Assembly (NCBI GenBank): GCA_903832855.1
Contig: CAILDB010000014.1
Location: 64,144 to 128,143 of the forward strand
Length of the DNA: 64,000 nucleotides
Direction of reading: 5' to 3'
Origin: an uncultured bacterium
Lineage (GTDB): Bacteria > Patescibacteriota > Minisyncoccia > Phycocordibacterales > GWA1-40-21
Shown: positions 1 to 64,000 of the stretch, in pieces
Numbering within the stretch: the first letter of the stretch is position 1
Layout: the number at the start of each line of letters is the position of its first letter
Position numbers and translations under genes: made by a program
Notes under the pieces: model-generated
Told to the model about the DNA's origin: nothing
Seen by the model: only the letters and a program-made list of their open reading frames with translations
Databases searched by the model: none

Positions 1-8
1 AACACAAA

Positions 9-1226
9 ATGAAATTTAAATATAAAGCAATAAGAAATGGAAATGATATTTATGAAAGTGTCAGGGAATCTGCCGATAAATTTTCATTAAATAGTGAGCT
101 CAAATCAGAAGGGGAGACACTTATTAGTGCCACACCTGCAGATTCTTCATCTTTTGCTGTTGGATTTAGAAAATTTTCCAATATTTTCAACACAGTTCCT
201 GTCCATCAGAGAATAATTTTTGCAAAAAATCTTGGGGCGATGATAAAAGCGGGGCTCTCAATTTCAAAAGCGCTTTCTGTACTTGAGAAACAAATTCAAA
301 ACAAAAAATTTAAAGGAATAATTTCCTCAGTCAATTTAGACATTAAAAAAGGAAAAAGTTTGAGTGACGCATTGAAGTCATATCCAAATGTTTTTTCTGA
401 ACTTTTTATCGCAATGGCAAAAGCCGGAGAGGAGAGTGGAAATCTAGCCGAATCACTGAGAAATGTTGGTGACCAAATGGAAGGTACCTACAAATTAAAA
501 TCAAAGATTAGGGGTGCGATGATGTATCCATCAGTTATTTTGATTATCATGCTTATAGTCGGTATTTTGATGATGATTTTTGTTGTGCCTGGAATCATTG
601 CTACATTCAGAGATTTAAATACCGAGCTTCCGGCATCTACAAATGTGATTATCGCTTTGAGCGATTTCTTTAAGTATCACTATTTGGCGGCTCTTCTGAT
701 TATTATTGTCTTAGCAATTGTCGGATACCTTTTTGCTCTTTCAAAAGTTGGAAAAAGATTTTTTGATACACTTATTTTAAGACTTCCTGTAATATCAAAT
801 CTTTCAAAAGAAATAAATTCCGCGAGAACTGCAAGGACCTTGTCTTCACTTTTGTCTTCCGGAGTTCCTTTCGCTGAAGCTATTACAATCATCGGAAATG
901 TAGTGCAAAACAGTTATTTTAAAAATATTTTACTTGATGCAAAAGCCCGCGTAGAAAAAGGTGAAAATATTTCTGCAGTCTTTTTGGAAAATACAAAACT
1001 TTATCCAATATTTTTAGGAGAGATGATAAACGTCGGTGAAGAAACAGGTAAAATGCCGGAAATGCTTATGGAAGTAGCGCTTTTTTATGAAGAATCCGTA
1101 GATCAAAAGACAAAAGATATGTCTACAATTATCGAGCCAGTCCTTATGGTTCTCATTGGTGCTGCTGTAGGATTCTTTGCGATTTCAATGGTAACTCCAA
1201 TTTATTCTGTAATGGATAAAATTTAA
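9..1226 (+). CDS. pilC: Type IV pilus assembly platform protein PilC / T2SS GspF family
   Basis: Two GspF-type repeats (AMAKAGEESGNL and GEMINVGEETGKMPEML) and three TM segments; followed by prepilin genes. Confidence 0.85.
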   Translation: MKFKYKAIRNGNDIYESVRESADKFSLNSELKSEGETLISATPADSSSFAVGFRKFSNIFNTVPVHQRIIFAKNLGAMIKAGLSISKALSVLEKQIQNKKFKGIISSVNLDIKKGKSLSDALKSYPNVFSELFIAMAKAGEESGNLAESLRNVGDQMEGTYKLKSKIRGAMMYPSVILIIMLIVGILMMIFVVPGIIATFRDLNTELPASTNVIIALSDFFKYHYLAALLIIIVLAIVGYLFALSKVGKRFFDTLILRLPVISNLSKEINSARTARTLSSLLSSGVPFAEAITIIGNVVQNSYFKNILLDAKARVEKGENISAVFLENTKLYPIFLGEMINVGEETGKMPEMLMEVALFYEESVDQKTKDMSTIIEPVLMVLIGAAVGFFAISMVTPIYSVMDKI

Positions 1227-1228
1227 TT

Positions 1229-1690
1229 ATGTTTTTTAAGAAAGGATTTTCTTTGATGGAGGTTATGGTAAGCATAGCAATAATGCTTGTGATTATTGGC
1301 ATTTCTACTCGCGTCTTCCAAAACACAAATAAAAATCAAGCCCTTGAAAAAGCAGTCACGAGCGCGGTTTCATTTATAAATGGTACGAGATCCCTCGCAC
1401 TTTCCTCAAAAGAATTTTGTAGTTATGGAGTGAATATTTCAACAACAAGCAACTCAATATCTTCTTTTATTGTTTCTGATCCAAACTGTACTTCTAATTT
1501 TTCATCCACATCTCTATCATTCAATACTTTCGGAGTTACATTGGCTACCACTAGTATAAATTTGGTCACTTTTGCAAAAGTTACCGGAGACGCATCAAAT
1601 TCAGGATGGTTTAAACTTCAACTAAAGAATGATTCGACTAGTTCCACGACGGTCACCGTTTATTCTACAGGACTTATAGAAACCAAATAA
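1229..1690 (+). CDS. Prepilin-type N-terminal cleavage/methylation domain pseudopilin (Ser/Thr-rich)
   Basis: N-terminus KKG|FSLMEVMVSIAIMLVII has the class III signal peptide with Glu at +5. Confidence 0.6.
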   Translation: MFFKKGFSLMEVMVSIAIMLVIIGISTRVFQNTNKNQALEKAVTSAVSFINGTRSLALSSKEFCSYGVNISTTSNSISSFIVSDPNCTSNFSSTSLSFNTFGVTLATTSINLVTFAKVTGDASNSGWFKLQLKNDSTSSTTVTVYSTGLIETK

Positions 1691-1691
1691 A

Positions 1692-2180
1692 ATGAAAAGA
1701 AATTATAAAAAAGGAGCTGCACTTGCGGAAGTATTGGTTGCTGTTTTTATTTTTTCTGTGATTTTGATGGTTTTAATTTCCGCAAATAATCTTTATTTAA
1801 AATCAGCAAGTTCAAATATTTCTTCTGCACAGGCTGCATATCTTGCCGAAGAGGGAATTGAAGCAATACATACTATTAGGGATAGATCATGGACAAGCTT
1901 TTACGCACTTTCTACTACAACTGATTTATATCTATATTTTTCTGCGACTTCATCGTCATGGAATTTATCTTCGTCAGCTACCTCAACAGGAATATTTACA
2001 AGAAAAATAAGAATTTATCCAGTACTGAGAGATAATACAAGCCATCAAATTTCAACTTCTACAATAAATACCACAAATGATATAAATACCAGATATGCCT
2101 CTTCTAGTGTATCTTGGCTTGATGGCGGTAAGACAAAAAGCAATTCTTTAACCGCATATTTTTCTAACTTAGAAAATTGA
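1692..2180 (+). CDS. Prepilin-type pseudopilin (PilV-like)
   Basis: KKG|AALAEVLVAVFIF prepilin motif; translationally coupled to neighbours. Confidence 0.55.
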   Translation: MKRNYKKGAALAEVLVAVFIFSVILMVLISANNLYLKSASSNISSAQAAYLAEEGIEAIHTIRDRSWTSFYALSTTTDLYLYFSATSSSWNLSSSATSTGIFTRKIRIYPVLRDNTSHQISTSTINTTNDINTRYASSSVSWLDGGKTKSNSLTAYFSNLEN

Positions 2181-2644
2181 TTATGAAAATAAATAAAAAA
2201 AACGGATACACACTGGTAGAGATGGTTGTCTATGTAGCAATAGTTGCTTTGGTAATGACTGCTATTGTGGGTGTGATATTAGGAATTGCAAAATCAAGTA
2301 AATATGTGGGAGCATTAAACGAAATAGAAAATTCCGCGATACTTTCTTTGAGTAAAATTTCCAGAGAGGCGAGGTCTGCGTCTTCTACAAATCTTGTGAG
2401 TGCATCATCTAGCGTGAGTTTTGGAACGACAACAATATATTTAAACTCGGGCAGAATTTACCTCAATGATTCCACAAGACCGCTAACTTCTTCAAAAGTA
2501 AATGTTTCTAACTTACTTTTTACTCCAATAATATCTACAACTTCAAAAGCGATTAAAATTGATATGACACTCAATGCAACTTCCTCCGAAAAAGTAATTT
2601 CAAAAGTTTTCAATACAACGACAGTTTTGAGGGGCGTAAATTAA
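2177..2644 (+). CDS. Prepilin-type pseudopilin
   Basis: KNG|YTLVEMVVYVAIVALV prepilin motif; 4-nt overlap with upstream gene. Confidence 0.55.
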   Translation: MIMKINKKNGYTLVEMVVYVAIVALVMTAIVGVILGIAKSSKYVGALNEIENSAILSLSKISREARSASSTNLVSASSSVSFGTTTIYLNSGRIYLNDSTRPLTSSKVNVSNLLFTPIISTTSKAIKIDMTLNATSSEKVISKVFNTTTVLRGVN

Positions 2645-2651
2645 ATTCAAA

Positions 2652-3947
2652 ATGAGAATTAAAAATAAAAAAGAATTAGAAAAAGGCCAGGTAATGATTC
2701 TCACTGCAATATTTTTTGTGGCGTTTAGTTCAATCGTTATTTTTGGTTTTGTCACACCGATGATAAAGCAGACAAAAATAACTTCTGATCTCTGGGATAC
2801 AAAAAAATCTTTTTATTTAGGTGAGTCGGGGGCAGAAAATGTTACCTTCTTAGTGAAAAAAGGTTTTGACATAAGTTTGAATAATATGTTGCCTTTGATA
2901 AATGCTAAAAGTGGCGATTCCGTTTTTTCTACTACGACCGTTAATCCATTAGATGGAAGTAAAACTGTGATTACCACATCACATATCAATGGTTATACCA
3001 GAAAAACACAGGTCACTCTTGTCCCAGGCACCGGTGCATCTTTTTCCTATGGAATTCAGACTGGCACAGGTGGGCTCACTATGGACGGAGGGCAAATAAA
3101 TGGGAATGTTTATTCTGCCGGAGATATTATTATAACAAGATCAGGCCCAAAAATTACTGGTTCTGCTGTTGTTTCTGGTAATGGAAAAATTCAAGGTTAT
3201 AATGTAAATAATAAATTAAGTATTGGGACTGGTGATATCGGAGACGCATACGCTCATACAGTCAATTCTGCAAATGTTGCAGGAAATTTAAAATGTCAAA
3301 GTGGAACAGGCAATAATAAAAGTTGCAATACAAGTTTCCCAGATCCTGCAAGTGCTCCTTTCCCTATTTCTGATTCAAGTATAAGTAATTGGGAAGCGGA
3401 AGCGCTTGCAGGTGGAACAATCGGTACTTTTGATGCCGGTACATACAAAACATGGTTTCTCGGACCAAAGAAAATTAATGGAAATCTACTTTTGAGTGGG
3501 AGTTCTGTCGTAAATGTCACAGGGACTCTCTGGGTAACTGGGAATATTATTTTTGATGGAAATTCAAAATTAAATCTTTCTTCTTCATATGGCGCAAGTA
3601 GCGGGGTAGTGGTCGCTGATGGAAAAGTTGTCATTCCAAATAGTTGTTCTGCAAATGGCTCCGGAATATCTGGAAGCTATCTAATATTAGTATCAAATAG
3701 TACTCTTGACGGCACAGGCGGAACCTATGCCATAAAAACAACCGGTTCTGCCGGGTCAATGGTTTTGAATGCTCAAAAAGGGGCGATTTATTTTAATGGA
3801 AGTGCATCTGCAAATCAAGTCACAGCCAATAAAATTGTAATAGACGGCGGTACAATTAATTATCAAAATGGTTTAGTCAGTCCTTCTTTTGTAAGTGGCC
3901 CCTCCGGTTCATTTAATATCACAAGTTGGAAAGAGTTGGAGAACTAA
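2652..3947 (+). CDS. Membrane-anchored Gly/Thr/Asn-rich pilus-associated protein (PilX-like?), hypothetical
   Basis: N-terminal hydrophobic anchor; last gene of the pilin operon; low-complexity beta-rich sequence. Confidence 0.4.
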   Translation: MRIKNKKELEKGQVMILTAIFFVAFSSIVIFGFVTPMIKQTKITSDLWDTKKSFYLGESGAENVTFLVKKGFDISLNNMLPLINAKSGDSVFSTTTVNPLDGSKTVITTSHINGYTRKTQVTLVPGTGASFSYGIQTGTGGLTMDGGQINGNVYSAGDIIITRSGPKITGSAVVSGNGKIQGYNVNNKLSIGTGDIGDAYAHTVNSANVAGNLKCQSGTGNNKSCNTSFPDPASAPFPISDSSISNWEAEALAGGTIGTFDAGTYKTWFLGPKKINGNLLLSGSSVVNVTGTLWVTGNIIFDGNSKLNLSSSYGASSGVVVADGKVVIPNSCSANGSGISGSYLILVSNSTLDGTGGTYAIKTTGSAGSMVLNAQKGAIYFNGSASANQVTANKIVIDGGTINYQNGLVSPSFVSGPSGSFNITSWKELEN

Positions 3948-3995
3948 AAATTTCAAAGGTTGAATAAAAATCGTTTTTGAGCTATAATTTTTAAA

Positions 3996-5186
3996 ATGGA
4001 AAAAGAACCAAAATCTATGCTAAATATCTCGGCAGTCACCATGGTCAAATTTATTTTGATTATTTTGGGATTTTACTTTTTGTTTTTTATTCGGGACATA
4101 ATCGTGGTGGTGCTTGTTGCAATTGTTATTGCTTCTGGCGTTGAGCCGTTTATTTTATGGTGTGGTAAATACAGAATAGTTAGATTGCCGGCAGCCATTA
4201 TTACTTACCTAGGACTCATTGGAATTTTTGCCGGATTATTTTATTTTTTTATTCCTTCCGTTTTAAACGAAACATCCTCCTTTCTTACTTCATTGCCAAA
4301 ATATCTTGAATCAACAACTCTTTGGAATCCTTCAGGTGCAAGCAGTGAAATAATTACAAAGTCACAGCAAGTCGTCAGTGGTATTTCTAGTGGAATAAAT
4401 AATCCTGGCGCTTTGGTCTCAGGACTTGGTACAACTGTTAGTGATAAAACATCAAGTGAGACAGTAGTGAGTACCTCTTTTGGCCTCAAGGATTTAATAG
4501 CAGGAGTTCAACAGCTTGCTTCCGGTGCGTCGGATAGTTTTATCAAAACTGTCAGTGCTATTTTCGGAGGACTTTTCTCTTTTGTTTTAATAATCGTTTT
4601 GTCTTTTTACCTTGTTGTGCGTGAAGACGGAGTTGCTGACTTTCTCGGTCTTATCACTCCTGCAAATAAAGAGAAATACATCATTGGTCTTTGGAAAAGG
4701 TCACAAAAGAAAATCGGTCTGTGGATGCAAGGGCAATTTGTTTTGATGCTTACTATCAGCGTTCTCGTATATCTTGGACTTACGATTTTGGGCGTCAAAA
4801 ACGCTTTGATGCTTGCCCTTCTCGCTGGAATGCTTGAAATCATTCCACTTTTTGGCCCAGTCCTTGCCTCCATACCTGCCATTCTTTCGGCTTTTGTGGA
4901 CGGTGGCGTGACGGCATCTTTTATTGTTATTGGTCTTTATGTCATAATTCAGCAATTTGAAAATCATCTCATCTATCCTCTTGTTGTAAAAAAGATTGTT
5001 GGTGTTTCACCGGTAATCGTTATACTTTCTTTGATTATTGGTGCAAAACTTGCAGGATTTTTGGGAATTGTTTTGTCCGTACCTATTATTTCAGCCCTAA
5101 TGGAACTTATTGAAGATGTTGAAAAAAAGAAAAGGGGTTCTATGGAATATATTGAATCAACAAGTGCCGGCCCTGATAAAAAATAA
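3996..5186 (+). CDS. AI-2E family transporter (PerM/UPF0118) with Ser/Thr-rich inserted loop
   Basis: Multiple TM helices; conserved C-terminal IIPLFGPVLASIPAIL motif of the AI-2E family. Confidence 0.7.
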   Translation: MEKEPKSMLNISAVTMVKFILIILGFYFLFFIRDIIVVVLVAIVIASGVEPFILWCGKYRIVRLPAAIITYLGLIGIFAGLFYFFIPSVLNETSSFLTSLPKYLESTTLWNPSGASSEIITKSQQVVSGISSGINNPGALVSGLGTTVSDKTSSETVVSTSFGLKDLIAGVQQLASGASDSFIKTVSAIFGGLFSFVLIIVLSFYLVVREDGVADFLGLITPANKEKYIIGLWKRSQKKIGLWMQGQFVLMLTISVLVYLGLTILGVKNALMLALLAGMLEIIPLFGPVLASIPAILSAFVDGGVTASFIVIGLYVIIQQFENHLIYPLVVKKIVGVSPVIVILSLIIGAKLAGFLGIVLSVPIISALMELIEDVEKKKRGSMEYIESTSAGPDKK

Positions 5187-5188
5187 AA

Positions 5189-6649
5189 ATGTCTGACAAA
5201 AAACTCTTCTACATAACTACTACTCTCGCATATGTAAATGCCGAAGCACATATGGGGCATGCTCTTGAATTTATTCGTGCGGATGTTATCGCCAGATACA
5301 AAAAACTTGAGGGTTTCGAAGTATTTTTTAATACTGGCTCGGATGAGCATGGGCAGAAACTTTATCAAAAAGCGCTTGAAGAGGGGAAGACACCAAAAGA
5401 GTTTACTAGTTTTTATGCCGATAAATTTAAAAAGCTTATGGGGCTTCTTGGTATTACGGAAGAAGAGGGAATTACAAGAAATTTCATCAGAACTACAGAC
5501 GAAAACCACATAAAATCAGCACAGGAATTTTGGAAAATTTGCGACAAAAACGGTTTTATTTACAAAAAGAATTATCAAGTGAAATATTGCGTGGGTTGTG
5601 AACTTGAAAAGACGGATTCGGACTTGGTAGATGGTAAATGCCCAGATCATCCGAACAGTGAGCTTGAAATCCGCGAGGAAGAAAATTATTTTTTCAAATT
5701 TTCCGCCTTCGGCGATAAACTTTTGAAACTTTACAAAGAAAATCCTACTTTTGTTATTCCCGATTTTAGATTTAATGAAATAAAAGCTTTTGTGGAAAGA
5801 GGTTTGCAGGATTTTAGTATTTCTCGTCTCAAATCCAAAATGCCTTGGGGGATAGAGGTACCAAACGACAGTGAACATATAATGTATGTTTGGTTTGATG
5901 CACTTGTAAACTATGTCACTGCTATCGGCTGGCCGGAAGATATGAAAAAGTATGAAAAATGGCAAGTGGAGACAGGTGGAATGGTGCAATACTGCGGAAA
6001 AGACAATCTTCGTCAGCAGTCTGCAATGTGGCAGGCAATGCTTATGGCTTGTGGCCTTTCAAATTCAAAAACAATTGTGATAGATGGTTTTGCAACGGGT
6101 CCGGGGGGGATAAAAATGAGTAAGTCGCTTGGCAATACTGTGAGTCCCGTTGAACTTGTAGAAAAATACAGCACAGATGCTTTGAGATATTTTGTTACGA
6201 GGGAACTCAGTACTTTTGAAGACAGTCCGGTATCTCCAGAAATTTTCAAAGAATCTTACAATGCAAATCTTGCAAATGGTCTGGGAAATCTTACGAGTAG
6301 AATTATGAAAATGGCAGAAACAAATTTGGATAAACCTGTGGAAATTTCAGAGAAAACAATTCCTCAAGAATTTTACGACTATCTTGAAAAATTTGAAATA
6401 CAAAAAGCCACAAATTTAATTTGGCAAAAGATTTCCGAGCTTGATAAATTGATTCAAACTGAGCAACCTTTTAAACTTGTAAAGACAGATAAAGAGAAGG
6501 GAATTGAGATTATTGTGTCTTTTGTCAAGGGCCTTGACACCATCGCCGAAATGCTAAATCCGATAATGCCTGAGACATCAAAGAAAATAAAAGAATTAGT
6601 AAAAACAAATAAATCTCCAGAGAGGCCACTATTTTTAAGGGTGGAATAA
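5189..6649 (+). CDS. metG: Methionyl-tRNA synthetase
   Basis: Class I HMGH (HIGH-type) motif near the N-terminus, KMSKS motif (KMSKSLGN), CxxC zinc knuckle. Confidence 0.9.
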   Translation: MSDKKLFYITTTLAYVNAEAHMGHALEFIRADVIARYKKLEGFEVFFNTGSDEHGQKLYQKALEEGKTPKEFTSFYADKFKKLMGLLGITEEEGITRNFIRTTDENHIKSAQEFWKICDKNGFIYKKNYQVKYCVGCELEKTDSDLVDGKCPDHPNSELEIREEENYFFKFSAFGDKLLKLYKENPTFVIPDFRFNEIKAFVERGLQDFSISRLKSKMPWGIEVPNDSEHIMYVWFDALVNYVTAIGWPEDMKKYEKWQVETGGMVQYCGKDNLRQQSAMWQAMLMACGLSNSKTIVIDGFATGPGGIKMSKSLGNTVSPVELVEKYSTDALRYFVTRELSTFEDSPVSPEIFKESYNANLANGLGNLTSRIMKMAETNLDKPVEISEKTIPQEFYDYLEKFEIQKATNLIWQKISELDKLIQTEQPFKLVKTDKEKGIEIIVSFVKGLDTIAEMLNPIMPETSKKIKELVKTNKSPERPLFLRVE

Positions 6650-6659
6650 GTAAATAATT

Positions 6660-7493
6660 ATGAAAAACACAAAAATTTCAATATTTGAAGGTCAAAAAAT
6701 AAGAAAAGTTTGGGATGATAAAGAAGAAAAATGGTATTTTTCGGTTACAGATGCGTGCGGTGCTCTTACAGAGAGTGTTGATGCTGGAGCATATTGGAGG
6801 AAACTTAAACAAAGGCTCATTGAAGAAGGAAGTGAGGTCGTGACATTTTGTCACGGACTGAAATTAGAGGCTTCTGATGGTAAAAAATATGAAACTGATT
6901 GTGCCGACACAGAAGGAATTTTTCGTATTATTCAATCAATTCCTTCACCAAAAGCTGAGCCCTTCAAGCGTTGGCTTGCTCGAGTAGGATACGAAAGAGT
7001 AGAAGAAACAAATGACCCAGAATTGGCTATCAACCGAGCGCTGAATACATATTTGAAAAAAGGATATAGTCCTGAATGGGTCAATCAGCGATTAAAAAGT
7101 ATTGAGATAAGAAAAGATTTGACTGATGAGTGGCGAAAAAGAGGAGTGAAAGAGGGTTTGGAATTTGCCTTGCTCACAGATGAAATTACTTTTGCTTGGG
7201 CAGGAATTAAAACAAAACAATACAAAGAGCACAAAGGATTGAAGGCGGAAAGTTTGCGAGATAATATGACTAATCTTGAACTGGTTTTAAATATGCTTGC
7301 GGAAACTGCGACTACAGAAATATCTAAAAAAGTTGAGCCGAAAGATTTTTTGGAAAATACAAGAGTGGCACAGCAGGGTGGGGGAATTGCTGGCAATGCT
7401 CGTAAAAATTTAGAGGAAAAACTTGGTAGGAGTGTTATAAACAAACAAAAATTCTTACCAAAGAAAAATATTAGGATAGGTAAGGGGAATTAA
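6660..7493 (+). CDS. dinD: DNA-damage-inducible protein D-like (BRO-N domain protein)
   Basis: N-terminal Bro-N-like segment (IFEGQKIRKVWDDKEEKWYFSVTDACGALT); C-terminal half alignable to E. coli DinD (HKGLKAESLRDNMTNLELVLNMLAETATTE). Confidence 0.55.
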   Translation: MKNTKISIFEGQKIRKVWDDKEEKWYFSVTDACGALTESVDAGAYWRKLKQRLIEEGSEVVTFCHGLKLEASDGKKYETDCADTEGIFRIIQSIPSPKAEPFKRWLARVGYERVEETNDPELAINRALNTYLKKGYSPEWVNQRLKSIEIRKDLTDEWRKRGVKEGLEFALLTDEITFAWAGIKTKQYKEHKGLKAESLRDNMTNLELVLNMLAETATTEISKKVEPKDFLENTRVAQQGGGIAGNARKNLEEKLGRSVINKQKFLPKKNIRIGKGN

Positions 7494-7498
7494 TAAAA

Positions 7499-7525
7499 GG
7501 CCCCCGAATGCAGCATTCGGGGGCC
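7499..7525 (+). terminator. Intrinsic terminator hairpin (12-bp GC stem) after dinD-like gene
   Basis: ggcccccgaatg-cag-cattcgggggcc followed by a T-rich run. Confidence 0.6.
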
Positions 7526-7538
7526 TTAATGTTTAGTT

Positions 7539-7563
7539 GTCATTCCGGCGAAGGCAGGAATCC
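7539..7563 (+). repeat. Family-1 palindromic repeat unit (GTCATTCC-N-GGAATCC hairpin), intergenic
   Basis: gtcattccggcgaaggcaggaatcc; 8-bp stem; same family as copies at 7571, 27044, 27104, 27181, 36688, 40872, 43601. Confidence 0.75.
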
Positions 7564-7570
7564 ATCTTTT

Positions 7571-7595
7571 GGATCCCGACCTGCGTCGGGATGAC
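7571..7595 (-). repeat. Family-1 palindromic repeat unit, inverted copy
   Basis: ggatcccgacctgcgtcgggatgac is the reverse complement of the 27181 copy (gtcatcccgacgcaggtcgggatcc). Confidence 0.75.
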
Positions 7596-7717
7596 AAAAA
7601 ATATAGTCATTTCATTCCTTATTTTTTTGTCAGTTATCCACAGCCCCTCTCTTTTTGCATTTGCACTCTTTTCCCTCAACATATATAATATACTCAATGA
7701 AACTAAAATTTTTTAAA

Positions 7718-7732
7718 TCTCTCTCTCTCTCT
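7718..7732 (+). repeat. (CT)7 dinucleotide tract between the signal-peptide start codon (7697) and the body of the surface-protein gene
   Basis: tctctctctctctct; ATG at 7697 is in frame 2 and the body is in frame 1; removing one CT unit fuses them. Confidence 0.7.
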
Positions 7733-7818
7733 ACTCTCTATTAACTCTTGCAATAATTACTAGCATTGTCGTCTTTGCCGGTTCTCTCACTCCCTCTGCC
7801 AATACCACTCAAGGTACA

Positions 7819-9186
7819 ATGTACACTCTCAACGACATCTACCACCTCATAGCAAACAACACCCTAGCAACCGAAGGATTAAATCATGAACTCTCCACCA
7901 CTTCTTCTCCCTCTGTACCCACCTCCCACTCTATATCTGAAATCTACGCTGCTCTAGCTAATCTCCCCACCCAAGACAAACTCAAACCAGATTCCACTTA
8001 TTTAGGTGTCTCCCAGTCAGGTTCTGCTCCCACTCCAACCACCTTTACTCCCGCATCTCTTACACCCTCAGGCTCACCTTCAATCACAGGCTATACTCTA
8101 AACGACATCTGGAACCTTGCTACTACAAGTGGCACCAGACTCACATCCCCAAGTTCTCACTCTCTTTCCACTACCTCAGCACCTACAGGTACAATGCACA
8201 CACTCAAAGAAATTTACCTTGCTTTAGTCGCATATGGAGATGCTCATAAATCTGATGTTCTAAATACCACAACTTACCTTGGAACATTAGGAACCTATGT
8301 CCCAACTCACACAGTTACTTTTGATGCTAATACGGGTACGGGGTCCATGTCTGCTCAAACAATTGCGGAAGGGGCCTCAGCTAATTTAACCTCCAACACC
8401 TTTACTAAAACAGGTAACAACTTTTCCGGTTGGGCCACAACTGCCGGCGGAGTTGTTGCTTATGCTGATGCCGCCAGCTATACCATGGGCTCATCGAATG
8501 TGACGCTGTATGCCAAGTGGGCTATAAATTACACAGTTACCTTTGATGCCAATACCGGCAGTGGTTCTATGTCTCCACAAACAATTGCGGAAGGGGCTTC
8601 AGCTAATCTGACGGCCAACACCTTTACCAAAACAGGTAACACCTTTGCGGGCTGGGCCACAACTGCCGGCGGAGATGTCGCCTATGCTGATACGGCCAGT
8701 TATACCATGGGCTCATCGAATGTGACGCTGTATGCCAAGTGGACAGCCGTAGTAGATGCTTGTGGCGTGAGTGGTGATGCAACGGATCTGGATTGTTGGT
8801 CTATGGGATCTCCGATCTCTATGGCTTGGGGGCCCAACCCATCATACCCTGGTGTTTCAACTGATATCGGTCTTTCAAACGGTAAAGCCAATACGGATGT
8901 TTTAATGGCAGCAGAATCTGCATATTCCGAGTCATATCCTGCCGCTCACTATTGCGCTACTTTAGACGATGGTACTCATCCTGTTGGTACGTGGTATCTG
9001 CCATCTTATGCTGAACTATGGGCTGGTTATGGCGCTGTCCCGGGATTTATGGGCGACGCTTATTGGTCTTCTACTGAGTGGTCACAAATGTCAGACACAT
9101 GCGCCTGGGCGTTGTACCCGGGCCTCAACGATATTTACGGCGCCAGTAAGGACACACCGCCGTACAATGTCCGTTGTCTCCGCTAG
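7819..9186 (+). CDS. Surface protein with tandem Listeria-Bacteroides (InlB B-type) repeats and C-terminal DUF1566 (Lcl-like) domain; probable true start at 7697 via CT-tract frameshift
   Basis: Two ~70-aa repeats TVTFDANTG.GSM..QTIAEGASANL...YAKW; C-terminus WYLPSYAELW...YWSST...NVRCLR; three YTLNDIY-type N-terminal repeats; GC-richer than neighbours. Confidence 0.7.
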   Translation: MYTLNDIYHLIANNTLATEGLNHELSTTSSPSVPTSHSISEIYAALANLPTQDKLKPDSTYLGVSQSGSAPTPTTFTPASLTPSGSPSITGYTLNDIWNLATTSGTRLTSPSSHSLSTTSAPTGTMHTLKEIYLALVAYGDAHKSDVLNTTTYLGTLGTYVPTHTVTFDANTGTGSMSAQTIAEGASANLTSNTFTKTGNNFSGWATTAGGVVAYADAASYTMGSSNVTLYAKWAINYTVTFDANTGSGSMSPQTIAEGASANLTANTFTKTGNTFAGWATTAGGDVAYADTASYTMGSSNVTLYAKWTAVVDACGVSGDATDLDCWSMGSPISMAWGPNPSYPGVSTDIGLSNGKANTDVLMAAESAYSESYPAAHYCATLDDGTHPVGTWYLPSYAELWAGYGAVPGFMGDAYWSSTEWSQMSDTCAWALYPGLNDIYGASKDTPPYNVRCLR

Positions 9187-9267
9187 CCCCAGTAACCAGA
9201 CAAGGACTGTCCTTGTAGATAGGGCAATAATGGGGTCAGCCACCATTTCATTAAATTATAAAAAACC

Positions 9268-9423
9268 ATGAGCACAATATCAGCACCACTACCACCTATC
9301 CTAGATGAATTTGTAAAAAGGATGGTTAAAGAAGGAAAAGCCCACAACAAAGCAGATGTTGTGCGTAAAGCTTTGGAGCTTCTGGAAGAGAAAGATAAGC
9401 AATCGGATAAGAGCAAGAATTAG
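9268..9423 (+). CDS. Small ribbon-helix-helix protein (ParD/CopG antitoxin-like), orphan
   Basis: 51-aa ORF not in the ORF track; ...VKRMVKEGKAHNKADVVRKALELLEEKDK resembles RHH antitoxins; followed by two hairpins. Confidence 0.4.
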   Translation: MSTISAPLPPILDEFVKRMVKEGKAHNKADVVRKALELLEEKDKQSDKSKN

Positions 9424-9473
9424 GGCCTACGGCAAGGTCAGACCTTGCCATAAGAACTTGTAAATTAGTCAAA

Positions 9474-9497
9474 GGCCCCGCGTTCTGACGCGGGGCC
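9474..9497 (+). terminator. GC hairpin terminator (ggccccgcg-N6-cgcggggcc family)
   Basis: Same 9-bp stem as the hairpins at 28196 and 53578. Confidence 0.55.
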
Positions 9498-9519
9498 TTT
9501 GTGATATAATTACAGAAAT

Positions 9520-10362
9520 ATGGAAATAAAATATATTGATATTCACTCGCACCTTGGTTTTGAGGATTATGGCGAGGATCAAAAAGAGGTGATAAAGAGA
9601 ATGCAGGAAGCTGGGGTTGCGACTATTGTAGTGGGGGCGGATTTGGCAAGTTCAAAAGAAGCTGTGAAAGTAGCAACTGAGAATGAAAATGTTTGGGCCT
9701 GCATTGGAATGCATCCGAATCACAATGTGGTGGAAGTTTTTGATGAGAAAGAATATGAAGAACTTGTAAAAAATCCTAAAGTTGTGGCGGTGGGGGAATG
9801 TGGTTTGGATTATCATATAGCACCCGATTTGTCTTTGCGAGGTAATCCGAAGCAAACCAGACCTGATTCTCTGGATTGCTTCACTTCGTTCGCAATGACA
9901 GAGAAGAAGCAGAAGCAAAAAGATGACTTTATAAAACAAATTGAACTTGCGATAAAATACAAGAAGCCCCTTATGCTTCATATTCGTGATGCTCATGATG
10001 ACGCATATGAAATTCTTAAAAAATATGAAGGAAAAGTTTTTGGAAATTTACATTTTTTCACTTCGACATTAGAAAATGCAAATAGATTTATTGCCCTTGG
10101 ATTTACTATCTCATTTCCGGGAATTATTACCTATGTCAAGGACCTTGACACCATAGTGAAGTCAATACCCCTTGAAATGATGCACGCCGAAACTGATTCT
10201 CCATTTGCCTCTCCTGTACCATACCGTGGCAAAAGAAATGAACCGTCATATGTGATAGAAGTTTACAAAAAAATCGCTGAAATCCGTGGAGAAGATTTTG
10301 AAGTCGTTCGTCAACAATTATTAAATAATGCCCGAAGATTGTTTGATATCTCTTTTGTATAA
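9520..10362 (+). CDS. tatD: TatD family metal-dependent hydrolase, with in-frame repeat insertion
   Basis: IDIHSHLGFEDY and GECGLDYH motifs; ~25-aa insertion LSLRGNPKQTRPDSLDCFTSFAMTEKK encoded by the family-2 repeat. Confidence 0.8.
   Translation: MEIKYIDIHSHLGFEDYGEDQKEVIKRMQEAGVATIVVGADLASSKEAVKVATENENVWACIGMHPNHNVVEVFDEKEYEELVKNPKVVAVGECGLDYHIAPDLSLRGNPKQTRPDSLDCFTSFAMTEKKQKQKDDFIKQIELAIKYKKPLMLHIRDAHDDAYEILKKYEGKVFGNLHFFTSTLENANRFIALGFTISFPGIITYVKDLDTIVKSIPLEMMHAETDSPFASPVPYRGKRNEPSYVIEVYKKIAEIRGEDFEVVRQQLLNNARRLFDISFV
9831..9903 (+). repeat. Family-2 palindromic element inserted in-frame in tatD
   Basis: gtctttgcgag...gattgcttcacttcgttcgcaatgacagag; homologous to 40791-40868 and partial copy at 27227. 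Confidence 0.75.
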
Positions 10363-10383
10363 TTATACACAAGAAAAAGCATG

Positions 10384-10421
10384 CCCCGTAGTAAGAAATT
10401 CTGATTTCTTTACTACTGGGG
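10384..10421 (+). terminator. CCCCGTAGTAA..TTACTACGGGG hairpin family (terminator-like) after tatD
   Basis: ccccgtagtaagaaattctgatttctttactactgggg; related copies at 41754, 55952 and split arms at 15283/15386. Confidence 0.6.
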
Positions 10422-10625
10422 TCCGTCTGCAACTTTTAGAAAATGCGAGGAAACTTTTTGGAATAAATCTGTCAAAATAACTCTATTTTAGACATCTTTT
10501 CAAATCGTTGATTTATTATTTGTATGGGTGTATAACATTATGTAGATAAGGAAGGTTCTTTGAATATATGAGATAGGAATAAATAGGGTTTGCCAAAACC
10601 TAACAACACAAGAAAGAAGGAAGTC

Positions 10626-12362
10626 ATGAAAACATTTTTGATGCTGATGCTGGTATTGCTTTGCAGTTTTGCAACTGCAGGAACTTACTATTGTTCCACG
10701 AGCGGATTATCTATATATCCGTATACGAATGCCGTTATGGCTGGAACTAATATGTATGCTGTTGCTCAAGCCATGAATACGGTCGGAGACAACAGCGGAA
10801 ACATCATCATTGTGGCGGAAGGTATTTTTCCTTGCCGTGCCGTGAAATTACAGAAAGATGTTTCCATTAAAGGCACTGGACCTGCGACCACTATATTGGA
10901 CGGAGGTTGGGTGGCCGGCAATAGTGTTCTGTCATCTCCGTGGTTGTATAACATAAATTTGGAAGTGACAGATGTTACGATACAACACGGAACCGCATCC
11001 ACCGGATATTATTCCGGCCTATCGGGTGGCGGACTGGCAGTGGATCGTGCAAATAGTGTCGTGCTGAAAAACTGTGTCATCGCTGACAATGGTGACTCTT
11101 CAACGCACTTCGGTGGTGGCATAGCAGCAGGACCAGCGGATGTAACTGCGATTGATTGTGTATTTTCAAACAATATGGCTTTGCATTCTGGAGGTGGAGT
11201 TTGGATTTACAACAATTCATCGTCGTCGTTTACGCGATGTATTTTTGAGGGCAATATGATATCCCTTGCTTTTGAAGGCATGGGTGGTGCTGGTGGCGGT
11301 TTGGATGCGGATGCCACCGACAGCAGTTTGAGTCTGACCGTGGACAGTTGCATATTCAGGAATAACATTAGCGGTTTGGGTGGCGGTCTTTATTTATCAG
11401 CAAGGCATGGAAACTCTAGTGTTCGTAATTGTCTGTTTCAAAACAATTGGGCACTTGGTAGCGCCGGATCTTCTGTTGGTGGTGGCATAATGGGTGGGAT
11501 AGTTGATTGTGTTGGAATACTGGAACTTTCTCATCTGACAATTACCGGCAACCATGCTGATTATTATGCGGGTGGAATTAAATTTGGAGGTGGCAGGACA
11601 TATCTGGAAAATTCAATTATATGGGGAAATTCTGCACCAACAAATGAGAATTGGCAGGTGAAAGATATTGATTTAATTCCGCATTCGATATCGTATTATA
11701 GGGGCAGTATCATATGCTCTTATATGTTGGTTGTTCCATTGATCGAGGATCCTCGACAATTCTACAATGTGTCGTACGTCTGCACTTCTCCTTTGACTAA
11801 CAGAGTGGAATGGCAGAGCTGTATAGACACAAATCCAATGTTTGTGACCAGTGACTGTAAACTGGACTGGTCGTCTCCGTGCGTTGGCGTATGTCCTGTG
11901 ACTACAACGACAAATGACATGCGCGGATATCCACGGCCCATACCTGGAAAAACAGGCACAGATATGGGTTGCTGGGAAATGGCAAATCCTGTCAGTGACT
12001 ACATTGGAGATAATATCCCAACATGGTGGAAAGAGCGGTACGGTCTAAATGTATTTGGCATCAGCAGTGCTGATTTGGACTTTGATAATGATAGCGTAGG
12101 CAACTACAGCGAGTGGATTGCTGACACAGACCCGACAAATAACCTATCATACCTACATATCAATAAAATATTCAAATCAACAAATACCGTTTTGTTCTTT
12201 ACAGCATCAAGCAATAGGACATACACAATCATGTCGTCGTCTAATCTAGTAAGTTGGACGACCGTTCTGACGAACTTGAATCTTGCGGGAGCAAGTCAAG
12301 TGGCGGTACCTGTGCAGAGTGTGCCGGAGTACTACCGAGTTAGAGCGCGTATGAACTATTGA
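10626..12362 (+). CDS. Secreted right-handed parallel beta-helix repeat protein, hypothetical
   Basis: Start moved to Met13 (SD aaggaag 5 nt upstream; signal peptide MKTFLMLMLVLLCSFATA); repeated NN..G.GGG beta-helix motifs; GC-richer than neighbours. Confidence 0.55.
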   Translation: MKTFLMLMLVLLCSFATAGTYYCSTSGLSIYPYTNAVMAGTNMYAVAQAMNTVGDNSGNIIIVAEGIFPCRAVKLQKDVSIKGTGPATTILDGGWVAGNSVLSSPWLYNINLEVTDVTIQHGTASTGYYSGLSGGGLAVDRANSVVLKNCVIADNGDSSTHFGGGIAAGPADVTAIDCVFSNNMALHSGGGVWIYNNSSSSFTRCIFEGNMISLAFEGMGGAGGGLDADATDSSLSLTVDSCIFRNNISGLGGGLYLSARHGNSSVRNCLFQNNWALGSAGSSVGGGIMGGIVDCVGILELSHLTITGNHADYYAGGIKFGGGRTYLENSIIWGNSAPTNENWQVKDIDLIPHSISYYRGSIICSYMLVVPLIEDPRQFYNVSYVCTSPLTNRVEWQSCIDTNPMFVTSDCKLDWSSPCVGVCPVTTTTNDMRGYPRPIPGKTGTDMGCWEMANPVSDYIGDNIPTWWKERYGLNVFGISSADLDFDNDSVGNYSEWIADTDPTNNLSYLHINKIFKSTNTVLFFTASSNRTYTIMSSSNLVSWTTVLTNLNLAGASQVAVPVQSVPEYYRVRARMNY

Positions 12363-12401
12363 ATTGAAAAAATCAACGAGGCTTAAAGGGCGTCGTTGGT
12401 T

Positions 12402-12436
12402 GGCGCCCGCATCGGATGCGGGCGCCTTTTTATTTT
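12402..12436 (+). terminator. Intrinsic terminator
   Basis: ggcgcccgcatcggatgcgggcgcc + tttttatttt. Confidence 0.7.
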
Positions 12437-12457
12437 CCTAAAAAATGTGTTATCGTA

Positions 12458-13339
12458 ATGATTATGGAACTCAAACATTCAGTATTAAAAACCCAAGCAA
12501 GTGCGAACTACGAGCTCTTGGATAGTGGTGACGGAGAAAAGCTCGAAAGATACGGCGAGTATGTTTTGCGTAGGCCAGATCCGCAAGCTCTTTGGAAAAA
12601 ATCATTATCTGAGGATGAATGGAAAAAAGCAGATGGATATTTTTTCCGTGAAAATGGAAAAACTGGCTGGAAAAAAAGTGTGAGTATGCCAAACGAGTGG
12701 CAAATATCTTTTGATGATTTATATTTTAATATTAAACCAACAGCTTTCAAACACACTGGAGTTTTCCCAGAGCAGGAATCAAATTGGAAATGGATTAAAG
12801 AAGTTGTAAAAAAATCTGGGCGACCAGTTAAAATTCTCAATCTTTTTGGATACACTGGAGGTGCAACCCTTGCCGGACTTTCTGCTGGAGCAGAAGTTAC
12901 ACACATTGATGCTTCAAAATCTACAATTACTTGGGCGAAAGAAAATGCAGTGTTGTCTGGGCTGAAAGATATGCCAGTAAGATGGCTTGTGGATGATGCT
13001 AGAAAGTTTGTGACAAGAGAAATAAAAAGAGGAAATAAATATGATGCAATAATAATGGACCCGCCATCCTTCGGCAGGGGAGGAAAAGGAGAAGTTTGGG
13101 AAATTGAAGGGGATATGATGAAGCTTATAGATGACTGTGCCAAAATCCTTTCTGACAAGCCACTTTTCTTTTTGATAAATGGCTATGCTTCAGGATATTC
13201 TGCCGAATCCTACAAAAACATTCTTTCCCCTACAGTAGAAAAATATGGCGGTGAAATGGAATTCGGTGAGCTGACAATTGAAGAATCAAAATCCGGCCGT
13301 CTCTTACCTTGCGGAATTTTCGCAAGGTGGAATGCATAA
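12458..13339 (+). CDS. Class I SAM-dependent rRNA methyltransferase (RlmI/RlmK-like)
   Basis: LNLFGYTGGATLA, IDASKS and IIMDPPSFGRG motifs; start placed after the upstream terminator. Confidence 0.6.
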   Translation: MIMELKHSVLKTQASANYELLDSGDGEKLERYGEYVLRRPDPQALWKKSLSEDEWKKADGYFFRENGKTGWKKSVSMPNEWQISFDDLYFNIKPTAFKHTGVFPEQESNWKWIKEVVKKSGRPVKILNLFGYTGGATLAGLSAGAEVTHIDASKSTITWAKENAVLSGLKDMPVRWLVDDARKFVTREIKRGNKYDAIIMDPPSFGRGGKGEVWEIEGDMMKLIDDCAKILSDKPLFFLINGYASGYSAESYKNILSPTVEKYGGEMEFGELTIEESKSGRLLPCGIFARWNA

Positions 13340-13499
13340 GAAAAGACCAAAAATTTTGTTAGGGATGGCGATCCTGTTCCTTTTGAAATGCCTTGGGAGG
13401 AGTGGTCTGACGACGGACAGAGAAAATTTCTAGCAAGAAATTTTCGTGCAGTTCAAAAGGAATAGGTCGACAGGACCCCGTGAAATTTTTGGTCATTTC
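13340..13499 (+). repeat. Structured hairpin element, copy 1 (core ttccttttgaaat ... atttcaaaaggaa)
   Basis: Outer 17-bp stem gaaaagaccaaaaattt/aaatttttggtcatttc; conserved inner arms shared with the copy at 61187; variable 58-nt loop with its own hairpin. Confidence 0.6.
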
Positions 13500-13559
13500 T
13501 TTTCGACGATTTTGTGCTATACTATCAGTATTATCAGCTTATTAACCTAATTAAATAAT

Positions 13560-14390
13560 ATGGAACAAAATAATCAAAATACAAATGCAGGAGAAGTATG
13601 TAATTGCAAAATGTGTCAGAAATGGGGATGGTGTCCTGCAGGTAAGGGACACAAAATAGTCACAGTTATTATATGGGTAATTGTCATTGCTTTTGTTGTT
13701 AGTTTTTTTGCTGGTGGTCATGGATACAATAAAAACAATATTCAAAAAGATACAATCACCGTTTCTGGTAAAGGTGAAGTTGTAGTGAAGCCAGATTTGG
13801 CGACAGTTTCTTTTTCTGTGACATCAGAAAGTTTGGATGTTTCAAAAGCGACAGATCAGGTTAATAAAAAAATGGCAGATGTCGTCAGTGGTTTGAAAGC
13901 CGACGGAGTGGATGAAAAAGATATTAAGACTACAGATTATAGTATTTACCCAAGATATAATTATGTAAATAACGGGACCTACACATACGGAGGTACACAG
14001 GTTTTGGCAGCATATGTCGTTACCCAAAGTATACAATTAAAAATAAGAGATTTGACGAAAGCCGGACAAATTATCACAGATTTAGGAAAGTTGAGCGTTA
14101 CAAATATGGGAGGGCTTACTTTCACTGTTGATAAGGAAGACGTTGTAAAAGTACAAGCTAGAGATTTGGCAGTACAAGATGCTAGAGCTCAAGCAAAAAT
14201 TTTGGCAAAAAGTTTGGGAGTGCGATTGGTAAAAATAACTGCTTTTTCTGAATCAGGGAATTATCCGGTTTATTATGACATGATGAGTAAATCATCTCAG
14301 GGTATGGGAGCCGCCTCGGCCCCTGCTGTGATTCCTACCGGACAGAACACCATTACTTCAAATGTGAGTATTACTTACGAAATCAGGTAG
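13560..14390 (+). CDS. SIMPL domain (DUF541) membrane-anchored protein
   Basis: N-terminal TM, then ITVSGKGEVVVKPDLATVSFSV... typical of SIMPL/BP26. Confidence 0.65.
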   Translation: MEQNNQNTNAGEVCNCKMCQKWGWCPAGKGHKIVTVIIWVIVIAFVVSFFAGGHGYNKNNIQKDTITVSGKGEVVVKPDLATVSFSVTSESLDVSKATDQVNKKMADVVSGLKADGVDEKDIKTTDYSIYPRYNYVNNGTYTYGGTQVLAAYVVTQSIQLKIRDLTKAGQIITDLGKLSVTNMGGLTFTVDKEDVVKVQARDLAVQDARAQAKILAKSLGVRLVKITAFSESGNYPVYYDMMSKSSQGMGAASAPAVIPTGQNTITSNVSITYEIR

Positions 14391-14473
14391 GCCCTTGCTT
14401 TTTGTCCCGAAGTGTACTAGTATTAAAAGACCTCGGGAACGGGGTTTTTTAATAAAAATCTTACTAAAATTTT

Positions 14474-14659
14474 ATGTCAAAAATAACAGAATATATTTTG
14501 GAAACAAAAGCAGAAATGAAGCATGTGAGCTGGCCTACCAGAAAACAAACAGTTATTTATACAATAATAATTGCGGCTGTTTCTGTTGGTATCTCCATTT
14601 ATCTCGGATTTTTTGATTACATTTTTTCAGTTGCACTTCAAAAATTTATTGGGTTTTAA
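14474..14659 (+). CDS. secE: Preprotein translocase subunit SecE
   Basis: 61 aa, single C-terminal TM; lies immediately upstream of nusG. Confidence 0.7.
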   Translation: MSKITEYILETKAEMKHVSWPTRKQTVIYTIIIAAVSVGISIYLGFFDYIFSVALQKFIGF

Positions 14660-14677
14660 TTTTTTTCACAAACAAAA

Positions 14678-15223
14678 ATGGCAAAACAAAGTATAGAAGA
14701 AGGACGAAATTGGTACGCTATTCACACCTACGCTGGGTATGAAAATGCTGTTGCCAGAAATCTAAAACAAAGAATTGAATCCTTAAACATGCAGGACAAG
14801 ATTTTTAACGTGGTTGTTCCTGTGGAAAAAACAATAAAAATTAAAGGTGCAAAAAGGGTAGAGTCAGAAGACAAAATTTATCCAGGGTACATTCTAGTAG
14901 ATATGATGGTTACAGATGATTCTTGGTTTGTTGTCCGAAATACTCCGCGTGTTACGGGGTTTGTCGGCACAGGTGTTCACCCCGTTCCTCTTTCAAAAGC
15001 CGAAGTTGATTTCTTCCTTGGCAATATGAATAGCCAGACAGTCACCCACAATGTAGATGTCGCTGTTGGAGATATCGTAAAGATTGCAGACGGACCATTC
15101 AAAGACCTTGAAGGAAGGATTGATGAAGTGGATGCAGAAAAAGGAAAAGCAAAAGTTATGGTTTTGATGTTTGGAAGAGAAACTTCAGTCGAGCTTGATC
15201 TTTTGCAAATCAGAAAGATGTAA
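14678..15223 (+). CDS. nusG: Transcription antitermination factor NusG
   Basis: NGN domain (WYAIHTYAGYENAV) and KOW motif (VGDIVKIADGPFKDLEGRI). Confidence 0.85.
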   Translation: MAKQSIEEGRNWYAIHTYAGYENAVARNLKQRIESLNMQDKIFNVVVPVEKTIKIKGAKRVESEDKIYPGYILVDMMVTDDSWFVVRNTPRVTGFVGTGVHPVPLSKAEVDFFLGNMNSQTVTHNVDVAVGDIVKIADGPFKDLEGRIDEVDAEKGKAKVMVLMFGRETSVELDLLQIRKM

Positions 15224-15282
15224 GCTTTACTTTATTGAGCTTTTCTGATACTTTAGTCAGGCCTCTAAGCAAATTATTTATC

Positions 15283-15408
15283 CCGTAGTAAATTTCAAAT
15301 CATTTTGTTTTTACAAGGGTTAAGTCAAATAAGTCGAAATTATTATTTTAATTAAGAAATTTCAAAAAGTTATTATAAGTATAAAAACAATTTGAAATTT
15401 TACTATCG
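15283..15408. repeat. 21-bp inverted repeat (atcccgtagtaaatttcaaat / atttgaaattttactatcgggat) bracketing the rplK leader
   Basis: Arms at 15283-15303 and 15386-15408; same CCCGTAGTAA family as the terminator hairpins. Confidence 0.5.
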
Positions 15409-15410
15409 GG

Positions 15411-15833
15411 ATGGCAAAGAAAATAACAAAAAAATTAAAACTTCAAATTCCCGCAGGGAAGGCGACACCAGCTCCACCTATTGGTCCAGCTCTTGGACAG
15501 GCAGGTATTAACATTGGTGATTTCGTCAATAAATTTAACACTGCAAGTAAAGACAGAATAGGAGATATTCTCCCGGTTATTATCACCGTTTATGAAGACA
15601 GAACATATGACTTCGTCCTAAAACAGCCACCAACAGCCAGCATGATTCTAAAGGCTTTAGGCATTGAAAAGGGCTCAGGTAAGCCAAATACAAGCAAAGT
15701 CGGAGTTCTCACAAAAGCCCAAGTCAAAGCCATTGCAGAGAAGAAAATGGTAGATATGAATGCCGTGGACATTGCCGGTGCAATGAAAATGGTAGAAGGT
15801 GCAGCAAGATCAATGGGGATAGATGTGAAGTAA
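15411..15833 (+). CDS. rplK: 50S ribosomal protein L11
   Basis: [22 protein letters not shown] motif. Confidence 0.9.
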
Positions 15834-15948
15834 GAAACATCTATCGGCCGGAGGTTGACGAACCGAGGCGTGCCCAGGCAACTTTTTAGCAAAAAAGTAT
15901 GCGTGGGTGGATGTCAAATAAGGCTTAAAACAAATTACAAACAAAAAA

Positions 15949-15968
15949 CCGCCTCACGGCGGTTTTTT
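15949..15968. terminator. Bidirectional intrinsic terminator
   Basis: aaaaaaccgcc-tcac-ggcggtttttt. Confidence 0.6.
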
Positions 15969-16001
15969 GTTGAAAATAATGTATAATTACAAGAACATAA
16001 A

Positions 16002-16598
16002 ATGAAAAAGGAAAAAACTTTATTAATAATCAAACCGGATGGTGTAGAGAGATCTCTTATCGGCCAGATAATAAAAAGACACGAAAGGGTTGGATTGAAA
16101 CTCGTGGCGTTGAAATTTCTCGTTCCCACTGTAGAAATGATAGAGAGTCATTACACAGTAGATCCGGAATGGCTTAGGAAAGTCGGTCAAAAAACAATTG
16201 ACGGCTACAGAGCAAAAAATATTTTGCCTCCTTCGGAAGATCCTGTAGAAAACGGTAAAAATGTTTTGAGACGACTCACAAAATATATGAAAAGCGGACC
16301 GGTCGTCGCAATGGTTTGGCAGGGGGCCCACTCTGTGGGGATTGTTAGAAAAATTGTTGGTGGAACAGAACCGCTTAATTCAGATGTCGGAACTATTAGG
16401 GGAGATTTTGTTACGGACTCGTACATAATTTCTGGAGCCGATGACAGGGCGGTAAGAAATGTTGTTCATGCATCAGGTTCTGTAGAAGAAGCAGAAAAAG
16501 AAATTAAGTTATGGTTTGGTTCGAAAGAAATTTTAAATTATCGTTTGATACAAGAAGAGGTTCTATATGATGTAAATTTGGATGGAATTTTGGAATAA
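16002..16598 (+). CDS. ndk: Nucleoside diphosphate kinase (with C-terminal extension)
   Basis: LLIIKPDGVERSLIG and NVVHASGSVEEAEKEI motifs. Confidence 0.85.
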   Translation: MKKEKTLLIIKPDGVERSLIGQIIKRHERVGLKLVALKFLVPTVEMIESHYTVDPEWLRKVGQKTIDGYRAKNILPPSEDPVENGKNVLRRLTKYMKSGPVVAMVWQGAHSVGIVRKIVGGTEPLNSDVGTIRGDFVTDSYIISGADDRAVRNVVHASGSVEEAEKEIKLWFGSKEILNYRLIQEEVLYDVNLDGILE

Positions 16599-16683
16599 AG
16601 TTTTTTATGATTCTTGACTTAGCTTTGACATCTGATAGTCTTTTCTCTAGAGAGTCGTTGTAACAAATAGAGAGGAGCTAGAG

Positions 16684-17250
16684 ATGAGAACTGCATTGTC
16701 GATCTGTGCTTTGCCTGGTGGTCACTTACCTGAACGAAAAACGCGCGGGGCAATAGGTTATGACACCTACCTTCGCGCTGTTGTATCTGCGACTGAAATG
16801 GATCCAACAAATCCAAATCTTCGCAAGACACTTTTTGACTTCGTGCACATACCGACGGATGAGACTGTTCGGCACGTTTTCACGAACGCTGATGGTAAGC
16901 ATGTTTACAGGATGGATCCGCACGAGTCGGTTCTCGTGGGTATTGGTTTCGTAACTCAGATGGTTTTCCCGATGTTTTATTGGGTAGCACCGAGAAGTGG
17001 TCTCGCCTCAAAGTGGGGCATTACGGTCACCAATGCTCCAGGCACGGTTGATCCTGATTATCGAGGCGAAGCAGGGGTCCTTGTGTACAATCGTAATAAG
17101 ACAACCTTTGATCTGGAGCACAACATGCGGATTGCCCAGATTATCTTTCAGATGGCGCTGATTCCAAGGTTCAAGGTGGTCAAGAAGGTTACTAACCTTG
17201 GACAAACCCATCGTGGAGTCGGGGGTTTTGGTTCAACGGGTTTGAGATGA
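16684..17250 (+). CDS. dut: dUTP diphosphatase (trimeric dUTPase)
   Basis: AIGYD and VDPDYRGE motifs; noticeably GC-richer than flanking genes. Confidence 0.7.
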   Translation: MRTALSICALPGGHLPERKTRGAIGYDTYLRAVVSATEMDPTNPNLRKTLFDFVHIPTDETVRHVFTNADGKHVYRMDPHESVLVGIGFVTQMVFPMFYWVAPRSGLASKWGITVTNAPGTVDPDYRGEAGVLVYNRNKTTFDLEHNMRIAQIIFQMALIPRFKVVKKVTNLGQTHRGVGGFGSTGLR

Positions 17251-17259
17251 TCTTTCCCG

Positions 17260-17292
17260 GCCTGCAGAGTACGGAACTCTGCAGGCTTTTTT
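17260..17292 (+). terminator. Intrinsic terminator after dut
   Basis: gcctgcagag-tacggaa-ctctgcaggc + ttttttg. Confidence 0.7.
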
Positions 17293-17326
17293 GTATATTT
17301 TAATTTTAAAGAGTATAATTTAGTTT

Positions 17327-17824
17327 ATGGAAAAAGAAAACAAAAATGATAGACCAAGCTGGGATCAATATTTTATTGATATAATGCATATCGTTGGTGA
17401 GAGAGGAACCTGTGATCGTGGTAAATCCGGATGCGTTCTTGTTAAAGACAAAAGAATTATTTCCACTGGTTATGTGGGTGCTCCGGCAGGATGTAAACAC
17501 TGCGATGAATCCGGTCATGAAATGCACACTGTGATTCAGGAAGATGGTACACAATCGAAACATTGCATAAGAACAACCCATGCTGAACAGAATGCAATCG
17601 TTCAGGCTGCTAGATTTGGTATTCCAACTAACGGATCAACTATGTATTCCAAAATGACGCCATGCTATGCTTGTGCCAAAATGATTATTAATTCTGGTAT
17701 TAAGCGAGTCGTGTCTGAAGGTGATTATCATGCAGGTTCTCGTAGTAAAGAAATTTTTAAAGAAGCTGGGGTTGAGTTTGTTTTACTAAATGATGTCATG
17801 ACGACTTATGCGAATATGAAATAA
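17327..17824 (+). CDS. dCMP deaminase (cytidine/deoxycytidylate deaminase family)
   Basis: HAEQNAI and PCYACAKMIINSGIKRV zinc-binding motifs. Confidence 0.8.
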   Translation: MEKENKNDRPSWDQYFIDIMHIVGERGTCDRGKSGCVLVKDKRIISTGYVGAPAGCKHCDESGHEMHTVIQEDGTQSKHCIRTTHAEQNAIVQAARFGIPTNGSTMYSKMTPCYACAKMIINSGIKRVVSEGDYHAGSRSKEIFKEAGVEFVLLNDVMTTYANMK

Positions 17825-17826
17825 TT

Positions 17827-18378
17827 ATGAGAAATATTTTAGCATTAGTTGGATTGCCGGGATCTGGAAAAACAGAAGCGATAAACCATCTCATGGAGAA
17901 GTATAAATGGCCAAAGGTTTACTTTGGTGATGTCACTTTTGATGAGATGAAAGTGCGCAATCTTGAAATAAATGAAAAAAATGAGAGATTTGTCAGAGAA
18001 GATTTGAGAATTAAATTTGGTCAATTGCATTACGCAAAAAAAGTTATTGAAAAAATTAAAGCTATGCAAGACCAGAATATTTTGGTTGAAAGTCTTTATA
18101 GCTGGGAAGAATATTTGGAATTTATAAAAGAATTCGGGGATGAATTTAGGGTCTTGGCTGTCTATTCTTCGCCAAATAAACGCATTGAAAGATTGGCAAA
18201 TCGTCCACATCGTCCATTAACAAGGGAAGAGGTTATTTCTAGGGATTATTCACAAATAGAGAATCTTCATCAAGCTGGCCCTATCGCTAGGGCTGATTTT
18301 ACTGTTATAAATGAAAGTTCAAAAGAAGATTTGCTTATTCAAATAGATAAAGTGATTGATCAACTCAAAATAAAATAA
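17827..18378 (+). CDS. P-loop NTPase, putative nucleoside/nucleotide kinase
   Basis: Walker A LVGLPGSGKTE; sits inside the dNTP-metabolism cluster. Confidence 0.45.
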   Translation: MRNILALVGLPGSGKTEAINHLMEKYKWPKVYFGDVTFDEMKVRNLEINEKNERFVREDLRIKFGQLHYAKKVIEKIKAMQDQNILVESLYSWEEYLEFIKEFGDEFRVLAVYSSPNKRIERLANRPHRPLTREEVISRDYSQIENLHQAGPIARADFTVINESSKEDLLIQIDKVIDQLKIK

Positions 18379-18446
18379 TTGCTATTAGCTTTTTTATCTG
18401 GTATCTTTTAAATAGAGATCTTTAACTCAAACAAAAAGGAAAATAA

Positions 18447-19073
18447 ATGAAAAAAGGATTGTTTATAGTAGTGGATAGTGGAGAGGGTGCTGGAAAGACT
18501 TCGCAACTTAATCGTGCGAAAGAAACCTACGGCGATTCTTTGGTTTTGACTCGTGAGCCGGGTGGTTCGCCTTACGCTGAGGAGATTCGGGCTTTGATTT
18601 TGAAATCTCCGAATGCCAGTCAGGCTGATGCTAAGACTTTGTTTGCGCTTTTTTGGGCGGCGAGGGCAGATCATTTGAAGAATACCGTTTTACCGGCTTT
18701 GAAAGCAGGTAAGACGGTGATCACTGACCGCTTCGATTCGTCTACTTTCGCTTATCAGATTATCGCTCAAGGTGCCACAGAGCTGAAAGACTTTTTCTGG
18801 CAAATGCGCGACTTCTATTTGGGCGATCTTAAACCGGATTTGTATATCTACTTTGATATTGATCCGGTTGTCGGTCTTGCCCGTAAACACAAACAGGGTG
18901 GGGAAGAATTGAACCATTTTGAGGCACGACAGATTGATTTTCATAATCGTCTGCGTGAAGGTTTTAAAGAGTTCATTGCCCACGTTCCACACGAAGTAAT
19001 TGACGCAAGTCAGCCGATGGAAAAGGTCTGGGAGGATTTCCATGCTGTCTTGGAGAAGTCTTTTGCGAAGTAA
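18447..19073 (+). CDS. tmk: Thymidylate kinase
   Basis: FIVVDSGEGAGKTSQ P-loop and LTREPGGSP motif. Confidence 0.85.
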   Translation: MKKGLFIVVDSGEGAGKTSQLNRAKETYGDSLVLTREPGGSPYAEEIRALILKSPNASQADAKTLFALFWAARADHLKNTVLPALKAGKTVITDRFDSSTFAYQIIAQGATELKDFFWQMRDFYLGDLKPDLYIYFDIDPVVGLARKHKQGGEELNHFEARQIDFHNRLREGFKEFIAHVPHEVIDASQPMEKVWEDFHAVLEKSFAK

Positions 19074-19128
19074 CTTCGCAAAAGAAAATGGCATCCACGT
19101 GGATGCCATTTTTGTTGCCCGAGATTTC

Positions 19129-19626
19129 TCATCTTCGGACGAACTCTTGAAAAGTAAAGGCACATGAATTCCTGTCGTCTTTGTCGTGGTGTTCTGATGA
19201 TACCAGATTCCAGTCTTCTTTTTCAAAAGCCGGAAAGAAAGCATCACCTTCACATTCGGTAGAGACTTCAGTAATATAAAGTTTGTTTGCTATTGGTAGG
19301 AACTGTTTGTAGATTTCACTTCCTCCGATAACAAAAACCTCCTCTGTGGCGTTTGAAAACATTTTGATTGCTTCATCAACAGATTGGACCACTACACAGC
19401 CGGGAGCGCTGAAATCACTTTGTGAAGTGATAACCACGTTTTTTCTGTCTGGAAGCCCGTGTCCCAATCTTTTGACTATGGATTCATAGGTTTTTCTGCC
19501 CATAATTACTGTGTGACTTTTGGTGATCTTGGCAAAATGCTTCAGATCATCAGGAAGTTTCCACGGAATATCTCCTCCTTTTCCAATCACACTATTTTTG
19601 GCTTTTGCCACAATTATAGATATCAT
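19129..19626 (-). CDS. folA: Dihydrofolate reductase
   Basis: MISIIVAKAKNSVIGKGGDIPWKLPDDLKHF and IMGRKTYES motifs. Confidence 0.85.
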   Translation of the reverse strand: MISIIVAKAKNSVIGKGGDIPWKLPDDLKHFAKITKSHTVIMGRKTYESIVKRLGHGLPDRKNVVITSQSDFSAPGCVVVQSVDEAIKMFSNATEEVFVIGGSEIYKQFLPIANKLYITEVSTECEGDAFFPAFEKEDWNLVSSEHHDKDDRNSCAFTFQEFVRR

Positions 19627-19640
19627 TTTTCCTTTCTTGG

Positions 19641-20468
19641 TTAAACAATCATTTCGGCTTTGATTGACGGATGATGTTCGTAATCAACGAGCTTGATATC
19701 GTCCATCGTGAACTTGTCAAGGTCCTTGACATCTGGATTGAGCCAGAGTTTTGGGAGCTTCATTGGTTCACGAGAGAGCTGTTCTTTCACTGCATCAAAA
19801 TGCTCGTGATAGATGTGAGCGTCATTGAGTGTAATGACAAACTCATGAGGTGTCATACCGACTACCTGCGCCACCATTGCGAGTAGCAGAGCATAGGAAG
19901 CGATGTTGAAGGGAACTCCCAAGAACATATCGCAACTACGCTGTGTCATATGCAAAGACAACTTTCCGTTCGCAGCAAAGAATTGACAGATCATATGACA
20001 AGGTGGCAAAGCCATCTCATCAAGTTCACCAGGATTCCATGCTGTGACGACAAGTCGTCTGTCATTTGGATCAGCTTTCAGTTTGTTTATCAGATTTGCA
20101 ATTTGGTCCACTTCCGTGCCGTTAGGTTTTCTCCAATGCCTCCATTGGACACCATATACACGACCGAGATCGCCTGGAAATTTTGCTTTTGGCTTCCAGT
20201 AAGGAGCCTCGGCATTGTCTGTCCAGATGGTGTGGTCTTTGCCCATGATTTCTTTCAGGCGTGCATCACTGTCGCTACCTTCCAGAAACCATAGCAATTC
20301 GCCCTTAACTCCATTGAATGCCAGTTGCTTGGTAGTTACGGCTGGAAAGCCTTCTTCCAAATTGAAACGCATTTGAATCGCAAAGCACGCTCTCGTCACG
20401 GCATTTCTGCCTTTACGATCAACGCCTTCGCTCAAAATCTTTTTCAAAACATCATTATATATTTTCAT
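19641..20468 (-). CDS. thyA: Thymidylate synthase (ThyA)
   Basis: LAFNGVKGELLWFL and active-site PPCH motifs; cotranscribed with folA. Confidence 0.9.
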   Translation of the reverse strand: MKIYNDVLKKILSEGVDRKGRNAVTRACFAIQMRFNLEEGFPAVTTKQLAFNGVKGELLWFLEGSDSDARLKEIMGKDHTIWTDNAEAPYWKPKAKFPGDLGRVYGVQWRHWRKPNGTEVDQIANLINKLKADPNDRRLVVTAWNPGELDEMALPPCHMICQFFAANGKLSLHMTQRSCDMFLGVPFNIASYALLLAMVAQVVGMTPHEFVITLNDAHIYHEHFDAVKEQLSREPMKLPKLWLNPDVKDLDKFTMDDIKLVDYEHHPSIKAEMIV

Positions 20469-20579
20469 ATGTTTACCTTTCTTTGTTTGTTAAAGACCAT
20501 TTGGTCTATGTTTATAATATCTCTTATTTAATAAAAAACAAGCTTGTTATTAGACCAAATTTAATTTAATATTAATCAT

Positions 20580-21842
20580 ATGAAAGATAAACAAATTGAG
20601 AAACTGATAAAAGCAGAAGAAGCGAGGCAGAAAAAAACGATTTCGCTGATTGCTTCGGAAAATTATGTCTCGGATGATGTGCTCAAAGCACTTGGTTCAA
20701 AATTTACAAATAAATATTCGGAAGGTTATCCTGGAAAAAGATATTATAAAGGCCAGACTTACACAGATCAGGTAGAAGAACTTTGCAGAGAGAGGGCGTT
20801 AAAACTTTTTAAACTTTCTCCTGAAAAATGGGCAGTAAATGTTCAGCCACTTTCTGGTTCACCGGCAAATCTTGCTGTGTATGTAGCTCTGGTGCCTGCC
20901 GGTGGAAAAGTAATGGGAATGTCTCTTGATCATGGAGGGCACCTCACTCACGGGCACAAAGTTTCTGCGACAGGGAAATATTGGATGCAGGTGCCTTATG
21001 GAGTAAATAAAAATACGGAAGTTTTGGATTATGATGAATTAAAAAAACTTGCGATTGCCGAAAAACCAGCGATGATAATTGCCGGTTACACTGCATATCC
21101 TAGAATTGTAGATTTCAAAAAATTCAGAGAAATTGCAAATGCGTGTGGCCCCATTAGAACTGACGGGGCAAGCCCTACTTCTAACGGGGCAAGAGCAATA
21201 CTTATGGTAGATATGTCGCATTTTGCCGGACTTGTGGCGGGTGGAGCGTATCCGTCACCATTTGAATATGCAGATGTCGTGACGACCACGGTGCACAAAA
21301 CTTTGCGTGGTCCAAGAAGTGCTTTAATTTTTTCAAGAAAAGATAAAACAAAAACAAGTGTAAAAGGAAATGAAATAAGTTTTTCTGAACTCATAGACAA
21401 AGCTGTTTTCCCAGGACTTCAGGGCGGTCCACATATGAATCAAATTGCTGCCGTAGCTGTGGCTCTGAAAGAAGCGAGTACACCGGCATTTAAAAAATAT
21501 GCAAAACAAGTAATTAAAAATGCAAAAGTTCTTTCTGATGAGCTCAAAAAACTTGGTTGGAAAATTATTTCCGGCGGAACGGATAGTCACCTCATTTTGA
21601 TGGATACTTTTATGAATGGCAAAGGCATGAGCGGAGCTGAGGCGAGCGACAAGCTTGAAAAAGAAGGAATTATCGTAAACAAAAACACTATTCCAAATGA
21701 AACCAGAAGCCCTGTGGATCCTTCAGGAATTCGTCTAGGCACAGCCGGCGAGACGACTCGTGGTGCAAAAGAAAAAGATATGATAAAATTAGCAAAGAGA
21801 ATAGATGGGGTTCTTTTTAGGAAAGGAGGTGATAAATTTTGA
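20580..21842 (+). CDS. glyA: Serine hydroxymethyltransferase
   Basis: PLP lysine region VTTTVHKTLRGPR; carries a ~15-aa GC-rich in-frame insertion (CGPIRTDGASPTSNG). Confidence 0.9.
   Translation: MKDKQIEKLIKAEEARQKKTISLIASENYVSDDVLKALGSKFTNKYSEGYPGKRYYKGQTYTDQVEELCRERALKLFKLSPEKWAVNVQPLSGSPANLAVYVALVPAGGKVMGMSLDHGGHLTHGHKVSATGKYWMQVPYGVNKNTEVLDYDELKKLAIAEKPAMIIAGYTAYPRIVDFKKFREIANACGPIRTDGASPTSNGARAILMVDMSHFAGLVAGGAYPSPFEYADVVTTTVHKTLRGPRSALIFSRKDKTKTSVKGNEISFSELIDKAVFPGLQGGPHMNQIAAVAVALKEASTPAFKKYAKQVIKNAKVLSDELKKLGWKIISGGTDSHLILMDTFMNGKGMSGAEASDKLEKEGIIVNKNTIPNETRSPVDPSGIRLGTAGETTRGAKEKDMIKLAKRIDGVLFRKGGDKF
21144..21195 (+). repeat. GC-rich ~50-nt in-frame insertion in glyA with direct repeat acggggcaag x2
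   Basis: gcgtgtggccccattagaactgacggggcaagccctacttctaacggggcaaga replaces the short conserved loop of SHMT. Confidence 0.4.
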
Positions 21843-21875
21843 TTAGAGTACATCTACCGCAAACAAGGAGATGGT

Positions 21876-22064
21876 ATGAGACCAGAATGGAATTTGGTAG
21901 GCCAAAAAGCAGATGGTTCGGGACTCAACATTTTTTCTTGTTTCAATTGCGAAAGGAGGTGCATGGTCGAAGTTTCTACTTCTAAACACAATGGTTCATG
22001 CATACCGGACCCGGTGGAAAGGGAATTTAGTCGGTTTCAGAGAAAGGAATATGCTGTCTTTTAA
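21876..22064 (+). CDS. Small Cys-containing hypothetical protein
   Basis: Good SD (aaggag) 7 nt upstream; followed by terminator hairpin 22127-22148 + T-run. Confidence 0.3.
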   Translation: MRPEWNLVGQKADGSGLNIFSCFNCERRCMVEVSTSKHNGSCIPDPVEREFSRFQRKEYAVF

Positions 22065-22254
22065 CCCACCACCGCAAGGGAGGGGGTGATCCATATCTCG
22101 CGTGAGATGCACGCGTAGATGCTCTCCCCCCACTGTAAAAGGTGGGGGACTTTTTTATCCGAGTATTAACCCAGTGCATAAATTGACAAATTTTTTCATA
22201 AGCATAAGATATAAATAGATTTGAGTTCTCAATAAAAATGGAAAGGAGCGCAAT

Positions 22255-22491
22255 ATGCGAGAAGGTGTTTTGTTTAAATGTACCGGGAATCTGGATGCAC
22301 ATAAATGTAACGATAGGAAATGCCCCCACAGGAAGGCGCATGTTCCTGGATATGATTGTGGCAACTCGTCGTGCAACAGTGCTAGTCATGTTTGCACAAT
22401 ACCGGGAGTTAAACTGCCTTTTGAGCCAACCGTAGAAAACGGTGGCTTGGTCTCGTGCATTTCAATCGGAGGGAAATGTGATTTCCCATAA
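22255..22491 (+). CDS. Cys-rich small protein (10 Cys), novel HKC..RKCPHR domain
   Basis: SD ggaaaggag upstream and terminator 22493-22535 downstream; homologous to the C-terminal 70 aa of the 41902-42639 DUF1566 protein. Confidence 0.5.
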   Translation: MREGVLFKCTGNLDAHKCNDRKCPHRKAHVPGYDCGNSSCNSASHVCTIPGVKLPFEPTVENGGLVSCISIGGKCDFP

Positions 22492-22544
22492 ATGACTCTG
22501 GCACACTCAGGTGTGCCGAGTCATTTTTTTTTGCAAAGAAAAAA

Positions 22545-22568
22545 CCCGCTGTTTTTGCAAACAGCGGG
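22545..22568 (-). terminator. Terminator for minus-strand NMO gene
   Basis: cccgctgttt-ttgc-aaacagcggg flanked by an A-run (T-run on the minus strand). Confidence 0.6.
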
Positions 22569-22575
22569 CTCATTT

Positions 22576-23646
22576 CTATCCCTCAACCAACTCCTTCATT
22601 AGCTCGGCGACGGAAATGATTTTTTTGATACGATAAGCATTACTGCCGACCGTAAACATTGGAGGTTCACTTGGGGCCATACCTACGGCCGCCCTGAGTG
22701 CATCACAGATACAGAAGTAATCCTTGTTTAAGGGATTATTGGGAGCAGCTTTGCAGACCGTGTATCTGCCTTCGCTGTCTTTTCCCAAAACATAACCCAT
22801 CCTACATTTCGGATGACGCGTCCCTTGACACATTTCCAAATATGCAGGAGAGCCCCTCAGTATCCGAAAAGGGAAACCACAAGGTGAACTTGGCACCACT
22901 ATGATGTCCTCTTCTGTTGAACTAACAATTTGCTGTTTGAATTCCTCCGTTGCTGAACTTTCAAAAGTGGCTAGAAATCTCGTCGCCATTTGGACACCAC
23001 TTGCCCCCATTTCTAGGAACCTTATGATGTCTTCATGAGTATATATTCCACCAGCCACAATGACTGGGATATTTCCATTTTCCGAAGCCACCTTCAGAAC
23101 TTCCGGCAAGATGTTTTCCAGAGCAAACTCCGGTTTGTAGACATCTTCCAGATGAAAACCCAAATGTCCTCCAGCCATCGGACCTTCTAGAACCACTGCG
23201 TCTGGCCGATGTCGCCAGCGTCGCAGAATTATGTTTAAGGTTCGAGCCGAAGAGGCAATGAGTATCTGAGCTGTATCTCCAGAGTCGGCGATTAGTTTGG
23301 GAACACCCGCTCCCAAAAAGACCGCAGTAACCTTGGCATCTATCGCAGCTCGGATTGTTTCGTCGTAACTCTCGTCGAGAATTCGCATTATGTTGATGCC
23401 GACGAGATAGCCGTCTGCCATCGCGGTTTCAATTTCTTCTCTGACCGCTTCGTAGGTAGTGTACGGCTTTTTGTTTCTCAAAGCGTAAAGGTCTTTCAAC
23501 CCTGCGCTTGAAAGAACGCCGAGACCACCTGTGCGGAAGACCGCTCTCGTCAGCGGGGTTCCAGACACCCCGGCACCCATTCCACCTTGTATGATGCAAT
23601 AGGGCAGTTCAAAATTCTTGATTCTCAATCCAGGAATCGTGTTCAT
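22576..23646 (-). CDS. FMN-dependent nitronate monooxygenase / FabK-like (NPD family) with Cys-rich C-terminal extension
   Basis: IIQGGMGAGVS and VLEGPMAGGHLGF motifs; GC-richer than genome. Confidence 0.65.
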   Translation of the reverse strand: MNTIPGLRIKNFELPYCIIQGGMGAGVSGTPLTRAVFRTGGLGVLSSAGLKDLYALRNKKPYTTYEAVREEIETAMADGYLVGINIMRILDESYDETIRAAIDAKVTAVFLGAGVPKLIADSGDTAQILIASSARTLNIILRRWRHRPDAVVLEGPMAGGHLGFHLEDVYKPEFALENILPEVLKVASENGNIPVIVAGGIYTHEDIIRFLEMGASGVQMATRFLATFESSATEEFKQQIVSSTEEDIIVVPSSPCGFPFRILRGSPAYLEMCQGTRHPKCRMGYVLGKDSEGRYTVCKAAPNNPLNKDYFCICDALRAAVGMAPSEPPMFTVGSNAYRIKKIISVAELMKELVEG

Positions 23647-23827
23647 TTGATATTTCCTCCTATAAGTTAAAGAACGCCTTTTCTAAATAAATGATAGCAC
23701 AACTTGGAATTTTTTCCACTTAGTTATTGAAGACAAGAGAGTCGAATTTTTTGCGGCAAAAAATTCGGCTTCAGTTTTGCGTCCCAAACTATTAAATGAT
23801 ATTATGTTTGCATAATTAATTTTTAAA

Positions 23828-26800
23828 GTGAAACGCCAAAATTGTTCTTTTTATATCGCGGGCTTATTTTTTTTGTCTTTTTTTATACTTTTTTCTCCAT
23901 TAAATAATGTTTTTGCAGAAACTGAACTCCACGCTGGAGATGACGGACTTTATCATATCTCCACAGACACAACTTGGACAAAATCTGCTGGGCCTTATGT
24001 TATTTATAACGATGTATCAGTGGATAGTGGATCTATTTTGACTATTGAAGCAGGAACTGAAATTAAGCTCGCGGCTGGTGTTTACATTAATGTTCTTGGA
24101 AAATTGATTGCAAACGGGACGGAAAGTGAAAAAGTTTCTTTCACATCTTTAGATAGTGCTTTACCGTGGGGAGCGGTTTATGCCCTTAACGGAGGAAGCT
24201 ACGAAGTACACAATGCCGATGTATCTTATGCAGACAGCGCTTTTGGTGCTTATCATGGAAATGGTTCTCTAGATTCGGTTAGTGTTCATGACTGTAAGTA
24301 TGGTCTAGACATTACCGATGGTAATTTTGATGTAAAAAATAGCTCTTTTACAAATATGTCTCGTATTGTCGCGGATATTTACGACAATAGCCATCTCTCA
24401 TTCACATCTTCTAGTATAGAAAATCCGGGAAGGAGAGTATTTAGAGTAACTCACGGAAGCACATTAAATCTTTCTGATTTAAGTTTGGATGATGCTCACG
24501 GTGACCAAGTGTTTGAAGTTTACAGGGAAAGCTCTGTGAACGTTGATAATTTATCTGTCAAAAATTTTTACGGATATTCTGTCGCAGAAGTTTATCAAAA
24601 CAGTTTGATAAGTATTACAAATTCAACGATAGAAGATTCAACGACAGGATGGGGAGACGTGATTGAAATTTTTGACAGCAGTCATCTTACTCTCACGAAT
24701 TCTACGATAAAAAATACAATAGGGTGGTCTGCGATAAATGTCGGTGATTGCAGAGATAATTCTAGTTCAACTGTGGACATATCAGATTCGGTGATAGATG
24801 GGGGAACAGAAATGGGGGTGGCACTCATCTGTTCTGTGACGGCAAATATATCAAATACAAAAATTACAAATTTTTTGACTGCTGGGGTGGAATCTCTTAG
24901 TAATCCGGTTATAAGAATTTCGAATAGTGAAATTTCGGGGAATGATAGGGGAATAGAAAGTTATGGTGGGGATGTTGAGATCACAGACAGTATTATTAAA
25001 GATAATTTATCATACGGGATTTATAATTTAGCTTCGTATTATGATTCTTACTATGAGATTTGGGTAGAAAAATTGCCAATAAAAGCCGATGGAAACTGGT
25101 GGGGGGATAAGAGCGGGCCGTTTAATGCAACATTAAACGGCCCCGGCCTCGCAAACCCAGTATCTTCCAACGTTGAATTCTCCCCCTGGCTCAAAAGCGA
25201 CCCAAAAATAAAAAAGAAAAATCCCGTAATAATTATCCCTGGAATTATGGGCACACATATCTCGCAAAATTATGGCGACAACGAAGAACTTTGGCCGAAT
25301 GTTGGTAAACTCCTCGGTTCTTTTACGGATGAATTTTTGAATGATCTCTCATTCAACACTGACGGGACAGAAAACGCCGATTTCCCAATGACTATCGGGG
25401 ATATTGTGCGGAAAGTGGAGCTTGCAGGGCAGACCGTTACAGATACATTTGACGGATTGATTTCGACTTTGATTGCGGACGGATATACCGAAGGCACCGA
25501 CCTTTTTGTTTTTCCGTATGACTGGAGGAAAAGCGATTCTGATGATGCAGTACTTTTGAAAAGTAAAATTGATGAAGTACTCGCGCAGACAGGCGGAAGT
25601 AAGGTGGATATCATCGCTCACTCAATGGGAGGACTCATAGCCTCAAAATATGTTGCCGATAATACTGCAGAAAAAGTTGATAAATTAATTTTCATCGGCA
25701 CACCGCATCTTGGCGCACCGAAGGCATTTAAGGCACTGATGTATGGGGATGATATGGGGATAAAACTTGGAAGTTTGAGCTTTCTTCACCCTCCTGAATT
25801 AAAAAAGATCTCTCAAAATTTTCCTTCCGTTTTTGATTTATTACCAAGCCAAGCATATTCATACAAATATATTTACGATATGACGGCAACTACCAGCAAA
25901 TGGTTGGACTATGACGAGGTAAAAAATTTTATCATCAATCACGGCGGAAACGAATCCCTTTTTTCACAAGCAGAAAGTTTGCACGCAAGCACGGATACTT
26001 TTGATCTATCAGGAGCAGATGTCTACAACTTTTCCGGTTGTGGCACGACCAAAACTATTGGCAGTATGACCGTAAAAAAGAAAAAATCTTGGACATCTCT
26101 CGGCCAAAAGCTTGTAGATGACTATAGTATTGATTATGTAAACGGCGATGAGACAGTTCCTCTTGTCTCCGCAGTCGGCCCGTTTGGTGATCGCAATTAT
26201 TATGTAAAAGGTTTTAAACATTCAGAGCTTCCATCTGCAGACGGCGTTCCTGAAACTATTTTTTCTATTTTGTCTGGCGTCAGTGCCACTACGACATCAA
26301 ATATTTCCAAAAGTGATTTATTTTGTGACATTCCCGGACAAGTTGTCTCCACCCACAGTCCCGTCACATTGGATATTTACGATGACCTAGGCAATCACAC
26401 TGGCCCAGTGGATGGGGGAGATATTGAATATGGAATAGAGGGTGTAAGCTATGACATTGTTGGCACATCTGCTTTTGCATTTCTCCCAGAAGGCAGAAGT
26501 TACAGAATAGTCATTCACGCTACCGACATTGGTGCATATGATTTTTACATTACAAAGCTCGGCACAGGTGGAGGCACAGTGAGCGAAGCGTATTGGAATG
26601 AAATTCCTCTCACAACTTTGTCTACAAATTCAGAAATAAATATTTCTTCTACAAGCACCGAATATGTAATAGAAACAGACCAAGAGGGTGATGGAATTTT
26701 TGAATCAACAACCACTCCTTCATCTATACTTTCTGCCACAACGAGCGAGGATTTAATTTCTCCACAATCCACAAGCACTGTTTCAAATGGTATTGTTTCA

Positions 26801-27373
26801 CTTTCTGCCGTAGACGACAATTCTGGTATTCTAAAAATAGAATATTCTTTTGACGGAAATACTTGGAATTTATACACAAAACCATTTTCTGCATATGGCA
26901 AAACTGTCAGTTATTTTGCAACCGACAATGCCGGAAATATTGAATCATTTCAAACTATTACCATACCCAATTTGGAAGTTGCTATCTCATCTGGTGGAGG
27001 TGGTGGTCCAATAATTCAAATTCCTATCCCCTCTGTCCCTTCTGTCATTCCCGTGCAGACGGGAATCCAGTCTCCTTCCTCTTCATCTCCCTCTGTTCTC
27101 TCTGTCATTCCCGTGACCCACCCCGTGAAATCTGATTTGTATTTCACTGGGGACACGGGAATCCAGTCTTCCTCTTCTCTGTCATCCCGACGCAGGTCGG
27201 GATCCATCCCCTCTGTTGTTCATTCTGTCTTTGCGAGGAGCTCTGCGACGAAGCAATCTACTCCGATCCTCACCGCCTCCGTCATAGACTCCAGAATAAA
27301 TATCCCCTCAATAATCACAACCTTCTTCCACAATCTCTGGTCCCACATATTTTCATTCTTTAAACACTTGTGA
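23828..27373 (+). CDS. Large secreted protein: signal peptide, parallel beta-helix domain, LCAT-like alpha/beta-hydrolase (lipase/phospholipase), Ig-like domains, repeat-encoded C-terminal tail
   Basis: GTG start; signal peptide; hydrolase hallmarks PVIIIPGIMGT, FPYDWRKS (YDWR motif), GxSxG IIAHSMGG and FIGTPHLGAP; C-terminus read through the family-1/2 repeat array. Confidence 0.7.
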   Translation: MKRQNCSFYIAGLFFLSFFILFSPLNNVFAETELHAGDDGLYHISTDTTWTKSAGPYVIYNDVSVDSGSILTIEAGTEIKLAAGVYINVLGKLIANGTESEKVSFTSLDSALPWGAVYALNGGSYEVHNADVSYADSAFGAYHGNGSLDSVSVHDCKYGLDITDGNFDVKNSSFTNMSRIVADIYDNSHLSFTSSSIENPGRRVFRVTHGSTLNLSDLSLDDAHGDQVFEVYRESSVNVDNLSVKNFYGYSVAEVYQNSLISITNSTIEDSTTGWGDVIEIFDSSHLTLTNSTIKNTIGWSAINVGDCRDNSSSTVDISDSVIDGGTEMGVALICSVTANISNTKITNFLTAGVESLSNPVIRISNSEISGNDRGIESYGGDVEITDSIIKDNLSYGIYNLASYYDSYYEIWVEKLPIKADGNWWGDKSGPFNATLNGPGLANPVSSNVEFSPWLKSDPKIKKKNPVIIIPGIMGTHISQNYGDNEELWPNVGKLLGSFTDEFLNDLSFNTDGTENADFPMTIGDIVRKVELAGQTVTDTFDGLISTLIADGYTEGTDLFVFPYDWRKSDSDDAVLLKSKIDEVLAQTGGSKVDIIAHSMGGLIASKYVADNTAEKVDKLIFIGTPHLGAPKAFKALMYGDDMGIKLGSLSFLHPPELKKISQNFPSVFDLLPSQAYSYKYIYDMTATTSKWLDYDEVKNFIINHGGNESLFSQAESLHASTDTFDLSGADVYNFSGCGTTKTIGSMTVKKKKSWTSLGQKLVDDYSIDYVNGDETVPLVSAVGPFGDRNYYVKGFKHSELPSADGVPETIFSILSGVSATTTSNISKSDLFCDIPGQVVSTHSPVTLDIYDDLGNHTGPVDGGDIEYGIEGVSYDIVGTSAFAFLPEGRSYRIVIHATDIGAYDFYITKLGTGGGTVSEAYWNEIPLTTLSTNSEINISSTSTEYVIETDQEGDGIFESTTTPSSILSATTSEDLISPQSTSTVSNGIVSLSAVDDNSGILKIEYSFDGNTWNLYTKPFSAYGKTVSYFATDNAGNIESFQTITIPNLEVAISSGGGGGPIIQIPIPSVPSVIPVQTGIQSPSSSSPSVLSVIPVTHPVKSDLYFTGDTGIQSSSSLSSRRRSGSIPSVVHSVFARSSATKQSTPILTASVIDSRINIPSIITTFFHNLWSHIFSFFKHL
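27027..27270 (+). repeat. Tandem array of three family-1 units plus a partial family-2 unit forming the 3' end of the 23828 gene
   Basis: Units at 27044-27068, 27104-27164 (with nested ccccgtgaaat hairpin) and 27181-27205; gtctttgcgagg...gaagcaatc at 27227-27269. Confidence 0.75.
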
Positions 27374-27393
27374 TAAAATAATAATCAATTCAA

Positions 27394-27738
27394 ATGCAAT
27401 CAATTCGAAACTTTTTTCATACAGACACTTGGTGGGGTAAAACAATTTTTATTGTTTTAATTTACGCACTTTATTGGTGTGTGTTTTATGGAAGTTGGCT
27501 TATTGTACCTCGTGAATATTTTGATAAGAACACAGGTCTAAGTGGTATTTTATTTTTGATACTAAATGTGATTATTGTTCCGGCTATTAGCTTTTTCATA
27601 CCACATTTTATCAAAAAACTCTTTCAGATAAACAAATTTTTCTTATATATCCTACACATTTTTCTGATTTTATTTGCACTCGGTTTGTTTCTTTACATAG
27701 GAATATTTATTGCTCTTTCTAACATCCAAATTGGCTAA
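27394..27738 (+). CDS. Small integral membrane protein, hypothetical
   Basis: Three predicted TM helices. Confidence 0.35.
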   Translation: MQSIRNFFHTDTWWGKTIFIVLIYALYWCVFYGSWLIVPREYFDKNTGLSGILFLILNVIIVPAISFFIPHFIKKLFQINKFFLYILHIFLILFALGLFLYIGIFIALSNIQIG

Positions 27739-27855
27739 ATAATTAATTCTTTTTCAAAGATGAGGTCTTGCATCGACTTGCATTTTGTTATTTTAGGTAT
27801 AGATTTTAAGACAGAACGAACTTTTGGAATGACATTTGATTGAAAGGAGAAAGAG

Positions 27856-28065
27856 ATGAGCGAAAGACAGAGGATACACAAGTGGTACATTGAGCCACTT
27901 GATAAGGAGAGGGCTAATGAAACTCTCAGCAAGAACCAGTGGTTCTTGAGTGATGATGATAATAGATTTGATGAAATCGTATGCTCCGATGGCGAGCGAC
28001 ACAATCTGTGGGGATGTCCGGATTATGCCTTTGTTTCCATTTTGGAAAAAAGAAAATCTGAATGA
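27856..28065 (+). CDS. Small hypothetical protein
   Basis: Strong SD aaaggagaaagag upstream; preferred over the overlapping minus-strand ORF. Confidence 0.35.
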   Translation: MSERQRIHKWYIEPLDKERANETLSKNQWFLSDDDNRFDEIVCSDGERHNLWGCPDYAFVSILEKRKSE

Positions 28066-28195
28066 AACACAGTTTTCAAAATCTGGCACCAGATAGGCAA
28101 CGGCCAAATCTGCCCGTGGGAGTTCCCCAAGGGGAAGACTGTGGCGATATCGGTAGGTGTCCCTTCCGATTCGCATTAATGACTCCAGCAGGCCT

Positions 28196-28218
28196 CGGCC
28201 CCGCGTACTCCGCGGGGC
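28196..28218 (+). terminator. GC hairpin terminator (exact reverse complement of the 53578 hairpin)
   Basis: ggccccgcgtactccgcggggcc + tttttc. Confidence 0.55.
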
Positions 28219-28360
28219 CTTTTTCTTGGATAAAATGGGATCAGCCACCATTTTCCTGTTGCAATTCAATGTAACTCAGGTTTGTACTAGTTGTTGCCTA
28301 AATGGATATATGCTATAGTATCTCTAAGTATTCCTAAAAAGCGGAATACTTGAAGATAAT

Positions 28361-28981
28361 ATGCAATTTTTAGACTTAAAGAGCCAATTAAAGGATTTTA
28401 CAGTCTTTTCAATAAAGGATATTGAAAAGGTGGATTTGTCGTTCCATAAGCAGAGATTAAGCGAGTGGCAAAAGAAGGACTATGTGAAGAAGATCCGCCA
28501 AGGATTTTATATATTCTCTGATCTACAAATAAACGAAAAGATTCTATTCACGATTGCCAATCGTATTTACGAACCATCCTACATCTCACTTGAAATGGCT
28601 CTATCTATTTACGGAATTATTCCTGAGGCAGTTTACGGTATAACATCAGTAACATCTCAAAACACAAAGAATATAAAGACCCCAGTCGGCGATTTTATTT
28701 ATAGGCATATTCAGCCGGGCATTATGTTTGGATACGAACTTCGAGAACATGAAGGCCACCATTATCAAATTGCGGAAATAGAAAAGGCAATCTTGGATTA
28801 TTTATATTTCAATTCAAAGATTAGCGATAATGAATCTTTTGAAGGAATGAGATTAAATACTTCTGAATTAAAGGAGAAGATAAATATCGAAAAGTTTGAT
28901 AAGTATTTAGAAGCTTTTCATAATAAGTCTTTAGCTCGTCGGGCAAAGAAGTTTTTAATATATATAAATAACCATGCTTAG
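28361..28981 (+). CDS. Type IV TA / abortive-infection antitoxin AbiEi-like transcriptional regulator
   Basis: AbiEi N-terminal domain pattern (...KDYVKKIRQGFYIF); 8-nt overlap with the downstream AbiEii gene. Confidence 0.55.
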   Translation: MQFLDLKSQLKDFTVFSIKDIEKVDLSFHKQRLSEWQKKDYVKKIRQGFYIFSDLQINEKILFTIANRIYEPSYISLEMALSIYGIIPEAVYGITSVTSQNTKNIKTPVGDFIYRHIQPGIMFGYELREHEGHHYQIAEIEKAILDYLYFNSKISDNESFEGMRLNTSELKEKINIEKFDKYLEAFHNKSLARRAKKFLIYINNHA

Positions 28982-29750
28982 TCTCAAGAACATAGAACAA
29001 TACTACCCAGATGTTCAAAAGCCTTTCAAGAGGAATATTCTTCGTGAATATTTGCAGTACAAGATTCTTGAGATTATTTTCAATTCAAAGTATGCACAGG
29101 ACCTCATATTTCTTGGTGGTACCACTCTTAGAATCGTTTACAACAACTCTCGATTCTCCGAAGATCTAGATTTTGACAATTTAAAACTTACCGAAGAGCA
29201 ATTTGCTGATCTTGCAAATGAAGTAAAGAAAGGTCTTGAACTTCAGGGTTACGAGGTAGAAATAAAGAATGTATTCAAGGGAGCATACCGTTCATATATC
29301 AGAATGCCAAAGGTGTTGTTTGATAACGACATATCTGATATGCAAGAAGAAAAGATATTGATACAAATTGACACGGTTCCCCACGCCTTTGATTATAAGA
29401 AGGATGCAAAAATACTCAACAAGTTTGATGTCTTTACTCAGATATTCACCACGCCTATCGACATCCTACTCTCACAAAAGATTTATGCGGCGTTGAATCG
29501 TAAGCGAGCAAAGGGTCGTGATTTTTTTGATATTGTCTTTCTTATTCCGCAAACAAAGCCAAATTATGCATACCTCGAGGCAAAGCTAGAAGTTAAGAAT
29601 GCTGATGAATTAAAGAAGATATTACTCGAACAAACTGCTGATCTTGATTTCAATGAACTCGCCCAAGACATCGAGCCCTTCCTTATCAACTCAGAAGATA
29701 GTAAGAAGGTAAAAATGTTTAGGGAATATATTAACTCTATAAAATTTTAA
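28974..29750 (+). CDS. Nucleotidyltransferase AbiEii/AbiGii toxin family (DUF1814)
   Basis: LIFLGGTTLRIVYNNSRFSEDLDFD is the DUF1814 signature. Confidence 0.7.
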   Translation: MLSLKNIEQYYPDVQKPFKRNILREYLQYKILEIIFNSKYAQDLIFLGGTTLRIVYNNSRFSEDLDFDNLKLTEEQFADLANEVKKGLELQGYEVEIKNVFKGAYRSYIRMPKVLFDNDISDMQEEKILIQIDTVPHAFDYKKDAKILNKFDVFTQIFTTPIDILLSQKIYAALNRKRAKGRDFFDIVFLIPQTKPNYAYLEAKLEVKNADELKKILLEQTADLDFNELAQDIEPFLINSEDSKKVKMFREYINSIKF

Positions 29751-29812
29751 TTATATGCCACTATTTCTCTATTCTATTTTTTAGAAAGTTTTGGATCAGA
29801 TATAATACCCAA

Positions 29813-30331
29813 GTGATTAAAAATAAAGAAATAAAAGTTAATAATAAAATGCAGACTGGTTATAAGTATAATCTGACTGCCAGAGAGGGTAAGGATTTTG
29901 ACTCACGCTTCAAGCCAGCTCTCACACCAAAGCAAATGCTAGCTCTAGGTGTATTTGGTGGGCGTTATTTGCGTGATTGCTGGTCCGAATATCCAGCGAG
30001 TTGGTTTGTAAAAGCAAAGTTTTATCCAGAAAATCTCCCTGGTCATGACAAGAAATTAAATTATTTTGGAGTGGATGCTTCAATGCCACTTTTTGTCTGG
30101 AAGAAAAAGGGTTGGATAAAACCCCAAGATCCTCGTGGTTGGTTTGAATGGTATTGCCGATATTTCTTTGGTCGCCGAACTGCTGATGATGACAGACAGA
30201 TAAAACGCTTTCTGGCTATGCGCCGTCATGTTAGCCAGCTCAAAAAGAACTGCCGTCCCGGTGATATTTTTTGCCGTCCCCGTCAACGCCAAGCTCTTCT
30301 TCACTGGGCTTATGACACTCGGAAGATGTAG
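29813..30331 (+). CDS. Hypothetical protein (GC-richer, basic, Trp-rich)
   Basis: ORF only; composition differs from neighbours. Confidence 0.35.
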   Translation: MIKNKEIKVNNKMQTGYKYNLTAREGKDFDSRFKPALTPKQMLALGVFGGRYLRDCWSEYPASWFVKAKFYPENLPGHDKKLNYFGVDASMPLFVWKKKGWIKPQDPRGWFEWYCRYFFGRRTADDDRQIKRFLAMRRHVSQLKKNCRPGDIFCRPRQRQALLHWAYDTRKM

Positions 30332-30358
30332 CATATTTTTCTATGTTACAATAGTTGA

Positions 30359-30688
30359 ATGAAAACCAAAGAACTCTTCAGAAAAATCGTCAGAGACTGT
30401 GCGGATTGCGGTAAGAAAATGACCGTTTATATTTATGCTGATAAAAATAAAATAAATCGTGGCGGGCACTACTTTGGAAAAATTGGAATTTGCTCCAAAA
30501 AAGAGAAAGATAAGGAGTCAAAATCTGGTACTAAAAAATGGAAAATGGATGGTCACACATTTTACTCTTACAAATATGAAGCTAAACCCTATAAATATCT
30601 TGAGCACTGGGAATGCCCAACTTGCTATTGGGGGAGTAGAAATACTAAGTTTCCTCCTTGTAACACCTCAACGGCGTTTAGCCGTTAG
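30359..30688 (+). CDS. Zinc-ribbon small protein, hypothetical
   Basis: CxxC ... CxxC pairs (CADCGKK / CPTCYWG). Confidence 0.4.
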   Translation: MKTKELFRKIVRDCADCGKKMTVYIYADKNKINRGGHYFGKIGICSKKEKDKESKSGTKKWKMDGHTFYSYKYEAKPYKYLEHWECPTCYWGSRNTKFPPCNTSTAFSR

Positions 30689-30738
30689 GTGTGGCCCTAA
30701 ATAGGGGTGTTTTTTGAAAGAACTTTTAATTTGTTAGT

Positions 30739-30776
30739 GCCATATTAAAAGTTAAGGCGTTAACTTTTAATATGGC
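30739..30776. promoter_or_regulatory. Perfect 17-bp palindrome with 4-nt spacer (possible operator or recombination site)
   Basis: gccatattaaaagttaa-ggcg-ttaacttttaatatggc. Confidence 0.45.
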
Positions 30777-31266
30777 TTAAAATAAGGGCTAAATGTAGGT
30801 AAAAACATCTTTTTTAGCTTGTTTTTTGATACGAAGTATGTTATACTACTAGTAGTTCTTTAAAACTTAAGACGAGACATCAAATATCGAAGGTCCAACA
30901 ACACCTCTTTTGTAAATTTTACAAAAAAGATCGACTTGAGCCCAAAAGATAAAATATCTTCGATCACGTAACAGTTAAATTATTCAAAAAATATAAAACA
31001 AAAGACGAGACCGAAGCACGGCCTCGTCTTTTGTTTTATGAATATGTAAAAATAGTCGAGTTTACATTTTATTAGCAAAATTTAAAAACAATGGCAAAGA
31101 CAAGTAAAAAAGTTGCTTCTCTTGCTTCCAAACTTCTTAAACGAGATCTTTCAAGAAAAAAAGAGAAGTCGGTTGCAGGAAGTGCATTAAGGCAGAGAGA
31201 AAAAAGAAGAAAATAACCGACGTGTTATTTTTGGGTCAATTTTATCAGATTAATTTAAAAAATAAT

Positions 31267-31563
31267 ATGGATAATAAAAATCAAATCCAAATTAGAGTAG
31301 ATGAAAGGGAAGCAAAGGGTGTTTATTCAAATGTTATGGAGATCAAAAGTTCCAAGGAAGAATTTTGCATAGATTTTCTTAATATTTTTCCTCCAATTGG
31401 TGCTTTGACCGCCAGGGTAATAATAAGTCCCGGACATCTTAAGAGAATGCTTAAGGTGCTTCAAAATACGGTCGTTGGTTATGAAAGTAAATTTGGCAAA
31501 ATAGACGAAGCGCAAGAACCTCCAAAATCTCAGATGGGTTTCCATACTGAACCAGGGGTGTAA
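31267..31563 (+). CDS. DUF3467 family protein
   Basis: ...VYSNVMEIKSSKEEFCIDFLN... matches the DUF3467 pattern; start at internal Met. Confidence 0.5.
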   Translation: MDNKNQIQIRVDEREAKGVYSNVMEIKSSKEEFCIDFLNIFPPIGALTARVIISPGHLKRMLKVLQNTVVGYESKFGKIDEAQEPPKSQMGFHTEPGV

Positions 31564-31638
31564 TCCCTAAAAGGAACAAAAAACAGTTTGAAATTCCAAG
31601 CTGTTTTTTGTTACATTTTGTGCTACCATTTAAGAAAT

Positions 31639-32742
31639 ATGGCAAACAAAAATCTTACAAACGCCAAAAAAGCAAAGAATGACGAGTTTTATACTCAGTA
31701 TTCTGATATTCAAAAAGAGATTGCAGCATATTTAGAATACAACCCAGATGTATTTCGCAACAAGGTAGTGTATTGCAATTGCGACGATCCTTTTGAGAGC
31801 AATTTCTTTCGCTATTTTGTGCTTAATTTCAACAAGCTTGGATTGAAACAACTTATCACTACCAGCTACAAACCCTCGCCCGTAGCGAACACACAACTGG
31901 GTTTGTTTGGTGATGATAAAACTCTTTCAAAATCAAAAGGCCGTCCAAAAGTAACCGCGAATAAATTTATTATAAATGAAGTTCGTGACATAGACGGCGA
32001 AGGCGAGTTCAACTTGAAGGATGTTGCAATGCAATTAAAGACAAACAAACACAATGAATGGACACCTCTTGAGAAAGAGGGCGATTTTAAAAGTCCTGAG
32101 TGCGTAAAATTACTGGAGCAATCCGACATAGTGGTAACTAATCCGCCGTTCAGTCTAACTCACGAATATGTTAAGCAACTTTTTGATTATAATAAAAAAT
32201 TTGTAATTATCATTAATAAAAGTGCTGTAACATATAAAGAAATTTTCCCATTGATTAGAGACAATAAAATGTGGTCTGGAAAAACAGGATGGTCCGGTGG
32301 TTTATGGTTTGTAACAATGGATGTCGATGATGTAGATAAGGTGATTGGTGGTGTTAATATGAAAAATACAGCTTCTGCTTGGTTTACAAATCTAGACCAT
32401 GGAAGACGCCATCAACCAATTCCACTTATGACAATGAAGGAAAATTTAAAATACAGCAAGCACAAAGAAATTAAAGGCAAAAAAGCGTATGATAAATATG
32501 TAAATTACGAGGCTATAGAAGTGCCGTTTACTGATGCCATTCCAAGCGATTATGATGGTACAATGGGTGTGCCAATTAGTTTTCTGGATAAATATAATCC
32601 TGAACAGTTTGAAATTATTGGAATGGCAGAAGATAATGGCAAAGGTTTTTCTGGTGGAATTTGGGATGGTAAAAATCCACATTGTGTTATAAATGGAGAG
32701 AATAAATTTAAGAGAATATTTATAAGACATAAGAAGAGATAG
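31639..32742 (+). CDS. Site-specific DNA methyltransferase (gamma-class N6-adenine); may start at TTG 31588
   Basis: DEFYTQ (HsdM-like motif) and VVTNPPFSL (motif IV NPPF). Confidence 0.7.
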   Translation: MANKNLTNAKKAKNDEFYTQYSDIQKEIAAYLEYNPDVFRNKVVYCNCDDPFESNFFRYFVLNFNKLGLKQLITTSYKPSPVANTQLGLFGDDKTLSKSKGRPKVTANKFIINEVRDIDGEGEFNLKDVAMQLKTNKHNEWTPLEKEGDFKSPECVKLLEQSDIVVTNPPFSLTHEYVKQLFDYNKKFVIIINKSAVTYKEIFPLIRDNKMWSGKTGWSGGLWFVTMDVDDVDKVIGGVNMKNTASAWFTNLDHGRRHQPIPLMTMKENLKYSKHKEIKGKKAYDKYVNYEAIEVPFTDAIPSDYDGTMGVPISFLDKYNPEQFEIIGMAEDNGKGFSGGIWDGKNPHCVINGENKFKRIFIRHKKR

Positions 32743-32743
32743 T

Positions 32744-33532
32744 ATGAAAAAAATAAATGTAATTACTCAAGATAAAGATAAAGATTTTATAAAAACTTTT
32801 CTAGAAAAAGAGAAAATTAATTTTGAAATTTTTGACGAAGTTGAATATAGTAATTCAAATAAATTTTCAGATGAAATTAAAAATAACGACCTGAATTTTT
32901 TGAAGAAGGGTAATTTTAATGCTCAAATTTTTCAGTCAGTTGACGAAAATATTTCCACGAGACTTCTAATTCCTAATAGTTCTTCAGATAAGAAGGATTG
33001 GCAAAAAGAGTACGACCTTTATCACGAATTGGGGCATTATTATTCAATGGAAAAAGATTTAATATGTAAATATTATAGTTTTTTAGAAAATAATGCTGTT
33101 TTAAAGGGTGAATTATTTAATCTTCCTTTTGAAGTTGAAGCAGAAAAATATGTATTTGAAAAATATAAAGAATTTTTTGAAAAAAATGCAAATGAAGTTT
33201 ATTTAAAATATTTGAGTCAAATAGGTAATCAACTTTGCTTAATAAACGAGGAAACGATTAAAAATCATAGTAATTTTTATGGAATTTATGAAATAAGGTT
33301 GTTTAGATATAACTGTATTATTGAAAATATTTGTGATAATCAATGTGAATTTTACAAAAAACACAAGAATAATATTAATGAGATTAAAAATAGATTAGAA
33401 AGCAAGGGAAAATTATTTTTTGAAATAAATAAAAAGGTTGATGTATTAGACAACTCGCTAAAAGAAGATTTTTATAAAAATAATGATTTTGAAAAATATT
33501 CAAGTGAATGTAAATTAATTTATGAAAAATAA
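32744..33532 (+). CDS. Hypothetical protein with HExxH motif (putative metallopeptidase-like), very AT-rich
   Basis: YHELGHYYS; translationally coupled to the MTase (2-nt gap). Confidence 0.35.
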   Translation: MKKINVITQDKDKDFIKTFLEKEKINFEIFDEVEYSNSNKFSDEIKNNDLNFLKKGNFNAQIFQSVDENISTRLLIPNSSSDKKDWQKEYDLYHELGHYYSMEKDLICKYYSFLENNAVLKGELFNLPFEVEAEKYVFEKYKEFFEKNANEVYLKYLSQIGNQLCLINEETIKNHSNFYGIYEIRLFRYNCIIENICDNQCEFYKKHKNNINEIKNRLESKGKLFFEINKKVDVLDNSLKEDFYKNNDFEKYSSECKLIYEK

Positions 33533-33557
33533 AAATTAATAAATAAAAAGAAATATT

Positions 33558-34721
33558 ATGAAAACAACTTTAAAAAACAACATCACTGTCAAAGATATTT
33601 GCGAAGGGTTCGTCTATAACGAACTGGAGGGTAAGGGTCTATTTGGTTTATCTGGCAAGCTCACTATTCAGCCGGAATATCAGCGTAACTATATTTATGC
33701 GGAAGAAGGAAAAGAGTCGGCGGTTATTGATTCGATTTTAAAAGGGTATCCGCTTGGTTTGATTTACTTCCATAAAGTTAATAGCGATACTTTCGAAGTT
33801 TTAGATGGGCAACAGCGCATCACTAGTATCGGACGTTTTGTTAATGATAAATTTGCCATTAGGGATGAAAATGGGTTGCAACAAAATTTTAGCGGTATGG
33901 CAAAGGACAAAAAAATTAAGATTTGGGAGACGAAGTTACTAATTTACGAGTGCGAAGGTGAAGAAAGCGAGATAAAAGATTGGTTTAAAACGATTAATAT
34001 TGCTGGAATTCCACTTAGGAATCAGGAATTACTTAACGCAGTTTATTCTGGGCCGTTTGTTACATTAGCAAGAGAGGAATTCAGTAATCGTCAAAATGCG
34101 AACATTCAGAAATGGAGTGCGTATATATCAGGCAGTGCAAACCGTCAAGATTTTTTTGAGCGCGCACTTGAATGGGTAAGTAAAGGAAATATTGAGGGTT
34201 ATATGACACTTCATCGCCACGATAAAAACATCACTGAACTAAAGGAATATTTTAACAGTGTGGTTGATTGGGCTTCTTGTGTATTTACTGATGTGGAAAG
34301 CGAGATGCGCGGACTCGAGTGGGGAAGGTTATATGAGGAATATCATAAAAAATCATACAATCCAAAAAAAGTTTCAGAAGAGGTGCAAAAACTTTATGGC
34401 GATCCGTACATCAAAAATCGTAAAGGAGTATTTGAATATATTTTGGGGGGATCTAACGATACAAAATTGCTTGATGTCCGAGTATTTGACGATGCGACTA
34501 AAAATGTAGTGTATAAAAAACAGACCACTGAGGCTGAAAAGAAAGGGAAGTCAAACTGTTCACACTGTGCTATTGGACACGATGCTAACAAGAGTAAGAT
34601 TTGGAATTTGAGCGAAATGGATGCCGACCATGTAGCATCTTGGAGTAAGGGTGGAAAAACTTCTATAAAAAATTGTGAGATGTTGTGTAAGACACATAAT
34701 CGAGCAAAAGGAAATCGGTAA
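33558..34721 (+). CDS. DUF262 (ParB/GmrS-like, DGQQR) + C-terminal HNH endonuclease: GmrSD/SspE-like nuclease
   Basis: N-terminal IQPEYQRNY...LDGQQR; C-terminal CSHCAIGHD...[12 protein letters not shown]...CKTHN (HNH). Confidence 0.7.
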
Positions 34722-35026
34722 TAGAAAAAGTTGCAGTGGAAAATATATGGTTTAACAGAGGAAAGAATAATTTAATTTATAAAAAGAAGATATAATAAAC
34801 AATATGGAAAGAATGAATTTCAATCAAATATTTATTGTTCACTCTGATGGATCTATTGAACCACGTTTTCCCGTTCGAGTGGGTGGAGTATCTTTTGGCC
34901 CAGGCGTTCGATTCGGTAAAGGCGTATCTTTTTCCGGGATAGATTTCTCTCTTTTTATGGGTAAAGAATTTCAAGTTAGAAGAGAGGGACAAATTATAAA
35001 TATTTTAGGGGTTTATCAATAAAAAT

Positions 35027-35371
35027 ATGAAAGATAACGAGGAGAATTTAATAAAAGAAAAATATTTTAAGGTTATTACCTTGGCAGTCACTGAAGCCAA
35101 AGCATATACTGATGAAAAATTAAAATCCATAAGTTGGCTAATGGTCGGTGTTGTTATAGTATGCTTTCTTGCTTTTATCCAACTTGTTGTTGATTCATTT
35201 CATGTTAATAACGCGACATATAGAGAATATTCACAGAAAACCGAAACAACTGAAATAACACAAAATACAAACAAAGTTTTATTAAAAAAAATTCAAGATT
35301 TGGCAGAACAGAATAATAAAAATCAGGAAATCATTATTGAATTACAAAAACAACTTTTAAACAAAAAATAA
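35027..35371 (+). CDS. Small membrane protein with coiled-coil C-terminus, hypothetical
   Basis: One TM (WLMVGVVIVCFLAFIQLVV) then Lys/Gln/Glu-rich helix; 3-nt gap to the protease gene. Confidence 0.35.
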   Translation: MKDNEENLIKEKYFKVITLAVTEAKAYTDEKLKSISWLMVGVVIVCFLAFIQLVVDSFHVNNATYREYSQKTETTEITQNTNKVLLKKIQDLAEQNNKNQEIIIELQKQLLNKK

Positions 35372-35374
35372 TTT

Positions 35375-36064
35375 ATGTTAGCTGCTATTTTTCAAGCATC
35401 ATATAATTCTTCATATGATAAAATAATCGGTGGTGTTCGTGGTACAGCATTTTTTGTTGACGGAAAAAAAGCCCTTACTGCGAATCATCTTCTTAATTTT
35501 AATAACTTCAAACCAAATGACGGTTTTTTATATTGTAAATTTTGGCTTCTACTAGAAAATGGTCAGATTTTAACAATTAAAAAGGATTATTTAAAAAGTC
35601 ACCCTGATGTTGATACAACTATAATTTGTTTTCCGGTAATGGTTTATAAAGATTCCTTAAATTTTAAAACTATCATTGCAAAAAGGGGCGATAAATTTAT
35701 TTTAAAAGGATTTTTAGCATCTGTTGAAGGAAACCCAAAACCCAAAATAACTTTGAGCTGGAATAATCAAGGAGAATTAATTGTAAGTAATTTTGATTTG
35801 AGTTTAATCATTTCTTTACAGGAAGGTTCTATTATAGAAGTAAAAAATATTTCTTTAGATAAACCCGATGTAAAAGTTGATAATAAGAAATATATAACAC
35901 TTTCATGTGGTGGAAGTAAGGGATTGTCGGGTGCGCCTTTAGTAAAATCTGATACTGGTGAAATTATGGGTCTTATGTCTTATGGACTACCTGAAGATGT
36001 AACTTATAAGAAAGAATTATTTGCAATATCAATTGATGAAATAGAAAAAGAAATATTTAAATAA
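35375..36064 (+). CDS. Trypsin-like (S1/Trypsin_2) serine protease, cytoplasmic
   Basis: Catalytic His (ALTANHLL), Asp (HPDVDTTII), Ser (GGSKGLSGAPL); no signal peptide. Confidence 0.55.
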   Translation: MLAAIFQASYNSSYDKIIGGVRGTAFFVDGKKALTANHLLNFNNFKPNDGFLYCKFWLLLENGQILTIKKDYLKSHPDVDTTIICFPVMVYKDSLNFKTIIAKRGDKFILKGFLASVEGNPKPKITLSWNNQGELIVSNFDLSLIISLQEGSIIEVKNISLDKPDVKVDNKKYITLSCGGSKGLSGAPLVKSDTGEIMGLMSYGLPEDVTYKKELFAISIDEIEKEIFK

Positions 36065-36188
36065 AATAAATAATAATGCAGAAGTTGGATAGAACGAAAT
36101 ATATTAGTGGAAAAAATCTTGGCGAAAACGGGGTCAGAAAAATGGGTTCAGCCACTATTTATTTCAAAGAAAAAATAATAATTAAAAA

Positions 36189-36638
36189 ATGTCTCATCAT
36201 AACGGGAACAATCTTCCACTTATAATTGTTTTGTGCATTTTATTCCCAGGGCTTGCTATGGCTGTGGGTGCTGGCTTTATTTTTCTTTGGATACTTAAAA
36301 TACTTTTCTATGTTTTGCTTATAATTATTTATCTCATCTACACTTACTTTTGGCCAGTCCTTATAGTTGCTGTGGTTATTTTCTTTTTCTATGCTTTAAG
36401 AAAGAAGCAGATTCCAAAAACAACAGATAAAAAAAAGGATAGTAGGGAATTAATAGAGTCAGATAAATATGTGGCAGAGGACTATTCTTGGGGTGAAAAA
36501 AGTAGTGAGGATGAAGAGATTTATGATCTGATGGAAAATCATAATCTTGATCGTGATGAAGCAGAACATGTAAAAGAAATTATGGACGATGAAGGTCTTG
36601 ATGAAGATGAAGCGGTAGAATTGAAGGATGAATTATAG
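36189..36638 (+). CDS. Membrane protein with two TM helices and acidic C-terminal tail, hypothetical
   Basis: ORF plus hydrophobic segments; family-1 repeat follows the stop codon. Confidence 0.35.
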   Translation: MSHHNGNNLPLIIVLCILFPGLAMAVGAGFIFLWILKILFYVLLIIIYLIYTYFWPVLIVAVVIFFFYALRKKQIPKTTDKKKDSRELIESDKYVAEDYSWGEKSSEDEEIYDLMENHNLDRDEAEHVKEIMDDEGLDEDEAVELKDEL

Positions 36639-36687
36639 GGACGACGAGGTGGGGAGGGTTTTGGGAAAAGAGGGGAAAAGATAAGAT

Positions 36688-36714
36688 GGATTCCGTTCTT
36701 CAACGGAATGACAG
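36688..36714 (-). repeat. Family-1 palindromic repeat unit, intergenic
   Basis: ggattccgttcttcaacggaatgacag, identical to the unit inside argS. Confidence 0.75.
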
Positions 36715-36883
36715 AAAAAAGCGTGAATTTGGGCTGTTTTAAGACCAAATTCACGCTAAATCAGGTTTAAATAAGGTTTTAAATGCGGAATTGCAAGATA
36801 GTGCACTTTACTTACACTAATAGTAACTAAGTGTTAAGATAGTTACTATTGAAGTTGGTAATATTAACTAACTTACAAAAATT

Positions 36884-37174
36884 ATGGAATTAGGTAAATT
36901 TATACAACAAAATAGCGAACCAAAAGAGAAAGAAAAAATCAAAATGTTTATTTGTGGGGAATGCAAGACAGCGTCAGATGTTTGTTATGATAGTAAGGGA
37001 GGATATTGTCATGAGGATATTTACTGTTGCCAAAAATGTAAAAGTTATTTTGTTGTTGGTGCAATTTGTGACAAATGTAATAGTACGCATAGCCGATCAT
37101 ATGGGTGTAATAACTCGAAATGTGATTGTGAGGACTATCATTACAATCACGAAACAGAAGAGGTCGAAGTATAA
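36884..37174 (+). CDS. Cys-rich small protein (16 Cys in 96 aa), hypothetical
   Basis: Multiple CxxC/CC motifs; preceded by an AT-rich region with the palindrome tagtaact...agttacta. Confidence 0.4.
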   Translation: MELGKFIQQNSEPKEKEKIKMFICGECKTASDVCYDSKGGYCHEDIYCCQKCKSYFVVGAICDKCNSTHSRSYGCNNSKCDCEDYHYNHETEEVEV

Positions 37175-37420
37175 CAAAAGGATGAATAAAATTAAACAAA
37201 ATGCCACAAACAAAAAAGGGTGAAAAAATAGAGAAGGCGATGGAGAAAGAATATGGGGCAAAACGAGGGGAGAGAATTTATTATGCTTCAATAGTTAAAG
37301 GAAAGATTAAAGGAGTGGAAGGCAAGGGGGGAACTGGTAAACTAGCCAAAGCGAAAAGAACTTATAAAAAACACCATAATTAAAGGGTTTTTCGGGATTT
37401 TGTTGACAATCGCTTGACAA

Positions 37421-38509
37421 TTGAATACAGATTGGTTTACAATAGGGTTGCTTATGAAAAACAAAGAAAAAATATTAGATATAATAAGACAGCAGGGGAA
37501 GACGACTTCTTCGGAAATTACTTCAAGACTTAACATTTCTCGTCAATATGTGAATTTGGTTATTTCCGAACTTATTGCGGAGAAACAGGTCTTAAAAATT
37601 GGCGGGACCCGAAATGCTTTCTATGTGTCTCTTTTATTTGTTAAGGAACATCCAGAGATACTTCCCTCCATATTTAAAAAAACATTTAAGAATCAATTGC
37701 TTGAAGAGCACGAGGTAATAGTTGAGATTGAAGAAAAGTTTCCGCAAATCCTTAATTTACCGGAAAATGTCCGAAGTATTTTTATTTTTGCTTTTTCTGA
37801 AATGTTTAATAATGCGATTGAACACTCTCAATCAAAAAATATATCAATTGAAGTTGCTATAAGAGATGGCAAACTTTCTTTTATGGTTTTGGATTCAGGT
37901 GTTGGTGCCTTTAGAAATATTATGAAAAAGAAAGGGTTACATTCAGAAGTTGAAGCGGTCCAAGATTTATTAAAAGGAAAGACAACGACTATGCCAAAGT
38001 CACATTCTGGCGAAGGTATATTTTTTACATCAAAATCTGCCGACCTGTTTATTTTAGATAGTTTCGGATATCAATTGGCGCTGAATACAAAAGTAGAAAA
38101 TGTCGCAATTAAAAATGTATCTATTATAAAGAGAGGTACAAAAGTGATATTTGAGATTGACGCGAACTCAGAAAGGCATCTCAACCAGGTATTCAAAAAA
38201 TATACAAATCTATCCGAGGAAAGTGATTATGGTTTTGATAAAACGGAAATACGGGTAAAGCTATACACTATGGGAGGAGTTCATATATCACGCTCGCAAG
38301 CACGCAGAATCCTTTCTGGACTAGAAAAATTTAAAATTATTTTATTAGATTTTGAAAATGTTCCAGTTGTTGGGCAGGCTTTTGCCGATGAGGTATACAG
38401 AGTTTTTCATTACAAATATCCCGACATCAAAATTGAGGAGAAAAATATGTCTGAGGGAGTTCGATTTATGATAGAACGGGCAAAAAATGAGGCAAAAAAC
38501 AACAACTAG
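37421..38509 (+). CDS. wHTH regulator fused to GHKL-type ATPase (RsbW-like) and C-terminal STAS-like DUF4325
   Basis: HTH (TSSEITSRLNISRQYVNLVISEL); FSEMFNNAIEHS...VLDSGVGAF (HATPase_c N/G1 boxes); ILLDFENVPVVGQAFADEV (DUF4325). Confidence 0.5.
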   Translation: MNTDWFTIGLLMKNKEKILDIIRQQGKTTSSEITSRLNISRQYVNLVISELIAEKQVLKIGGTRNAFYVSLLFVKEHPEILPSIFKKTFKNQLLEEHEVIVEIEEKFPQILNLPENVRSIFIFAFSEMFNNAIEHSQSKNISIEVAIRDGKLSFMVLDSGVGAFRNIMKKKGLHSEVEAVQDLLKGKTTTMPKSHSGEGIFFTSKSADLFILDSFGYQLALNTKVENVAIKNVSIIKRGTKVIFEIDANSERHLNQVFKKYTNLSEESDYGFDKTEIRVKLYTMGGVHISRSQARRILSGLEKFKIILLDFENVPVVGQAFADEVYRVFHYKYPDIKIEEKNMSEGVRFMIERAKNEAKNNN

Positions 38510-38583
38510 TTCCAAAATAGAACTAGTTCAAATTTTAGTTTTGGTTCTTTGAACTATAATTCTTCTTCGTCTATAATGAATAG

Positions 38584-39846
38584 GTGAAAAAAAGTTTAAA
38601 ATCAAAACTAAAATTAAAGACGTCAAAAACAATTTTGCATATGGATGGGGATGCGTTTTTTGTGGGTGTGGAAATGGCAAAAAATCCAAAGCTTCTGGGG
38701 AAGGCGGTGGTGACAGGTGAGGAGAGGGGGATTGTGTCGGCACTTTCATATGAGGCAAAGGCGCTGGGTGTGGTTCGTGGGATGCCGATATTTCGTTTGA
38801 AAAAAGAATTTCCGAATGTGATTATCTTGCCTGGGGATTATGCTTCGTACGCGAAATATTCTGGAATGATGTTTGATATTGTTCGTAGGTATGCGGATGA
38901 TGTGGAGGAGTACAGCATTGATGAATGTTTTGCGGATCTTACTGGGCTTGAGCCACCTCTCAAGATGACTTACAAGCAAATTGCTGAGCGGATTAAAAAA
39001 GAAATAAATGATGAGCTTCATTTGTCTGTGTCTGTGGGGCTTGCACCGACGAAAGTTCTTGCAAAAGTGGCGTCAAAATGGGAGAAGCCAAATGGGATGA
39101 CGGTGATAGATAAAAAGAGTGCCCCAGATTTTCTTGACCGGACTTCGGTCGAGAAAATCTGGGGCATTGGTCCGAAGACGGCCGAGTTTTTGAAAACGCG
39201 ATTTATAAAAACCGCAGGAGATTTTGTCAGAAAAGATATTGATTGGGTGCGAAGGAACCTTTCAAAACCATATGAAATTATCTGGCGTGAGCTTCAGGGT
39301 GAGTACATTATGGAAATTGATCCTGTGCCGAAGACTATTTATTCATCAATTCAAAAAACTCGCTCATTTCATCCATCCACAAATGACAAAATTTTTCTTC
39401 TCTCTCAACTTTCCAAAAATATTGAGGAAGCCTGCAGGAAGGCGAGGCATTACAAACTTGTTCCGAAAAAAGTTTCTCTTTTCTTGAAAGACAAGGATTT
39501 TAAATTTACAAATTGTTTGATTCCACTTCCTTCACCGACAAATGCTCCGGAAATTATTATTCCTCTTGCCGAAGCGAAGTTTAAAGAAATGCATACCAAG
39601 GGAATTCTTTATCGTACTACAGGTGTGACCTTGCAAGAACTTATTTCTGACTCTGTTTCGCAAGGTGATTTGTTTGGCGGGAGTGAAAAGGCGAATAAAT
39701 TTGAAATTATTCACAAACAGATTGATTCTCTTGAAGAAAAATTTGGTAAAAGAGTGATTTATTTGGGCTCTACACACGAGGCATTAAAGAAAAAAGAAAA
39801 GGGGACAGACGCGGATGATTTGGACAGAGATTTGCTATTTCTTTAG
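38584..39846 (+). CDS. dinB: DNA polymerase IV (Y-family); GTG start, or ATG at 38641
   Basis: ILHMDGDAFFVGVEM and SIDECFADLTG catalytic motifs. Confidence 0.85.
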   Translation: MKKSLKSKLKLKTSKTILHMDGDAFFVGVEMAKNPKLLGKAVVTGEERGIVSALSYEAKALGVVRGMPIFRLKKEFPNVIILPGDYASYAKYSGMMFDIVRRYADDVEEYSIDECFADLTGLEPPLKMTYKQIAERIKKEINDELHLSVSVGLAPTKVLAKVASKWEKPNGMTVIDKKSAPDFLDRTSVEKIWGIGPKTAEFLKTRFIKTAGDFVRKDIDWVRRNLSKPYEIIWRELQGEYIMEIDPVPKTIYSSIQKTRSFHPSTNDKIFLLSQLSKNIEEACRKARHYKLVPKKVSLFLKDKDFKFTNCLIPLPSPTNAPEIIIPLAEAKFKEMHTKGILYRTTGVTLQELISDSVSQGDLFGGSEKANKFEIIHKQIDSLEEKFGKRVIYLGSTHEALKKKEKGTDADDLDRDLLFL

Positions 39847-39956
39847 TCTTAGCTTGCGGGGGCTGTTAAAAATATGTGGATATGATATAATAGTCATTAT
39901 TAGCTTATTAGTTTTAATTAAGCCAAATCCGCTATTGCGGACGGCAAAATAAAAAT

Positions 39957-40208
39957 ATGGCAGAAAAAAAAGTGTCAGCGTTTATGCAACCAAAGAAGTT
40001 GAGCCCAGAGTTAGAGGCAGTGGTAGGAAAAGGTCCAATGGCTAGATCAGAAATTGTAAAAAAGATCTGGGTCTATATCAAAGCAAACAATCTTCAGGAT
40101 ACTAAGGACAAGAGAATGATTAATTGTGATGCCAAACTCAAACCAATTTTTGGTGACAAGGTTCACATGATGAAAATGGCTGGCTTTATCTCAAAGCACA
40201 TTTCGTAA
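39957..40208 (+). CDS. SWIB/MDM2 domain protein
   Basis: LSPELEAVVG...SRSEIVKKIWVYIKANNLQD...INCDAKLKPIFG matches the SWIB pattern. Confidence 0.7.
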   Translation: MAEKKVSAFMQPKKLSPELEAVVGKGPMARSEIVKKIWVYIKANNLQDTKDKRMINCDAKLKPIFGDKVHMMKMAGFISKHIS

Positions 40209-40236
40209 TCTCGTAAAGGAAATTTAAAAACAAAAG

Positions 40237-40270
40237 GCCCGCGAATGAGAATTCGCGGGCTTTTTGTTTT
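40237..40270 (+). terminator. Intrinsic terminator
   Basis: ggcccgcgaat-gaga-attcgcgggc + tttttgtttttg. Confidence 0.65.
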
Positions 40271-40305
40271 TGGTGGATTTTGTCATTTTGTGCTAATCTT
40301 TCCAT

Positions 40306-41733
40306 ATGGTTCAAAAAGCCCCAAAATCGGTTAAAAAGCCTAAACAAGACAAAGGCCCCAAGCTGACATACGATGTGGTGGTGATAGGTGGTGGGCCTGC
40401 AGGGCTTATGTCCGCTTGCATTTCTGCTGAAAACGGAGCAAAAGTCCTTCTACTAGAGAAGAACGAAGAAATGGGTAAAAAGCTTCTAATTTCCGGTGGT
40501 GGCAGATGTAACATCACAAATGCTGATCCAGACAAAAGAAAATTTGTTTCAAAGTTTGGTAAAAAGGGTGACCTTTTATTTAGTCCTCTTTCTGTCTTTG
40601 GTGTGCAGGATACGATTCAGTTTTTTAATAATTTAGGAGTGAAAACAAAAGTTGAAGCTGGTTTTCGTGTGTTTCCTGAGAGTGATAATTCTTCTGATGT
40701 TCTTGAAGCTTTCGTGCAAAAGGCAAAAAAAGTTGGAGTGGAATTTAAAACTTCTGCGGAGGTTATGGGATTTAAGACATTGTCACTCCCGTCTTTGCGA
40801 GGGTCTTCCCGAAGCAATCCAGATTCCGATTCTTTAGATTGCTTCGCTTCACTCGCAAAGACAGAGGAGATGGATTCCGGCCTTCGCCGGAATGACAGAA
40901 AAGAGGAAGGAAACGACAGAGGGAAAATCTCTGCAGTAATTTTGAAAAATGGGGAAGAAGTAGTTGGAAAGAAATTTATTTTGGCGACTGGCGGAATGTC
41001 ACACCCAGAAACTGGCTCTACCGGTGATGGTTTCAAATGGCTTACTGAAATTGGTCACAAAGTTGCAAAACCAAATCCTTCTCTTGTGCCAATTAAAATT
41101 TCTGAGTCGTGGATTGGCGATTTTTCTGGAATTACTTTGGAAAATGTTGGAATTTCAATCTGGCAAAATGGCACGAAAAGTATAAATAAAAAAGGCAGAG
41201 TTCTTTTTACACACAACGGACTTTCCGGCCCGATGATTTTGAATATGAGCAAAGATATTGGCGACCTTTTACAATACGGCGAAGTGAAAGTCGCAATAGA
41301 TTTTTATTCCGGAGTCGGACTTGATGAAATGCACGAGAATTTCAATAAACTATTCAAAGAGCATTCAAATAAAAAAATAAAAAATCTTGTTTTGCCGGAA
41401 GTCCCAGCAAAAATATTTGAAAAAATTCTTGAACTTCTTGAAATTGACGGAGAAATAGAAATGCACTCAATTTTCAGGGAGGAAAGATTTTCTCTGATAG
41501 AAAAATTAAAAAAGTTTGAGCTCACGGTCGGCGGACTATTGGGCTTTGATAAGGCGATAATCTCAAGTGGTGGACTGGACCTTTCTGAAGTTGATTTTAA
41601 AACAATGGGTTCCAAGCTTTACAATAATTTATTTTTTGCCGGTGACATTTTGGATTTCGATAGACCTTCTGGAGGATTTTCTTTGCAGTTATGCTGGACC
41701 ACAGGTTATATTGCTGGTAAGAACATCAAATAG
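40306..41733 (+). CDS. NAD(P)/FAD-dependent oxidoreductase, HI0933/YhiN (BaiN-like) family, with ~45-aa in-frame repeat insertion
   Basis: YDVVVIGGGPAGLMSA...LISGGGRCNITN; insertion LSLPSLRGSSRSNPDSDSLDCFASLAKTEEMDSGLRRNDRKEE encoded by family-2 + family-1 repeats. Confidence 0.75.
   Translation: MVQKAPKSVKKPKQDKGPKLTYDVVVIGGGPAGLMSACISAENGAKVLLLEKNEEMGKKLLISGGGRCNITNADPDKRKFVSKFGKKGDLLFSPLSVFGVQDTIQFFNNLGVKTKVEAGFRVFPESDNSSDVLEAFVQKAKKVGVEFKTSAEVMGFKTLSLPSLRGSSRSNPDSDSLDCFASLAKTEEMDSGLRRNDRKEEGNDRGKISAVILKNGEEVVGKKFILATGGMSHPETGSTGDGFKWLTEIGHKVAKPNPSLVPIKISESWIGDFSGITLENVGISIWQNGTKSINKKGRVLFTHNGLSGPMILNMSKDIGDLLQYGEVKVAIDFYSGVGLDEMHENFNKLFKEHSNKKIKNLVLPEVPAKIFEKILELLEIDGEIEMHSIFREERFSLIEKLKKFELTVGGLLGFDKAIISSGGLDLSEVDFKTMGSKLYNNLFFAGDILDFDRPSGGFSLQLCWTTGYIAGKNIK
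40791..40868 (+). repeat. Family-2 palindromic element, in-frame in flavoprotein gene
   Basis: gtctttgcgag-ggtcttccc-gaagcaatc-cagattccgattctttag-gattgcttc-gcttcact-ctcgcaaagac-agag; nested inverted repeats. Confidence 0.8.
40872..40898 (-). repeat. Family-1 palindromic unit, in-frame in flavoprotein gene, immediately after the family-2 element
   Basis: ggattccggccttcgccggaatgacag. Confidence 0.8.
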
Positions 41734-41753
41734 GATATGCTTGCCCCGTAGTA

Positions 41754-41793
41754 AACCGAGTCTGCGAGGTTTTACTACTAGGGTGGCGGGAAA
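41754..41793 (+). terminator. CCCCGTAGTAA hairpin family after flavoprotein gene
   Basis: ccccgtagtaaaccgagtctgcgaggttttactactaggg. Confidence 0.5.
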
Positions 41794-41901
41794 AAGCGCC
41801 TCAAACTAACTCTCTTGTTAAAAATAAAAAACTATTGTAGTCTTTAAAACAGATGCTCTTTAAACAAAGAGCACAACAAGTAGCAAGCCGGCGTCTGACG
41901 G

Positions 41902-42639
41902 GTGTCAGATAATGGGGCGTTACGGAAAGGCAAAATGAGTGCAAGAAAATGGGATTGGGCTGTCGTGGGTAAGGCGTGGTCTGTCTTGAATCAGATCACG
42001 AACAAGTTCCGTCAGTTGATAGAAAAAACTGACTGTGGCATTGACTGGGCATTTCTGGAGTGGCTAGCGACAAAGGCACCTGAGAAGCTTTACTCAGATT
42101 TGTTGGGTAATGCCATAAACGCTTGGCAGGCTTCAATGTCGGCGAAACGAATTCAGGAGCGGGCAAGCATGCTCGAATTTACAATGAGTCAATGCCTAGC
42201 CACACAAGCTCAAGCGGAGGAGTGGTGTAGTAATCGTTTCGGTGGTCGATGGAGAATTGCGTCGTTTACTGATCTCGCAAGATTACGCCAACAAGGATTT
42301 GATATTCCTAGTGGTGTCTTCTGGAATAAAGAAAATGGTGGGTTGATAGGCTCTGTTTGTTATACTGGACAGAGATTCGTGGTGGTTAACATACCGAAAG
42401 ATGCTAAATGTTACACGATTTGTGTTCGTGAAAAATTGTTTACTTGTTCTGGAGATTCTTTTTTTCACAAATGCGAAGGAAGAAAGTGCCCACATCGTCT
42501 GCCTCATACTGAGCTTGATAATTGTACGAAAAGGATTCTCAATAATGAGCGCGGTTGGTGCAGCGCACCAGGTACGAAATCCATGATTAATCAAGGAGAG
42601 GAAGACGGGGCTTTGGTCACTTGTGTACCGGTGAAATAG
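41902..42639 (+). CDS. Cytoplasmic DUF1566 (Lcl C-terminal-like) domain protein with C-terminal Cys-rich HKC..RKCPHR domain
   Basis: WRIASFTDLARL...VRE (DUF1566); C-terminal 70 aa homologous to the 22255 ORF; no signal peptide. Confidence 0.55.
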   Translation: MSDNGALRKGKMSARKWDWAVVGKAWSVLNQITNKFRQLIEKTDCGIDWAFLEWLATKAPEKLYSDLLGNAINAWQASMSAKRIQERASMLEFTMSQCLATQAQAEEWCSNRFGGRWRIASFTDLARLRQQGFDIPSGVFWNKENGGLIGSVCYTGQRFVVVNIPKDAKCYTICVREKLFTCSGDSFFHKCEGRKCPHRLPHTELDNCTKRILNNERGWCSAPGTKSMINQGEEDGALVTCVPVK

Positions 42640-42715
42640 TACCGATTGCTTCCGTGTAGTTTCAGCTTTTGCGAAACTACACGGATTTTTTTTAAAAAAT
42701 GTGGGGCAGAAAAAG

Positions 42716-42750
42716 TTTGACAAAAAATAGCCTACGGCGTATAAATAAAT
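42716..42750 (+). promoter_or_regulatory. Sigma70-like promoter (TTGACA-N17-TATAAA) for the 42798 gene
   Basis: ttgacaaaaaatagcctacggcgtataaat. Confidence 0.5.
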
Positions 42751-42797
42751 CGGAAGTTTGTTAGCTCTCTTTCATAACTGAAGCACAACGCTTCGGA

Positions 42798-43322
42798 ATG
42801 GCGGACGGCGACAATACAAAGGAAGAGGAGAAACTGACCATGAGTAAAAACATGCTCGGTGTGGCGCTCTGCGAAGTACGCGGACTGCTGAATCAGTTGA
42901 TGGAAAATCTCTGCGGTAAAGATTGGGAAAAGTGGCTTGAAGCCCTCAAAACCTTTCTTCGTGGAGAGCCGACTTTTGCTGAGGAGATGATTTATCCTCC
43001 GCTTAGGTGGAGTACCGACCTAGGGGAAATTCCTCGAGTCAATCTTTTGTCCCAAACTTCGTCATACTGTCGACAATTTGGAGAGGGATGGAGATTACCA
43101 ACAGAAAAAGAACTCGCCAGAGCCATGAAAAATACGGAGCTGGCTAATGAATTTGCTCTTTTAAAATATTATTGGACTTCAACATCTCATTCAGATGCTG
43201 ACAAAAAGATGACAGTCTTATATCGCCATCAAGACGAAGGCGTTAGTTATTCTAGAGAAGATTGGCTTGGTAATCAGAAGAATCCATATCTGCGGTTGTG
43301 TCGTACGAGGGAGTTTGCTTGA
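42798..43322 (+). CDS. Cytoplasmic DUF1566 domain protein (paralog of 41902)
   Basis: GEGWRLPTEKELARAM...YWTSTS...LRLCRTRE; shares the N-terminal LNQL..DW..WLE segment with 41902. Confidence 0.55.
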   Translation: MADGDNTKEEEKLTMSKNMLGVALCEVRGLLNQLMENLCGKDWEKWLEALKTFLRGEPTFAEEMIYPPLRWSTDLGEIPRVNLLSQTSSYCRQFGEGWRLPTEKELARAMKNTELANEFALLKYYWTSTSHSDADKKMTVLYRHQDEGVSYSREDWLGNQKNPYLRLCRTREFA

Positions 43323-43400
43323 TTGAAGAAGGGCGTCTTTTTCCCGAAGGGAAAAAGACGCCTGTTTTTTTGGGAAAAAAAATGATATTATGAATAAAAT

Positions 43401-45164
43401 ATGATAGAGAAAGTACTGGAAAATTTAATAAAAAAAGCATTGGAGTCGCTTGGAATTGAGGGAGCGGAAACTTTGAATGTGAGTTTGGAACATCCAGAGG
43501 TGATGGCTCATGGAGATTATTCTACAAATGTTGCGATGGTGCTGGCGAAAAAGATGGGGGAAAATCCGAGGGAGCTGGCGGGGAAGATTAAAGAGGAGAT
43601 GGATTCCGTTCTTCAACGGAATGACAGAGGGGAAAATATGATAGAGAAAATTGAAGTTGCAGGGCCGGGGTTTATTAATTTTTATTTAGCGAAAAAAGTT
43701 TTTGAAAATGGGGTGGGGGAGATTTTGAAGGATGGTAATCAATATGGTCGTAATAATATTTTAGATGGTCAGAGAACAATTATTGACTACACTGACCCAA
43801 ATCCGTTTAAGGATTTTCATATTGGGCACTTAATGAGTAATGCAATTGGCGAGTCACTTTCAAGAATAATGGAGGCGAACGGAGCTATCGTAAAAAGGGC
43901 CAATTATCAAGGCGATGTGGGTATTCATGTTGCTAAAGCAATCTGGGGTGCATTTAAAATGCTTAACGAGTCAGAGTGCAAGAAAGCATTTTTTGGGGGT
44001 TGGTTTGGTCTTGGAAAAAATTCAAAAATTTGGGGACAGGCGTATACTTTAGGTGCGATAGCTTTTGAAACAGATGAAAATGCAAAAAAGGAAATAACTA
44101 ATCTGAATAAGAAGATTTACGATCGTTCGGATGGAAAAATAAATAAACTTTATGATATTGGGAGAAAAACATCCCTAGAATATTTTGAAAAGATTTATAA
44201 AATTCTTGGCACAAAATTTGACTACTATTTTTTTGAAAGCGAAGTGGATGATTTAGGGAAGGCGATTGTGCTTGAGGCTATGGCGAAGGGTTATTTTGAA
44301 AAAAGCGATGGGGCGGTAATTTTCCGAGGGGAGAAATATGATCCGCTTTTGCATACTCGGGTTTTTATTAGTTCCCAGGGATTACCAACATATGAGGCAA
44401 AAGAAATTGGTTTAACAAAAGAAAAATATCGCCGATTTGCTTTTGATAAAACAATTGCTGTTACAGGAAACGAAATTAACGATTATTACAGAGTAGTCAA
44501 AAAAGCGATGGAATTTACTATACCTGATTTGGCTTCTAAAGTGGTGCATATTGGTCATGGAATGTTGCGACTACCTTCTGGTAAAATGTCATCTCGAACA
44601 GGACAGGTAATTACGGGTGAGTCATTGCTTACCGAAATACAAAAAAATATTTTGGAAAAAATGAGAGATCGAATGATGTCAAAAAAAGAAAAAACGCAAA
44701 TAGCAGAAATCGTGGCGGTGGGAGCATTGAAATATTCCATTTTGAAACAAGCTGCCGGTGGGGATATTATTTTTGATTTTGACAAGTCAATTTCTTTTGA
44801 GGGGGATTCTGGACCATATTTGCAATATTCATATGTTCGTGCAAAATCTGTTTTGGAAAAAGCAAAAGATGAAAATGTAAAAGCAAAAATAAACAAAGGT
44901 GATTCTGACGGAAGTGTTTTGGAAAAAATGCTTTTGAGATTTACGGAAGTGGTGGAAAGGGCGGGAAGGGAATACTCGCCACATTATCTTGCGATTTATC
45001 TGACTGAACTTGCATCTGCATTCAGCACTTTTTATGCAGAAGGAAAAATTGTGGACAAAACCGACGCAAAATCTCCTTACAAAATTGCTCTTACGCAAGC
45101 TTTTTCTGTCGTGATGAAAAGCGGATTGAATCTTTTGGGGATAAAGGTGCCCGAAAAAATGTAG
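43401..45164 (+). CDS. argS: Arginyl-tRNA synthetase (with 9-aa in-frame repeat insertion)
   Basis: FHIGHLMSNAIGESL (HIGH) and GKMSSRTG (KMSK-like); AGPGFINFYL; insertion MDSVLQRND from the family-1 unit. Confidence 0.9.
   Translation: MIEKVLENLIKKALESLGIEGAETLNVSLEHPEVMAHGDYSTNVAMVLAKKMGENPRELAGKIKEEMDSVLQRNDRGENMIEKIEVAGPGFINFYLAKKVFENGVGEILKDGNQYGRNNILDGQRTIIDYTDPNPFKDFHIGHLMSNAIGESLSRIMEANGAIVKRANYQGDVGIHVAKAIWGAFKMLNESECKKAFFGGWFGLGKNSKIWGQAYTLGAIAFETDENAKKEITNLNKKIYDRSDGKINKLYDIGRKTSLEYFEKIYKILGTKFDYYFFESEVDDLGKAIVLEAMAKGYFEKSDGAVIFRGEKYDPLLHTRVFISSQGLPTYEAKEIGLTKEKYRRFAFDKTIAVTGNEINDYYRVVKKAMEFTIPDLASKVVHIGHGMLRLPSGKMSSRTGQVITGESLLTEIQKNILEKMRDRMMSKKEKTQIAEIVAVGALKYSILKQAAGGDIIFDFDKSISFEGDSGPYLQYSYVRAKSVLEKAKDENVKAKINKGDSDGSVLEKMLLRFTEVVERAGREYSPHYLAIYLTELASAFSTFYAEGKIVDKTDAKSPYKIALTQAFSVVMKSGLNLLGIKVPEKM
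43601..43627 (-). repeat. Family-1 palindromic unit in-frame in argS
   Basis: ggattccgttcttcaacggaatgacag. Confidence 0.8.
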
Positions 45165-45246
45165 GAACATTTTTTCGGGCCATGTTTCCCCTTATCTCCA
45201 GAAGACGGCTTAAAACCTACCCATTTCACCTGTGGATAACTTTTGC

Positions 45247-45274
45247 TTGACTTTTAATTCAAAGGTGGTATACT
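45247..45274 (+). promoter_or_regulatory. Near-consensus sigma70 promoter (TTGACT-N16-TATACT)
   Basis: ttgacttttaattcaaaggtggtatact; predicted TSS ~45281. Confidence 0.6.
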
Positions 45275-45280
45275 ACTAGG

Positions 45281-45612
45281 GTATGTTGGACATTCATTGT
45301 GAGTGTTCATCAAGAAAGGGTAAAAGTATGTGTTATCGCAATAGGGCTGTTAGTTCCGCAGGGTTTAAATCTCACACGCCACGGGTGCCCGCCTTTCTTC
45401 GTGAAGGGGTGCGCACCTCGCCGGCAAGGACGGGAAATACTGTGCAATGTGCCCAGGAAAATAAGAAGCGGAATGAGGTGCGCGTGTGGCGTGCCGACAG
45501 CGTGGTAGTGGGCTGAGTTCCACTTTCGTTAACTAAGGTTTTCTGCGTCTAGGAAACGCATCAGAACCGCCCCGAGTTTCGCTTTGCCGTTTTAGGCAAG
45601 CGAAACTCGGGG
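45281..45612 (+). ncRNA. Candidate GC-rich structured RNA / ileS leader (identity unresolved)
   Basis: ~58% GC core in a ~35% GC genome; strong promoter; long stem tgtgag...ctcaca enclosing AUCA; ends at a 19-bp terminator; overlapping ORFs are Arg-rich artefacts. Confidence 0.45.
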
Positions 45613-45623
45613 TTTTATTTTTG
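45570..45623 (+). terminator. Strong intrinsic terminator immediately upstream of ileS
   Basis: ccccgagtttcgctttgcc-gttttag-gcaagcgaaactcgggg + ttttatttttg. Confidence 0.8.
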
Positions 45624-45668
45624 TTCAAAAACTGATAGAATAGGATTTCAAGTTTTAAATAAGCAAAA

Positions 45669-48600
45669 ATGGACAAAAAAGCCCAAAAAGAAGCAAAAGA
45701 AGAAAAACCTGCGACTGTGGGTAAGGTTTTAAAAAGCAAAATTGCCGAAAGGGAAGAAGAGATTTTGAAATTCTGGCAGGACAATAAGATTTTTGAAAAA
45801 ACCTTGAAAAAAGATTCGCCAAAAGGTGAGTTTAAGTTTTACGATGGTCCTCCATTTGCGACAGGACTTCCGCACTTCGGGCACATTCTTGCTGGGACAA
45901 TGAAAGATGTTTTTGGTAAATATGAAACGATGCTCGGAAAGCATGTGGAAAGAAAATGGGGTTGGGATTGTCACGGTTTGCCGGTGGAAAATATTGTAGA
46001 AAAAGAACTAGATTTAAAATCCAGAAAAGATATTGAAATTTACGGAGTTGAGAAATTTAATGAGATGGCGAGAAAAAGTGTCGTGAAATATGTGGACGAC
46101 TGGAAGAAAATTGTGCCGAGAACGGGGCGTTTTGTGGATATGGAAGATGATTACAAGACAATGTCGCCAACTTATAGCGAAACTATTTGGTGGATTTTCA
46201 AACGGCTCAACGACAAGGGCTTGGTATCAGAGGGCTTTAAATCAATGCATCTTTGTCCGAGATGTGAGACGACGCTTTCAAATTTTGAAGTCAATCAAGG
46301 CTACAAAGACATCACCGATATTTCTGTGACAGTTAAATTTGAACTAGTTGAAGAACCGGGGACTTTTATACTTGCTTGGACGACGACTCCTTGGACTTTG
46401 CCTGGAAATGTTGCACTTGCCGTGGGTAGCGATATTGAATATGTAAAAGGAAAAATAGAAGGGCAAGAAGGAAATTATATTTTTGCAAAAGACAGGTCAG
46501 TCGCAGTTTTAAAAGACAAGAAATTTACTTTGGTTGAGGAGATACTCGGTAAAAAGTTGTTGGGCAAATCCTACAAACCTCTTTTTGATTACTACAATAA
46601 TGATGAATTAAAAAATAGAGAAAATGGATTCAAAGTTTATCCTGCGGATTTTGTAACTATTGAGGATGGTACTGGAATTGTGCATATTGCTCCTGCTTTT
46701 GGTGAAGACGATATGATCCTTGGTAAAAAGGAAAAATTGCCCTTCATTCAGCATGTTGGAACAGATGGAAGATTCAAAAAAGAAGTGGTGGATTTCGCGG
46801 GTGAACAAGTGAAGCCAAAAGAAGATCATCAGAAAGCTGATATTGAAGTGATTAAATATTTGGCAGGGAAAGGAACTCTTTTTGATAAGGAAAAAATGAT
46901 TCACTCATATCCACATTGTTGGAGATGTGATACGCCACTTTTAAATTACGCATCTTCTTCTTGGTTTGTAGAAGTTCCAAAAATCAAAGACGAACTCATT
47001 GCAGAAAATAAAAAAATAAATTGGGTGCCAAAAGAGGTGGGTGAGGGAAGGTTTGGAGAATGGCTTGAAAATACCAGAGATTGGGCGGTTTCTCGTTCCA
47101 GATTTTGGGGTGCACCGCTTCCTGTTTGGAGATGTGCGGAATGTAAAAAAACGCATTTTATTGGTGGTGTGGAAGAGCTCAAACAAAAAATCGGCAAGAA
47201 AAATAATTTTTTTGTAGTTCGACATGGTGAGGCGGAAAGCAATACCTTAGGAATTCTTAGCACGAAGGTTGAGACCAAGCATCATCTTACCGACCTCGGT
47301 AGGGAACAGGCAAAAGAAGTTTCGGAAAAGATTAAAAAAGATAAAATAGATGTCATTATCTCGTCGCCATTTTTGCGGACAAAAGAAACTGCGGAAATAA
47401 TTGCAAAAGAAATCGGCTATTCGGAAGACAAAATTATTTACGATAGTCGTCTCCACGAAGTTTCTGTCGGGGTCTTGGATGGTAAATCAGATGCAGAATA
47501 TCAAGCATATTTTGGCACAAGAGAAGAAAAGTTTTGGAAAATTCCTGAAGGTGGAGAAAGTCACACGGATGTCAAAAACAGAATGACGGAATTTTTGTAT
47601 GATATTAATTCTAAATATGAAGGCAAAAATATTTTGATAGTCTCACACAACACTCCGCTTTGGCTAATGTATGCAGGTATGAAAGGGATGACGCCAAAGC
47701 AAGCTATTGCGATTAGGGAACAAGGGGCACCTTTTATTCATAATTCCGAACTGATGAATTTTGATTTTATTCCAATTCCACACAACAAAAATTACGAGCT
47801 TGATTTGCATCGCCCATATATAGACGAAGTCACTTTTGCTTGCGGTTGCGGAGGTGAGGCAAAAAGAGTTCCGGAAGTTTTTGATTGCTGGTTTGAGTCT
47901 GGCGCAATGCCTTACGGTCAAAATCATTATCCTTTTGAAAATTTGGATAAATTTAATCCGGAAAAAGATATTGGTTTTCCTGCAGACTTTATTGCCGAAG
48001 GTGTGGATCAGACGAGAGGTTGGTTTTATTCCATGCTTGTTCTTTCTGTCGCACTTTTTGGCAGAAGTTCATTTAAAAATGTTGTTGTAAACGGAATTAT
48101 TCTTGCGGACAACGGTCAAAAAATGTCCAAGAGATTGCAAAATTATACAGACCCTTCTGAGGAAATGGACAGATTTGGCGCAGATGCTATGAGATATTAT
48201 TTGCTTTCTTCACCTGCCGTTCACGCAGAAGATTTTAGTTTTTCCGACAAAGGTGTGGATGAAGTTGTAAAAAAAGTAATAATGCGTGTGGATAATATTT
48301 ATTCTTTCTGTGAAATGTACGGCGGAGATTTGAAAGGTAGAAAAGTTGAAAAAGTTTTGTCGGAAAATGTTTTGGATAAATGGATTGTTGCTCGTCTGAA
48401 AGAGCTAGCAGGCGAGATGACAGTTTCTATGAATAAATATGAATTGGATAGGGCGACGAGACCTGTCGCGGATTTTGTGGATGATTTTTCTACATGGTAT
48501 CTTCGAAGATCTAGAGATAGATTTAAGAGTGAAAATATTCAGGACAAAGATATGGCTATCGCCACTACGCTTTATGCTCTAAAAGAATTTTCAAAATTAA

Positions 48601-49223
48601 TTGCACCATTTATGCCATTTCTTGCGGAGAGTTTGTACAAAAGAGCGGGAGGCACTTTACAGCTTGAAAGTGTTCATTTGGAAAATTGGCCGGAAGATAT
48701 TGCGGGCGAACTTTCTCCGGAAGAAAAAGAACTCATCGCCAGTATGACTGAGACGAGGAAAATTGTTTCTTTTGGACTTGAAGCGAGAGCAAAACTTGGA
48801 ATTAAAGTTAGACAGCCACTTTTGTCAGCAAAAATAAAAAGCCAAATTATTTTGCAAAAAAATGAGCTTTCGGCACTTGTAAAAGATGAGTTAAATGTAA
48901 AAGATGTTCTTTTTGCGGAATTGCTTTCCGGAGAAGTAGAGCTAGATGCGACGATGACGGATGAGCTTAAAGAAGAGGGAATCATGAGAGATATTGTCAG
49001 GGCCTTGCAGGAGCTTAGAAAAACAAAAGGATTAAATCCTGGGGATATTGCTTCTCTTGAAGTTCACACAGATGAAAAAGGTAAAAAATTTCTGCAGAAA
49101 TTTGAGAAAGAAATTTCAAAATTGACCGGAGTAAAAGAAATATCTTTTGTCTCTGAAGCAAAAGGCGAGGGAAGTGACAAACTATCTTCAGAAATTGCCG
49201 ACTTCTCTTTTAAAATTTTGTAA
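45669..49223 (+). CDS. ileS: Isoleucyl-tRNA synthetase with inserted histidine-phosphatase (PGAM-like) domain
   Basis: PHFGHILAG (HIGH) and KMSKRLQN; CP1 editing domain; zinc CxxC pairs; extra ~190 aa (FVVRHGEAESN...SSPFLRTKETAEII...SHNTPL) between the zinc knuckle and the DLHRPYID segment. Confidence 0.9.
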   Translation: MDKKAQKEAKEEKPATVGKVLKSKIAEREEEILKFWQDNKIFEKTLKKDSPKGEFKFYDGPPFATGLPHFGHILAGTMKDVFGKYETMLGKHVERKWGWDCHGLPVENIVEKELDLKSRKDIEIYGVEKFNEMARKSVVKYVDDWKKIVPRTGRFVDMEDDYKTMSPTYSETIWWIFKRLNDKGLVSEGFKSMHLCPRCETTLSNFEVNQGYKDITDISVTVKFELVEEPGTFILAWTTTPWTLPGNVALAVGSDIEYVKGKIEGQEGNYIFAKDRSVAVLKDKKFTLVEEILGKKLLGKSYKPLFDYYNNDELKNRENGFKVYPADFVTIEDGTGIVHIAPAFGEDDMILGKKEKLPFIQHVGTDGRFKKEVVDFAGEQVKPKEDHQKADIEVIKYLAGKGTLFDKEKMIHSYPHCWRCDTPLLNYASSSWFVEVPKIKDELIAENKKINWVPKEVGEGRFGEWLENTRDWAVSRSRFWGAPLPVWRCAECKKTHFIGGVEELKQKIGKKNNFFVVRHGEAESNTLGILSTKVETKHHLTDLGREQAKEVSEKIKKDKIDVIISSPFLRTKETAEIIAKEIGYSEDKIIYDSRLHEVSVGVLDGKSDAEYQAYFGTREEKFWKIPEGGESHTDVKNRMTEFLYDINSKYEGKNILIVSHNTPLWLMYAGMKGMTPKQAIAIREQGAPFIHNSELMNFDFIPIPHNKNYELDLHRPYIDEVTFACGCGGEAKRVPEVFDCWFESGAMPYGQNHYPFENLDKFNPEKDIGFPADFIAEGVDQTRGWFYSMLVLSVALFGRSSFKNVVVNGIILADNGQKMSKRLQNYTDPSEEMDRFGADAMRYYLLSSPAVHAEDFSFSDKGVDEVVKKVIMRVDNIYSFCEMYGGDLKGRKVEKVLSENVLDKWIVARLKELAGEMTVSMNKYELDRATRPVADFVDDFSTWYLRRSRDRFKSENIQDKDMAIATTLYALKEFSKLIAPFMPFLAESLYKRAGGTLQLESVHLENWPEDIAGELSPEEKELIASMTETRKIVSFGLEARAKLGIKVRQPLLSAKIKSQIILQKNELSALVKDELNVKDVLFAELLSGEVELDATMTDELKEEGIMRDIVRALQELRKTKGLNPGDIASLEVHTDEKGKKFLQKFEKEISKLTGVKEISFVSEAKGEGSDKLSSEIADFSFKIL
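47202..47768 (+). other. Histidine phosphatase superfamily (branch 1, PGAM/cobC-like) domain inserted in-frame in ileS
   Basis: RHGE catalytic motif, SSPFLRTKETA and SHNTPL motifs. Confidence 0.65.
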
Positions 49224-49795
49224 TGCATCATAAATATAGTACAGAGGCATTTATTTTAAAAAGTCTTCATCATAAAGATGCAGACAAGGTTTATGTTTTG
49301 TTTACAGAAAATTTCGGACTCATTCGTGCATCAGCTCAAGGTGTGAGACTACTCAAATCAAAATTACGATATCATCTCTCGGATTTTTCTTGTATAAATA
49401 TTTCTCTTGTGCGAGGCAGAGATTATTGGAGAATCGTCGGCGCAGAAAAATCAGCCGGTTTTATTCACGGAAAAATAAAAGATCCGGAAGTTTTGGACTT
49501 TTATGGGAAAATTTTCTCTTTGATATTACGGCTCGTTCACGGTGAAGAAAGAAACGACGAACTTTTTACGGCACTGAAAGGTTCGCTACTTGAGGCTCAC
49601 AAAAATCAGTCCAAAGGGCTTGAATGTTTGTCAGTTGCAAGAATTATGAGAAGTTTGGGGTATTTGAAAGTTGCTGGATTTGAAGAACTTTTCCAAAATC
49701 ACGAATATGATGAAAAAGTCGTCTGTCTCGCAGAATCAATGCATGAAAAGATAATTTTAGAAATCAACAAGTCGCTTAATGAAACACATCTTTAA
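49223..49795 (+). CDS. recO: DNA repair protein RecO
   Basis: N-terminal OB-fold pattern EAFILKS...DADKVYVLFTENFGLIRASAQGVR; start codon overlaps the ileS stop. Confidence 0.7.
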   Translation: MHHKYSTEAFILKSLHHKDADKVYVLFTENFGLIRASAQGVRLLKSKLRYHLSDFSCINISLVRGRDYWRIVGAEKSAGFIHGKIKDPEVLDFYGKIFSLILRLVHGEERNDELFTALKGSLLEAHKNQSKGLECLSVARIMRSLGYLKVAGFEELFQNHEYDEKVVCLAESMHEKIILEINKSLNETHL

Positions 49796-49813
49796 TGTGG
49801 TATAATATCGGAT

Positions 49814-51727
49814 ATGTTTGAAGATGAACAAAAAGATAAAGGCAGAATAGAAAATTTGAAATCTGAACTGTATTCCAGAAATAATGACATCATTAAGCCG
49901 ATTCGTAGACACAATGCTGGCAAAAATGATGGGACGATGGGGACGGCCTGGAATGATAATGATTTGGAAACTGAAGAAAGTGATTTTCCTTTTAAAAAAG
50001 TTCTTTTGGTTGCTTTTATATTTTTCTTGATTGCTTTTGGTTTTGCTTTTTATAAATTTTTTCTTGGTAATAATGTAATCTCTGGAAATAATATAGAAGT
50101 GATCATAAGCGGTCCAGTATCTGTGGGCGGTGGGGAGGCATTACCTCTTCAAATAGAAGTTATAAATAAAAATACCACTGCACTCGAGTCGGTGAATTTG
50201 CATATTGAATATCCGGATGGATTTAGAAACGAGACTGATGTTTCGATTCCGATGACAAGATATGATGAGGTCTTGGGTAATCTAGATATAGGTAAAAGTG
50301 TAACTCGTACTTTAAAGACGGTCGTTTTTGGAGATGAAAATAGTCAGAAAGATGTGAAAATTACAGTGGAATACAGGGTCCCCGGTTCAAATGGAATTTT
50401 TTACAAAGATAAGACATTTTCTTTTTTGATTAGTTCTTCACCAGTAAATATTACTGTAAAAAATTCTACAGAAGTAAATGCAAATCAGAAAATGGATTTT
50501 AATATTGAGGTGAAGTCCAATTCTTTGACAATTATTAAAGGTTTGGCTCTGAAAGCTGATTATCCTTCTGGTTTTGATTACAAATCATCGAGCATAACTC
50601 CTGGCTCAAGCAATAATATTTGGGATTTGGGAGATCTTCAGCCGGGAGCAACAAAAAATATAAAAATTTCTGGAGTTATTTTAGGGCAAGATGGTGAAGA
50701 GAAAGTTTTTAAATTTTCTGTCGGATTGAAAGATAAACTTGATGTGAGAACTATCGCTACGACTTTTGCTTCATTTAGTTCTTCCGTTCTTGTCAAAAAA
50801 CCTTTTGTTGGCATGACGCTTACAATTGACGGTAATTCTTTAGGCGATGTTGCCATACCAAGTGGACAAAATATAAAAGGCACGGTTGCTTGGGAAAATA
50901 ATCTTCCCGATACTATTTATGATCTTGAAATTGATGTTTCATTGAAAGGTAATATATTGGATAAGTCCAGCGTTTCTGCAAATGGTGGTTTTTATGATTC
51001 TTTAAACAATCAAATTGTTTTCAGTAAGCAAACCGGCTCGGATCTCTCTACTGTTTTACCCGGTGCAAGTGGAAGCGGATCGTTTGATTTTTCAACCTTC
51101 GATTCTTCATCGCAGACCGGTTCTGCATTTAGTAATCCTCAGATAAGTTTTGACATTTCTGTGAAAGGTAGGAGGACCGATAGTGCTACTGCTCCAAAAG
51201 AAATTTTCTACACACAGTCAAGAATAGCAAAAATTACTTCCGATCTTTCTTTGCTTTCAAGAGGATTTTATTTTTCAGGGCCTTTCAAAAATATTGGTCC
51301 AATACCTCCTAGGGCCGAAAAAGAAACCACATATACTATCGTTTGGACAGCTACAAATCCTACAAATAATGTTTTAAATACTAAGGTTACTTCATCTTTG
51401 CCTTCATATATGAAATGGCTCGGAGTGACGAGTCCAGTCACCGAAGATATTTCCTATGATTCAATAGGTAATCAGATTGTTTGGAATATTGGAACGATAA
51501 AATCTGGTTCGGGCATGACTCTTCCTGCGAGAGAAGTTTCTTTCCAAATTTCTCTTACTCCGAGTTTGAGTCAAGTGGGTTCTGCTCCCGACATATTAAA
51601 TCAGGCGGTTATTTCTGGCACGGATTCCTTTACAAATACAGATGTTGGTGAGACAAAGCAGGTCATCACGACAGAAATAAAAACAGATCAAAATGTTTCT
51701 TCCGGTGATGGGGTAGTTGCACAGTAG
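49814..51727 (+). CDS. Membrane-anchored extracellular protein with repeated beta-rich (CARDB/DUF11-like) modules, hypothetical
   Basis: N-terminal TM LLVAFIFFLIAFGFAFYKFFL followed by ~560 aa Ser/Thr/Asn-rich repeats. Confidence 0.45.
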   Translation: MFEDEQKDKGRIENLKSELYSRNNDIIKPIRRHNAGKNDGTMGTAWNDNDLETEESDFPFKKVLLVAFIFFLIAFGFAFYKFFLGNNVISGNNIEVIISGPVSVGGGEALPLQIEVINKNTTALESVNLHIEYPDGFRNETDVSIPMTRYDEVLGNLDIGKSVTRTLKTVVFGDENSQKDVKITVEYRVPGSNGIFYKDKTFSFLISSSPVNITVKNSTEVNANQKMDFNIEVKSNSLTIIKGLALKADYPSGFDYKSSSITPGSSNNIWDLGDLQPGATKNIKISGVILGQDGEEKVFKFSVGLKDKLDVRTIATTFASFSSSVLVKKPFVGMTLTIDGNSLGDVAIPSGQNIKGTVAWENNLPDTIYDLEIDVSLKGNILDKSSVSANGGFYDSLNNQIVFSKQTGSDLSTVLPGASGSGSFDFSTFDSSSQTGSAFSNPQISFDISVKGRRTDSATAPKEIFYTQSRIAKITSDLSLLSRGFYFSGPFKNIGPIPPRAEKETTYTIVWTATNPTNNVLNTKVTSSLPSYMKWLGVTSPVTEDISYDSIGNQIVWNIGTIKSGSGMTLPAREVSFQISLTPSLSQVGSAPDILNQAVISGTDSFTNTDVGETKQVITTEIKTDQNVSSGDGVVAQ

Positions 51728-51750
51728 ATTATTTATGATTAAATAGGGAT

Positions 51751-53142
51751 ATGGCAAAAGAAAATAAAAATAACGAATTGATGGAAAAAATAATTTCTCT
51801 TTGTAAGAGAAGGGGTTTTGTTTTTCCCGGCTCGGAAATTTATGGGGGATTTGCCGGTACATATGATTTTGGCCCTTATGGTGTAGCCCTCCGCAGAAAT
51901 GTAGTTGATGCTTGGACGAAAGCAATGCAGGAACATGAAAATATTTCTTTAATTGACTCCAGTATTTTTACTGTTGGAAAGGTGTGGGAAGCCAGCGGTC
52001 ATGTTTCTGGTTTTTCAGACCCGATGGTTATCTGCAAGGAATGCCACACAAAACAGAGAGCGGACCATCTCCTTTCATCTATTGAAGTAAAAGCTGATGA
52101 AAAAATAACTGAAAAAGAAATTAATAAAATATTTGATGAAAATCGGGATAAAATAAAGTGTCCTGTTTGTGGCAAGAAAAATTTTGGTCAGATATCGGCA
52201 AAAAGTCTACTTGCAACCTCAACTCTTGGTATGTTTGAAGAAGGCGATGCACAAGTATATTTACGCGGAGAAACAGCCCAGGGTATTTTTATAAATTATA
52301 AAAATATTCTTGACTCCGGTTTTAATAAAGTGCCATTTGGTTTAGCACAAGTTGGTAAGGCCTTCAGAAATGAGATAAGCCCGAGACAATTTTTATTTCG
52401 CAAAAGAGAATTTGAACAGATGGAAATGCAGTATTTTGTTCCCGAAAAAGATGCTAGAAAGGTCTATGAAGAGTGGCGTATTGAACGAATGGCGTATTAT
52501 GAAAGACTCGGGATTAAGAAAGAAAAATTAAAATGGAAGCAGCATGAAAATCTTGTCTTTTATGCGAAGGATGCTTGGGACATTGAATACGAGTTTCCGT
52601 TCGGTTGGAATGAACTTGAGGGTATTCATTATCGTGGGGACTATGATTTAACTCAGCATCAAAAATTTTCTGGCGTTGATATGTCGGTCTATGATGAGGA
52701 GACAAAAGAGCGTTTTATTCCGAATGTTATCGAGACATCTGTTGGTGTTGACCGTACAATTCTTATGCTTCTTTCAGAGGCCTACACAGAAGATGAAATG
52801 AACGGTGAAAAGAGAGTTTTTTTGCGTTTTAAGCCAAATATGGCCCCGGTAAAAATTGCTGTTTTTCCGCTACTCAAAAATAAACCACAGCTTATTGAAA
52901 AGGCGAGAGAAGTTTACAAAAACTTGAAAAAAGAATTTGGTGCTGTGATGTTTGATGATAATGGGAATATCGGTAAAAGATACCGAAGACAAGACGAAAT
53001 CGGCACGCCATTTTGTGTGACTGTGGATTTTGATACGATTGAAAAAGACGACACTGTGACTGTGCGTGATAGAGACAGTGGAAAGCAGGAGAGAATAAAA
53101 ATTGAGGAACTCGTAAATTACTTAAAAAATAAACTCGGTTAG
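51751..53142 (+). CDS. glyQS: Glycyl-tRNA synthetase (alpha2 dimeric type)
   Basis: RRGFVFPGSEIYGGFAGTYDFGPYG and class II motifs; anticodon-binding C-terminus. Confidence 0.9.
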   Translation: MAKENKNNELMEKIISLCKRRGFVFPGSEIYGGFAGTYDFGPYGVALRRNVVDAWTKAMQEHENISLIDSSIFTVGKVWEASGHVSGFSDPMVICKECHTKQRADHLLSSIEVKADEKITEKEINKIFDENRDKIKCPVCGKKNFGQISAKSLLATSTLGMFEEGDAQVYLRGETAQGIFINYKNILDSGFNKVPFGLAQVGKAFRNEISPRQFLFRKREFEQMEMQYFVPEKDARKVYEEWRIERMAYYERLGIKKEKLKWKQHENLVFYAKDAWDIEYEFPFGWNELEGIHYRGDYDLTQHQKFSGVDMSVYDEETKERFIPNVIETSVGVDRTILMLLSEAYTEDEMNGEKRVFLRFKPNMAPVKIAVFPLLKNKPQLIEKAREVYKNLKKEFGAVMFDDNGNIGKRYRRQDEIGTPFCVTVDFDTIEKDDTVTVRDRDSGKQERIKIEELVNYLKNKLG

Positions 53143-53232
53143 TTTTGTGGAGTCACTTGCGTAAGCCGCTATTTTGTGGTATTTTTTCTGTGGGTTAAAT
53201 AGTTTGTTCTTGAAAAGAAAGGAAATAACGAG

Positions 53233-53562
53233 ATGAGAAAACAAAAGGTCTTGTTTGCTTCTGCCATCATGATGGTCGGCGTTGCTCGAGCTTCAGTGGA
53301 GGGGGCCCTCAAAAAAATGACAGGAGCACCTGTTTCTAAAGAGAAAGTGGTCGGCGGAGAAGAAAAGGAAACAGTTTTTCTCAAGCTGGCACGGTCTTCA
53401 AGGCTTGGAATTGCTGAGATTGATGAAGTTACTGCTGAACTGTACCGTAATTCTCAGCGTCAGCGTTTTGGGCCGGCACCGAGGGTTTTGATCGGATTTA
53501 CGGGACGTAATGGTCCTAGTCGAAATCGTGGCCATATGGTTGCTTATGGGAAGGGTGGCTGA
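53233..53562 (+). CDS. Small secreted hypothetical protein (GC-richer)
   Basis: SD aaaggaa upstream; signal-peptide-like N-terminus; terminator 53578-53600 downstream. Confidence 0.35.
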   Translation: MRKQKVLFASAIMMVGVARASVEGALKKMTGAPVSKEKVVGGEEKETVFLKLARSSRLGIAEIDEVTAELYRNSQRQRFGPAPRVLIGFTGRNGPSRNRGHMVAYGKGG

Positions 53563-53577
53563 AGTGAAGTGTAGTTT

Positions 53578-53600
53578 GGCCCCGCGGAGTACGCGGGGCC
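53578..53600 (+). terminator. GC hairpin terminator (reverse complement of the 28196 hairpin)
   Basis: ggccccgcggagtacgcggggcc + ttttctttt. Confidence 0.6.
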
Positions 53601-53634
53601 TTTTCTTTTCTCCCTTTTTTAGTATGATACCCAT

Positions 53635-54903
53635 ATGAATTACACAAAAGAAGTTTTGCCAAATGGGATGAGAATTATTGTTGCGCCCATGAAAGAAAAT
53701 CCTACAGTGACGGTTTTTGTTCTAGTTGAGGCTGGTTCAAAATACGAAAAAAAAGAAAATAACGGAATTTCGCATTTTCTGGAGCATATGTGTTTTAAAG
53801 GCACGACTAAAAGACCAACTCACAAAGAAATAACAACCGAGTTCGATGGACTTGGTTGTGATAGCAATGCATTTACTAGTCAGGAATACACTGGCTATTA
53901 TGCAAAGTCAGACAGTGCAAATTTTGAAAAGATTTTGGATATTGTGTCTGATATTTATCTCAATTCGACTTTTCCAGAATCAGAAATTGAAAAAGAAAAA
54001 GGCGTTATCATTGAAGAAATAAATATGTATAAGGATCTTCCGAAGGCAATTGTTTCAGAAGAATTTGTAAAATTGCTTTATGGTGACCAGCCAGCAGGGT
54101 GGACTATCGCTGGTAATAAAGAAAATATTTTAAAAATTAAAAGAGAAGATTTTGTAAATTATCGTAAAAATCATTATGTAGCAAGGGCGACCACTGTCGT
54201 GGTTGCAGGAAATGTAAATGAAAAGAAAGCTTTTGAACTTGTGAAAACAGCTTTTGCAAATATTTCTACAGGCAAAAAAGAAGAAAAGAAAAAGGTGACT
54301 GAAACTCAAAATAAACCGCGAACAAGTATTTATTTTAAGGATACCGACCAGACGCATATTGTACTAGGTGTGCGTTCTGTGAATATGTATGATAAAAAAA
54401 CTTCTGTTGCAAAATTACTTTCTGGAATTCTTGGAAGGGGAATGTCATCACGACTTTTTACAAAAATGCGGGAAGAACTCGGAATTTGCTATTACATTTA
54501 TGCCGTACAAGATTCTTCCACAGATCATGGAGCTTTTGAAGTCTCGGCTGGCGTGGATACAAAGAGGATTGAAATCGCAATCAAAGCAATTCTTGCCGAG
54601 CTTACTCGTGTGAAGACAGAATTGGTCTCTGATGAGGAATTGAATAAAGTTAAAAAGATGCTTGTCGGAAAGCTCAAGCTCAATCTGGAATCATCCGATT
54701 CTATCGCAGAGTTTTACGGTTTTCAGGAAGTTTATAAAAAGAAAATTAAAAGTATGGAAGACAAAATCAAAGAAATTAATGCAGTAACTGCTAAAGAGAT
54801 TCAGAAGTTGGCAAAGGAGATTTTTGTGGACAGTAAGCTCAATTTATCTATAGTAGGGAAGTTTAAGGACAGACTCCCGTTTGAAAAAATACTAAAGTTC
54901 TAG
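53635..54903 (+). CDS. M16 family zinc peptidase (insulinase-like)
   Basis: Inverted zinc-binding HxxEH motif GISHFLEHMCFKGT. Confidence 0.8.
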   Translation: MNYTKEVLPNGMRIIVAPMKENPTVTVFVLVEAGSKYEKKENNGISHFLEHMCFKGTTKRPTHKEITTEFDGLGCDSNAFTSQEYTGYYAKSDSANFEKILDIVSDIYLNSTFPESEIEKEKGVIIEEINMYKDLPKAIVSEEFVKLLYGDQPAGWTIAGNKENILKIKREDFVNYRKNHYVARATTVVVAGNVNEKKAFELVKTAFANISTGKKEEKKKVTETQNKPRTSIYFKDTDQTHIVLGVRSVNMYDKKTSVAKLLSGILGRGMSSRLFTKMREELGICYYIYAVQDSSTDHGAFEVSAGVDTKRIEIAIKAILAELTRVKTELVSDEELNKVKKMLVGKLKLNLESSDSIAEFYGFQEVYKKKIKSMEDKIKEINAVTAKEIQKLAKEIFVDSKLNLSIVGKFKDRLPFEKILKF

Positions 54904-54944
54904 ATTATTGCTTTTTGGTTTTCTCTATGCTAGTATTTACGACT

Positions 54945-55457
54945 ATGGAAAAGAAAGAAGCGTCAGAGAAAAAAGAGAATAGTAAAATATACGAAGTGGG
55001 CTACCACCTCGTTTCTTCTATTGCAGAGGAAAATATTCCTGCTGAAGTTAGTAAAATAAAAGAAAATCTTCTAAAAGAAGGTGCCGTTATCATTTCAGAA
55101 GATAATCCAAAGCTTAGACCGCTTACTTATACTATTAAAAAGGCTTTTGGTGGAGTTTACAAGAAGTTTGATAAAGCATATTTTGGTTTTATAAAATTTG
55201 AACTCACAGAAGGAGACATCACAAAAATTGATTCTTTTATGAAATCAAACGAGTCAGTTCTAAGATATTTGGTTATCAAAACTGTTAGAGAAAACACGAT
55301 GTTTTATCCAAAGTCACTTTCATTTGTTGAAAAGGAAGTTAAATTTAAACTTGAAAGATCCGAAAAAGCACCAAAAGTAGAAAAAGCACCAGAAAAACCA
55401 GCTTCAATCGAGGAAATTGATAAATCAATAGACGAGCTTGTGGCCACTGGATTATAA
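54945..55457 (+). CDS. rpsF: 30S ribosomal protein S6 (with C-terminal extension)
   Basis: YEVGYHLVSS...RPLTYTIKKAFGGVYKKF...VLRYLVIK; canonical rpsF-ssb-rpsR order. Confidence 0.75.
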   Translation: MEKKEASEKKENSKIYEVGYHLVSSIAEENIPAEVSKIKENLLKEGAVIISEDNPKLRPLTYTIKKAFGGVYKKFDKAYFGFIKFELTEGDITKIDSFMKSNESVLRYLVIKTVRENTMFYPKSLSFVEKEVKFKLERSEKAPKVEKAPEKPASIEEIDKSIDELVATGL

Positions 55458-55486
55458 TTTATTTTTATTAATTTAATTTTTCAAAT

Positions 55487-55951
55487 ATGTATTTAAACAA
55501 AGCATTTGTAATCGGAAATTTAACAAGAGATCCAGAAATGAGAGCTATGCCATCTGGAGGTCAAGTTACATCTTTTTCTGTTGCTACAAATAGAGTTTGG
55601 AAAGATAAAAGCGGAGCCAAACAAGAAGCTGCAGATTTTCACAACGTTGTTGTTTTCGGTAAACAAGCAGAGACCGTTAGCCAGTATTTAAAGAAGGGAA
55701 GTAATGTCCTCGTAGAAGGTAGAATGCAGACAAGAAGCTGGGAAACTGATGGAAAGAAAAATTACAAGATGGAAATTATTGCGGACAGAGTTCAGTTTGG
55801 TCCAAGACCAGCAGGTGCGGGTGCAGGAAGCTACACTCCAAAGACAAATGGAGCAGAACAAACCGCAGGAGGAGATAATAAAAAAGCCGACAAAATGGAT
55901 ACAATAGATTATCCAACAGAAGAAATTAATCCAGAAGATATACCTTTTTAA
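55487..55951 (+). CDS. ssb: Single-stranded DNA-binding protein
   Basis: OB-fold MYLNKAFVIGNLTRDPEMR...; acidic C-terminal tip DIPF. Confidence 0.9.
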   Translation: MYLNKAFVIGNLTRDPEMRAMPSGGQVTSFSVATNRVWKDKSGAKQEAADFHNVVVFGKQAETVSQYLKKGSNVLVEGRMQTRSWETDGKKNYKMEIIADRVQFGPRPAGAGAGSYTPKTNGAEQTAGGDNKKADKMDTIDYPTEEINPEDIPF

Positions 55952-55989
55952 TCCCAGTAGTAAAGAAATCAGAATTTCTTACTACGGGA
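55952..55989 (-). terminator. CCCCGTAGTAA hairpin family (inverted copy) directly after the ssb stop
   Basis: tcccagtagtaaagaaatcagaatttcttactacggga. Confidence 0.55.
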
Positions 55990-56007
55990 TAAATTAAAAA
56001 TAAAAAT

Positions 56008-56211
56008 ATGAATAAACAATGTTTTTTCTCACAAAATAATATAAAGCATGTGGACTACAAAGATATAGAATTGTTGAAGAAATTTGTTAATCCTCACGCC
56101 AGAATGAATGGCAAGAAAAAAACTTCCGTCTGTGCCAGAAGCCAAAGACAGCTTTCTGAAGCTATTAAGAGAGCAAGATACATGGCACTGATGCCTTTCG
56201 TTACTAGATAA
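56008..56211 (+). CDS. rpsR: 30S ribosomal protein S18
   Basis: IDYKDIELLKKFV...GKKKTSVCARSQRQLSEAIKRARYMALMP. Confidence 0.85.
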   Translation: MNKQCFFSQNNIKHVDYKDIELLKKFVNPHARMNGKKKTSVCARSQRQLSEAIKRARYMALMPFVTR

Positions 56212-56221
56212 TATTAAATTA

Positions 56222-56258
56222 AAACTGCCCCGCAAATCAGATTTGCGGGGCAGTTTTA
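56222..56258 (+). terminator. Intrinsic terminator after rpsR
   Basis: aaaactgccccgcaaatcagatttgcggggcagtttt. Confidence 0.7.
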
Positions 56259-56304
56259 ATTGTGATAAAATACTACTACATTTATCAATTTAATTAAAAT
56301 AAAA

Positions 56305-57345
56305 ATGGCGAAAAAATTTGGAAAGGATGTGAAGGAAAAAGAAGTAAAAGCGACTCCAGCAGAATCAAAAGATAGTAAAATAGAAGATACTTTAAATGCA
56401 ATCAAAGCAAAATTTGGTGACGAATCCATAATGATGCTTGGCGAGAAGCCACATGTGGATGTAAACGCCATTTCCACTGGTTCTATCGGGCTTGATGCTG
56501 CACTTGGTGTGGGCGGACTTCCTCGTGGTAGAATAATTGAAATTTTTGGCCCAGAATCATCAGGTAAGACGACTTTGGCTCTTCATGTAGTTGCTGAAGC
56601 ACAGAAGCTCGGTGGAATTTGCGCTTACATAGATGCTGAACATGCGATGGATCCTGAATATGCTAAAAAGCTCGGCGTAAAAGTAGATCAACTTTTAATC
56701 TCTCAGCCAGATACAGGCGAGCAAGGTTTGGAAATTACTGATAGTTTGGTGCGTTCAGGAAAAATGGATGTGATTGTCATTGACTCTGTCGCAGCTCTTA
56801 CTCCAAAAGATGAAATAGAAGGCGATATGGGTGCGTATCATGTGGGTAAACAAGCTCGCCTTATGTCTCAAGCCCTCAGAAAGCTCACCGCAATTGTTGC
56901 AAAATCAAAAACAATTGTTATTTTTATAAACCAAATCAGAATGCAAATCGGTGTGATGTTTGGAAATCCAGAGACAACTCCGGGCGGAAAGGCACTCAAG
57001 TTTTACACATCAGTTCGTCTAGATATTCGTAGAATTGCACAAATTAAAAAAGGTGAAGAGATAATGGGAGGACGCGTGAGAGTAAAAGTTGTCAAAAATA
57101 AAGTTGCTGCACCTTTCAAACAAACAGAATTTGATTTGATGTATAACGAGGGAATTTCAAGGGAAGGCGAGCTCATTGCTCTTGGAGAAACACACGGAAT
57201 TCTAAAAAAATCCGGAAATTCTTATGAATATGGTGAAGTGAAACTTGGTCGCGGATACGACGCTACCCGCCAATTCTTACGCGAAAATCCAAAAATTTCA
57301 GGTGAAATTTTGAAAGAGATTAAGGCGAAGTTGAAGGAGATTTAA
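56305..57345 (+). CDS. recA: Recombinase RecA
   Basis: [38 protein letters not shown] (Walker A); L2 loop. Confidence 0.95.
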
Positions 57346-57565
57346 AAAAAGAAAAAAGAAACGAGCCGGTGTTGTCATATTTTTGCGTCCGCAGGCGAGC
57401 TTGCAAGGCGCGATGTGGTGTAATTTTGTCGAAAGTATTCTTGAGACAAAACTATACCACAGCGCAAGCCGCCGAGGATTAGGAAATTTTCCGGCTGGGG
57501 AAAATTTCTGCACAAAAATATGACAATACTGGCGAGTTTTTTCTTTTTTTAAATCTCTTATCAGT

Positions 57566-58132
57566 TTAAACTCTACTCGTATATTCTCCTGTCAAGGTAT
57601 TGACACTGACCACATCTCCTTCATTTACAAATAGCGGAGCGTTTATAATAGCCCCAGTCTCAAGAGTAATTTGCTTTGTTCCGCCTGTCGCGGTATCTCC
57701 TTTGACTGCAGGAGGGGCCTCGGTAACTTTGAGTTCCACTTTTACTGGCAGCTTCGTACCGATTATTTTTTCTTCAAAAATTACGAGTTCAATCATTGAG
57801 TTTGCTTTCATAAATCTGGCTTGGTCGCCGATGAGTGTCTCCTCAAGTTTGAATCTTTTGCTTGGGTCATTTGGTTCACAAAACCAAAATTCTCCTCTAC
57901 TTTTATACAAAAATTTTGCTTCTTTGGTTTCAATATCTGCTTCTTTTATTTTTTCTGATTGATGAAAAGAAACCTCGGTGATTTTGCCTGTAATTAGATT
58001 TCGCAATTTCGTAGCATTCACCGGCTTTCTCATTTGTTTTCTAAAAACATGCGAAGAAATAACCTCATATGGCTGTCCATCCACAATAATGCATTTTCTC
58101 TCCGTTGCTTCGCTATATTCTAATATTCCCAT
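57566..58132 (-). CDS. efp: Elongation factor P
   Basis: Three-domain EF-P pattern; KPGKG-like region around KGDTATGGTK. Confidence 0.8.
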   Translation of the reverse strand: MGILEYSEATERKCIIVDGQPYEVISSHVFRKQMRKPVNATKLRNLITGKITEVSFHQSEKIKEADIETKEAKFLYKSRGEFWFCEPNDPSKRFKLEETLIGDQARFMKANSMIELVIFEEKIIGTKLPVKVELKVTEAPPAVKGDTATGGTKQITLETGAIINAPLFVNEGDVVSVNTLTGEYTSRV

Positions 58133-58188
58133 AGTGGACTGATTCTATACAAAAATTCCTCATTTGTCTATCGCTCCACTTAGCCGAC

Positions 58189-58400
58189 AAGAAGGAAACT
58201 CCTCTTTTTACGGTTAGCGAAGCAGTATTAGAAAATAAGAAGTTTTTTAGAAAAACGAGACTGTTTGACGAGTCCGCGAGGAGTTTCGAGTTTTTCGCCC
58301 GCTAAGACACACTTTCCCAAGTGTGCGAGCGGGAAAAGAAAAACTACTATATTTTCTATACCGCGTAGCGCTTGAAGTAAAAAGAGGAGTTTCCTTCTTG
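58189..58400. mobile_element. 212-nt element bounded by perfect 24-bp terminal inverted repeats (MITE-like or large structured RNA)
   Basis: caagaaggaaactcctctttttac at 58189-58212 and its exact reverse complement at 58377-58400; 164-nt internal region with additional hairpins. Confidence 0.5.
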
Positions 58401-58409
58401 CCGGCGTCC

Positions 58410-58775
58410 TTATTTATAAATCACCTCAACCTTTTTTTCTGTGCTTCGGCCAAATTTATCTTGAGCTTTTACGGATAGGACATTGTAGCCGTAAGAGAGA
58501 AGAAGTTGCTCGTTAAAATTTCCTTTTTCGTCCACGAATATTTTTTTATCATTCAAACTAATATCTGTGATATTTTTTGCGACACCGGATACAGACATAA
58601 GAGATTCAGAAACAGTTGCGCCGTTTAAAGGATAGGCGAGTGCAATTTCCGGTCCGGTTACAATCCTCTGTGCTTCATAGAGACCATATCCGATTACAAA
58701 CAAGGCAAAAAAAGAAATAATTCCTATTTTTAAATATTTTCTATTTTTTTCTCTGTCTGTTTTTATTTGGACCAT
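58410..58775 (-). CDS. Membrane-anchored small protein, hypothetical
   Basis: N-terminal TM IGIISFFALFVIGYGLY, then beta-rich domain. Confidence 0.4.
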   Translation of the reverse strand: MVQIKTDREKNRKYLKIGIISFFALFVIGYGLYEAQRIVTGPEIALAYPLNGATVSESLMSVSGVAKNITDISLNDKKIFVDEKGNFNEQLLLSYGYNVLSVKAQDKFGRSTEKKVEVIYK

Positions 58776-58777
58776 TT

Positions 58778-61066
58778 TTATAGATTATCTATTTTTTCTT
58801 CTTCGATTTGCTCGGCACTACCGCCACCTTCGACGGTTTCTTCAAAATCGGTTTCTGAATTACCATCTGTCGCACCTATTACTTCTCTCGCTCTTGAACC
58901 ATCTGCTGGGCCTATCACACCTCTGTCCTCGAGCATATCCATCAGTCGCGCGGCTCTGGCATATCCTACGCGGAGTTTCCTTTGTATGTATGAAGTGGAT
59001 GCTTTCCCCGCACCTTTTACGATTTCTTTTGCTTCTTCATAAAGTGCGTCATCATCACCTCCATCACCCTCATTTTCAAATGTTGCATCAAAAATATTAT
59101 TTCTGTCTGTTGCAGTCTCGGTAAGAGAAATAATTTCCGGAAGCTCATCCTGATAAGAAGTAGCCAAATATTTTGATACAGCTTTTACTTCGCTCTCAGT
59201 AATGTATGCGGACTGAATTCTCACAGGTTTGGACATTTCTCCACCAATGTAAAGCATATCTCCAGCGCCAAGGAGTTTTTCTGCACCCATTGTATCAAGA
59301 ATAGTTCGAGAATCAATTTGAGAAACAACTTGAAGGGCAATTCTTGCAGGAATGTTGGCTTTGATAAGCCCCGTGATAACATTTACTGAAGGCCTTTGTG
59401 TGGAAAGTATTAAATGAATTCCCACGGCTCTGCTCATCTGTGCGAGGCGAACAATTCCGCTTTCTAGTTCGCGAGGGTATGCCATCATAATATCTGCGAG
59501 TTCGTCTACAACAATTACGATAAACGGCATCAATTCCGGGATTTTATTTATTTCCGGATCATATCGTCTTTGTTTTTTGAGTTCCTCAATCTTTTTTAAT
59601 TCCGGTTCAAGGATATTTTTGTGATATGAATCGATGTCTTTGACGGCATGTGTTTCCAAAATATCATATCTTCGATCCATTTCTTTGGTACACCATTTGA
59701 GTGCGAGAATAGTTTTCTTTGCGTCTGTGATAACTGGAGTGAGAAGGTGGGGAATTTTGTTGTAAAGTGTAAGCTCAACTCTTTTCGGATCTATCATTAT
59801 GAATTTCAGGCTCAAAGGAGAATTTTTGTAGAGCAGGGAAGTAATAATAGTATGAATGGTGACAGACTTTCCAGAACCAGTAGCACCAGCGATAAGCATG
59901 TGGGGCATTTTTGCTATGTTTGCAAATTGTAATTTTCCGGAAATTCCTTTACCAAGCGAAACGAGAAGTGGTTTATCTGAATTTTGAAATTCCTCCGAGC
60001 CAACGAGAGAACCAAGTCCTACGATTGATTTAATAGTGTTTGGAATTTCAATACCTACGAGAGACTTACCTGGAATCGGGGCTTCTATACGGAGCGGGTG
60101 AGCTGCGAGTGCAAGTGAAAGATCGTTTTGAAGGCCGAGAATACTTGCAACCTTTACACCTTCTGCAGGCTTTAAAGCATATCTGGTAACGGATGGTCCG
60201 ACAGAAACTTCATCCATTTCCACATCAATACCAAAGTTTTGCAAAGTTCTTTTGATAATATTTGCATTTGCTTTGATGTCACCTACACCCGGCTTACCTT
60301 TGTCATTTGAAAGCAGAGAAATAGGTGGGGGAGTGTAAGTACCTATTGAAGATTGTTTGTCTGAGAATTTGAGTTCTTCGTATTCATCTGGCTTTTTGAT
60401 ACTTATATCTTTTTGGACTCTTTTTGAGGATATTCCACTATCACCCTCAGCTTTCTTTTCATCTTTGTTTATTTTTTCTTCAATCTTCTCAATGTCAGAA
60501 TCATCGTCTTCTTCCTCTTCTTCGTCTTCCTTTTTTTTGCTCCAGCGTCTCCAGAAGAATATCGTATCAACAGTGAATTTTGTTTCAAAAAGTATGAGGA
60601 CAGAAATTATTAAAATGGCGATGAGTATGATGATGGTGGCAGGGAAGCCAAAAAGTTTGAGAAGTGGAATAGAAATAAACTTTCCCAAAAGTCCGCCCTT
60701 TGCAATTTCAAAATATGTTCTGGAGACTGAATCTATGATACCAAGAGAGGAAACAAAAAAAAGTATACCACCAAAAACTTTTAGCTTATTTAAAATTCTT
60801 TCTTCTGCTTTCAAAAAAGAAATACTCAATAGTAAAAATAAAAGAGGGATGAGAAAGTATCCTACGCCAAATAAAAAGTATAAACTTGTGTAAGTTTTTT
60901 CACCCACGATGCCGGCTTTTTCAAGCGGGGCCAAAGAAAAAAGTATTGCAAGGACAAAAAATAATATTGCAAAAATGCCTTGCTTAGTTGTACTTTTCAT
61001 CCCTGAGAGAACTCCTTCTTTGCTTTCTTTTTTAGAATTCTTTTTTGATGATTTAAAATCTTTCAT
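58778..61066 (-). CDS. ftsK: DNA translocase FtsK/SpoIIIE
   Basis: N-terminal TM domain, acidic linker, motor domain with Walker A IAGATGSGKS, gamma domain SYIQRKLRVGYARAARLMDMLEDRGVIG. Confidence 0.9.
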   Translation of the reverse strand: MKDFKSSKKNSKKESKEGVLSGMKSTTKQGIFAILFFVLAILFSLAPLEKAGIVGEKTYTSLYFLFGVGYFLIPLLFLLLSISFLKAEERILNKLKVFGGILFFVSSLGIIDSVSRTYFEIAKGGLLGKFISIPLLKLFGFPATIIILIAILIISVLILFETKFTVDTIFFWRRWSKKKEDEEEEEDDDSDIEKIEEKINKDEKKAEGDSGISSKRVQKDISIKKPDEYEELKFSDKQSSIGTYTPPPISLLSNDKGKPGVGDIKANANIIKRTLQNFGIDVEMDEVSVGPSVTRYALKPAEGVKVASILGLQNDLSLALAAHPLRIEAPIPGKSLVGIEIPNTIKSIVGLGSLVGSEEFQNSDKPLLVSLGKGISGKLQFANIAKMPHMLIAGATGSGKSVTIHTIITSLLYKNSPLSLKFIMIDPKRVELTLYNKIPHLLTPVITDAKKTILALKWCTKEMDRRYDILETHAVKDIDSYHKNILEPELKKIEELKKQRRYDPEINKIPELMPFIVIVVDELADIMMAYPRELESGIVRLAQMSRAVGIHLILSTQRPSVNVITGLIKANIPARIALQVVSQIDSRTILDTMGAEKLLGAGDMLYIGGEMSKPVRIQSAYITESEVKAVSKYLATSYQDELPEIISLTETATDRNNIFDATFENEGDGGDDDALYEEAKEIVKGAGKASTSYIQRKLRVGYARAARLMDMLEDRGVIGPADGSRAREVIGATDGNSETDFEETVEGGGSAEQIEEEKIDNL

Positions 61067-61186
61067 AGCACTATTATATCACCCTGTAGTAGAATTTGCC
61101 ATCAAAAATTTTAAGAAAATTTTTAAAAAATAATGGCAAATTTCACTACGGGGTATCAAATTTTTATAATATAAAAAAGTTTAAAA

Positions 61187-61357
61187 GCAAGAGCCGAAAA
61201 TTAAAATTTCACGGGGTCCTGTCGACCTATTCCTTTTGAAATACGCACATAAAATCCTGCTGGATTTTTGTTATGCTCGGCCCAGTCGGCCTGCGCAATG
61301 TATTTCAAAAGGAACAGGATCGCCACCCCTAGCAAAATTTTAATTTTCGGCTCTTGC
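61187..61357 (-). repeat. Structured hairpin element, copy 2 (inverted relative to the 13340 copy)
   Basis: Perfect 23-bp outer stem gcaagagccgaaaattaaaattt/aaattttaattttcggctcttgc; conserved inner arms identical to copy 1 (ttcaaaaggaataggtcgacaggaccccgtgaaattt); different loop with its own hairpin. Confidence 0.6.
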
Positions 61358-61523
61358 TTTTTGCTTATAAATGTTTCCGATTGTTATTGCAGTGCTTTAC
61401 AACTTTACTGTCCGATATATAATGGACACAAAAGTTCTTCGTCCTTGATAAATTTGTATAAGACAAAATAAAAGACAGGATTCTATCTCAAGGACTCTCA
61501 GTAAAAGACATAACACTATAAAT

Positions 61524-62294
61524 ATGGACGAAAAAACAAATGTTTCAAAATTTGGTCAAATAAAAACAGCAGAAAACAGCCATACGGCTCATAGTATTCA
61601 GCATATCGTCTTTCATGGCGATAATATCGGTTTTTTCATATTTAAAAAGACAGAAAGGATTGTTTCTGCCCTATATATTATTAGTAGTTTTTTGTCTGAT
61701 ACAGCGCCGGCTAGAATTTCTATTAGAGACATCGCTAATAATCTTTTGAGGGATACTCTGGAACTGTCCAATAGGCATTTAAACGAAGACAAAAAACTAA
61801 TCATTGTTATAAAGGGGTTTGCAAATATCTCCATACTTATTAACGCAATTTCTGATGTTGGTGAAATGTCAAAAATGAATGCAGAAATCCTTCTGGAAGA
61901 GATAGAAAAGATAACAGAGATTTTGTTAAAGACATGGTCAAATAAGAACCTAGGCAGTAAGCTTTTTGACTCCTCTTTTTTTGAAATTAATACCGAAGAG
62001 GGCGCTGGTTATAATCAAAAGGACATAAAGGACAGCATAAAAGACAATGTCCTTTATAAAAATACATCTATAAAATCATCTGGACAAACCGGTTCTATAA
62101 AAGACAAAAATAGTAGACAGGATATGATAATATCAATGCTTAAAAAGGATAAAGTTCTAACTATCAAGGACTTTTCAAAAAATATAAAGGGCTGTAGCGA
62201 AAAGACAATTCAAAGGGAGCTTATAAATCTTATGTCAAAAGGTGTCTTAAAGAAAGAAGGGGAAAGGAGGTGGAGTAAGTATTCATTGGTATAA
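61524..62294 (+). CDS. Hypothetical protein with C-terminal winged-HTH-like segment
   Basis: ORF; C-terminal TIKDFSKNIKGCSEKTIQRELINLMSKGVLKK. Confidence 0.35.
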   Translation: MDEKTNVSKFGQIKTAENSHTAHSIQHIVFHGDNIGFFIFKKTERIVSALYIISSFLSDTAPARISIRDIANNLLRDTLELSNRHLNEDKKLIIVIKGFANISILINAISDVGEMSKMNAEILLEEIEKITEILLKTWSNKNLGSKLFDSSFFEINTEEGAGYNQKDIKDSIKDNVLYKNTSIKSSGQTGSIKDKNSRQDMIISMLKKDKVLTIKDFSKNIKGCSEKTIQRELINLMSKGVLKKEGERRWSKYSLV

Positions 62295-62300
62295 GGTCTG

Positions 62301-62400
62301 AATCCCAGCAGAAAGTCCTTTTGAACTGCACGGATATTTTTTTGCTAAAAAATTCCTCGTGCTCGCGCCGTCGCGCTCCCAAGTCAGTTCAAAAGGACTT
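62301..62400. repeat. Perfect 28-bp inverted repeat hairpin with 44-nt loop (core tccttttgaactg / cagttcaaaagga), related to the 13340 and 61187 elements
   Basis: aatcccagcagaaagtccttttgaactg ... cagttcaaaaggactttctgctgggatt. Confidence 0.6.
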
Positions 62401-63048
62401 TCTGCTGGGATTTCCCCTTATTCTATTTAACACTTGTTTTCTCCCTTCATATATGCAATAATACCCCTACCTAATGGAAAACAAAGAAAAGGCCTTTTTG
62501 GCCTCTTTAAAGTTATCCACAGGTTGCCATTTTGCTTGTTTATTTGCAAAAGGGTATAATGTACTTTAAGGATAAATTTGTGTCGCCTTTTGTGGCATAT
62601 CTGTGTCCTTAATTTCTGAATTACTTGCAGATTGAGCCCCGCTCAAGGCTCGGTTGTCAGCAAGGTCGAGAACTTTGACAATCAAATATTCTGGACGAAA
62701 GAAAGTCAGTTTAATTTTAGTCAACTAATTTTTTCTACTCGTGTCGAGCTTCATTTTTTAATGGAGAAATATGAGAAGAAAAAAATAGTATTCAAGATAC
62801 ATTATTTTCGTCGGTAGTGTGTCGGCTTTGAATGCAGAAGAAATTTTATTTAATTAATTGTTTCGTTTGTGTTTAAAGTTCGGAGACGAAATCATTTGCC
62901 AAAACATTTAGTTTTTAGTCGAAACTTTTTGTTTTATTTGCGGAGATTATTTCAAAACAAATCGTGCAAATGAAAAACCATAATCCCCTCCACATTATTA
63001 TTTTTTATTAGTTAGGGAGATCAGGATTATAAATTAGAATTATAAATC

Positions 63049-63999
63049 ATGGATAAAAGATTAACGAAATCTTTGATATCAGCTGTTGTCGGAATGACAA
63101 TGGTTCTATCATTGGTTGTCGGAGTAGGAAGCGCTTCAGCTTTGACAGCAAGTGAATTATTGAACTTGCTTATTGCTGCTGGCGTGATTGCTCCAGACAA
63201 AGTTGCTGCTGCTACAGCTGCGATGTCCGCAACTACAGTTACAGTAACTTCAGGTTACAATTACACACGAGATTTAACAATGGGTTCAACAGGCGCTGAT
63301 GTTACAGCTCTTCAGAACTATTTGATCTCAGGTGGATACATGGCTTCAGGATATCCTTTCGGATATTTTGGTGCTGTCACCAAAACTGCTCTTGGTAAAT
63401 TCCAATTAGCAAACGGTATTAGTCCTACAGCTGGATATTTTGGCGCTATTACAAGAGCCAAGATCGCCGCTTTGGGTACATCATCAACCACAACCACAAC
63501 AACAACTACAACAACATCAGGTACAGATTTAGCGGTCAGATTGGCTGCTTCATCACCTATGGCCAGTGCAATTGTTGTCGGTCAGGCAGCTGCTGATCTT
63601 GCTGAATTCACATTCACCAACAACACAGCTACTCCAGCCATCGTTACAAATGTATCACTTGCAAGATTGGGTGTATCATCAGATACAACACTTTCAAATG
63701 TTTACCTTTACAACGGTGCAATGAGATTGACAGATGCCGCTTCGGTCTCATCTGGTAAAATCACATTCAATGCCGGAACAGGATTGTTTACAGTTCCAGC
63801 AGGGAGCTCAATAACAATCGCAGTTAAAGCCGACATTGCTGCAAGCACATCAGGACAACAGGTTGCCGTGGCACTTACAGGAGTTACATCAAATGTTACT
63901 CTTAATGCGTCACTTCCAATCTCCGGTGCTTCAATGAATATTTTTGCTGCATCAGACATCGCTGGTGTTACAATCGGTTCAGTAGTTACTCCAGCCACA
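63049..63999 (+). CDS. Secreted protein with peptidoglycan-binding (PG_binding_1-like) domain and poly-Thr linker; partial, runs off the window
   Basis: Signal peptide MDKRLTKSLISAVVGMTMVLSLVVGVGSASA; DLTMGSTGADVTALQNYL...GYFGAVTKTAL; TTTTTTTTTT linker; no stop before the window end. Confidence 0.55.
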   Translation, partial: MDKRLTKSLISAVVGMTMVLSLVVGVGSASALTASELLNLLIAAGVIAPDKVAAATAAMSATTVTVTSGYNYTRDLTMGSTGADVTALQNYLISGGYMASGYPFGYFGAVTKTALGKFQLANGISPTAGYFGAITRAKIAALGTSSTTTTTTTTTTSGTDLAVRLAASSPMASAIVVGQAAADLAEFTFTNNTATPAIVTNVSLARLGVSSDTTLSNVYLYNGAMRLTDAASVSSGKITFNAGTGLFTVPAGSSITIAVKADIAASTSGQQVAVALTGVTSNVTLNASLPISGASMNIFAASDIAGVTIGSVVTPAT

Positions 64000-64000
64000 G

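Follow-up and report, generated by a model that had tools for sequence, protein, structure and literature searches.

What are the short palindromes that recur along this stretch of DNA, and how have some of them come to be read in-frame within housekeeping genes? The window (the whole stretch analysed, 64 kb long) carries two families of such elements, and the evidence favours reading them as selfish hairpins of the Ssn class that have probably settled in-frame in tolerant loops of this Paceibacteria lineage. What appears to be new is the colonisation of Paceibacteria housekeeping genes, in-frame and in the manner of Rickettsia palindromic elements (RPEs), at loops where hairpins of other families have landed too. 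The first-pass annotation had supposed that nothing of the kind was described for CPR genomes; our literature searches likewise found no such description, and the paper on the Ssn nucleases makes no mention of Patescibacteria, the host phylum here (PMC11893778).

Two palindrome families in the window

Family A is a 26-nt hairpin composed of GTCAT, an 8-bp stem, a 4-nt loop, the returning stem and CCA. The pattern GTCAT[TC]CC..GG[GA]ATCCA finds eight copies in the 64-kb window, exactly the eight that had been annotated and no others, against a chance expectation from first-order Markov simulations of 0.005 copies on average and 1 at most. The consensus proposed in that annotation, two arms joined by "-N-", holds if N is taken as a variable core of ~10 nt; read literally, a single N matches nothing. 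Each copy has the 8-bp stem and the 4-nt loop, with fold z-scores of -3 to -5. GTC precedes the palindrome and C follows it in 8/8 copies, conservation continues into the flanks, with TCT 5' of the element and TCTCCTCT 3' of it, and 4-5 of the 6 reading frames through the element are free of stops.

Three of the eight copies lie outside ORFs, as annotated for 7539-7595 and ~36688. Two of these form a "+ then -" doublet with a spacer of 5 nt: the left half, GTCATTCCGGCGAAGGCAGGAATCCA, is at 7539..7564 (+), immediately preceded on its 5' side by a terminator-like hairpin (7497-7527), and the right half, at 7570..7595 (-), has the ATCCCGAC stem variant. The third (36687..36712, -) is found 49 nt past the stop codon of the ORF at 36189-36638. 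This last copy sits inside a 12-kb variable defence island. The other five family A copies, and all family B copies, are inside ORFs with the frame intact.

Family B is a longer palindrome, with two full copies, listed without strand, at 9831..9903 (73 nt, -18 kcal/mol) and 40791..40862 (about -31 kcal/mol), and a left half-unit only, GTCTTTGCGAGGAGCTCTGCGACGAAGCAATCTA, at 27227..27262 (+), which lacks the other arm and does not fold stably. Both full copies and the partial one are as first annotated, as is the juxtaposition of the two families: the family A copy at 40871..40896 directly abuts the palindrome at 40791..40862. The sequence GTCTTTGCGAG occurs 4 times in the window (0.84 expected). 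The copy at 9831..9903 is a doublet of two GTC[A/T]TTGCGA..GAAGCAA[A/T]CCA half-units, and, judged from its sequence, family B pairs two inverted units of a hairpin that is sister to family A, with the same GTCAT...ATCCA ends and the stem ATTGC/GCAAT. Neither family is peculiar to CPR genomes. Family A occurs in many phyla, and the doublet layout of family B recurs in L065, from a Patescibacteria genome, and in L018, from the alphaproteobacterium Roseiarcus.

Kinship with the hairpins of the Ssn nucleases

In Neisseria, the dRS3/NTS hairpin is the single-stranded DNA target of the 94-aa GIY-YIG nuclease SsnA, and the GTC-side bases ahead of the palindrome and the C after it are critical for cleavage and binding (Chenal et al. 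2025, Nat Commun 16:2388, PMC11893778). Sequence and fold identify family A with this hairpin. Positions 27043-27070 of the window, TGTCATTCCCGTGCAGACGGGAATCCAG, equal the NTS consensus CGTCATTCCCGCGMAVGCGGGAATCYRG at 25/28 positions, and two of the three mismatches form a compensatory pair. The strict pattern for Ssn-related motifs (SRMs), HGTCWYN(0-2)YYVSBRHN(0-5)WNVSBRGN(0-2)RNCYNB, matches two of the eight family A copies (27043-27070 and 40870-40897; 0.06 expected). The remaining six fall outside the published pattern through T/A pairs at inner stem positions, and still have GTCAT, the AT[TC]CC...GG[GA]AT palindrome and then C. On this comparison of sequences, family A is a hairpin of the previously described NTS/dRS3/"Ssn-related motif" class, and not a new family (PMC11893778). 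The resemblance extends to the layout GTCATTCC-stem-loop-stem-GGAATCC[A/G], to the orientation of the hairpin, and to its many dispersed copies, inverted pairs and clusters.

A scan of species-representative genomes returned at least 160 copies of family A in at least 120 loci from many phyla, and a separate scan of viral contigs has family A among the matches listed. Across bacteria the family has at least five stem variants, and the stems covary: Watson-Crick pairing holds across the inner stem in 127 of the 135 listed copies, compared with 63 when partners are shuffled. Adjacent copies are mostly inverted, with 67/95 pairs among the matches listed arranged "+ then -" (spacers of 3-89 nt), and the same layout is seen in the window in the 7539/7570 pair and in both full family B elements. 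The hairpin-ssn-hairpin unit described for the Ssn class was recovered independently here in other phyla. Five loci have a GIY-YIG gene next to hairpins, and four of them (L063, L145, L163 and L186) have the ORF (PF01541, 94-104 aa) within a "+ ... -" hairpin pair.

Some features set the window apart. Only 2 % of NTS in Neisseria are within genes (PMC11893778), whereas 5/8 of the family A copies and all of family B are in-frame here. In low-GC metagenome loci, 13 % of hairpins fall in long ORFs, compared with 59 % of random positions. Given this depletion and the low value in Neisseria, the family as a whole does not share the coding bias of the window. Family B, with its ATTGC stem, is also absent from the Ssn paper (PMC11893778).

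The search for a mobilising enzyme returned no GIY-YIG/Ssn ORF or transposase in the 64-kb window, no transposase domain in a Pfam scan of 30 window ORFs, and no ssn gene or transposase in ~130 kb of Patescibacteria loci, Paceibacteria included, that represent a fraction of any genome (L121, L123, L124, L245-L247, L052, L065, L067 and L106). Patescibacteria do not appear among the named proteins of the best 120 Ssn homologues. Ssn nucleases are not known to transpose any element. We infer that the elements of this genome are or were recognised or mobilised by an Ssn-type nuclease encoded elsewhere in the genome, or present in the past, and that family B has a cognate nuclease of its own.

In-frame copies and the proteins that carry them

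In tatD (9520..10362, +; PF01026 family), the family B copy at 9831..9903 is read as SLRGNPKQTRPDSLDCFTSFAMTE and follows GECGLDYH. An insert of ~25 aa had been annotated at this point, in agreement with a protein length of 280 aa, compared with 254 aa in empty forms. Neither the 254-aa homologues nor the syntenic relative L245 has an insert at this site, and in another TatD homologue (P0004) family A is nested at the centre of family B. The AlphaFold model has a mean pLDDT of 85.7, with values <50 only at the insert (residues 104-121). Within argS (43401..45164, +), the gene for arginyl-tRNA synthetase, the family A copy at 43600..43625 (-) is read as EEMDSVLQRNDRG in a loop of the N-terminal domain before IEKIEVAGPGFINF. 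The 9 aa said to be added shortly before AGPGFINF correspond to 8-9 extra residues that lie six residues ahead of that motif, and they face a gap in the alignment to the solved structure 6ao8.

The HI0933-like flavoprotein (40306..41733, +) carries both families, the family B copy at 40791..40862 being read as SLRGSSRSNPDSDSLDCFASLAKT and the family A copy at 40871..40896 (-) as EEMDSGLRRNDR. Here too the ~45-aa insert first annotated is real: the segment is lacking in 60 homologues, one of them 71 % identical. In the AlphaFold model (mean pLDDT 91.2), it forms a disordered excursion between beta-strands 153-159 and 206-213, and pLDDT is <50 only at the insert (residues 165-194).

The most complex arrangement is in the 1181-aa beta-helix/LCAT-lipase surface protein (23828..27373, +), where a linker is built from an array: three copies of family A, a single nested palindrome and one half of a family B element. 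The first family A copy (27044..27069, +) is read in-frame as SVIPVQTGIQ. The second (27104..27165, +) has its loop interrupted by a 32-nt palindrome of another, "family C"-like family (CCCCGTGAAA..TTTCACTGGGG; 27121..27152, +). The third (27181..27206, +), with the same ATCCCGAC variant as at 7570, is read in a different frame as LSSRRRSGSIP, and the half-unit at 27227..27262 is read in-frame as SVFARSSATKQS. Tandem units are thus present as annotated, but they do not strictly make up the C-terminal tail of the protein. The array stands in place of a low-complexity linker, and beyond it the last 24 residues are a native, hydrophobic C-terminus that is conserved in the orthologue.

Altogether, the five coding family A copies use three different reading frames, and the insert peptides are presumably translated. 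The inserts occupy positions compatible with the fold, in low-confidence loops of TatD and the flavoprotein and at the 6ao8 gap of ArgRS. They are also lineage-specific and not ancestral protein sequence, given that orthologues of TatD, ArgRS and the flavoprotein exist without them.

Origin and persistence of the insertions

Occupied and empty alleles, which the first-pass annotation suggested looking for among relatives, were found for ArgRS at 93-97 % identity. Two proteins (P0151 and P0163) are occupied where three others (P0167, P0175 and P0178) are empty at 96-97 % identity, and P0141 is occupied where P0162 is empty at 93 %. The coding insertions are secondary and polymorphic. Comparison of occupied and empty alleles reveals 24 nt replaced by 42 nt in ArgRS, which is not a clean insertion, and, in TatD, about 100 nt standing where the empty form has about 33 nt. 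The ArgRS and TatD alleles compared show no target-site duplication; their proteins are 60-93 % identical, so that a short one could have eroded. Because the alleles differ by replacement without such a duplication, the chemistry of insertion cannot be read from them.

How might such a pattern have come about? In the mechanism that we propose, oriented palindromes of 26-28 nt (GTCAT, an 8-bp stem enclosing a G-rich loop of 4 nt, and then C) would be extruded as single-stranded DNA, and small Ssn-family nucleases with a single GIY-YIG domain would bind these hairpins and cut a few bases upstream of them. Copies of the hairpin would accumulate as selfish passengers that encode nothing. Outside Patescibacteria, a nuclease gene and the two hairpins that face each other around it make up an IS-like unit some 350 bp long, and the common gene-less "+ then -" doublets look like miniature derivatives of it. 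Hairpins that enter or adjoin each other would generate arrays and nested copies. The Paceibacteria copies would have landed in protein-coding DNA, and would persist there if the change in length preserves the frame, if the frame read is among the 4-5 stop-free ones, and if the insertion falls in a surface loop or linker able to absorb 9-45 additional disordered residues. The expected outcome would be in-frame, lineage-specific insertion of the kind seen in TatD, ArgRS, the flavoprotein and the surface protein.

The best-surviving alternative, which we nevertheless consider unlikely, is that the elements are now immobile. A few old insertions would have become patchy through allele exchange and occasional deletion, and their recurrence at the same loops would reflect survival only. 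The occupied ArgRS alleles of one clade (P0141/P0151/P0163) have linked substitutions in common to either side of the hairpin (LAG.., ..ISK), a pattern expected as much from homologous recombination that spreads a single haplotype as from repeated insertion. The flavoprotein and ArgRS copies have the same sites and orientation in the syntenic relative L121, even though the proteins are only ~60 % identical, and the lack of a mobilising gene in the window and in ~130 kb from relatives is also consistent with immobility. However, P0136, which belongs to another ArgRS clade, has the hairpin but lacks the linked substitutions. The argS copy at 43600 and the intergenic copy at 36687, 7 kb apart, have identical cores, and old independent copies would have diverged. 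Stems stay perfect yet differ in sequence between genomes, nested copies imply successive events, and the same loops have been taken by unrelated hairpin families elsewhere.

Could the elements instead be two CPR-specific, RPE-like families of miniature mobile elements, unrelated to known repeats and moved by an unknown transposase? We regard this as improbable. RPEs are palindromes of about 100-150 bp found in-frame in unrelated housekeeping genes (Ogata et al., reviewed in PMC10969869). The window elements share with them this in-frame placement, the absence from orthologues, the fold-compatible positions in loops and the lack of a transposase within the element, and no cognate enzyme was found locally. 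Yet both families extend far outside CPR and family A agrees with the NTS consensus, which already contradicts a CPR-specific nature and a lack of known relatives, and the units measure only 26-73 nt. RPEs form Rickettsia-specific families and each encodes a conserved peptide, whereas the units here span many bacterial phyla, with more than one reading frame in use. The RPE interpretation of the first-pass annotation is apt for secondary in-frame insertion, loops and nesting, and fails on size: the elements behave like RPEs but, judged by their length, are not members of the RPE families. Although RPEs are set apart by size and description, a link may exist, as Rickettsia is among the genomes with >300 SRMs (PMC11893778).

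Other miniature elements (MITEs such as Correia, ERIC and Nezha) share the small size, the palindromic structure and the lack of autonomy, and occasionally fuse in-frame with host ORFs (PMC10969869). They differ in target-site duplication, which is not visible in the ArgRS and TatD alleles compared. We know of no IS with terminal repeats that match family A or B, and a lone family A hairpin falls well below the length of any MITE known to us.

An origin as REP/REPIN-type elements, moved by a RAYT or an IS200/IS605-type Y1 (HUH) transposase acting on single-stranded hairpins, seems more improbable still. The short hairpins, the predominance of inverted doublets as in REPINs, the BIME-like clusters and the encoding of a hairpin-acting enzyme between two repeats all invite the comparison, which is drawn in the Ssn paper as well (PMC11893778). 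In the five loci with a hairpin-linked gene, however, that gene encodes a GIY-YIG nuclease and not the Y1 transposase of REP systems, and the scanned window ORFs hold no transposase domain. The 5' tag of REPs is reportedly GTAG or CGTC, whereas the window copies begin with GTCAT. REPs are extragenic by definition.

It is very hard to credit that the hairpins are retained for a function of their own, be it transcription termination or attenuation, mRNA stabilisation, control of incoming single-stranded DNA or a flexible protein linker: covarying, perfect stems even in coding DNA, intergenic copies immediately 3' of genes, the replacement of a low-complexity linker in the surface protein and the modulation of transformation by SsnA/NTS in Neisseria (PMC11893778) speak for it, but near-identical strains thrive without the ArgRS copy, positions vary across the family, the T-run of intrinsic terminators is missing and terminator-like hairpins adjoin, and the use of three frames implies that no single peptide is selected.

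The reading of these elements as selfish Ssn-class hairpins in tolerant loops can be extended. In a broader version, which is doubtful at present, Ssn-type and several other palindromic families would together generate loop insertions across Patescibacteria, would be active even now, and would have their coding copies kept for a role at the DNA level. Perfect stems maintained by compensatory changes inside coding DNA would mean upkeep for such a role, beyond tolerance. If so, a candidate role is the marking or processing of single-stranded DNA in uptake and recombination, since Patescibacteria cells are believed to rely on scavenged DNA. The permissive TatD loop that follows GECGLDY and the likewise permissive loop in the N-terminal domain of ArgRS have been hit by at least 4-5 unrelated hairpin families across lineages.

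Identity and distribution of the hairpin families

Family A, a 26-nt hairpin, occurs eight times in the window, on the forward strand (starts 7539, 27044, 27104 and 27181) and on the reverse strand (starts 7570, 36687, 40871 and 43600). A search of the whole window with the pattern GTCAT[TC]CC...GG[GA]ATCCA recovered every unit proposed in the first-pass annotation; simulations that keep the window's dinucleotide transitions give a mean of 0.005 copies by chance. Every copy begins with GTCAT and ends with CCA; between these, an 8-bp stem encloses a 4-nt loop with the sequence GAAG or GCAG. All copies fold significantly better than their shuffles. Stem sequences vary (GGC/GCC, CGT/ACG, GTT/AAC, CGAC/GTCG), with pairing kept in all copies. 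The loop of the copy at 27104 holds a different, 32-nt palindrome. The first-pass consensus, in which the arms are joined by ‘-N-’, has no matches if N is a single base; if N stands for a variable core of ~10 nt, both the consensus and its TCT and TCTCCTCT flanks are right.

The nested palindromes of family B (GTCTTTGCGAG...GAAGCAATC...GATTGCTTC...CTCGCAAAGAC) are present as annotated, with full copies of 72-73 nt at 9831 and 40791 and the left half alone at 27227. Because each half-unit has the same ends as family A (GTC[A/T]T...AATCCA), family B consists of two inverted copies of a sister hairpin, in the way that the intergenic pair 7539/7570 is a doublet of A. Rfam has no match in the window at gathering thresholds, so the repeats do not belong to any curated RNA family. 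An origin from tRNA fragments was excluded. Assembly artefacts were ruled out, given that reads are longer than the elements, that the reading frame is kept, and that identical insertions occur in independent ENA and JGI assemblies of a relative (L121, L122).

Family A closely resembles the 28-nt NTS of Neisseria (consensus CGTCATTCCCGCGMAVGCGGGAATCYRG), whose core is the dRS3 repeat (Chenal et al. 2025, PMC11893778). The GIY-YIG nuclease SsnA, which has a single domain and 94 aa, binds NTS and cuts it a few bases upstream, in ssDNA form only (PMC11893778). Ssn-related motif (SRM) hairpins flank ssn homologues in many phyla, and the NTS-ssnA-NTS arrangement resembles an insertion sequence (PMC11893778). 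Window positions 27043-27070 share 25 of 28 nt with the NTS consensus; of the three mismatches, two are a compensatory pair. The strict SRM pattern matches two window copies, versus 0.06 expected. Its sequence, fold and orientation place family A in the NTS/SRM class. The hairpin/nuclease pair was described in 2025 as intergenic and tuning transformation in Neisseria; just 2 % of NTS lie inside genes in N. meningitidis (PMC11893778), whereas in the window the same hairpin class occurs in-frame in conserved enzymes.

A scan of one genome per species with the pattern GTCATTCC-N8-12-GGAATCCA returned at least 160 family A copies in at least 120 loci. Hosts among the matches listed include Bacteroidota, Alpha-, Beta-, Gamma- and Deltaproteobacteria, Chloroflexota, Nitrospirota, Planctomycetota, Spirochaetota, Zixibacteria, Vampirovibrionales, Campylobacterota and three Patescibacteria; isolates such as Povalibacter uvarum and Bradyrhizobium are among them. 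Nearly all listed copies are perfect hairpins (consensus GTCATTCCCGCGAA[A/G]GCGGGAATCCA[G/T]). Watson-Crick pairing holds at all of the inner three stem positions in 127 of the 135 listed copies, versus 63 with shuffled partners, and at least five stem variants occur. Family B doublets were also found in Roseiarcus (L018) and in one Patescibacteria genome (L065).

Insertions in conserved genes

The source names of the best TatD and ArgRS homologues and a GC content of 38 % identify the window's source as a Paceibacteria/Minisyncoccia-type Patescibacterium. Among 120 TatD homologues, the commonest form is 254 aa long and reads GECGLEYYKLTGDIEEIKKKQK at the site where the window protein (tatD, 9520..10362, forward strand) has 26 extra residues; at the DNA level, this site is empty in the syntenic relative L245. 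In ArgRS (argS, 43401..45164, forward strand), the position at which most homologues have ..AEI-NKN-LPKE-IEKVEVAGPGF is occupied by EEMDSVLQRNDRGENM, which lies opposite an 8-residue gap in the solved structure 6ao8. Nearly all of the 150 best representatives of the flavoprotein (40306..41733, forward strand) match it as two stretches, split at residues 157-205. The ~45 extra residues are absent from 60 aligned homologues, one of them 71 % identical, and a shorter form is found only in the syntenic relative L121. The insertions of ~25, 9 and ~45 aa claimed for these enzymes are thus upheld as lineage-specific, and the alignments rule out ancestral protein sequence. The array reported in the surface protein (23828..27373, forward strand) also exists, but not as a C-terminal tail: it replaces the Ser/Thr/Asn-rich linker of the orthologue, and the final 24 residues are conserved.

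AlphaFold models built on the homologue alignments have mean pLDDT values of 85.7 (TatD) and 91.2 (flavoprotein), and the stretches under 50 coincide exactly with the inserts (TatD 104-121, after strand 88-91; flavoprotein 165-194, between two hairpin strands). These inserts are therefore predicted to form low-confidence loops, and that of ArgRS coincides with the 6ao8 gap. Predicted peptides that span insert junctions include KIKEEMDSVLQR and DYHIAPDLSLR.

Occupied and empty alleles coexist among close relatives. ArgRS proteins P0151 and P0163 are occupied (LDSRLRGNDR), and P0167, P0175 and P0178, 96-97 % identical outside the site, are empty; further occupied versus empty pairs are 93 % (P0141, P0162) and 88 % (P0136, P0131) identical. 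The site is empty in the nearest relative of the window ArgRS (P0121, 75 %). DNA-level comparison of relatives (loci L121, L123 and L124) revealed 42 nt in the occupied argS of L121 versus 24 nt in the empty argS of L124, with no duplication; for tatD, occupied and empty alleles differ by replacement, and a clean insertion was not seen. Because occupied ArgRS alleles of one clade have common substitutions on either side of the insert, allele exchange by recombination may explain part of the patchy distribution.

The same loops are used repeatedly in other Paceibacteria. Repeat-derived peptides in the TatD loop include NKGLSSRSEAGRGESLVE, PKSKVESEKLKV, TFLHSQECEN and CPAVNNSDCS, and those in the ArgRS loop include ACPVVNNSDYSTTGV and LRQAQDD. 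One alternative loop peptide, checked at the DNA level, is encoded by a strong hairpin (−16 kcal/mol, L246), and in the TatD homologue P0004 an A unit is nested mid-way in a B unit. In family A, the TGA of GGAATGAC falls in the one frame that is never open. Three different reading frames are in use among the five A copies that are coding, so selection does not favour any one peptide. In low-GC metagenome loci, 13 % of hairpins fall in long ORFs versus 59 % of random positions, a depletion; only low-GC figures were used, since spurious long ORFs are common at high GC and make this test, based on stop-to-stop ORFs, unreliable there. In-frame metagenome cases identified by eye include a phosphoglucomutase-like ORF (L196) and a YchF-like ORF (L170).

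Doublets, nuclease genes and proposed routes of spread

No Ssn/GIY-YIG ORF was found in the window by regex, phmmer (seeded with a YhbQ sequence), hmmsearch --max (HMMs built from hits in the loci) or Pfam scans of 30 ORFs. These Pfam scans found no transposase, and neither gene type was found in ~130 kb from relatives. Thus, the putative tie of the window copies to an Ssn enzyme rests on sequence identity with NTS and not on a local partner gene. Patescibacteria are absent among the named proteins of the best 120 Ssn homologues.

Across all listed loci together, 67 of 95 adjacent hairpin pairs are arranged ‘+ then −’ (CCA ends facing), with spacers of 3-89 nt. A metagenome scan with lineage-type flanks added 120 loci, and GIY-YIG ORFs occur in four metagenome and two genome loci; PF01541 was detected in all three of the five Ssn-type ORFs checked with Pfam. 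In L063, L145, L163 and L186, a gene for 94-104 aa is flanked, at a distance of a few bases, by a + hairpin on one side and a − hairpin on the other, so that doublets with no gene inside, including 7539/7570 and the B elements, have the appearance of miniature derivatives of a hairpin-ssn-hairpin unit.

The Ssn-type proteins of L145, L163, L186, L063, L252 and L320 are 58-67 % identical to one another, on contigs of 35-62 % GC. A protein search returned at least 8000 scored candidates, all with E ≤ 0.001; named sources among the best 120 (P0391-P0510) are only Omnitrophota, Ignavibacteriaceae, Latescibacterota, Phycisphaerae and Bacteroidales, and the homologues from these are 63-79 % identical to the L145 protein. 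Most of the genes sit on very short contigs, which an assembly-breaking multi-copy element would be expected to produce. On viral contigs, 135 of 143 listed hairpin copies have a perfect stem, and two ssn genes were found. The strong conservation of a ~95-aa nuclease across 35-62 % GC, together with its occurrence on viral contigs, fits wide horizontal spread of hairpin and nuclease.

The hairpins probably spread within genomes as partners of a small ssDNA nuclease, the putative mover, and between genomes via phages and transformation, landing preferentially adjacent to or within other hairpins. In a compact, coding-dense genome of the Patescibacteria (CPR), many landings would be in genes; survivors would keep the frame, have one of four or five stop-free frames read, and occupy a loop or linker site.

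Selfish palindromes inserted in genes are known mainly from Rickettsia. The window elements act like Rickettsia palindromic elements (RPEs) by residing in-frame in genes, as the first-pass annotation recognized, but they are not RPE members because the units are far shorter and pan-bacterial (PMC10969869). They have the doublet layout of REPINs (REP doublets), but differ in terminal tag and associated enzyme. Consistent with the earlier remark that such insertions were undescribed for CPR genomes, a literature search gave no paper linking palindromic repeats with CPR/Patescibacteria. Searches with family B sequence strings returned only unrelated papers, and no follow-up to the Ssn paper (PMC11893778) was found. 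What looks new is that several things come together: Ssn-type hairpins have colonised coding sequence, an essential synthetase gene among them, they have done so in a phylum with no earlier report of them, and the same loops are used repeatedly.

The window unites two systems, a pan-bacterial Ssn-type hairpin and RPE-like behaviour in a CPR genome, with copies of the hairpin embedded in the genes for an aminoacyl-tRNA synthetase and further conserved enzymes. If general, this would explain many odd lineage-specific insertions in CPR protein sets, along with, for example, ‘MDSRLRGND’, ‘VIPAKAGIQ’ and ‘SLRG..KQS..LDCFASLAMT’ peptides, and would call for caution in annotation and phylogenomics of CPR genomes. 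Occupied and empty alleles in near-identical strains would be natural material for studying how Ssn-associated hairpins move, and the extreme conservation of the 26-nt hairpin and of its ~95-aa nuclease, which keeps 65-79 % identity on contigs of 35-62 % GC, viral ones among them, would imply very wide horizontal spread.

Other repeats and variable regions

A third palindrome family, C (CCCGTAGTAAGAAATTCTGATTTCTTTACTACTGGG), occurs just 3' of tatD (10385-10420) and just 3' of ssb (55953-55988), with a relative nested in an A loop (27121-27152). Other Paceibacteria have its peptide form (CPVVNNSDYSTTG) as an insertion in TatD and ArgRS. In locus L041 (6500-7100), CCCGTAG...CGGG palindromes similar to family C flank a YhbQ-type GIY-YIG gene, a hint that GIY-YIG nuclease partners may differ from one hairpin family to another.

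A ~140-nt element has two copies, at 13350-13489 (forward) and 61203-61341 (reverse), one just upstream of a FolD-like gene and the other upstream of ftsK. Its pairing ends (AAAATTTTGYTAGGGRTGGCGATCCTGTTCCTTTTGAAAT ... TTCAAAAGGAATAGGTCGACAGGACCCCGTGAAATTTT) are conserved, and the ~55-nt centre is unrelated between copies. The ftsK-side copy lies inside a perfect 27-nt inverted repeat (61183-61209 / 61335-61361). The element has no Rfam match and contains no tRNA, and could be a structured RNA or another mobile element. In L245, the same intergenic slot holds a family B doublet instead.

The region 27400-39900, a 12-kb block missing in L121, where the surface-protein and SWIB genes are ~1 kb apart, is a defence and variable island. 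It encodes an AbiEii toxin, an EcoRI-type methylase with a likely nuclease partner, a GmrSD/HNH nuclease, a HATPase/DUF4325 protein and a DinB-type polymerase, and includes the A copy at 36687. The interval from a MetRS-like gene to tatD (6660-9420) is a second variable spot marked by hairpins: L245 has a glycosyltransferase there, and the window has a Bro-N domain protein, the A doublet, a 455-aa protein and a small ORF. The 455-aa protein has two Listeria-Bacteroides repeat domains (222-nt tandem duplication, 8304-8742).

Within the DinB-type polymerase gene, an inverted repeat with perfect 15-bp arms encloses a 17-nt loop (39120-39166); the conserved helix-hairpin-helix motif EKIWGIG is encoded by the right arm, of which the left arm (APDFL) is the reverse complement. 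A similar 13-bp palindrome (GPFNATLNGP) occurs in the surface-protein gene (25115-25143). The whole window has 22 hairpins with stems of at least 9 bp, versus 0-6 in simulations, and stems of 15 and 13 bp are very unlikely to arise by chance. Nucleoside diphosphate kinase (16002-16598; 198 aa, with a two-stretch Pfam match) and ribosomal protein S6 (54915-55457; 180 aa) both exceed their usual lengths and could contain additional lineage-specific insertions. In three low-GC metagenome loci (L152, L194 and L204), an A hairpin and B-like half-units that read SLRGLFPFCHSRESGNPSS[I/L]S[F/L]RG lie immediately upstream of, or in the leader of, a large protein with a type IV pilin N-terminal motif (GFSLIELMVA).

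Follow-up and report, generated by a model that had tools for sequence, protein, structure and literature searches.

A CT repeat in the signal-peptide coding region of a putative surface-protein gene: a candidate phase-variation switch in an uncultured Paceibacteria bacterium

Here, we describe a candidate phase-variation switch in a 64-kb stretch of DNA from an uncultured bacterium (hereafter the window). A tract of seven CT units lies within the first codons of a gene for a predicted exported protein and places the start codon in a different reading frame from the rest of the gene, and a second natural allele that is one unit shorter has a continuous frame. We consider slipped-strand switching between ON and OFF, located in the part of the gene that encodes the signal peptide, a fairly probable explanation of this arrangement. 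Recent pseudogenisation is its main and serious rival. All features are given in window coordinates and lie on the plus strand.

The body of the gene is a 455-aa ORF at positions 7819-9186, as called in the assemblies that carry the out-of-frame (OFF) allele. Its frame is bounded on the 5' side by a TAA at 7714-7716 and is open from 7717 to 9186, and stands in the -1/+2 frame relative to an ATG at 7697-7699 that is followed by AAA CTA AAA TTT TTT AAA. The part between 7717 and 7818 is coding sequence, as judged from the open frame, homology and hydropathy, and holds no ATG, GTG or TTG in the body frame. Reading of the sequence, comparison of the frames and a repeat search all place the frameshift site at the tract T(CT)7 (tctctctctctctct, 7718-7732), which makes up codons 8-12 of the ORF that begins at 7697 and has an imperfect continuation A(CT)3, up to 7739, according to TRF. 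With seven units this ORF has 15 codons (MKLKFFKSLSLSTLY, 7697-7744) and ends at the TAA at 7742-7744. When tract lengths of 4 to 10 units were rebuilt in silico, CT6 and CT9 gave continuous ORFs of 495 and 497 aa that start MKLKFFKSLSL(SL)YSLLTLAIITSIVVFAGSLTPSANTTQGTMYTLNDIY, and lengths of 4, 5, 7, 8 and 10 units gave stubs of 13-22 aa. In these simulated alleles, gain or loss of units switches the gene between the full-length frame and an early stop. The first-pass annotation had described the ATG at 7697, the MKLKFFK n-region, the tract at 7718-7732 in another frame than the body, the lack of an upstream in-frame start and the continuous ORF obtained by removing one CT unit or adding two, and on all these points it read the sequence correctly.

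The length of the tract exceeds chance. It is the sole dinucleotide run of more than 4 units in the window and also its sole period-2 array. None of 100 first-order Markov simulations of the window produced 7 units; the longest run was of 4 units in 71 simulations, of 5 in 26 and of 6 in 1. Under the local CT-rich composition of the 5' part of the gene, a composition that includes the tract itself, a run of at least 7 units in 614 nt has a probability of 0.0012. In 0.93 Mb of sequence from 80 MetRS-anchored loci of related Paceibacteria (Patescibacteria/CPR), ten dinucleotide runs reach 5 units and no run is longer. The tract also has the sequence features of a contingency locus, as its unit is not a multiple of three, it is located inside an ORF, and its seven units lie above the cut-off of at least 6 units that PhasomeIt applies to phase-variable dinucleotide tracts (PMC6321876). 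The 64-kb window holds no second candidate tract and hence gives no indication of a phasome.

The two frames that the tract separates together encode a predicted signal peptide. The first 7 codons from ATG 7697 form the n-region with a net charge of +3, and the body frame between 7717 and 7818 encodes the h-region SLSLYSLLTLAIITSIVVFA. The likely cleavage site is VFA↓GS (the arrow marks cleavage); the body frame of the window encodes VFA↓GSLTPSANTTQGTMYTLNDIY and reads on as VFA-GSLTPSANTTQGT-MYTLNDIY, with a predicted mature N-terminus of the repaired protein of GSLTPSANTTQG. The repaired N-terminus contains an uncharged stretch of 24 residues (residues 8-31) with a Kyte-Doolittle peak of 2.89, and AlphaFold models residues 5-27 as a single helix. 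A positively charged n-region, a hydrophobic h-region of at least 10-20 residues and small residues at -3 and -1 are the hallmarks of a Sec-type (SPase I) signal, here recognised by a heuristic. The N-terminus of the 455-aa ORF has no charged n-region, uncharged stretch or hydropathy peak of this kind.

Homologues carry the same arrangement in one frame. A query with the 204 N-terminal residues of the repaired protein returned four proteins of about 240 aa from ENA/Logan (P0123-P0126), and a pattern scan of JGI metagenomes added ten further relatives (loci L083-L092). The gene's own cluster was not among the results of the 204-aa search. All 14 homologues are uninterrupted ORFs with a Lys-rich n-region and an h-region, followed by A.A↓(I)GSL(T/S)PS...(T)M/QYTLNDIY. 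In BLASTP and tblastn comparisons they are 32-48% identical to the repaired protein over the N-terminal region, and they have in common with it the A.A↓GSL(T/S)PS context, YTLNDIY/SEIYAA motifs and an Lcl_C-type C-terminus that ends in VRC(V/L)R. Unlike the protein described here, most of them lack Flg_new repeats. The predicted cleavage site VFA↓GS aligns with ARA↓GS, SFA↓GS and ANA↓IGS of the relatives. Residues G28, L30, T31, P32, S33 and T40, all located 5' of Met7819, are invariant in the comparison with P0123-P0126, and a GSLTPS-type motif is also present in the ten JGI relatives. In the 14 relatives homology extends 13-14 residues upstream of Met7819 and onward into the signal peptides. 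Met7819 itself falls opposite Q, or opposite the internal M of TMYTLNDIY, and is the start codon in none of them. Thus, the comparison with homologous loci that the first-pass annotation had proposed does not return proteins that begin at the downstream Met, and it bears out the suggestion that the annotated ORF has been cut off from its signal-peptide start.

The surroundings of ATG 7697 fit this picture. A promoter-like site, TTTGCA-18 nt-TATAAT, is found at 7660-7689 (10 of 12 matches), and its -10 box TATAAT at 7684-7689 ends 7 nt before the ATG (spacer atactca), so that the transcript would be leaderless or have a very short leader. In the window TAnAAT occurs at -18 to -4 in 9 of 38 gene starts, compared with 3% of all ATGs, and most genes have no Shine-Dalgarno sequence. 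The start at 7697 therefore resembles a normal start of the leading gene in a transcription unit of this genome, with a transcript that is probably leaderless. The upstream Bro-N gene is closed by a terminator-like hairpin (7497-7527), so the putative surface-protein gene forms a transcription unit of its own. Three independent lines, homology, promoter context and signal-peptide features, support 7697 as the true start and Met7819 as an internal residue.

The protein behind the predicted signal peptide is modular. Three short (Y/H)TL(N/K)(D/E)I(Y/W) motif modules reach up to about 8310 and are followed by two Flg_new / InlB B-repeat domains at 8309-8742, which form a 222-bp tandem duplication. 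The C-terminal domain, at about 8760-9186, is Lcl_C-like with a sub-threshold Pfam match. The first-pass annotation had named a Listeria-Bacteroides repeat and DUF1566. The repeat assignment is solid: Flg_new (PF09479) scores 91.8 bits against a threshold of 27 in two stretches, and the model of the repeats matches the InlB B-repeat 2y5p with a TM of 0.70-0.77 normalised to the target, at a pLDDT of 75-87. The DUF1566 assignment (Lcl_C, PF07603) falls short of the threshold, since the C-terminal 147 aa reach 20.0 bits where 34.9 are required (E = 8.6e-4, profile positions 24-117). A weak Foldseek match to the Lcl C-terminal domain 8q4e_A (E = 0.025, probability 0.95, TM 0.39) comes from a region modelled with a pLDDT of 60-76. 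The AlphaFold model is poor overall (mean pLDDT 57.6), useful for the Flg_new repeats and weakly so for the C-terminal domain. In P0123-P0126 the corresponding domain is a bona fide Lcl_C (57 bits). Other Pfam matches were Flg_new_2 and a weak SBD, and no anchor motif was seen in the protein. In a search with the full-length protein the Flg_new repeats dominate at about 30% coverage, and no close orthologue appeared outside the gene's own cluster. The C-terminal part has its closest relative in P0023 (50% identity over 60% of the query), where Flg_new and the C-terminal domain follow a type IV pilin-like N-terminus. This N-terminus indicates that the module is extracellular in relatives and supports an extracellular role. 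Signal-peptide features, Flg_new and the pilin-anchored P0023 all point to an extracellular location, and the protein may act as an adhesin in host attachment.

Natural alleles of the tract were sought by exact-sequence look-up of a public collection. The 455-aa, out-of-frame call is found on 50 contigs, many of which probably stem from one lake study or population and are not independent; all 17 long contigs that were read carry it. The exact 495-aa product of a CT6 allele was found on one contig, L002 (ERZ27313583, 1,958 bp, MEGAHIT-style name), from a different sample and a different assembler than the window. Over 1,856 columns L002 aligns to window 7614-9469 with no mismatch and a single gap, which corresponds to one CT unit. 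That one CT unit is the sole difference in about 1.85 kb is expected if the tract is the fastest-mutating site. Nucleotides 1-104 of L002 have no match in the window, so that the CT6 contig comes from another strain or context. Two tract lengths, CT6 and CT7, are therefore seen directly on otherwise identical DNA, with the ON length on one contig. Products of CT9, CT3 and CT12 are absent from the public collection in exact look-ups, and scans for the tract flanks with 5-35 nt between them gave no match in JGI metagenome contigs and none in GTDB species-representative genomes. Look-ups with the Bro-N, TatD and 51-aa ORFs led nearly always to one and the same neighbourhood, with L093 as the sole new scaffold.

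Further tract lengths are suggested indirectly by the way in which two long scaffolds from different samples of another assembly series end. L093 (71.8 kb) matches window 4860-7732 without a difference and breaks off at the last T of the tract. L001 (77.6 kb), likewise without a difference over window 7678-12186, begins 55 nt before the tract end, and its opening 55 nt repeat the closing 55 nt of L093. In metaSPAdes, 55 is the default value of the final k. This 55-mer consists of 40 nt of unique flank and T(CT)7 and is the last k-mer that CT7 alleles have in common with alleles of at least 8 units. Reads with a longer tract would give rise to just such a fork of the assembly graph at the tract end, and so would PCR stutter, or a SNP or other variant at 7733. 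A tract fixed at CT7, which the first-pass annotation had named as the observation that would speak against a switch, is not what these data reveal, as an otherwise identical CT6 allele exists and two scaffolds fork at the tract end.

We propose the following mechanism. A single gene at 7697-9186 would encode a Sec-exported protein composed of a signal peptide, three YTLNDIY-type motifs, two Flg_new domains and an Lcl_C-like C-terminus. The CT repeat would sit between the coding parts for the n-region and the h-region, where replication slippage would alter the tract by whole CT units. With 6 and 9 units, and generally with 3n units, the start would remain in frame and the exported preprotein of 495 or 497 aa would be made (ON). 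Other lengths, the CT7 of the window included, would lead to termination after 13-22 codons (OFF), and a product begun at Met7819 would carry no export signal. Slippage in the population may be frequent and reversible, and switching may be adaptive, for example in host attachment or in the avoidance of phage or predators.

Several observations speak against such a switch. It is possible, if on balance unlikely, that the frameshift is a recent one-way loss of function and that the gene is a young pseudogene in a lake population, with CT6 as the ancestral allele of another strain. The tract would then be prone to slippage, yet switching would be too rare, or under too little selection, to qualify as phase variation. 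OFF calls on 50 contigs against ON on one would be expected in this case, as would the different upstream flank of the ON contig, which indicates another strain or context. Two contigs (ERZ1426595 and ERZ1426682) carry a 330-aa call that corresponds exactly to residues 126-455. The distance from the Bro-N stop to the gene stop is unchanged in them at 1,693 nt, so that an extra inactivating lesion of the substitution type must be located in the 5' third, between 7819 and 8194, as one would expect of a gene in decay. The leaders of the 14 homologues are free of dinucleotide repeats; this, the absence of CT9, CT3 and CT12 products and the lack of a second tract in the window also count against a well-maintained switch. 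The genomic setting is compatible with loss as well: with a GC of 48.8% against 37-38% the gene is a compositional outlier, and its neighbours, a Bro-N gene and REP-like palindromes, suggest an accessory island that the cell can dispense with. Against pseudogenisation stand the 455 downstream codons, which are intact and identical to those of the ON allele and thus leave no time for decay, the exceptional and perfectly pure tract exactly at the canonical switch position, and the scaffold forks at the end of the tract, which involve at least two samples.

A further reading is an artefact of sequencing or assembly, in which the true tract would be in frame and CT7, or the single CT6 contig, would be a consensus error. 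Stutter during PCR is common in dinucleotide repeats, CT6 is known from a single contig of 1,958 bp, and L001, with 100% identity to the window, could derive from the same data. We regard an artefact as very unlikely: the 455-aa call recurs in several samples and at least two assembly pipelines on its 50 contigs, and a tract of 14-15 nt is within the accuracy of Illumina reads, of which the consensus takes the majority.

It is still less probable that the CT7 allele is expressed by recoding, that is by a ribosome shift of +2/-1 on TCTCTC or a slip of RNA polymerase that would supply a low set level of full-length protein. A slip of two nucleotides in either direction on a CT repeat would restore perfect codon-anticodon pairing. 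However, downstream of the body-frame stop (7714-7716) the zero frame contains no X XXY YYZ slippery heptamer, and an in-frame CT6 allele exists, so that the gene does not depend on recoding. To our knowledge, transcriptional slippage, where known, takes long A/T homopolymers. We give just as little credence to the idea that the ORF from Met7819 is a real gene for a cytoplasmic protein, with an upstream ATG and hydrophobic stretch that are coincidental: gene callers chose this start on the 50 contigs and a weak AAGG lies 5 nt upstream of it, but no promoter box was found before 7819, the homology of the 14 relatives continues upstream into signal peptides, and Flg_new and Lcl_C-type modules are extracellular.

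The adjoining MetRS is 53-77% identical to proteins of MAGs labelled Taylorbacteria, Zambryskibacteria, Nomurabacteria and Paceibacteria, which places the window in a member of the class Paceibacteria of the Patescibacteria/CPR. A synteny search around MetRS in 80 related genomes found no homologue of the gene at that place. The habitat is probably lake water. Rfam and tRNA scans of the window gave no matches. Related loci contain reverse transcriptases preceded by G9-G12, an observation that prompted the idea of a DGR target gene; this idea was rejected, as the best RT match in tblastn has E = 1.3 and a second copy of 8741-9186 is absent from the 64-kb window.

Switches of the proposed kind have been described before. 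The H. pylori Hop-family genes hopZ, sabA and babB, in addition to oipA, carry 5' CT repeats. In oipA (hopH) the CT repeats in the signal-peptide part set the frame, and isolates display many ON and OFF lengths (PMC10564699). The locus described here resembles oipA in the CT unit, the position in the signal peptide just after the start, the slippage logic and an OFF state without signal peptide. However, the protein is unrelated (Flg_new/Lcl_C-like and not a beta-barrel) and hence an analogue of the Hop family, not a member. The bacterium is a monoderm-like CPR member from lake water and not a pathogen, two alleles (CT6 and CT7) are seen directly in place of many, and there is no paralogous family with a common leader. 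The Neisseria opa genes contain CTCTT repeats in the leader peptide, which slip at a rate of some 1e-3 per cell per generation (PMC3960869). In both systems a pyrimidine-rich leader repeat is translated into a Ser/Leu-rich hydrophobic stretch and sets the frame, with a pentamer as the unit in opa and a dimer here. The opa genes form a multigene family that undergoes recombination and encode an experimentally proven adhesin, a role that is putative for the protein described here. Within the CPR, a hypervariable PTD-repeat gene of Gracilibacteria varies in the number and sequence of in-frame 9-mers (PMC6851277). It is the only case of repeat-driven hypervariation of a CPR surface or extracellular protein that we found in the literature; there the protein length changes, and unlike in the gene described here no ON/OFF frameshift occurs at the gene start.

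Thus, the mechanism itself is classical and known from pathogens, and what is new is the lineage. No account of SSR frameshift phase variation in CPR bacteria came up in our literature searches, and the locus may, as we tentatively suggest, be the first SSR contingency locus documented in the Candidate Phyla Radiation. In practical terms, the public 455-aa gene model is cut short at its 5' end; the real product is a preprotein of 495 aa, and the model on the 50 contigs is mis-started or frameshifted. Most CPR/Patescibacteria have never been cultured, and little is known of how they deal with host-cell contact. If the proposed switch is true, an ultra-small, probably episymbiotic Paceibacteria cell stochastically toggles the export of a lectin-like surface protein and would in this way hedge between attachment to host cells and evasion of phage, grazers or host defence. 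A validated switch would single out the Flg_new/Lcl_C-like protein as a determinant of the cell surface on which selection fluctuates, and would show that contingency loci occur beyond host-associated pathogens. It would also open a genetic route to the surface proteins that are important in the contact between CPR bacteria and their hosts.

The gene that carries the CT tract is a compositional outlier, with a GC content of 48.8% in 7819-9186 compared with 37-38% in the genes for MetRS, Bro-N and TatD, and its region 7819-8310 holds 35% C and 11% G. This composition points to possible horizontal acquisition, or else to a strong bias towards the amino acids Thr, Ser, Pro and Ala. The two Flg_new repeats of the protein are encoded by a 222-bp tandem duplication (8309-8742), the copies of which are 87% identical. 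This duplication is a second potential site for changes in repeat number, via recombination or slippage, and such a change would stay in frame.

On two contigs, from ERZ1426595 and ERZ1426682, the gene is called from Met126 only. The resulting 330-aa product is 100% identical to the C-terminal part of the protein and the length of the locus is unchanged, which implies a nonsense or start-loss substitution within the first 125 codons (window 7819-8194). When the N-terminal 204 residues served as the query of a homology search, P0001, the gene's own protein cluster, was absent from the hits despite 164 identical residues, possibly because of a composition filter. For this reason, the search may likewise have overlooked close paralogues whose N-termini are of similarly low complexity.

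The upstream flank of the in-frame allele, as assembled, differs from that in the window. Upstream of 7614, positions 1-104 of L002, the short metagenome contig with the CT6 allele, are wholly divergent from window 7510-7613; they contain neither a Bro-N gene nor REP units and have no match anywhere in the window. Thus, either the CT-tract gene has more than one genomic context or L002 is chimeric. The REP-like palindromes form a family with at least eight sites in the window (unit GTCATTCCGGCGAAGGCCGGAATC, with variants such as GTCATCCCGACGCAGGTCGGGATC). They are located at 7530-7613, 27044-27067 and 27181-27204, and on the minus strand at 9874-9899, 36689-36712, 40873-40896 and 43602-43625. 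Of these units, two occupy the stretch that separates the Bro-N terminator from the CT-tract gene's promoter. The tatD coding sequence contains one copy in frame, which is translated as ...SLRGNPKQTRPDSLDCFTSFAMT... and comprises about 80 nt similar to window 40791-40870.

Tracts of another kind, poly-G runs of 9-12 nt, were found at five loci of AT-rich related Paceibacteria genomes. In four of them (L009 2393-2404, L041 7082-7091, L045 913-921 and L049 2087-2095) a reverse-transcriptase-like ORF follows the tract at a distance of about 10-15 nt; immediately after the fifth tract (L017 509-517) no long ORF was seen. RVT_1 was detected at 80-82 bits in L041 and L049, the two loci scanned against Pfam, and tract length varies from species to species. 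Instead of forming a phase switch, the poly-G tracts probably belong to a DGR or retron element.

Most genes of the window lack a Shine-Dalgarno motif, and a TATAAT-like box is positioned 6-12 nt ahead of many first-gene starts (for example 3996, 9520, 17327, 38584 and 49814). These features suggest that leaderless mRNAs, or mRNAs with very short leaders, are widespread in the source Paceibacteria genome.

Follow-up and report, generated by a model that had tools for sequence, protein, structure and literature searches.

A candidate family of modular structured interspersed repeats in intergenic hairpins of Patescibacteria

Intergenic hairpins of the window

The window, by which we mean the whole 64,000-nt stretch of DNA analysed, comes from an uncultured Paceibacteria-type (Patescibacteria) bacterium. 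It carries at least four copies of one family of structured elements (E1 to E4), a probable distant relative (H57) and an ordinary bidirectional terminator, with the following coordinates and parts.

13338–13501, + strand: E1, full hairpin, outer stem 13338–13356/13483–13501
13350–13489: conserved imperfect 'A-type' arm module of E1
13374–13465: core of E1, with P1 box 13378–13387/13452–13461 and P2 at about 13405–13418
13422–13445: P3 of E1, with an AGCA loop at 13432–13435
15837–15914, + strand: E4, stem-less member without arms
56217–56261, unstranded: ordinary bidirectional terminator, 22 bp, in the S18–recA spacer
57337–57557, + strand: H57, 221-nt hairpin, probable distant relative
61183–61361, − strand: E2, full hairpin, outer stem 61183–61209/61335–61361
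61227–61317: core of E2, GCGCAG/UAG subtype, within A-type arms like those of E1
62301–62412, − strand: E3, perfect 28-bp stem, 62301–62328/62385–62412
62312–62401: core of E3, GGGAG/CACGAG subtype

E1 begins 41 nt past the stop codon of a gene for a PF10672 RlmI-like methyltransferase. E2 occupies the spacer between ftsK and a divergent 256-aa gene and is flanked by promoter-like sites for ftsK (61102–61073, − strand) and for the 256-aa gene (61396–61423, + strand); set between these divergent sites, it may not be transcribed from its neighbours. E3 starts 7 nt past the stop codon of the same 256-aa gene, and since that gene is on the + strand and the family strand of E3 is −, the E3 core is antisense to it. 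An earlier note on this DNA had described E1, E2 and E3 as intergenic, which is borne out, but the gene it called an HTH protein gene encodes a product without a Pfam match. E4 lies on the sense strand 4 nt past the rplK stop codon, upstream of a terminator at about 15943–15969, and H57 sits between the convergent recA and efp genes. Across the family most copies are found 4–60 nt from the 3′ end of a gene, in both orientations, and copy orientation is independent of the flanking genes.

The near-identical inner arms that the earlier note saw in E1 and E2 were recovered in inverted orientation as 46 nt at 91% and 38 nt at 100%. Of the two outer stems, given there as perfect over 17 and 23 bp, that of E2 is indeed perfect, over 27 bp and with an A-run and a T-run at its sides, but that of E1 is 19 nt at 95%. 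The third element has the perfect 28-bp stem described but ends at 62412, not 62400. Fold z-scores were −7.2, −14.0 and −11.5 for E1, E2 and E3, respectively, and all three fit the pattern TCCTTTTGAA-N62/63-TTCAAAAGGA, which was matched by none of 100 shuffled sequences. The window has just 8 occurrences of the 10-mer P1 box, and the elements account for 6 of these; a role as a DNA uptake sequence was rejected on this count.

A search for further copies added E4 and H57, both missed by the earlier reader. In E4 a 6-bp P1 (ACAUCU/GGAUGU) is followed by CGGCCGGAG, P2 (GUU-GACG-AAC), CGAGG and a P3 with an AGCA loop. The order in H57 is outer stem, CGAG/CGAG loop, P1 (CAUAUUUUUG/CAAAAAUAUG), CGCAG, a long P2, CGAG-GAUUAG and a P3 with a GGCU loop. 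H57 is probably a relative of the family, judged by inspection and position; neither H57 nor H58 was recovered by the covariance models described below.

The outer stems of E2 and of two copies from other loci (L057a and L227) contain GC and have A- and T-runs on both sides, and perfect locus-specific outer stems reach 27–54 bp in the family. A canonical U-tract directly abutting the script-traceable part of the stem is present in few copies, and the long hairpins were not called by a consensus terminator scanner.

A core structure maintained by compensatory change on one strand

Read on one strand, the centres of E1, E2 and E3 form the same three-way junction. The P1 helix carries the box CUUUUGAA/UUCAAAAG and is followed by a YUUG(G/C)G..AG joint and a short P2; 3′ of P2 come CGAG and P3, which is bulged and has AGCA as its loop. 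Thus, the central loops of E1 and E2, which the earlier note had considered unrelated in sequence, are homologous two-hairpin junctions with common joint and loop nucleotides. Two GA-type internal-loop motifs are present in the family, and the optional arm module consists either of tandem G.A arms (GCGA, helix, GAGC) or of the imperfect A-type arms.

The family was collected using pattern scans and covariance models, with a model cut-off of E ≤ 1e-6. Both of the large collection scans demanded the P1 box, so the copy set leans towards box-bearing copies. At least 35 matches were obtained at this cut-off, every one on a single strand, and among the matches listed all came from Patescibacteria assemblies or unlabelled metagenome contigs. 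The genome records that carried a label among the matches listed were MAGs of Patescibacteria, Minisyncoccia or Parcubacteria, apart from two labelled just 'uncultured bacterium', and the closest L11 homologs were labelled Paceibacterota/Pacebacteria. With model R1, E1 scored 74 bits on the + strand versus 19.8 on the −, E2 95.5 bits on the − strand versus 23.4 on the +, and E3 92.3 bits on the − strand versus 26.8 on the +; opposite strands of the elements reach only 20–27 bits in the models. E4, held out of both models, scored 24.4 bits with R1 and 32.8 bits (E = 5e-5) with R2.

As a negative control for the models we used chance pattern matches from unrelated phyla, of which the top score was 25.2 bits, due to P1 only and equal on the two strands. 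Most of the pattern matches in genomes and metagenomes were chance matches of this kind in unrelated phyla, and 15 matches in viral contigs were likewise set aside as chance, since both the palindrome extension and the junction were missing.

In a MAFFT seed alignment (A2) 91.7% of cells pair, with double changes at 22 of the 29 pairs, and in an alignment of 35 copies that was itself fitted to the covariance model (A4) 96.7% of cells pair, with double changes at 26 of 29. When partners in A4 were slid out of register only 39–54% of cells paired, and the covariation score fell from 0.81 to 0.08–0.17; none of 500 shuffles reached 0.81. Covariation is demonstrable in P1, P2 and P3 and is most complete in P3 (98.8% paired, covariation at 9/9 pairs), whilst G.U outnumbers A.C in the helices by 16 to 5. 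The core structure is therefore maintained by compensatory change on one defined strand, and pairing that is kept while sequence changes indicates a selected single-strand structure rather than neutral repeats. The earlier note had drawn this conclusion from the outer stems, which it took to be compensatory. That the pairing is selected agrees with these data, but the outer stems cannot be aligned between copies and the evidence lies in what it had called loops.

Preserved pairing could in principle have another origin, with ordinary terminators or palindromes kept self-complementary by hairpin-templated repair (quasipalindrome correction) and the core under no selection. Such correction can mimic compensatory change, and it would suit perfect outer stems that are specific to each locus, extend up to 27–54 bp and lie at terminator positions. 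It leaves unexplained why unpaired positions of the joints and loops (UUG.G..AG, CGAG, AGCA and the GA loops) are conserved, why P2 always precedes P3 on one strand even in distant genomes, and why G.U is favoured over A.C. Because of this conserved, asymmetric core we regard templated repair as very improbable.

By inspection, we take the sequence to resemble the sites bound by ribosomal protein L1 (GGGAG-GCU...AGC-CGA). The GGAG-helix-CGAG arrangement would then mimic the L1 site in 23S helix 77 and the L1 mRNA operator, making E4, directly after rplK, an L1 operator and the other copies decoys. Known operators of L1 are short hairpins whose internal bulge includes a G-A pair, and several phyla have them in the rplK–rplA spacer (PMC3616713). 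Such an operator would also be expected to show an unpaired A in the bulge and to precede rplK or rplA in a genome encoding L1. In the window and in four relatives rplA is missing downstream of rplK, and the next ORF in the window is ndk; L1 has been reported missing from a Parcubacteria subgroup (10.1101/2022.01.07.475337). Since the next ORF is ndk and the relatives lack rplA we dropped this reading, which with dozens of decoy sites and an E4 that is dispensable, being absent from the related locus L254, has only the slightest probability of those considered.

Other assignments were also tried and rejected. A CUGANGA-like string in E1 recalls a hammerhead but is unconserved in other copies, and a CsrA sponge, SRP Alu, group II domain V and tmRNA, each suggested by a partial resemblance, were rejected on inspection for a mismatch in consensus or in the order of their parts. 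Against Rfam 15, the whole window gave no family match at gathering thresholds, and a search of both regions with all 4227 models at E ≤ 10 gave only chance miRNA or snoRNA matches on hairpins. BLAST against phages and plasmids returned no match, and our literature searches yielded no account of such a repeat or RNA motif in CPR/Patescibacteria.

Turnover at orthologous sites

Comparison with related loci shows turnover of copies at orthologous sites, by gain, loss or exchange, together with reassortment of cores and arms. At the E1 site the window has its A-type element on the + strand, L255 and L257 have another subtype on the − strand, and L254 has a small hairpin only. At the E4 site a copy is present in the window and in L257 and absent from L254, L255 and L259, although L254 (85% nucleotide identity) has retained the terminator. 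Both L255 and L257 contain three copies in 20 kb, whereas L259 and L254 contain none. Orthologous copies show compensatory differences. In L257 these affect P1 and P2 of E4, which is flanked there by two terminators, and between the orthologous copies of L255 and L257 they affect the arms.

Modularity is seen in both directions. E1 and E2 have identical arms and different cores, whereas two L257 copies have identical cores and different arms, and a core nearly identical to that of E3 is found within A-type arms in L057, L215 and L227. In the syntenic locus L057 an A-type element (about 3485–3640) stands where the window has the plain terminator 56217–56261; thus, element and plain terminator are interchangeable at this site. 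At the 3′ end of efp, clear family members, oriented alike with respect to efp, are present in L057 (1945–2035, 60 bits) and in L134, at the position occupied by H57 in the window; the EF-P of L134 is only 54% identical to that of the window. In addition, contigs of other assemblies terminate inside E1, and gene order at the E2 site differs in another sample. The structure is selected, but the elements also act like mobile or recombining repeats.

Target-site duplications were sought at three possible boundaries. None flanks E1, E2, L057, L215 or L227, where the flanks are inverted repeats, and direct repeats of at least 3 nt occur at 3 of 35 traced boundaries, two of these being the GA motif itself. 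Patescibacteria loci annotated with Pfam, some 200 kb in all, showed no gene for a transposase, recombinase, integrase, RAYT-like protein or TnpA. With no transposase-type gene in these loci, and no target-site duplication or clean empty site to delimit a mobile unit, it is the distribution of copies that suggests mobility of the family.

These results bear on a plain MITE, which the earlier note had proposed to recognise by target-site duplications with conserved terminal inverted repeats. The arms would be the terminal repeats of a cut-and-paste transposon relic, and pairing would matter neither in RNA nor in any single strand. This would suit multicopy repeats that are short, AT-rich and built on long inverted arms, that are polymorphic for presence and that coincide with assembly breaks, and a parallel change in both arms of L215 also fits co-evolution of terminal repeats and transposase. 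Yet the flanks are inverted rather than direct repeats, none of the loci read showed a related transposase, and conservation is greatest internally, whilst the termini (the outer stems) differ in every copy. Arms and outer stems vary within one genome, and E4 has no arms. As P2 and P3 covary freely in sequence, recognition of terminal repeats by a protein cannot account for the pairing. We consider a plain MITE quite unlikely.

A structure read on single-stranded DNA is somewhat easier to entertain, though still improbable. The elements would either be hairpins like REP/REPIN or IS200/IS605 ends, recognised on the template of the lagging strand by a recombinase of the Y1/HUH or another type, or serve as attC-like recombination sites. 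Intergenic placement near gene 3′ ends in both orientations, imperfect hairpins with conserved loops and bulges that tolerate G.T but not A.C, a mobile-looking distribution with copies at rearrangement and assembly breakpoints, and the lack of target-site duplications, as in REP elements, would all be accommodated. Against it stand the lack of a RAYT, TnpA or integrase gene in those 200 kb, the lack of a GTAG-type REP signature or R′/R″ attC boxes, a size and branching far beyond known REPs, and the location of E4 inside what would be a transcribed 3′ UTR. Integron attC sites in particular were rejected: the ends have no R″/L″...L′/R′ boxes (RYYYAAC...GTTRRRY), orientation is mixed, and the neighbours are housekeeping genes with no integrase.

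A multicopy family of independently transcribed, trans-acting small RNAs of about 90–170 nt has a low but appreciable probability. Each copy would have its own promoter (in A-type copies an A-rich AAAAT just upstream of UAGGGG) and terminator (the closing stem and AAAUUUU), and through its three-way junction and GA motifs the RNA would capture a cellular protein, giving an RNP or a protein sponge. The strand-specific and strongly covarying core with its conserved unpaired nucleotides and two GA-type motifs would be expected of such RNAs, as would an orientation unrelated to flanking genes, and E4 of L257, lying between two terminators, resembles a separate transcription unit. A-type copies also have similar ends, starting with AAAATTTT-N-TAGGGG and ending with CCCCG-N-AAATTTT, and their arms are nearly identical between genomes whose proteins are only 80–94% identical. 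However, we found no conserved −35/−10 pair, and promoter-like matches (24, versus 16.3 ± 3.9 in shuffled sequence) are near the shuffled level. Copies are dispensable, E1 and E4 being missing in L254 and L259 having no copy in 20 kb, and the variation of outer stems and arm types by copy, with reassortment of cores and arms, is unusual for a conserved RNP RNA.

Proposed model and known systems

The explanation we prefer, with roughly even confidence, is that E1–E4 belong to an undescribed family of modular structured interspersed repeats, REP/ERIC/BOX-like, that occupy terminator hairpins in Paceibacteria/Minisyncoccia-type Patescibacteria. A copy would comprise up to three nested layers: an outer stem, an optional arm module and the conserved core. 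The outer stem would be locus-specific, often flanked by A/T-runs, and placed at the intrinsic-terminator position 4–60 nt from a gene 3′ end. The whole hairpin, transcribed either way, may act as or replace a bidirectional terminator and 3′-end barrier, which would explain why cells tolerate the elements. The strand-specific core may be kept through recognition by a putative protein on a single strand, most likely RNA or possibly ssDNA exposed during replication, whether this serves spreading, recombination or something else. Rather than through cut-and-paste transposition, the family would gain copies when the tip of a hairpin receives an insertion or undergoes gene conversion.

An RNA role of the elements is likely. 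Indirect signs that the modelled strand may be transcribed are the position of E4 on the sense strand ahead of the rplK terminator and the excess of G.U over A.C. A point against the proposed model is that deeply conserved joint and loop nucleotides, two GA-type motifs and stable orthologous copies speak for a dedicated functional RNA at least as much as for a selfish repeat. More speculatively, and with a fairly low probability, the core could be a new autonomous structured module (three-way junction plus tandem-GA loops) that binds a putative Patescibacteria protein and spreads by nesting in hairpin tips, core into arm module and arm module into terminator, without a transposase of its own or target duplication. 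If so, it would be a mobile RNA or ssDNA element that targets hairpin tips and builds long terminator hairpins in minimal genomes.

The genomes of Patescibacteria (CPR) measure about 1 Mb and contain very little non-coding DNA; to our knowledge almost nothing is known of their non-coding RNAs and repeats. A repeat of 90–220 nt that fills a visible share of the intergenic space in such tiny genomes is unlikely to be inert. Covariation preserves its junction in many lineages, and copies coincide with breakpoints of rearrangement and assembly. As an RNA it would be a new motif class, with at least 35 seed sequences for an Rfam-style model and protein pull-downs; as a mobile hairpin without transposase or target duplication it would represent an undescribed way of spreading. 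The model would also explain why Paceibacteria assemblies fragment at the elements, and would serve hairpin annotation in MAGs.

Among known systems, REP/BIME and REPIN elements of Enterobacteria and Pseudomonas are likewise imperfect palindromes, scattered between genes in multiple copies, close to 3′ ends and in either orientation; their build is mosaic or modular, they fold in single-stranded form, have no target-site duplications and can affect termination or mRNA stability. REPs are, however, about 35 nt long, with a GTAG-type signature and a link to RAYT transposases, whereas the present units are 90–220 nt, belong to another phylum and have a three-way-junction core with GA-motif loops, and no RAYT was seen in the loci read. 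ERIC/IRU, pneumococcal BOX and Correia/NEMIS are 100–170-nt structured repeats in transcribed intergenic regions, conserved between species at different loci and with no known transposase of their own, and BOX is also modular (boxA-B-C). They have known effects on RNA processing and termination. ERIC and Correia differ in inserting at TA with duplication and in having conserved termini; the family described here has variable termini and a conserved interior, and shows no duplication, sequence similarity to these repeats or Rfam match.

Orphan ncRNA motifs (HEARO, ROOL, raiA and the Weinberg et al. 2010/2017 sets) share covariation-backed structure and conserved junction nucleotides, come mainly from uncultured lineages, and in some cases are multicopy by riding mobile elements, but module swapping and nested hairpins are found only in the present family. 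Intrinsic bidirectional terminators also lie just past stop codons and between convergent genes, and are exchangeable with an element at one orthologous site. Their stems are 5–14 bp and their loops 3–8 nt, whereas here the 'loop' is a conserved structured module of 60–140 nt, several copies have no U-tract, and one lies between divergent promoter-like sites.

Family members in the window and their common core

The three elements claimed by the earlier note, E1, E2 and E3, are all present in the window, and a repeat match within the window first flagged a fourth copy, E4.

Copies of the family in the window (coordinates, family strand, description)
13338-13501, +, E1: outer stem of 19 nt (95%); downstream of a PF10672 (RlmI-like) methyltransferase gene
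15837-15914, +, E4: P1 helix of only 6 bp; begins 4 nt past the rplK stop codon, with the operon terminator downstream of it
61183-61361, −, E2: perfect outer stem of 27 bp; in the spacer between ftsK and a divergent gene for a 256-aa protein
62301-62412, −, E3: perfect stem of 28 bp (62301-62328 / 62385-62412); 7 nt past the stop codon of the 256-aa gene, with the core box 24 nt past it

A repeat comparison of the window showed that the arms of E1 and E2, in inverted orientation, share stretches of 46 nt (91%) and 38 nt (100%). The pattern TCCTTTTGAA-N62/63-TTCAAAAGGA is matched by E1, E2 and E3 and by 0 of 100 shuffles, and all three RNAs are predicted to fold far more stably than shuffled sequences (z = −7.2, −14.0 and −11.5, respectively). 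Since the 256-aa protein encoded near E2 and E3 has no Pfam match, its earlier label of 'HTH' protein is unconfirmed.

The central loops of E1 and E2 had been described as unrelated. This is refuted, as the centres of E1, E2 and E3 each contain the same order of parts on one strand (+ in E1, − in E2 and E3), forming a three-way junction that lies inside the arms and outer stem.

Parts of the core, in order
P1: helix that includes the box CUUUUGAA/UUCAAAAG
Joint after P1: YUUG(G/C)G(C)AG
P2: short hairpin with a GNNG-type loop
Strand between P2 and P3: (C)GAG
P3: bulged hairpin with an AGCA loop, after which the strand returns to P1

Outside P1, a GA-type internal loop (GCGA-helix-GAGC, or GGA/GUA) is found in more than 20 of 35 copies, and the pairs flanking it covary. 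In its place, the A-type arms (one imperfect arm module enclosing the core) of E1, E2 and copies in L057, L215, L227 and L255, which like all L numbers here are loci from other assemblies or contigs, have an asymmetric loop UGG / ACRGG.

Relatives and covariation

Two contig collections, a genomic and a metagenomic one, were each scanned once with patterns built on the P1 box. Among the matches listed, chance matches predominate, and those bearing the junction are labelled Patescibacteria, Minisyncoccia or Parcubacteria, come from 'uncultured bacterium' records, or lie on unlabelled metagenome contigs. The family was not found in viral contigs, phage records or plasmids, no Rfam 15 family matched the elements even at E ≤ 10, and literature searches found no earlier description of this repeat family.

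A covariance model of the core, R1, was built from 21 copies, aligned with MAFFT, with a structure drawn by hand. Family strands scored 46-102 bits and opposite strands 20-27 bits. In a control of 634 kb of mostly unrelated loci, the top non-family score was 25.2 bits, and the control scores came from P1 alone and were equal on both strands. R1 found five further copies in relatives retrieved via L11 homologs and recovered box-variant copies that were out of reach of the patterns:

L204, 1854-1943: box altered to GUUUCUAAAG/CUUAGAAAC, with pairing preserved
L057, 1945-2035: box-variant copy

In L131, two inverted family members (6252-6341, +, and 7499-7607, −) lie either side of one 375-aa gene, the second with a 19-nt hairpin inserted into the junction strand.

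Of the cells in the seed aligned with MAFFT, 91.7% pair, with double changes in 22 of the 29 pairs. The corresponding values for the covariance-model alignment of 29 distinct sequences are 96.7% and 26 of 29, to be read with the alignment having been fitted to the structure, the sequences being related and both collection scans having demanded the P1 box. The covariation score of this alignment was 0.81, compared to 0.08-0.17 when partners were slid by 1-3 columns, and was reached by 0 of 500 shuffles. Pairing reaches 98.8% in P3, where each of the nine pairs covaries. A conserved asymmetric junction cannot be accounted for by neutral palindromes that templated repair maintains. G.U outnumbers A.C in the helices (16 versus 5), a modest indication that folding takes place on the modelled strand.

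Position and turnover of the copies, and other repeats in the window

E4 was kept out of both models; R1 gave it 24.4 bits, and the broader model, R2, gave it 32.8 bits (E = 5 × 10−5). L257 also has this element, and compensatory changes distinguish its P1 and P2. The L257 version (10461-10760) is expanded to ∼300 nt, with extra hairpins and two internal CCUUUUGA...CCAAAAGG-type stems; the terminator of rplK lies on one side of it and a second terminator on the other, an arrangement like that of a free-standing RNA gene. L254, L255 and L259 lack E4 and retain just the terminator. The gene order here (window 14678-16598) is secE-nusG-rplK, then ndk or dCMP deaminase and nucleotide-metabolism genes, and is the same in L254, L255, L257 and L259; none of the five clusters contains rplA, rplJ or rplL, in agreement with the L1-less Parcubacteria subgroup reported elsewhere.

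An L1 operator was also considered, as L1 operators can sit between rplK and rplA (PMC3616713) and the GGAG-helix-CGAG part resembles L1 sites on inspection. The idea fails on context, because the ORF after rplK in the window is ndk, the four relatives have no rplA after rplK either, and L1 is reported missing from one Parcubacteria subgroup (10.1101/2022.01.07.475337).

Most copies lie 4-60 nt from the 3′ end of a gene, in either orientation to it at ∼50/50; of the six copies that L255 and L257 contain, four are antisense to a cluster of co-directional genes. The strongest rival explanation, a trans-acting multicopy sRNA family, draws on this independence of neighbouring genes, on the deep conservation of unpaired nucleotides and on the two terminators that bound the E4 unit of L257.

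Occupancy of individual sites varies. The S18-recA spacer has a plain 22-bp terminator in the window and an A-type element in syntenic L057. The E1 site has an A-type copy (+) in the window, another subtype (−) in L255 and L257 and, in L254 (85% nucleotide identity), only an 8-bp hairpin (TAACCCCC...GGGGGTTA; 509-545), whose 21-nt loop includes the left-hand P1 box of E1, CTTTTGAAATG; this could be a deletion scar or the seed of an element. Other sites are stable. The 3′ end of efp has a clear family member in L057 and L134 and a probable relative, H57, in the window, all in the same orientation to efp, although the EF-P of L134 is just 54% identical to that of the window. Likewise, arm differences between orthologous copies of L255 and L257 are compensatory. 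Contigs from other assemblies terminate within E1. At the E2 spacer (61066-61524), ftsK precedes an identical 256-aa protein in most contigs, whilst greA and an AspRS-like gene precede it in one 100-kb contig of the ERZ1426720 sample, a rearrangement with its breakpoint within the E2-bearing spacer. Samples in which the genome is found are ERZ1426xxx, ERZ273135xx and those from Hainich.

The elements are also modular. Identical arms enclose different cores in E1 and E2, an identical core sits within different arms in two L257 copies, and the E3 core occurs within A-type arms in three other genomes. No direct target duplications were found flanking the copies, the flanks being inverted repeats. 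A classical MITE is disfavoured by this result and by termini that vary around a conserved interior.

Several other features of the window were recorded.

Other hairpins and sites in the window
57337-57557, H57: perfect 21-bp outer stem (57337-57357 / 57537-57557) spanning the final codons and stop codons of convergent recA and efp, which both end GAGATTTAA
58183-58405, H58: hairpin of 223 nt whose stem is 29 bp long (97%), lying between efp and the gene for a 121-aa protein
7538-7601, 27029-27115, 27175-27206, 36677-36716, 40861-40899, 43590-43633: second, unrelated family of short GC-rich palindromes, TGTCATTCC-N7-9-GGAATGACA / GGATTCC...GGAATCC
10385-10420 and 55953-55988: identical 36-nt hairpin (CCCGTAGTAAGAAATTCTGATTTCTTTACTACTGGG), inverted, 45 kb apart
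61081-61154: related hairpin CCCTGTAGTAG...CACTACGGGG, adjoining the ftsK promoter-like site
9474-9500, 28197-28223, 53578-53604: one terminator-like hairpin, GGCCCCGCG-N-CGCGGGGCCTTTT
62507-62487, −: terminator-like site

The interior of H58 is multibranched with several CGAG strings, and neither R1 nor R2 matches it; its position in L057 holds a cold-shock-like gene and plain terminators. Several of the GC-rich palindromes lie within long ORFs (23828-27373, 40306-41733 and 43401-45164). From E3 to the 1306-aa PG_binding_1 gene (start 63050), ∼630 nt (62420-63050) contain no ORF of at least 62 aa and no Rfam match. A 217-nt unit is repeated twice in tandem (8304-8742; 87% identical, spacing 222 nt) inside ORF 7819-9186, called a Flg_new-repeat protein in other assemblies. 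A small defence-type cluster (31588-34721) encodes an EcoRI-like adenine methyltransferase (PF13651) and a GmrSD_N + HNH protein, together with a 262-aa ORF that matches nothing in Pfam.

Interpretation of the family

The observation made in the earlier note largely holds, and its interpretation, a functional RNA or a DNA cruciform under selection, holds in part. Because the copies are multicopy, dispensable per site, modular, located at terminators and without target duplications, and have an asymmetric covarying core, the evidence points to E1-E4 belonging to new structured interspersed repeats that occupy or replace terminator hairpins. It is plausible that the whole hairpin, whichever way round it lies, can stop transcription or shield the 3′ ends of transcripts, which would account for its being tolerated. 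The strand-specific core would then be kept by a separate cause, recognition either on RNA or on single-stranded DNA; recognition on RNA is favoured because E4 lies within a 3′ UTR, G.U exceeds A.C and GA motifs are present. In this scheme transcription, a partner protein and the mechanism of spread are all steps that we infer.

There is a real chance that the family represents a novel class of ncRNA or an unusual mobile element that nests in hairpins. Among known systems, recognition of the core on single-stranded DNA would be as in REP/RAYT systems, and the family, which is not in Rfam 15, is best filed with the bacterial structured intergenic repeats as its nearest class.

Follow-up and report, generated by a model that had tools for sequence, protein, structure and literature searches.

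Small Cys/His metal-binding modules are already familiar, and several of them resemble the domain described here in part. The AN1, CHORD and DM domains are eukaryotic two-zinc Cys6His2 modules of about 40–65 residues, which serve as protein- or DNA-interaction domains and all contain CxxC-type pairs. The zinc fingers of the CCCH (tristetraprolin) type follow the spacing C-x7-8-C-x4-5-C-x3-H. Finally, in zinc finger 3 (ZF3) of Shiftless (SHFL/C19orf66), the ligands H203, C205, C210 and C223 make up an HCCC "short zinc-binding loop" (PMC12716391).

The window, i.e., the whole stretch of 64,000 nucleotides that was analysed, encodes two copies of a domain that has six Cys and two His as its main conservation, as do AN1, CHORD and DM, but that is set apart from them, going by their general descriptions, by the spacing and order of its ligands and by the lack of CxxC; Pfam, which is expected to hold models for all three, returned no match for the tested members at E ≤ 10. 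The likeness to CCCH fingers lies in the spacing C9-x8-C18-x4-C23 (numbering of the 78-aa protein throughout, unless stated otherwise), in the basic context and in the His residues that come after, whereas these His stand 2 and 6 positions past the third Cys instead of 4, three more Cys are conserved, and the Pfam zf-CCCH model does not match the tested members. With Shiftless ZF3, the domain shares a set of close ligands ([H]-x-C-x4-C), a fourth Cys 11–12 residues further on, the lack of CxxC and little regular secondary structure. In contrast, C9, H25, C47 and C68 are four further ligands without equivalent in ZF3, the His of ZF3 is not conserved in the family, and Shiftless is a vertebrate protein of 291 aa in which a helical bundle is combined with two zinc ribbons. 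What is new here is that the family is uncatalogued and that its ligands are arranged, unusually, without knuckles; its occurrence is restricted to uncultured bacteria about which little is known and to phage-like contigs.

A Rare Family with a Cys6His2 Framework

One copy of the domain is encoded by a standalone gene of 78 aa (protein P0001; 22255..22491, forward strand), of which it occupies residues 6–71 (22270..22467, forward strand; BLASTP and family profile), while the other is found at the C-terminus of a larger protein, at residues 179–244 in the 245-aa numbering (42436..42633, forward strand; BLASTP, and 94.6 bits with the family HMM). BLASTP joins the two in one ungapped alignment (25/66 identities, i.e., 38%; E = 3e-15), which bears out the kinship proposed in the initial annotation of this DNA. 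The core H-K-C-x2-R-K-C-P-H-R that it had pointed out is indeed identical in both copies (MAFFT), but the number of conserved Cys has to be lowered from eight to six (C9, C18, C23, C35, C47 and C68), C40 and C75 being private to the standalone copy. When the window was scanned in six frames with the family HMM, exactly two copies were found, and the standalone gene scored 90 bits.

Word-indexed searches with either protein retrieved near-identical sequences only; a protein identical to P0001 is present on 30 contigs. With a profile built from the two copies, HMMER returned 18 sequences from 1.84e9 representative proteins, among which 16 are true members and two are repeat proteins that were rejected as false matches. 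Leaving aside the two copies of the window, 14 further proteins thus carry the same Cys/His framework (E from 2e-15 to 5e-7), and their recovery by a two-copy profile argues against a similarity due to chance or composition. A profile search of a collection of 5.8e9 clusters added seven members, a metagenome scan one new member (a 198-aa protein on a JGI metagenome contig, L017) and scans of viral contigs a single locus (L020), and none of 50,697 GenBank phage records held a relative. In the GTDB representative genomes, the only matches were transposase-like zinc ribbons from Asgard archaea, with which the common part is a C-x4-C-P-H motif of 17–23 residues. Altogether, the family amounts to about two dozen clusters at 90% identity among roughly 15 billion predicted proteins.

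All members are named "hypothetical protein" and none has a Pfam domain. No known family could be assigned to the domain with Pfam (E ≤ 10), NCBIfam, PHROGs or PADLOC; for P0012, these family-library scans yielded coiled-coil noise only. Likewise, no family was assigned when the family profile was run against PDB sequences, Foldseek came back empty, the zinc-ribbon models of Pfam did not match the tested members, and the core motif did not turn up in a search of the literature. The domain is therefore undescribed, as had been suspected. Since it falls into no known zinc-ribbon or knottin family and since the similarity between the two copies is recovered by an alignment tool, the core claim of the initial annotation stands. 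We regard it as firmly shown that these proteins make up a genuine, conserved, very rare and previously uncatalogued family with a Cys6His2 framework.

Five architectures can be distinguished among the members: the standalone domain of 70–78 aa (A); the domain preceded by a charged helix, for a total of about 110 aa (A'); the domain extended at its C-terminus by ~50 residues that are charged and coiled-coil-like, for a total of about 121 aa (B); the fusion protein of the window (C); and the domain with other tails of no known kind (D), as in P0015 and in the 198-aa protein of L017.

Putative Ligands, Predicted Cell Location and Structure

In an alignment of 20 sequences, C9, G11, C18, C23, H25, H29, C35, C47 and P50 are invariant, and R21, K22, R26, G51, T52, S54, G63, V66 and C68 are nearly so. 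The framework reads C-x8-C-x4-C-x-H-x3-H-x5-7-C-x10-13-C-x19-20-C, for a module of about 65 residues, the C-terminal half of which follows the pattern W-C-x2-P-G-T-x-S-x-L-D-G-x2-D-G-x-L-V-x-C. There is no conserved CxxC or CxxH knuckle anywhere in the family alignment, the nearest spacings being C-x4-C and C-x-H. P0011, P0014, P0018, P0022 and P0025 have F or Y in the place of H16, which is therefore not an obligate ligand. Nevertheless, six Cys and two His, all of them invariant or (for C68) nearly invariant, are enough for two tetrahedral metal sites.

The initial annotation had left the choice between a zinc-binding and a disulfide-rich module. A hydropathy scan of 24 family proteins, of the 174-aa protein encoded next to the fusion and of the L017 protein detected nothing that resembles a signal peptide or a membrane-spanning stretch: the highest 19-residue Kyte–Doolittle mean in any scanned member is 1.13, and a hydrophobic core is lacking at the N-terminus. 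Judging from these profiles, the family proteins should be cytoplasmic. With no export or membrane segment, metal ligation is likelier than disulfides, and it is the metal-binding half of the proposal that fits the conserved Cys and His.

The two halves of the domain differ in charge, with a net charge of 0 to +9 for the N-terminal half vs. -5 to +1 for the C-terminal half. The nearly invariant R21, K22 and R26 lie between the ligands of the N-terminal half, which is basic; the other half ranges from neutral to acidic. Across members, the pI ranges from 6.2 to 9.1, most proteins being basic overall.

Structure prediction with AF2, which had been suggested for both proteins, was carried out and led to no fold assignment. 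For the 78-aa protein, the model computed with the 20-sequence alignment is poor (pLDDT 42). The model of the fusion protein reaches an overall pLDDT of 54, and the Cys6His2 domain is its best-predicted part (60–75): despite the weakness of the model, the RKC-x-HR core comes out as a short helix, and beta hairpins follow in the second half. When this model was compared to the PDB with Foldseek, the best match had E = 0.38, and no fold was assigned.

The Standalone Gene and the Fusion Protein

The standalone gene is preceded by a Shine–Dalgarno sequence, GGAAAGGAG (22240..22248, forward strand), with the ATG 6 nt downstream, and is followed by an intrinsic terminator (22499..22528, forward strand, or 22499-22518 with another end point), composed of the hairpin TGGCACAC-TCAG-GTGTGCCG and a T-run. 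Both signals had been anticipated from the first reading of the DNA. Upstream, a consensus scan detected a sigma-70-like promoter, TTGACA-16-TAAGAT (22183..22210, forward strand), with 10/12 matches, as a pattern match only. As this promoter lies downstream of another terminator (22127-22148) and as the gene has a terminator of its own, it apparently forms its own, monocistronic, transcription unit. The 410-bp spacer between glyA and the standalone gene holds no riboswitch or other ncRNA according to Rfam, whether at gathering thresholds over the whole window or at E ≤ 10 for positions 21780-22300, where matches were at chance level only. Neither rRNA nor tRNA genes are present within the window.

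The fusion gene (41935..42639, forward strand) encodes a protein of 234 aa if it starts at the ATG in 41935 or of 245 aa if it starts at the GTG in 41902. The ATG is more probably the true start: a Shine–Dalgarno sequence (GGAAAGG, 41924-41930) is found 4 nt before it, and gene calls favour the 234-aa form (P0002), which is present on 49 contigs. A helical N-terminus, according to the secondary structure of the AF2 model, and a middle part that is possibly DUF1566-like precede the Cys6His2 domain. Directly upstream lies a gene for a HI0933-like FAD protein (40306..41733, forward strand), and downstream a gene for a 174-aa protein (42798..43322, forward strand) that is weakly DUF1566/Lcl_C-like (Pfam) and devoid of the Cys-rich domain. 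The sole terminator-like site downstream of the fusion gene (43331-43363) is located past this 174-aa ORF. The succession of a HI0933-like gene and a fusion gene is also observed in a relative (L024), whose HI0933-like protein is 83% identical to that of the window. The fusion architecture is confined to this organism and to one relative, which is 77% identical.

The fusion had been annotated as a DUF1566 protein, and the presence of this adhesin-type domain had been taken to suggest a binding function. Sequences of the DUF1566/Lcl_C family are recognised by a G-WRLPT-x2-EL motif and by a final vRCVR. The fusion does show a comparable motif, C-x3-FGG-x-WR-I-x-S-x2-DLARL, as well as a C-terminal C-Y-x-I-C-V-R, but Pfam does not detect Lcl_C/DUF1566 (PF07603) in it, either at E ≤ 1 for the whole protein or at E ≤ 10 for residues 77-178 and for P0003. 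Only the 174-aa neighbour, the gene of which is paralogue-like, matches the model, with 23.2 bits (E = 8.7e-5), i.e., below the gathering cut-off of 34.9 bits. The fusion and this neighbour, itself a weak Lcl_C match, are weakly similar by BLASTP over residues 28-127 (E = 0.006), whereas hhalign aligns 24 residues only (FG-x-WR[IL]..[DE]LAR; E = 0.01, probability 4%). Moreover, the pLDDT of the DUF1566-like region of the fusion is 39–57 and Foldseek returned no match for it. The DUF1566 label is thus plausible for the fusion partner on the strength of the motifs, but unproven. As for the adhesin, neither the fusion nor its neighbour has a signal peptide, so that the inference does not follow, and the genes around encode cytoplasmic enzymes.

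Gene Neighbourhoods of the Family

Members of the family recur in clusters of genes that serve to make thymidylate, to keep uracil out of DNA and to process double-strand breaks. In the window, the standalone gene comes after a cluster (14678..21842) in which the Pfam scan identified NusG, L11, NDK, a dUTPase-like protein, a dCMP deaminase, a P-loop protein (AAA_17/AAA_18), thymidylate kinase (Tmk), DHFR and ThyA (both on the reverse strand) and SHMT (on the forward strand). It directly follows SHMT, as in the same gene order of a relative (L006), and the next gene, on the reverse strand, encodes an NMO-type FMN enzyme (22576..23646). More generally, the homologues with architectures A and A' share an SHMT–domain gene(–dUTPase) slot. 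Thus, three loci (L006–L008) show the succession ThyX, DHFR, ThyA, SHMT, domain gene and dUTPase, whereas three others (L009–L011) have dNK/Tmk, ThyX, SHMT, domain gene, dUTPase, NT5C and a HI0933-like gene, the latter lying 1.2 kb from the domain gene in L009. In two further loci (L012 and L013), SHMT, domain gene, dUTPase and MazEF are succeeded by a gene for a beta-helix/LCAT-domain protein, which the window has as well; in L025, the domain gene stands between a truncated upstream ORF and the dUTPase, followed by an NMO gene on the reverse strand.

The dUTPase gene that adjoins the domain gene in these loci has been lost from the window, the dUTPase-like gene of which (16684..17250) is of a different, divergent type. 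Translational coupling between the domain gene and the dUTPase was considered but rejected: the overlaps seen in L012 and L025 are probably due to miscalled starts, a conserved MKLKI start being found ~60 bp past the stop codon of the domain gene. Given that the gene of the window has its own promoter and terminators and that the adjacent dUTPase is lost, a tight coupling of the two is not required.

The organisms that carry this arrangement are close relatives, with SHMT sequences 83–87% identical, ThyA 87.5% and DHFR 66%, so that the synteny with SHMT is essentially one observation, perhaps inherited rather than selected. Between hosts in which SHMT is about 85% identical, however, the domain protein is only 34–47% identical. 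This fast divergence could reflect either a weak constraint or a genetic conflict, rather than a housekeeping function.

Homologues with architecture B occur in an independent context, (SpoVS)–(UDG)–domain gene–(Macro)–SbcD–SbcC, where the bracketed genes are present in some loci only. In three loci (L003–L005), a SpoVS-domain protein, a 61-aa ORF, the domain gene, SbcD (Metallophos), an 85-aa ORF and a large unannotated ORF in the position of SbcC follow each other, and the start and stop codons overlap where the domain gene directly abuts SbcD. The order is domain gene, 67-aa ORF, SbcD, DUF4379 and SbcC in L014, SpoVS, UDG, domain gene, SbcD and a truncated unannotated ORF in L023, and UDG, domain gene, Macro, SbcD and SbcC in L020. 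The latter locus belongs to a 90-kb contig that is viral according to IMG/VR and in which the module is extended by an SSB-like protein, RecA, a primase, a Cas4-like exonuclease and a sigma factor. In a third context, an RNaseH-like gene and other genes (an HTH protein in L021) precede the domain gene, with DUF2828 downstream in L021. Neither this context nor that of the fusion (HI0933-like flavoprotein and ArgRS) is obviously about DNA repair. Taken together, these neighbourhoods make the link of the family with dUTPase, UDG and SbcCD suggestive but unproven.

Possible Functions

The interpretation that we tentatively put forward, with somewhat less than an even chance of being right, is that the domain is a soluble cytoplasmic two-zinc interaction module, which would act in DNA metabolism in an accessory or regulatory capacity. 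Eight candidate ligands (six Cys and two His), a presumably cytoplasmic protein and the lack of Fe-S-like spacing suggest a pair of structural Zn2+ sites, probably of the loop type and devoid of CxxC knuckles. The basic residues interleaved with the ligands, along with the gene neighbourhoods, point to a role in binding, and the most likely partner would be a nucleic acid or an enzyme of DNA metabolism. The protein may then be an accessory or regulatory factor of deoxynucleotide and DNA-repair pathways, the module being used alone or joined to a charged coiled-coil-like helix (at the N- or C-terminus), to a possibly lectin-like domain, or to other tails. Its settings are the thymidylate/dUTPase cluster of one narrow bacterial lineage and the SbcCD-nuclease operon of phage-like elements. 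We infer zinc binding, the number of sites and the role in DNA metabolism from conserved residues and gene order.

The same eight Cys and His could equally ligate an Fe-S cluster, and the presence of a flavoprotein gene next to both copies of the window (NMO in one case, HI0933-like in the other) raises the question of whether the domain is instead an Fe-S or redox-active Cys/His protein that serves flavoenzymes such as ThyX, NMO or the HI0933-like protein, for instance in electron transfer or as a thiol reductant. The HI0933-like gene that precedes the fusion in L024 and that is close to the domain gene in L009, as well as ThyX in the clusters of L006 and L009, would agree with such a role, which we nonetheless hold to be quite unlikely: the members of the SbcCD operons and those of the RNaseH-like context have no flavoprotein neighbour, neither CxxC nor any recognised Fe-S spacing is present, Pfam yields no Fe-S family at E ≤ 10, and the NMO gene of the window is convergent with the standalone gene, with terminators in between. 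The contrast between the divergence of the domain protein and the 83–88% identity of the SHMT and ThyA of the hosts would rather be expected from a fast-evolving factor of phage–host conflict, i.e., an inhibitor of dUTPase, UDG or SbcCD, or a decoy for such an inhibitor, exchanged between the bacterial lineage and its phages. Consistent with this, members exist both in a cellular genome and on an IMG/VR viral contig with a phage-type replication module, the JGI sample numbers of this contig and of one contig with architecture A look consecutive (3300029288 and 3300029286), and the accessory tails are variable. Yet, beyond coiled-coil noise, no PADLOC defence model matches and the GenBank phage records are devoid of relatives. 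Furthermore, known UDG inhibitors are acidic DNA mimics, which the mostly basic members of the family do not resemble, and we consider a conflict factor rather improbable as well.

The remaining two explanations start from a resemblance to described proteins. When the 78-aa protein was compared to the PDB with phmmer, it matched residues 201-260 of human Shiftless (9KBO chain A) at E = 0.0049, with H16, C18, C23 and C35 aligned to the four ZF3 ligands H203, C205, C210 and C223, and hhalign placed them in the same register. At face value, the domain might be a distant bacterial homologue of zinc finger 3 and of the phospho-loop of this RNA-binding inhibitor of ribosomal frameshifting. However, a 16-sequence profile run against the PDB misses Shiftless at E ≤ 10, the hhalign probability is 0.9%, and among 24 members searched with phmmer only P0001 scores (20.3 bits), the other 23 remaining at 4.4 bits or less; P0012 and P0022 have no match to Shiftless. 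Besides, H16 is variable, while nothing in Shiftless corresponds to C9, H25 and C47, which are invariant in the family. Homology with Shiftless is thus extremely improbable and we treat the resemblance as due to chance; at most, it shows the kind of loop-type zinc site that the domain may form. A secreted, disulfide-rich binding or adhesin module is likewise very improbable. It would account for the high Cys content and for the sub-threshold Lcl_C/DUF1566 match of the 174-aa neighbour, the FG-x-WR[IL] motif of which recurs in the fusion. But no member has a segment resembling a signal peptide or a membrane anchor, nor do the fusion and its neighbour; two His are invariant alongside the Cys; the genes nearby encode cytoplasmic enzymes of DNA and nucleotide metabolism; and the assignment of the fusion partner to DUF1566 is not borne out by Pfam.

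To return to the cytoplasmic two-zinc module, a bolder version of it can be formulated, which we deem unlikely. The domain would be a new two-zinc fold and a dedicated accessory for uracil/thymine handling and DNA-end processing, common to an uncultured small-genome bacterial lineage and its phages. It would bind DNA or dock on dUTPase, UDG or SbcCD, and its fusion to coiled-coil or lectin-like parts would provide alternative means of recruitment. As a cofactor or regulator of any of these three, the protein would bring a new component to pathways thought to be fully described; were it simply the structural zinc module of a protein specific to one lineage, the gain would be limited to a minor entry in the domain catalogues. 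In both cases, concrete candidates for binding are available in the fusion partner and in the products of the neighbouring genes.

Gene content of the thymidylate cluster

The window carries a dUTPase-like gene (16684..17250, +), which lies elsewhere in the thymidylate cluster than the standalone Cys6His2-domain gene (X; 22255..22491, +) and whose product shares only 29–40% identity with the dUTPases encoded next to X in relatives (e.g., contig L025, 791..1297; contig L012, 594..1097), against 42–87% when the latter are compared among themselves. Moreover, the gene order is X–dUTPase–NMO(-) in L025 vs. X–NMO(-) in the window, NMO(-) being the FMN-enzyme gene (22576..23646) convergent with X. 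Given this low identity and this difference in gene order, the X-adjacent dUTPase seems to have been lost from the window, while a different gene, of the dUTPase/dCTP-deaminase type, apparently sits elsewhere in its cluster. In the gene calls of L012 and L025, the dUTPase ORF begins within X, but this start looks miscalled, since the conserved one (MKLKI) is found about 60 bp downstream of the X stop codon.

The SHMT of the window (glyA; 20580..21842, +) is 420 aa long vs. 395–402 aa in relatives, at about 85% identity, the alignment length implying an internal insertion and a short C-terminal extension. The glyA–X spacer (21843..22254) is also longer, 410 bp vs. 85–126 bp in relatives L006 and L009, and contains a 62-aa ORF with four Cys (MRPEWNLVGQKADGSGLNIFSCFNCERRCMVEVSTSKHNGSCIPDPVEREFSRFQRKEYAVF; 21876..22064, +), preceded by a Shine–Dalgarno sequence rated as good (AAGGAG, 5 nt upstream of the ATG) and followed on its 3' side by a terminator (22127–22148). 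This ORF is predicted in L002 by one gene caller and is not matched by the X profile, while no Rfam family was found in the spacer.

Just outside the cluster lies a gene for a large, fast-evolving and probably surface-exposed protein of 1181 aa (23828..27373, +), with a hydrophobic N-terminus and Beta_helix and LCAT/lipase-type domains. Its counterpart in L012 (1800..5342; 33% identity) stands beside X–dUTPase–MazEF. The MazE/PemK toxin–antitoxin pair (L012, 1143..1720) is an insertion in this one relative, with the dUTPase on one side and the beta-helix protein on the other, and is absent from the window.

Across the 64-kb window, neither tRNA genes nor Rfam families at the gathering threshold were found. 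Scanning the GTDB species-representative genomes did not recover the KC[NE]xRKCPH motifs of the window, so its organism seems to be missing from that set.

Distribution of the motif and companions of the SbcCD module

ORFs of 443–457 aa, which look transposase-like by inspection only, occur in Promethearchaeota (Asgard) MAG contigs (L015; L016, 690..2021) and in JGI metagenome contigs (L018, L019). Positions 12–34 of the X profile match the second knuckle of their N-terminal zinc ribbon (CPACGS...FQCKDRKCPHLKNH) at about 21 bits, and the rest of the profile has no match in them; what they have in common with X is a short motif and not domain-wide homology.

In group B, where X accompanies SbcD–SbcC, DUF4379 proteins (“probable treble-clef zinc finger”) occur with the module in two phage-like contigs (L020, 6403..7362, with at least three DUF4379 repeats; L014, 2127..3710). 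SpoVS-domain proteins of 242–245 aa are found repeatedly upstream in L003, L020 and L023.
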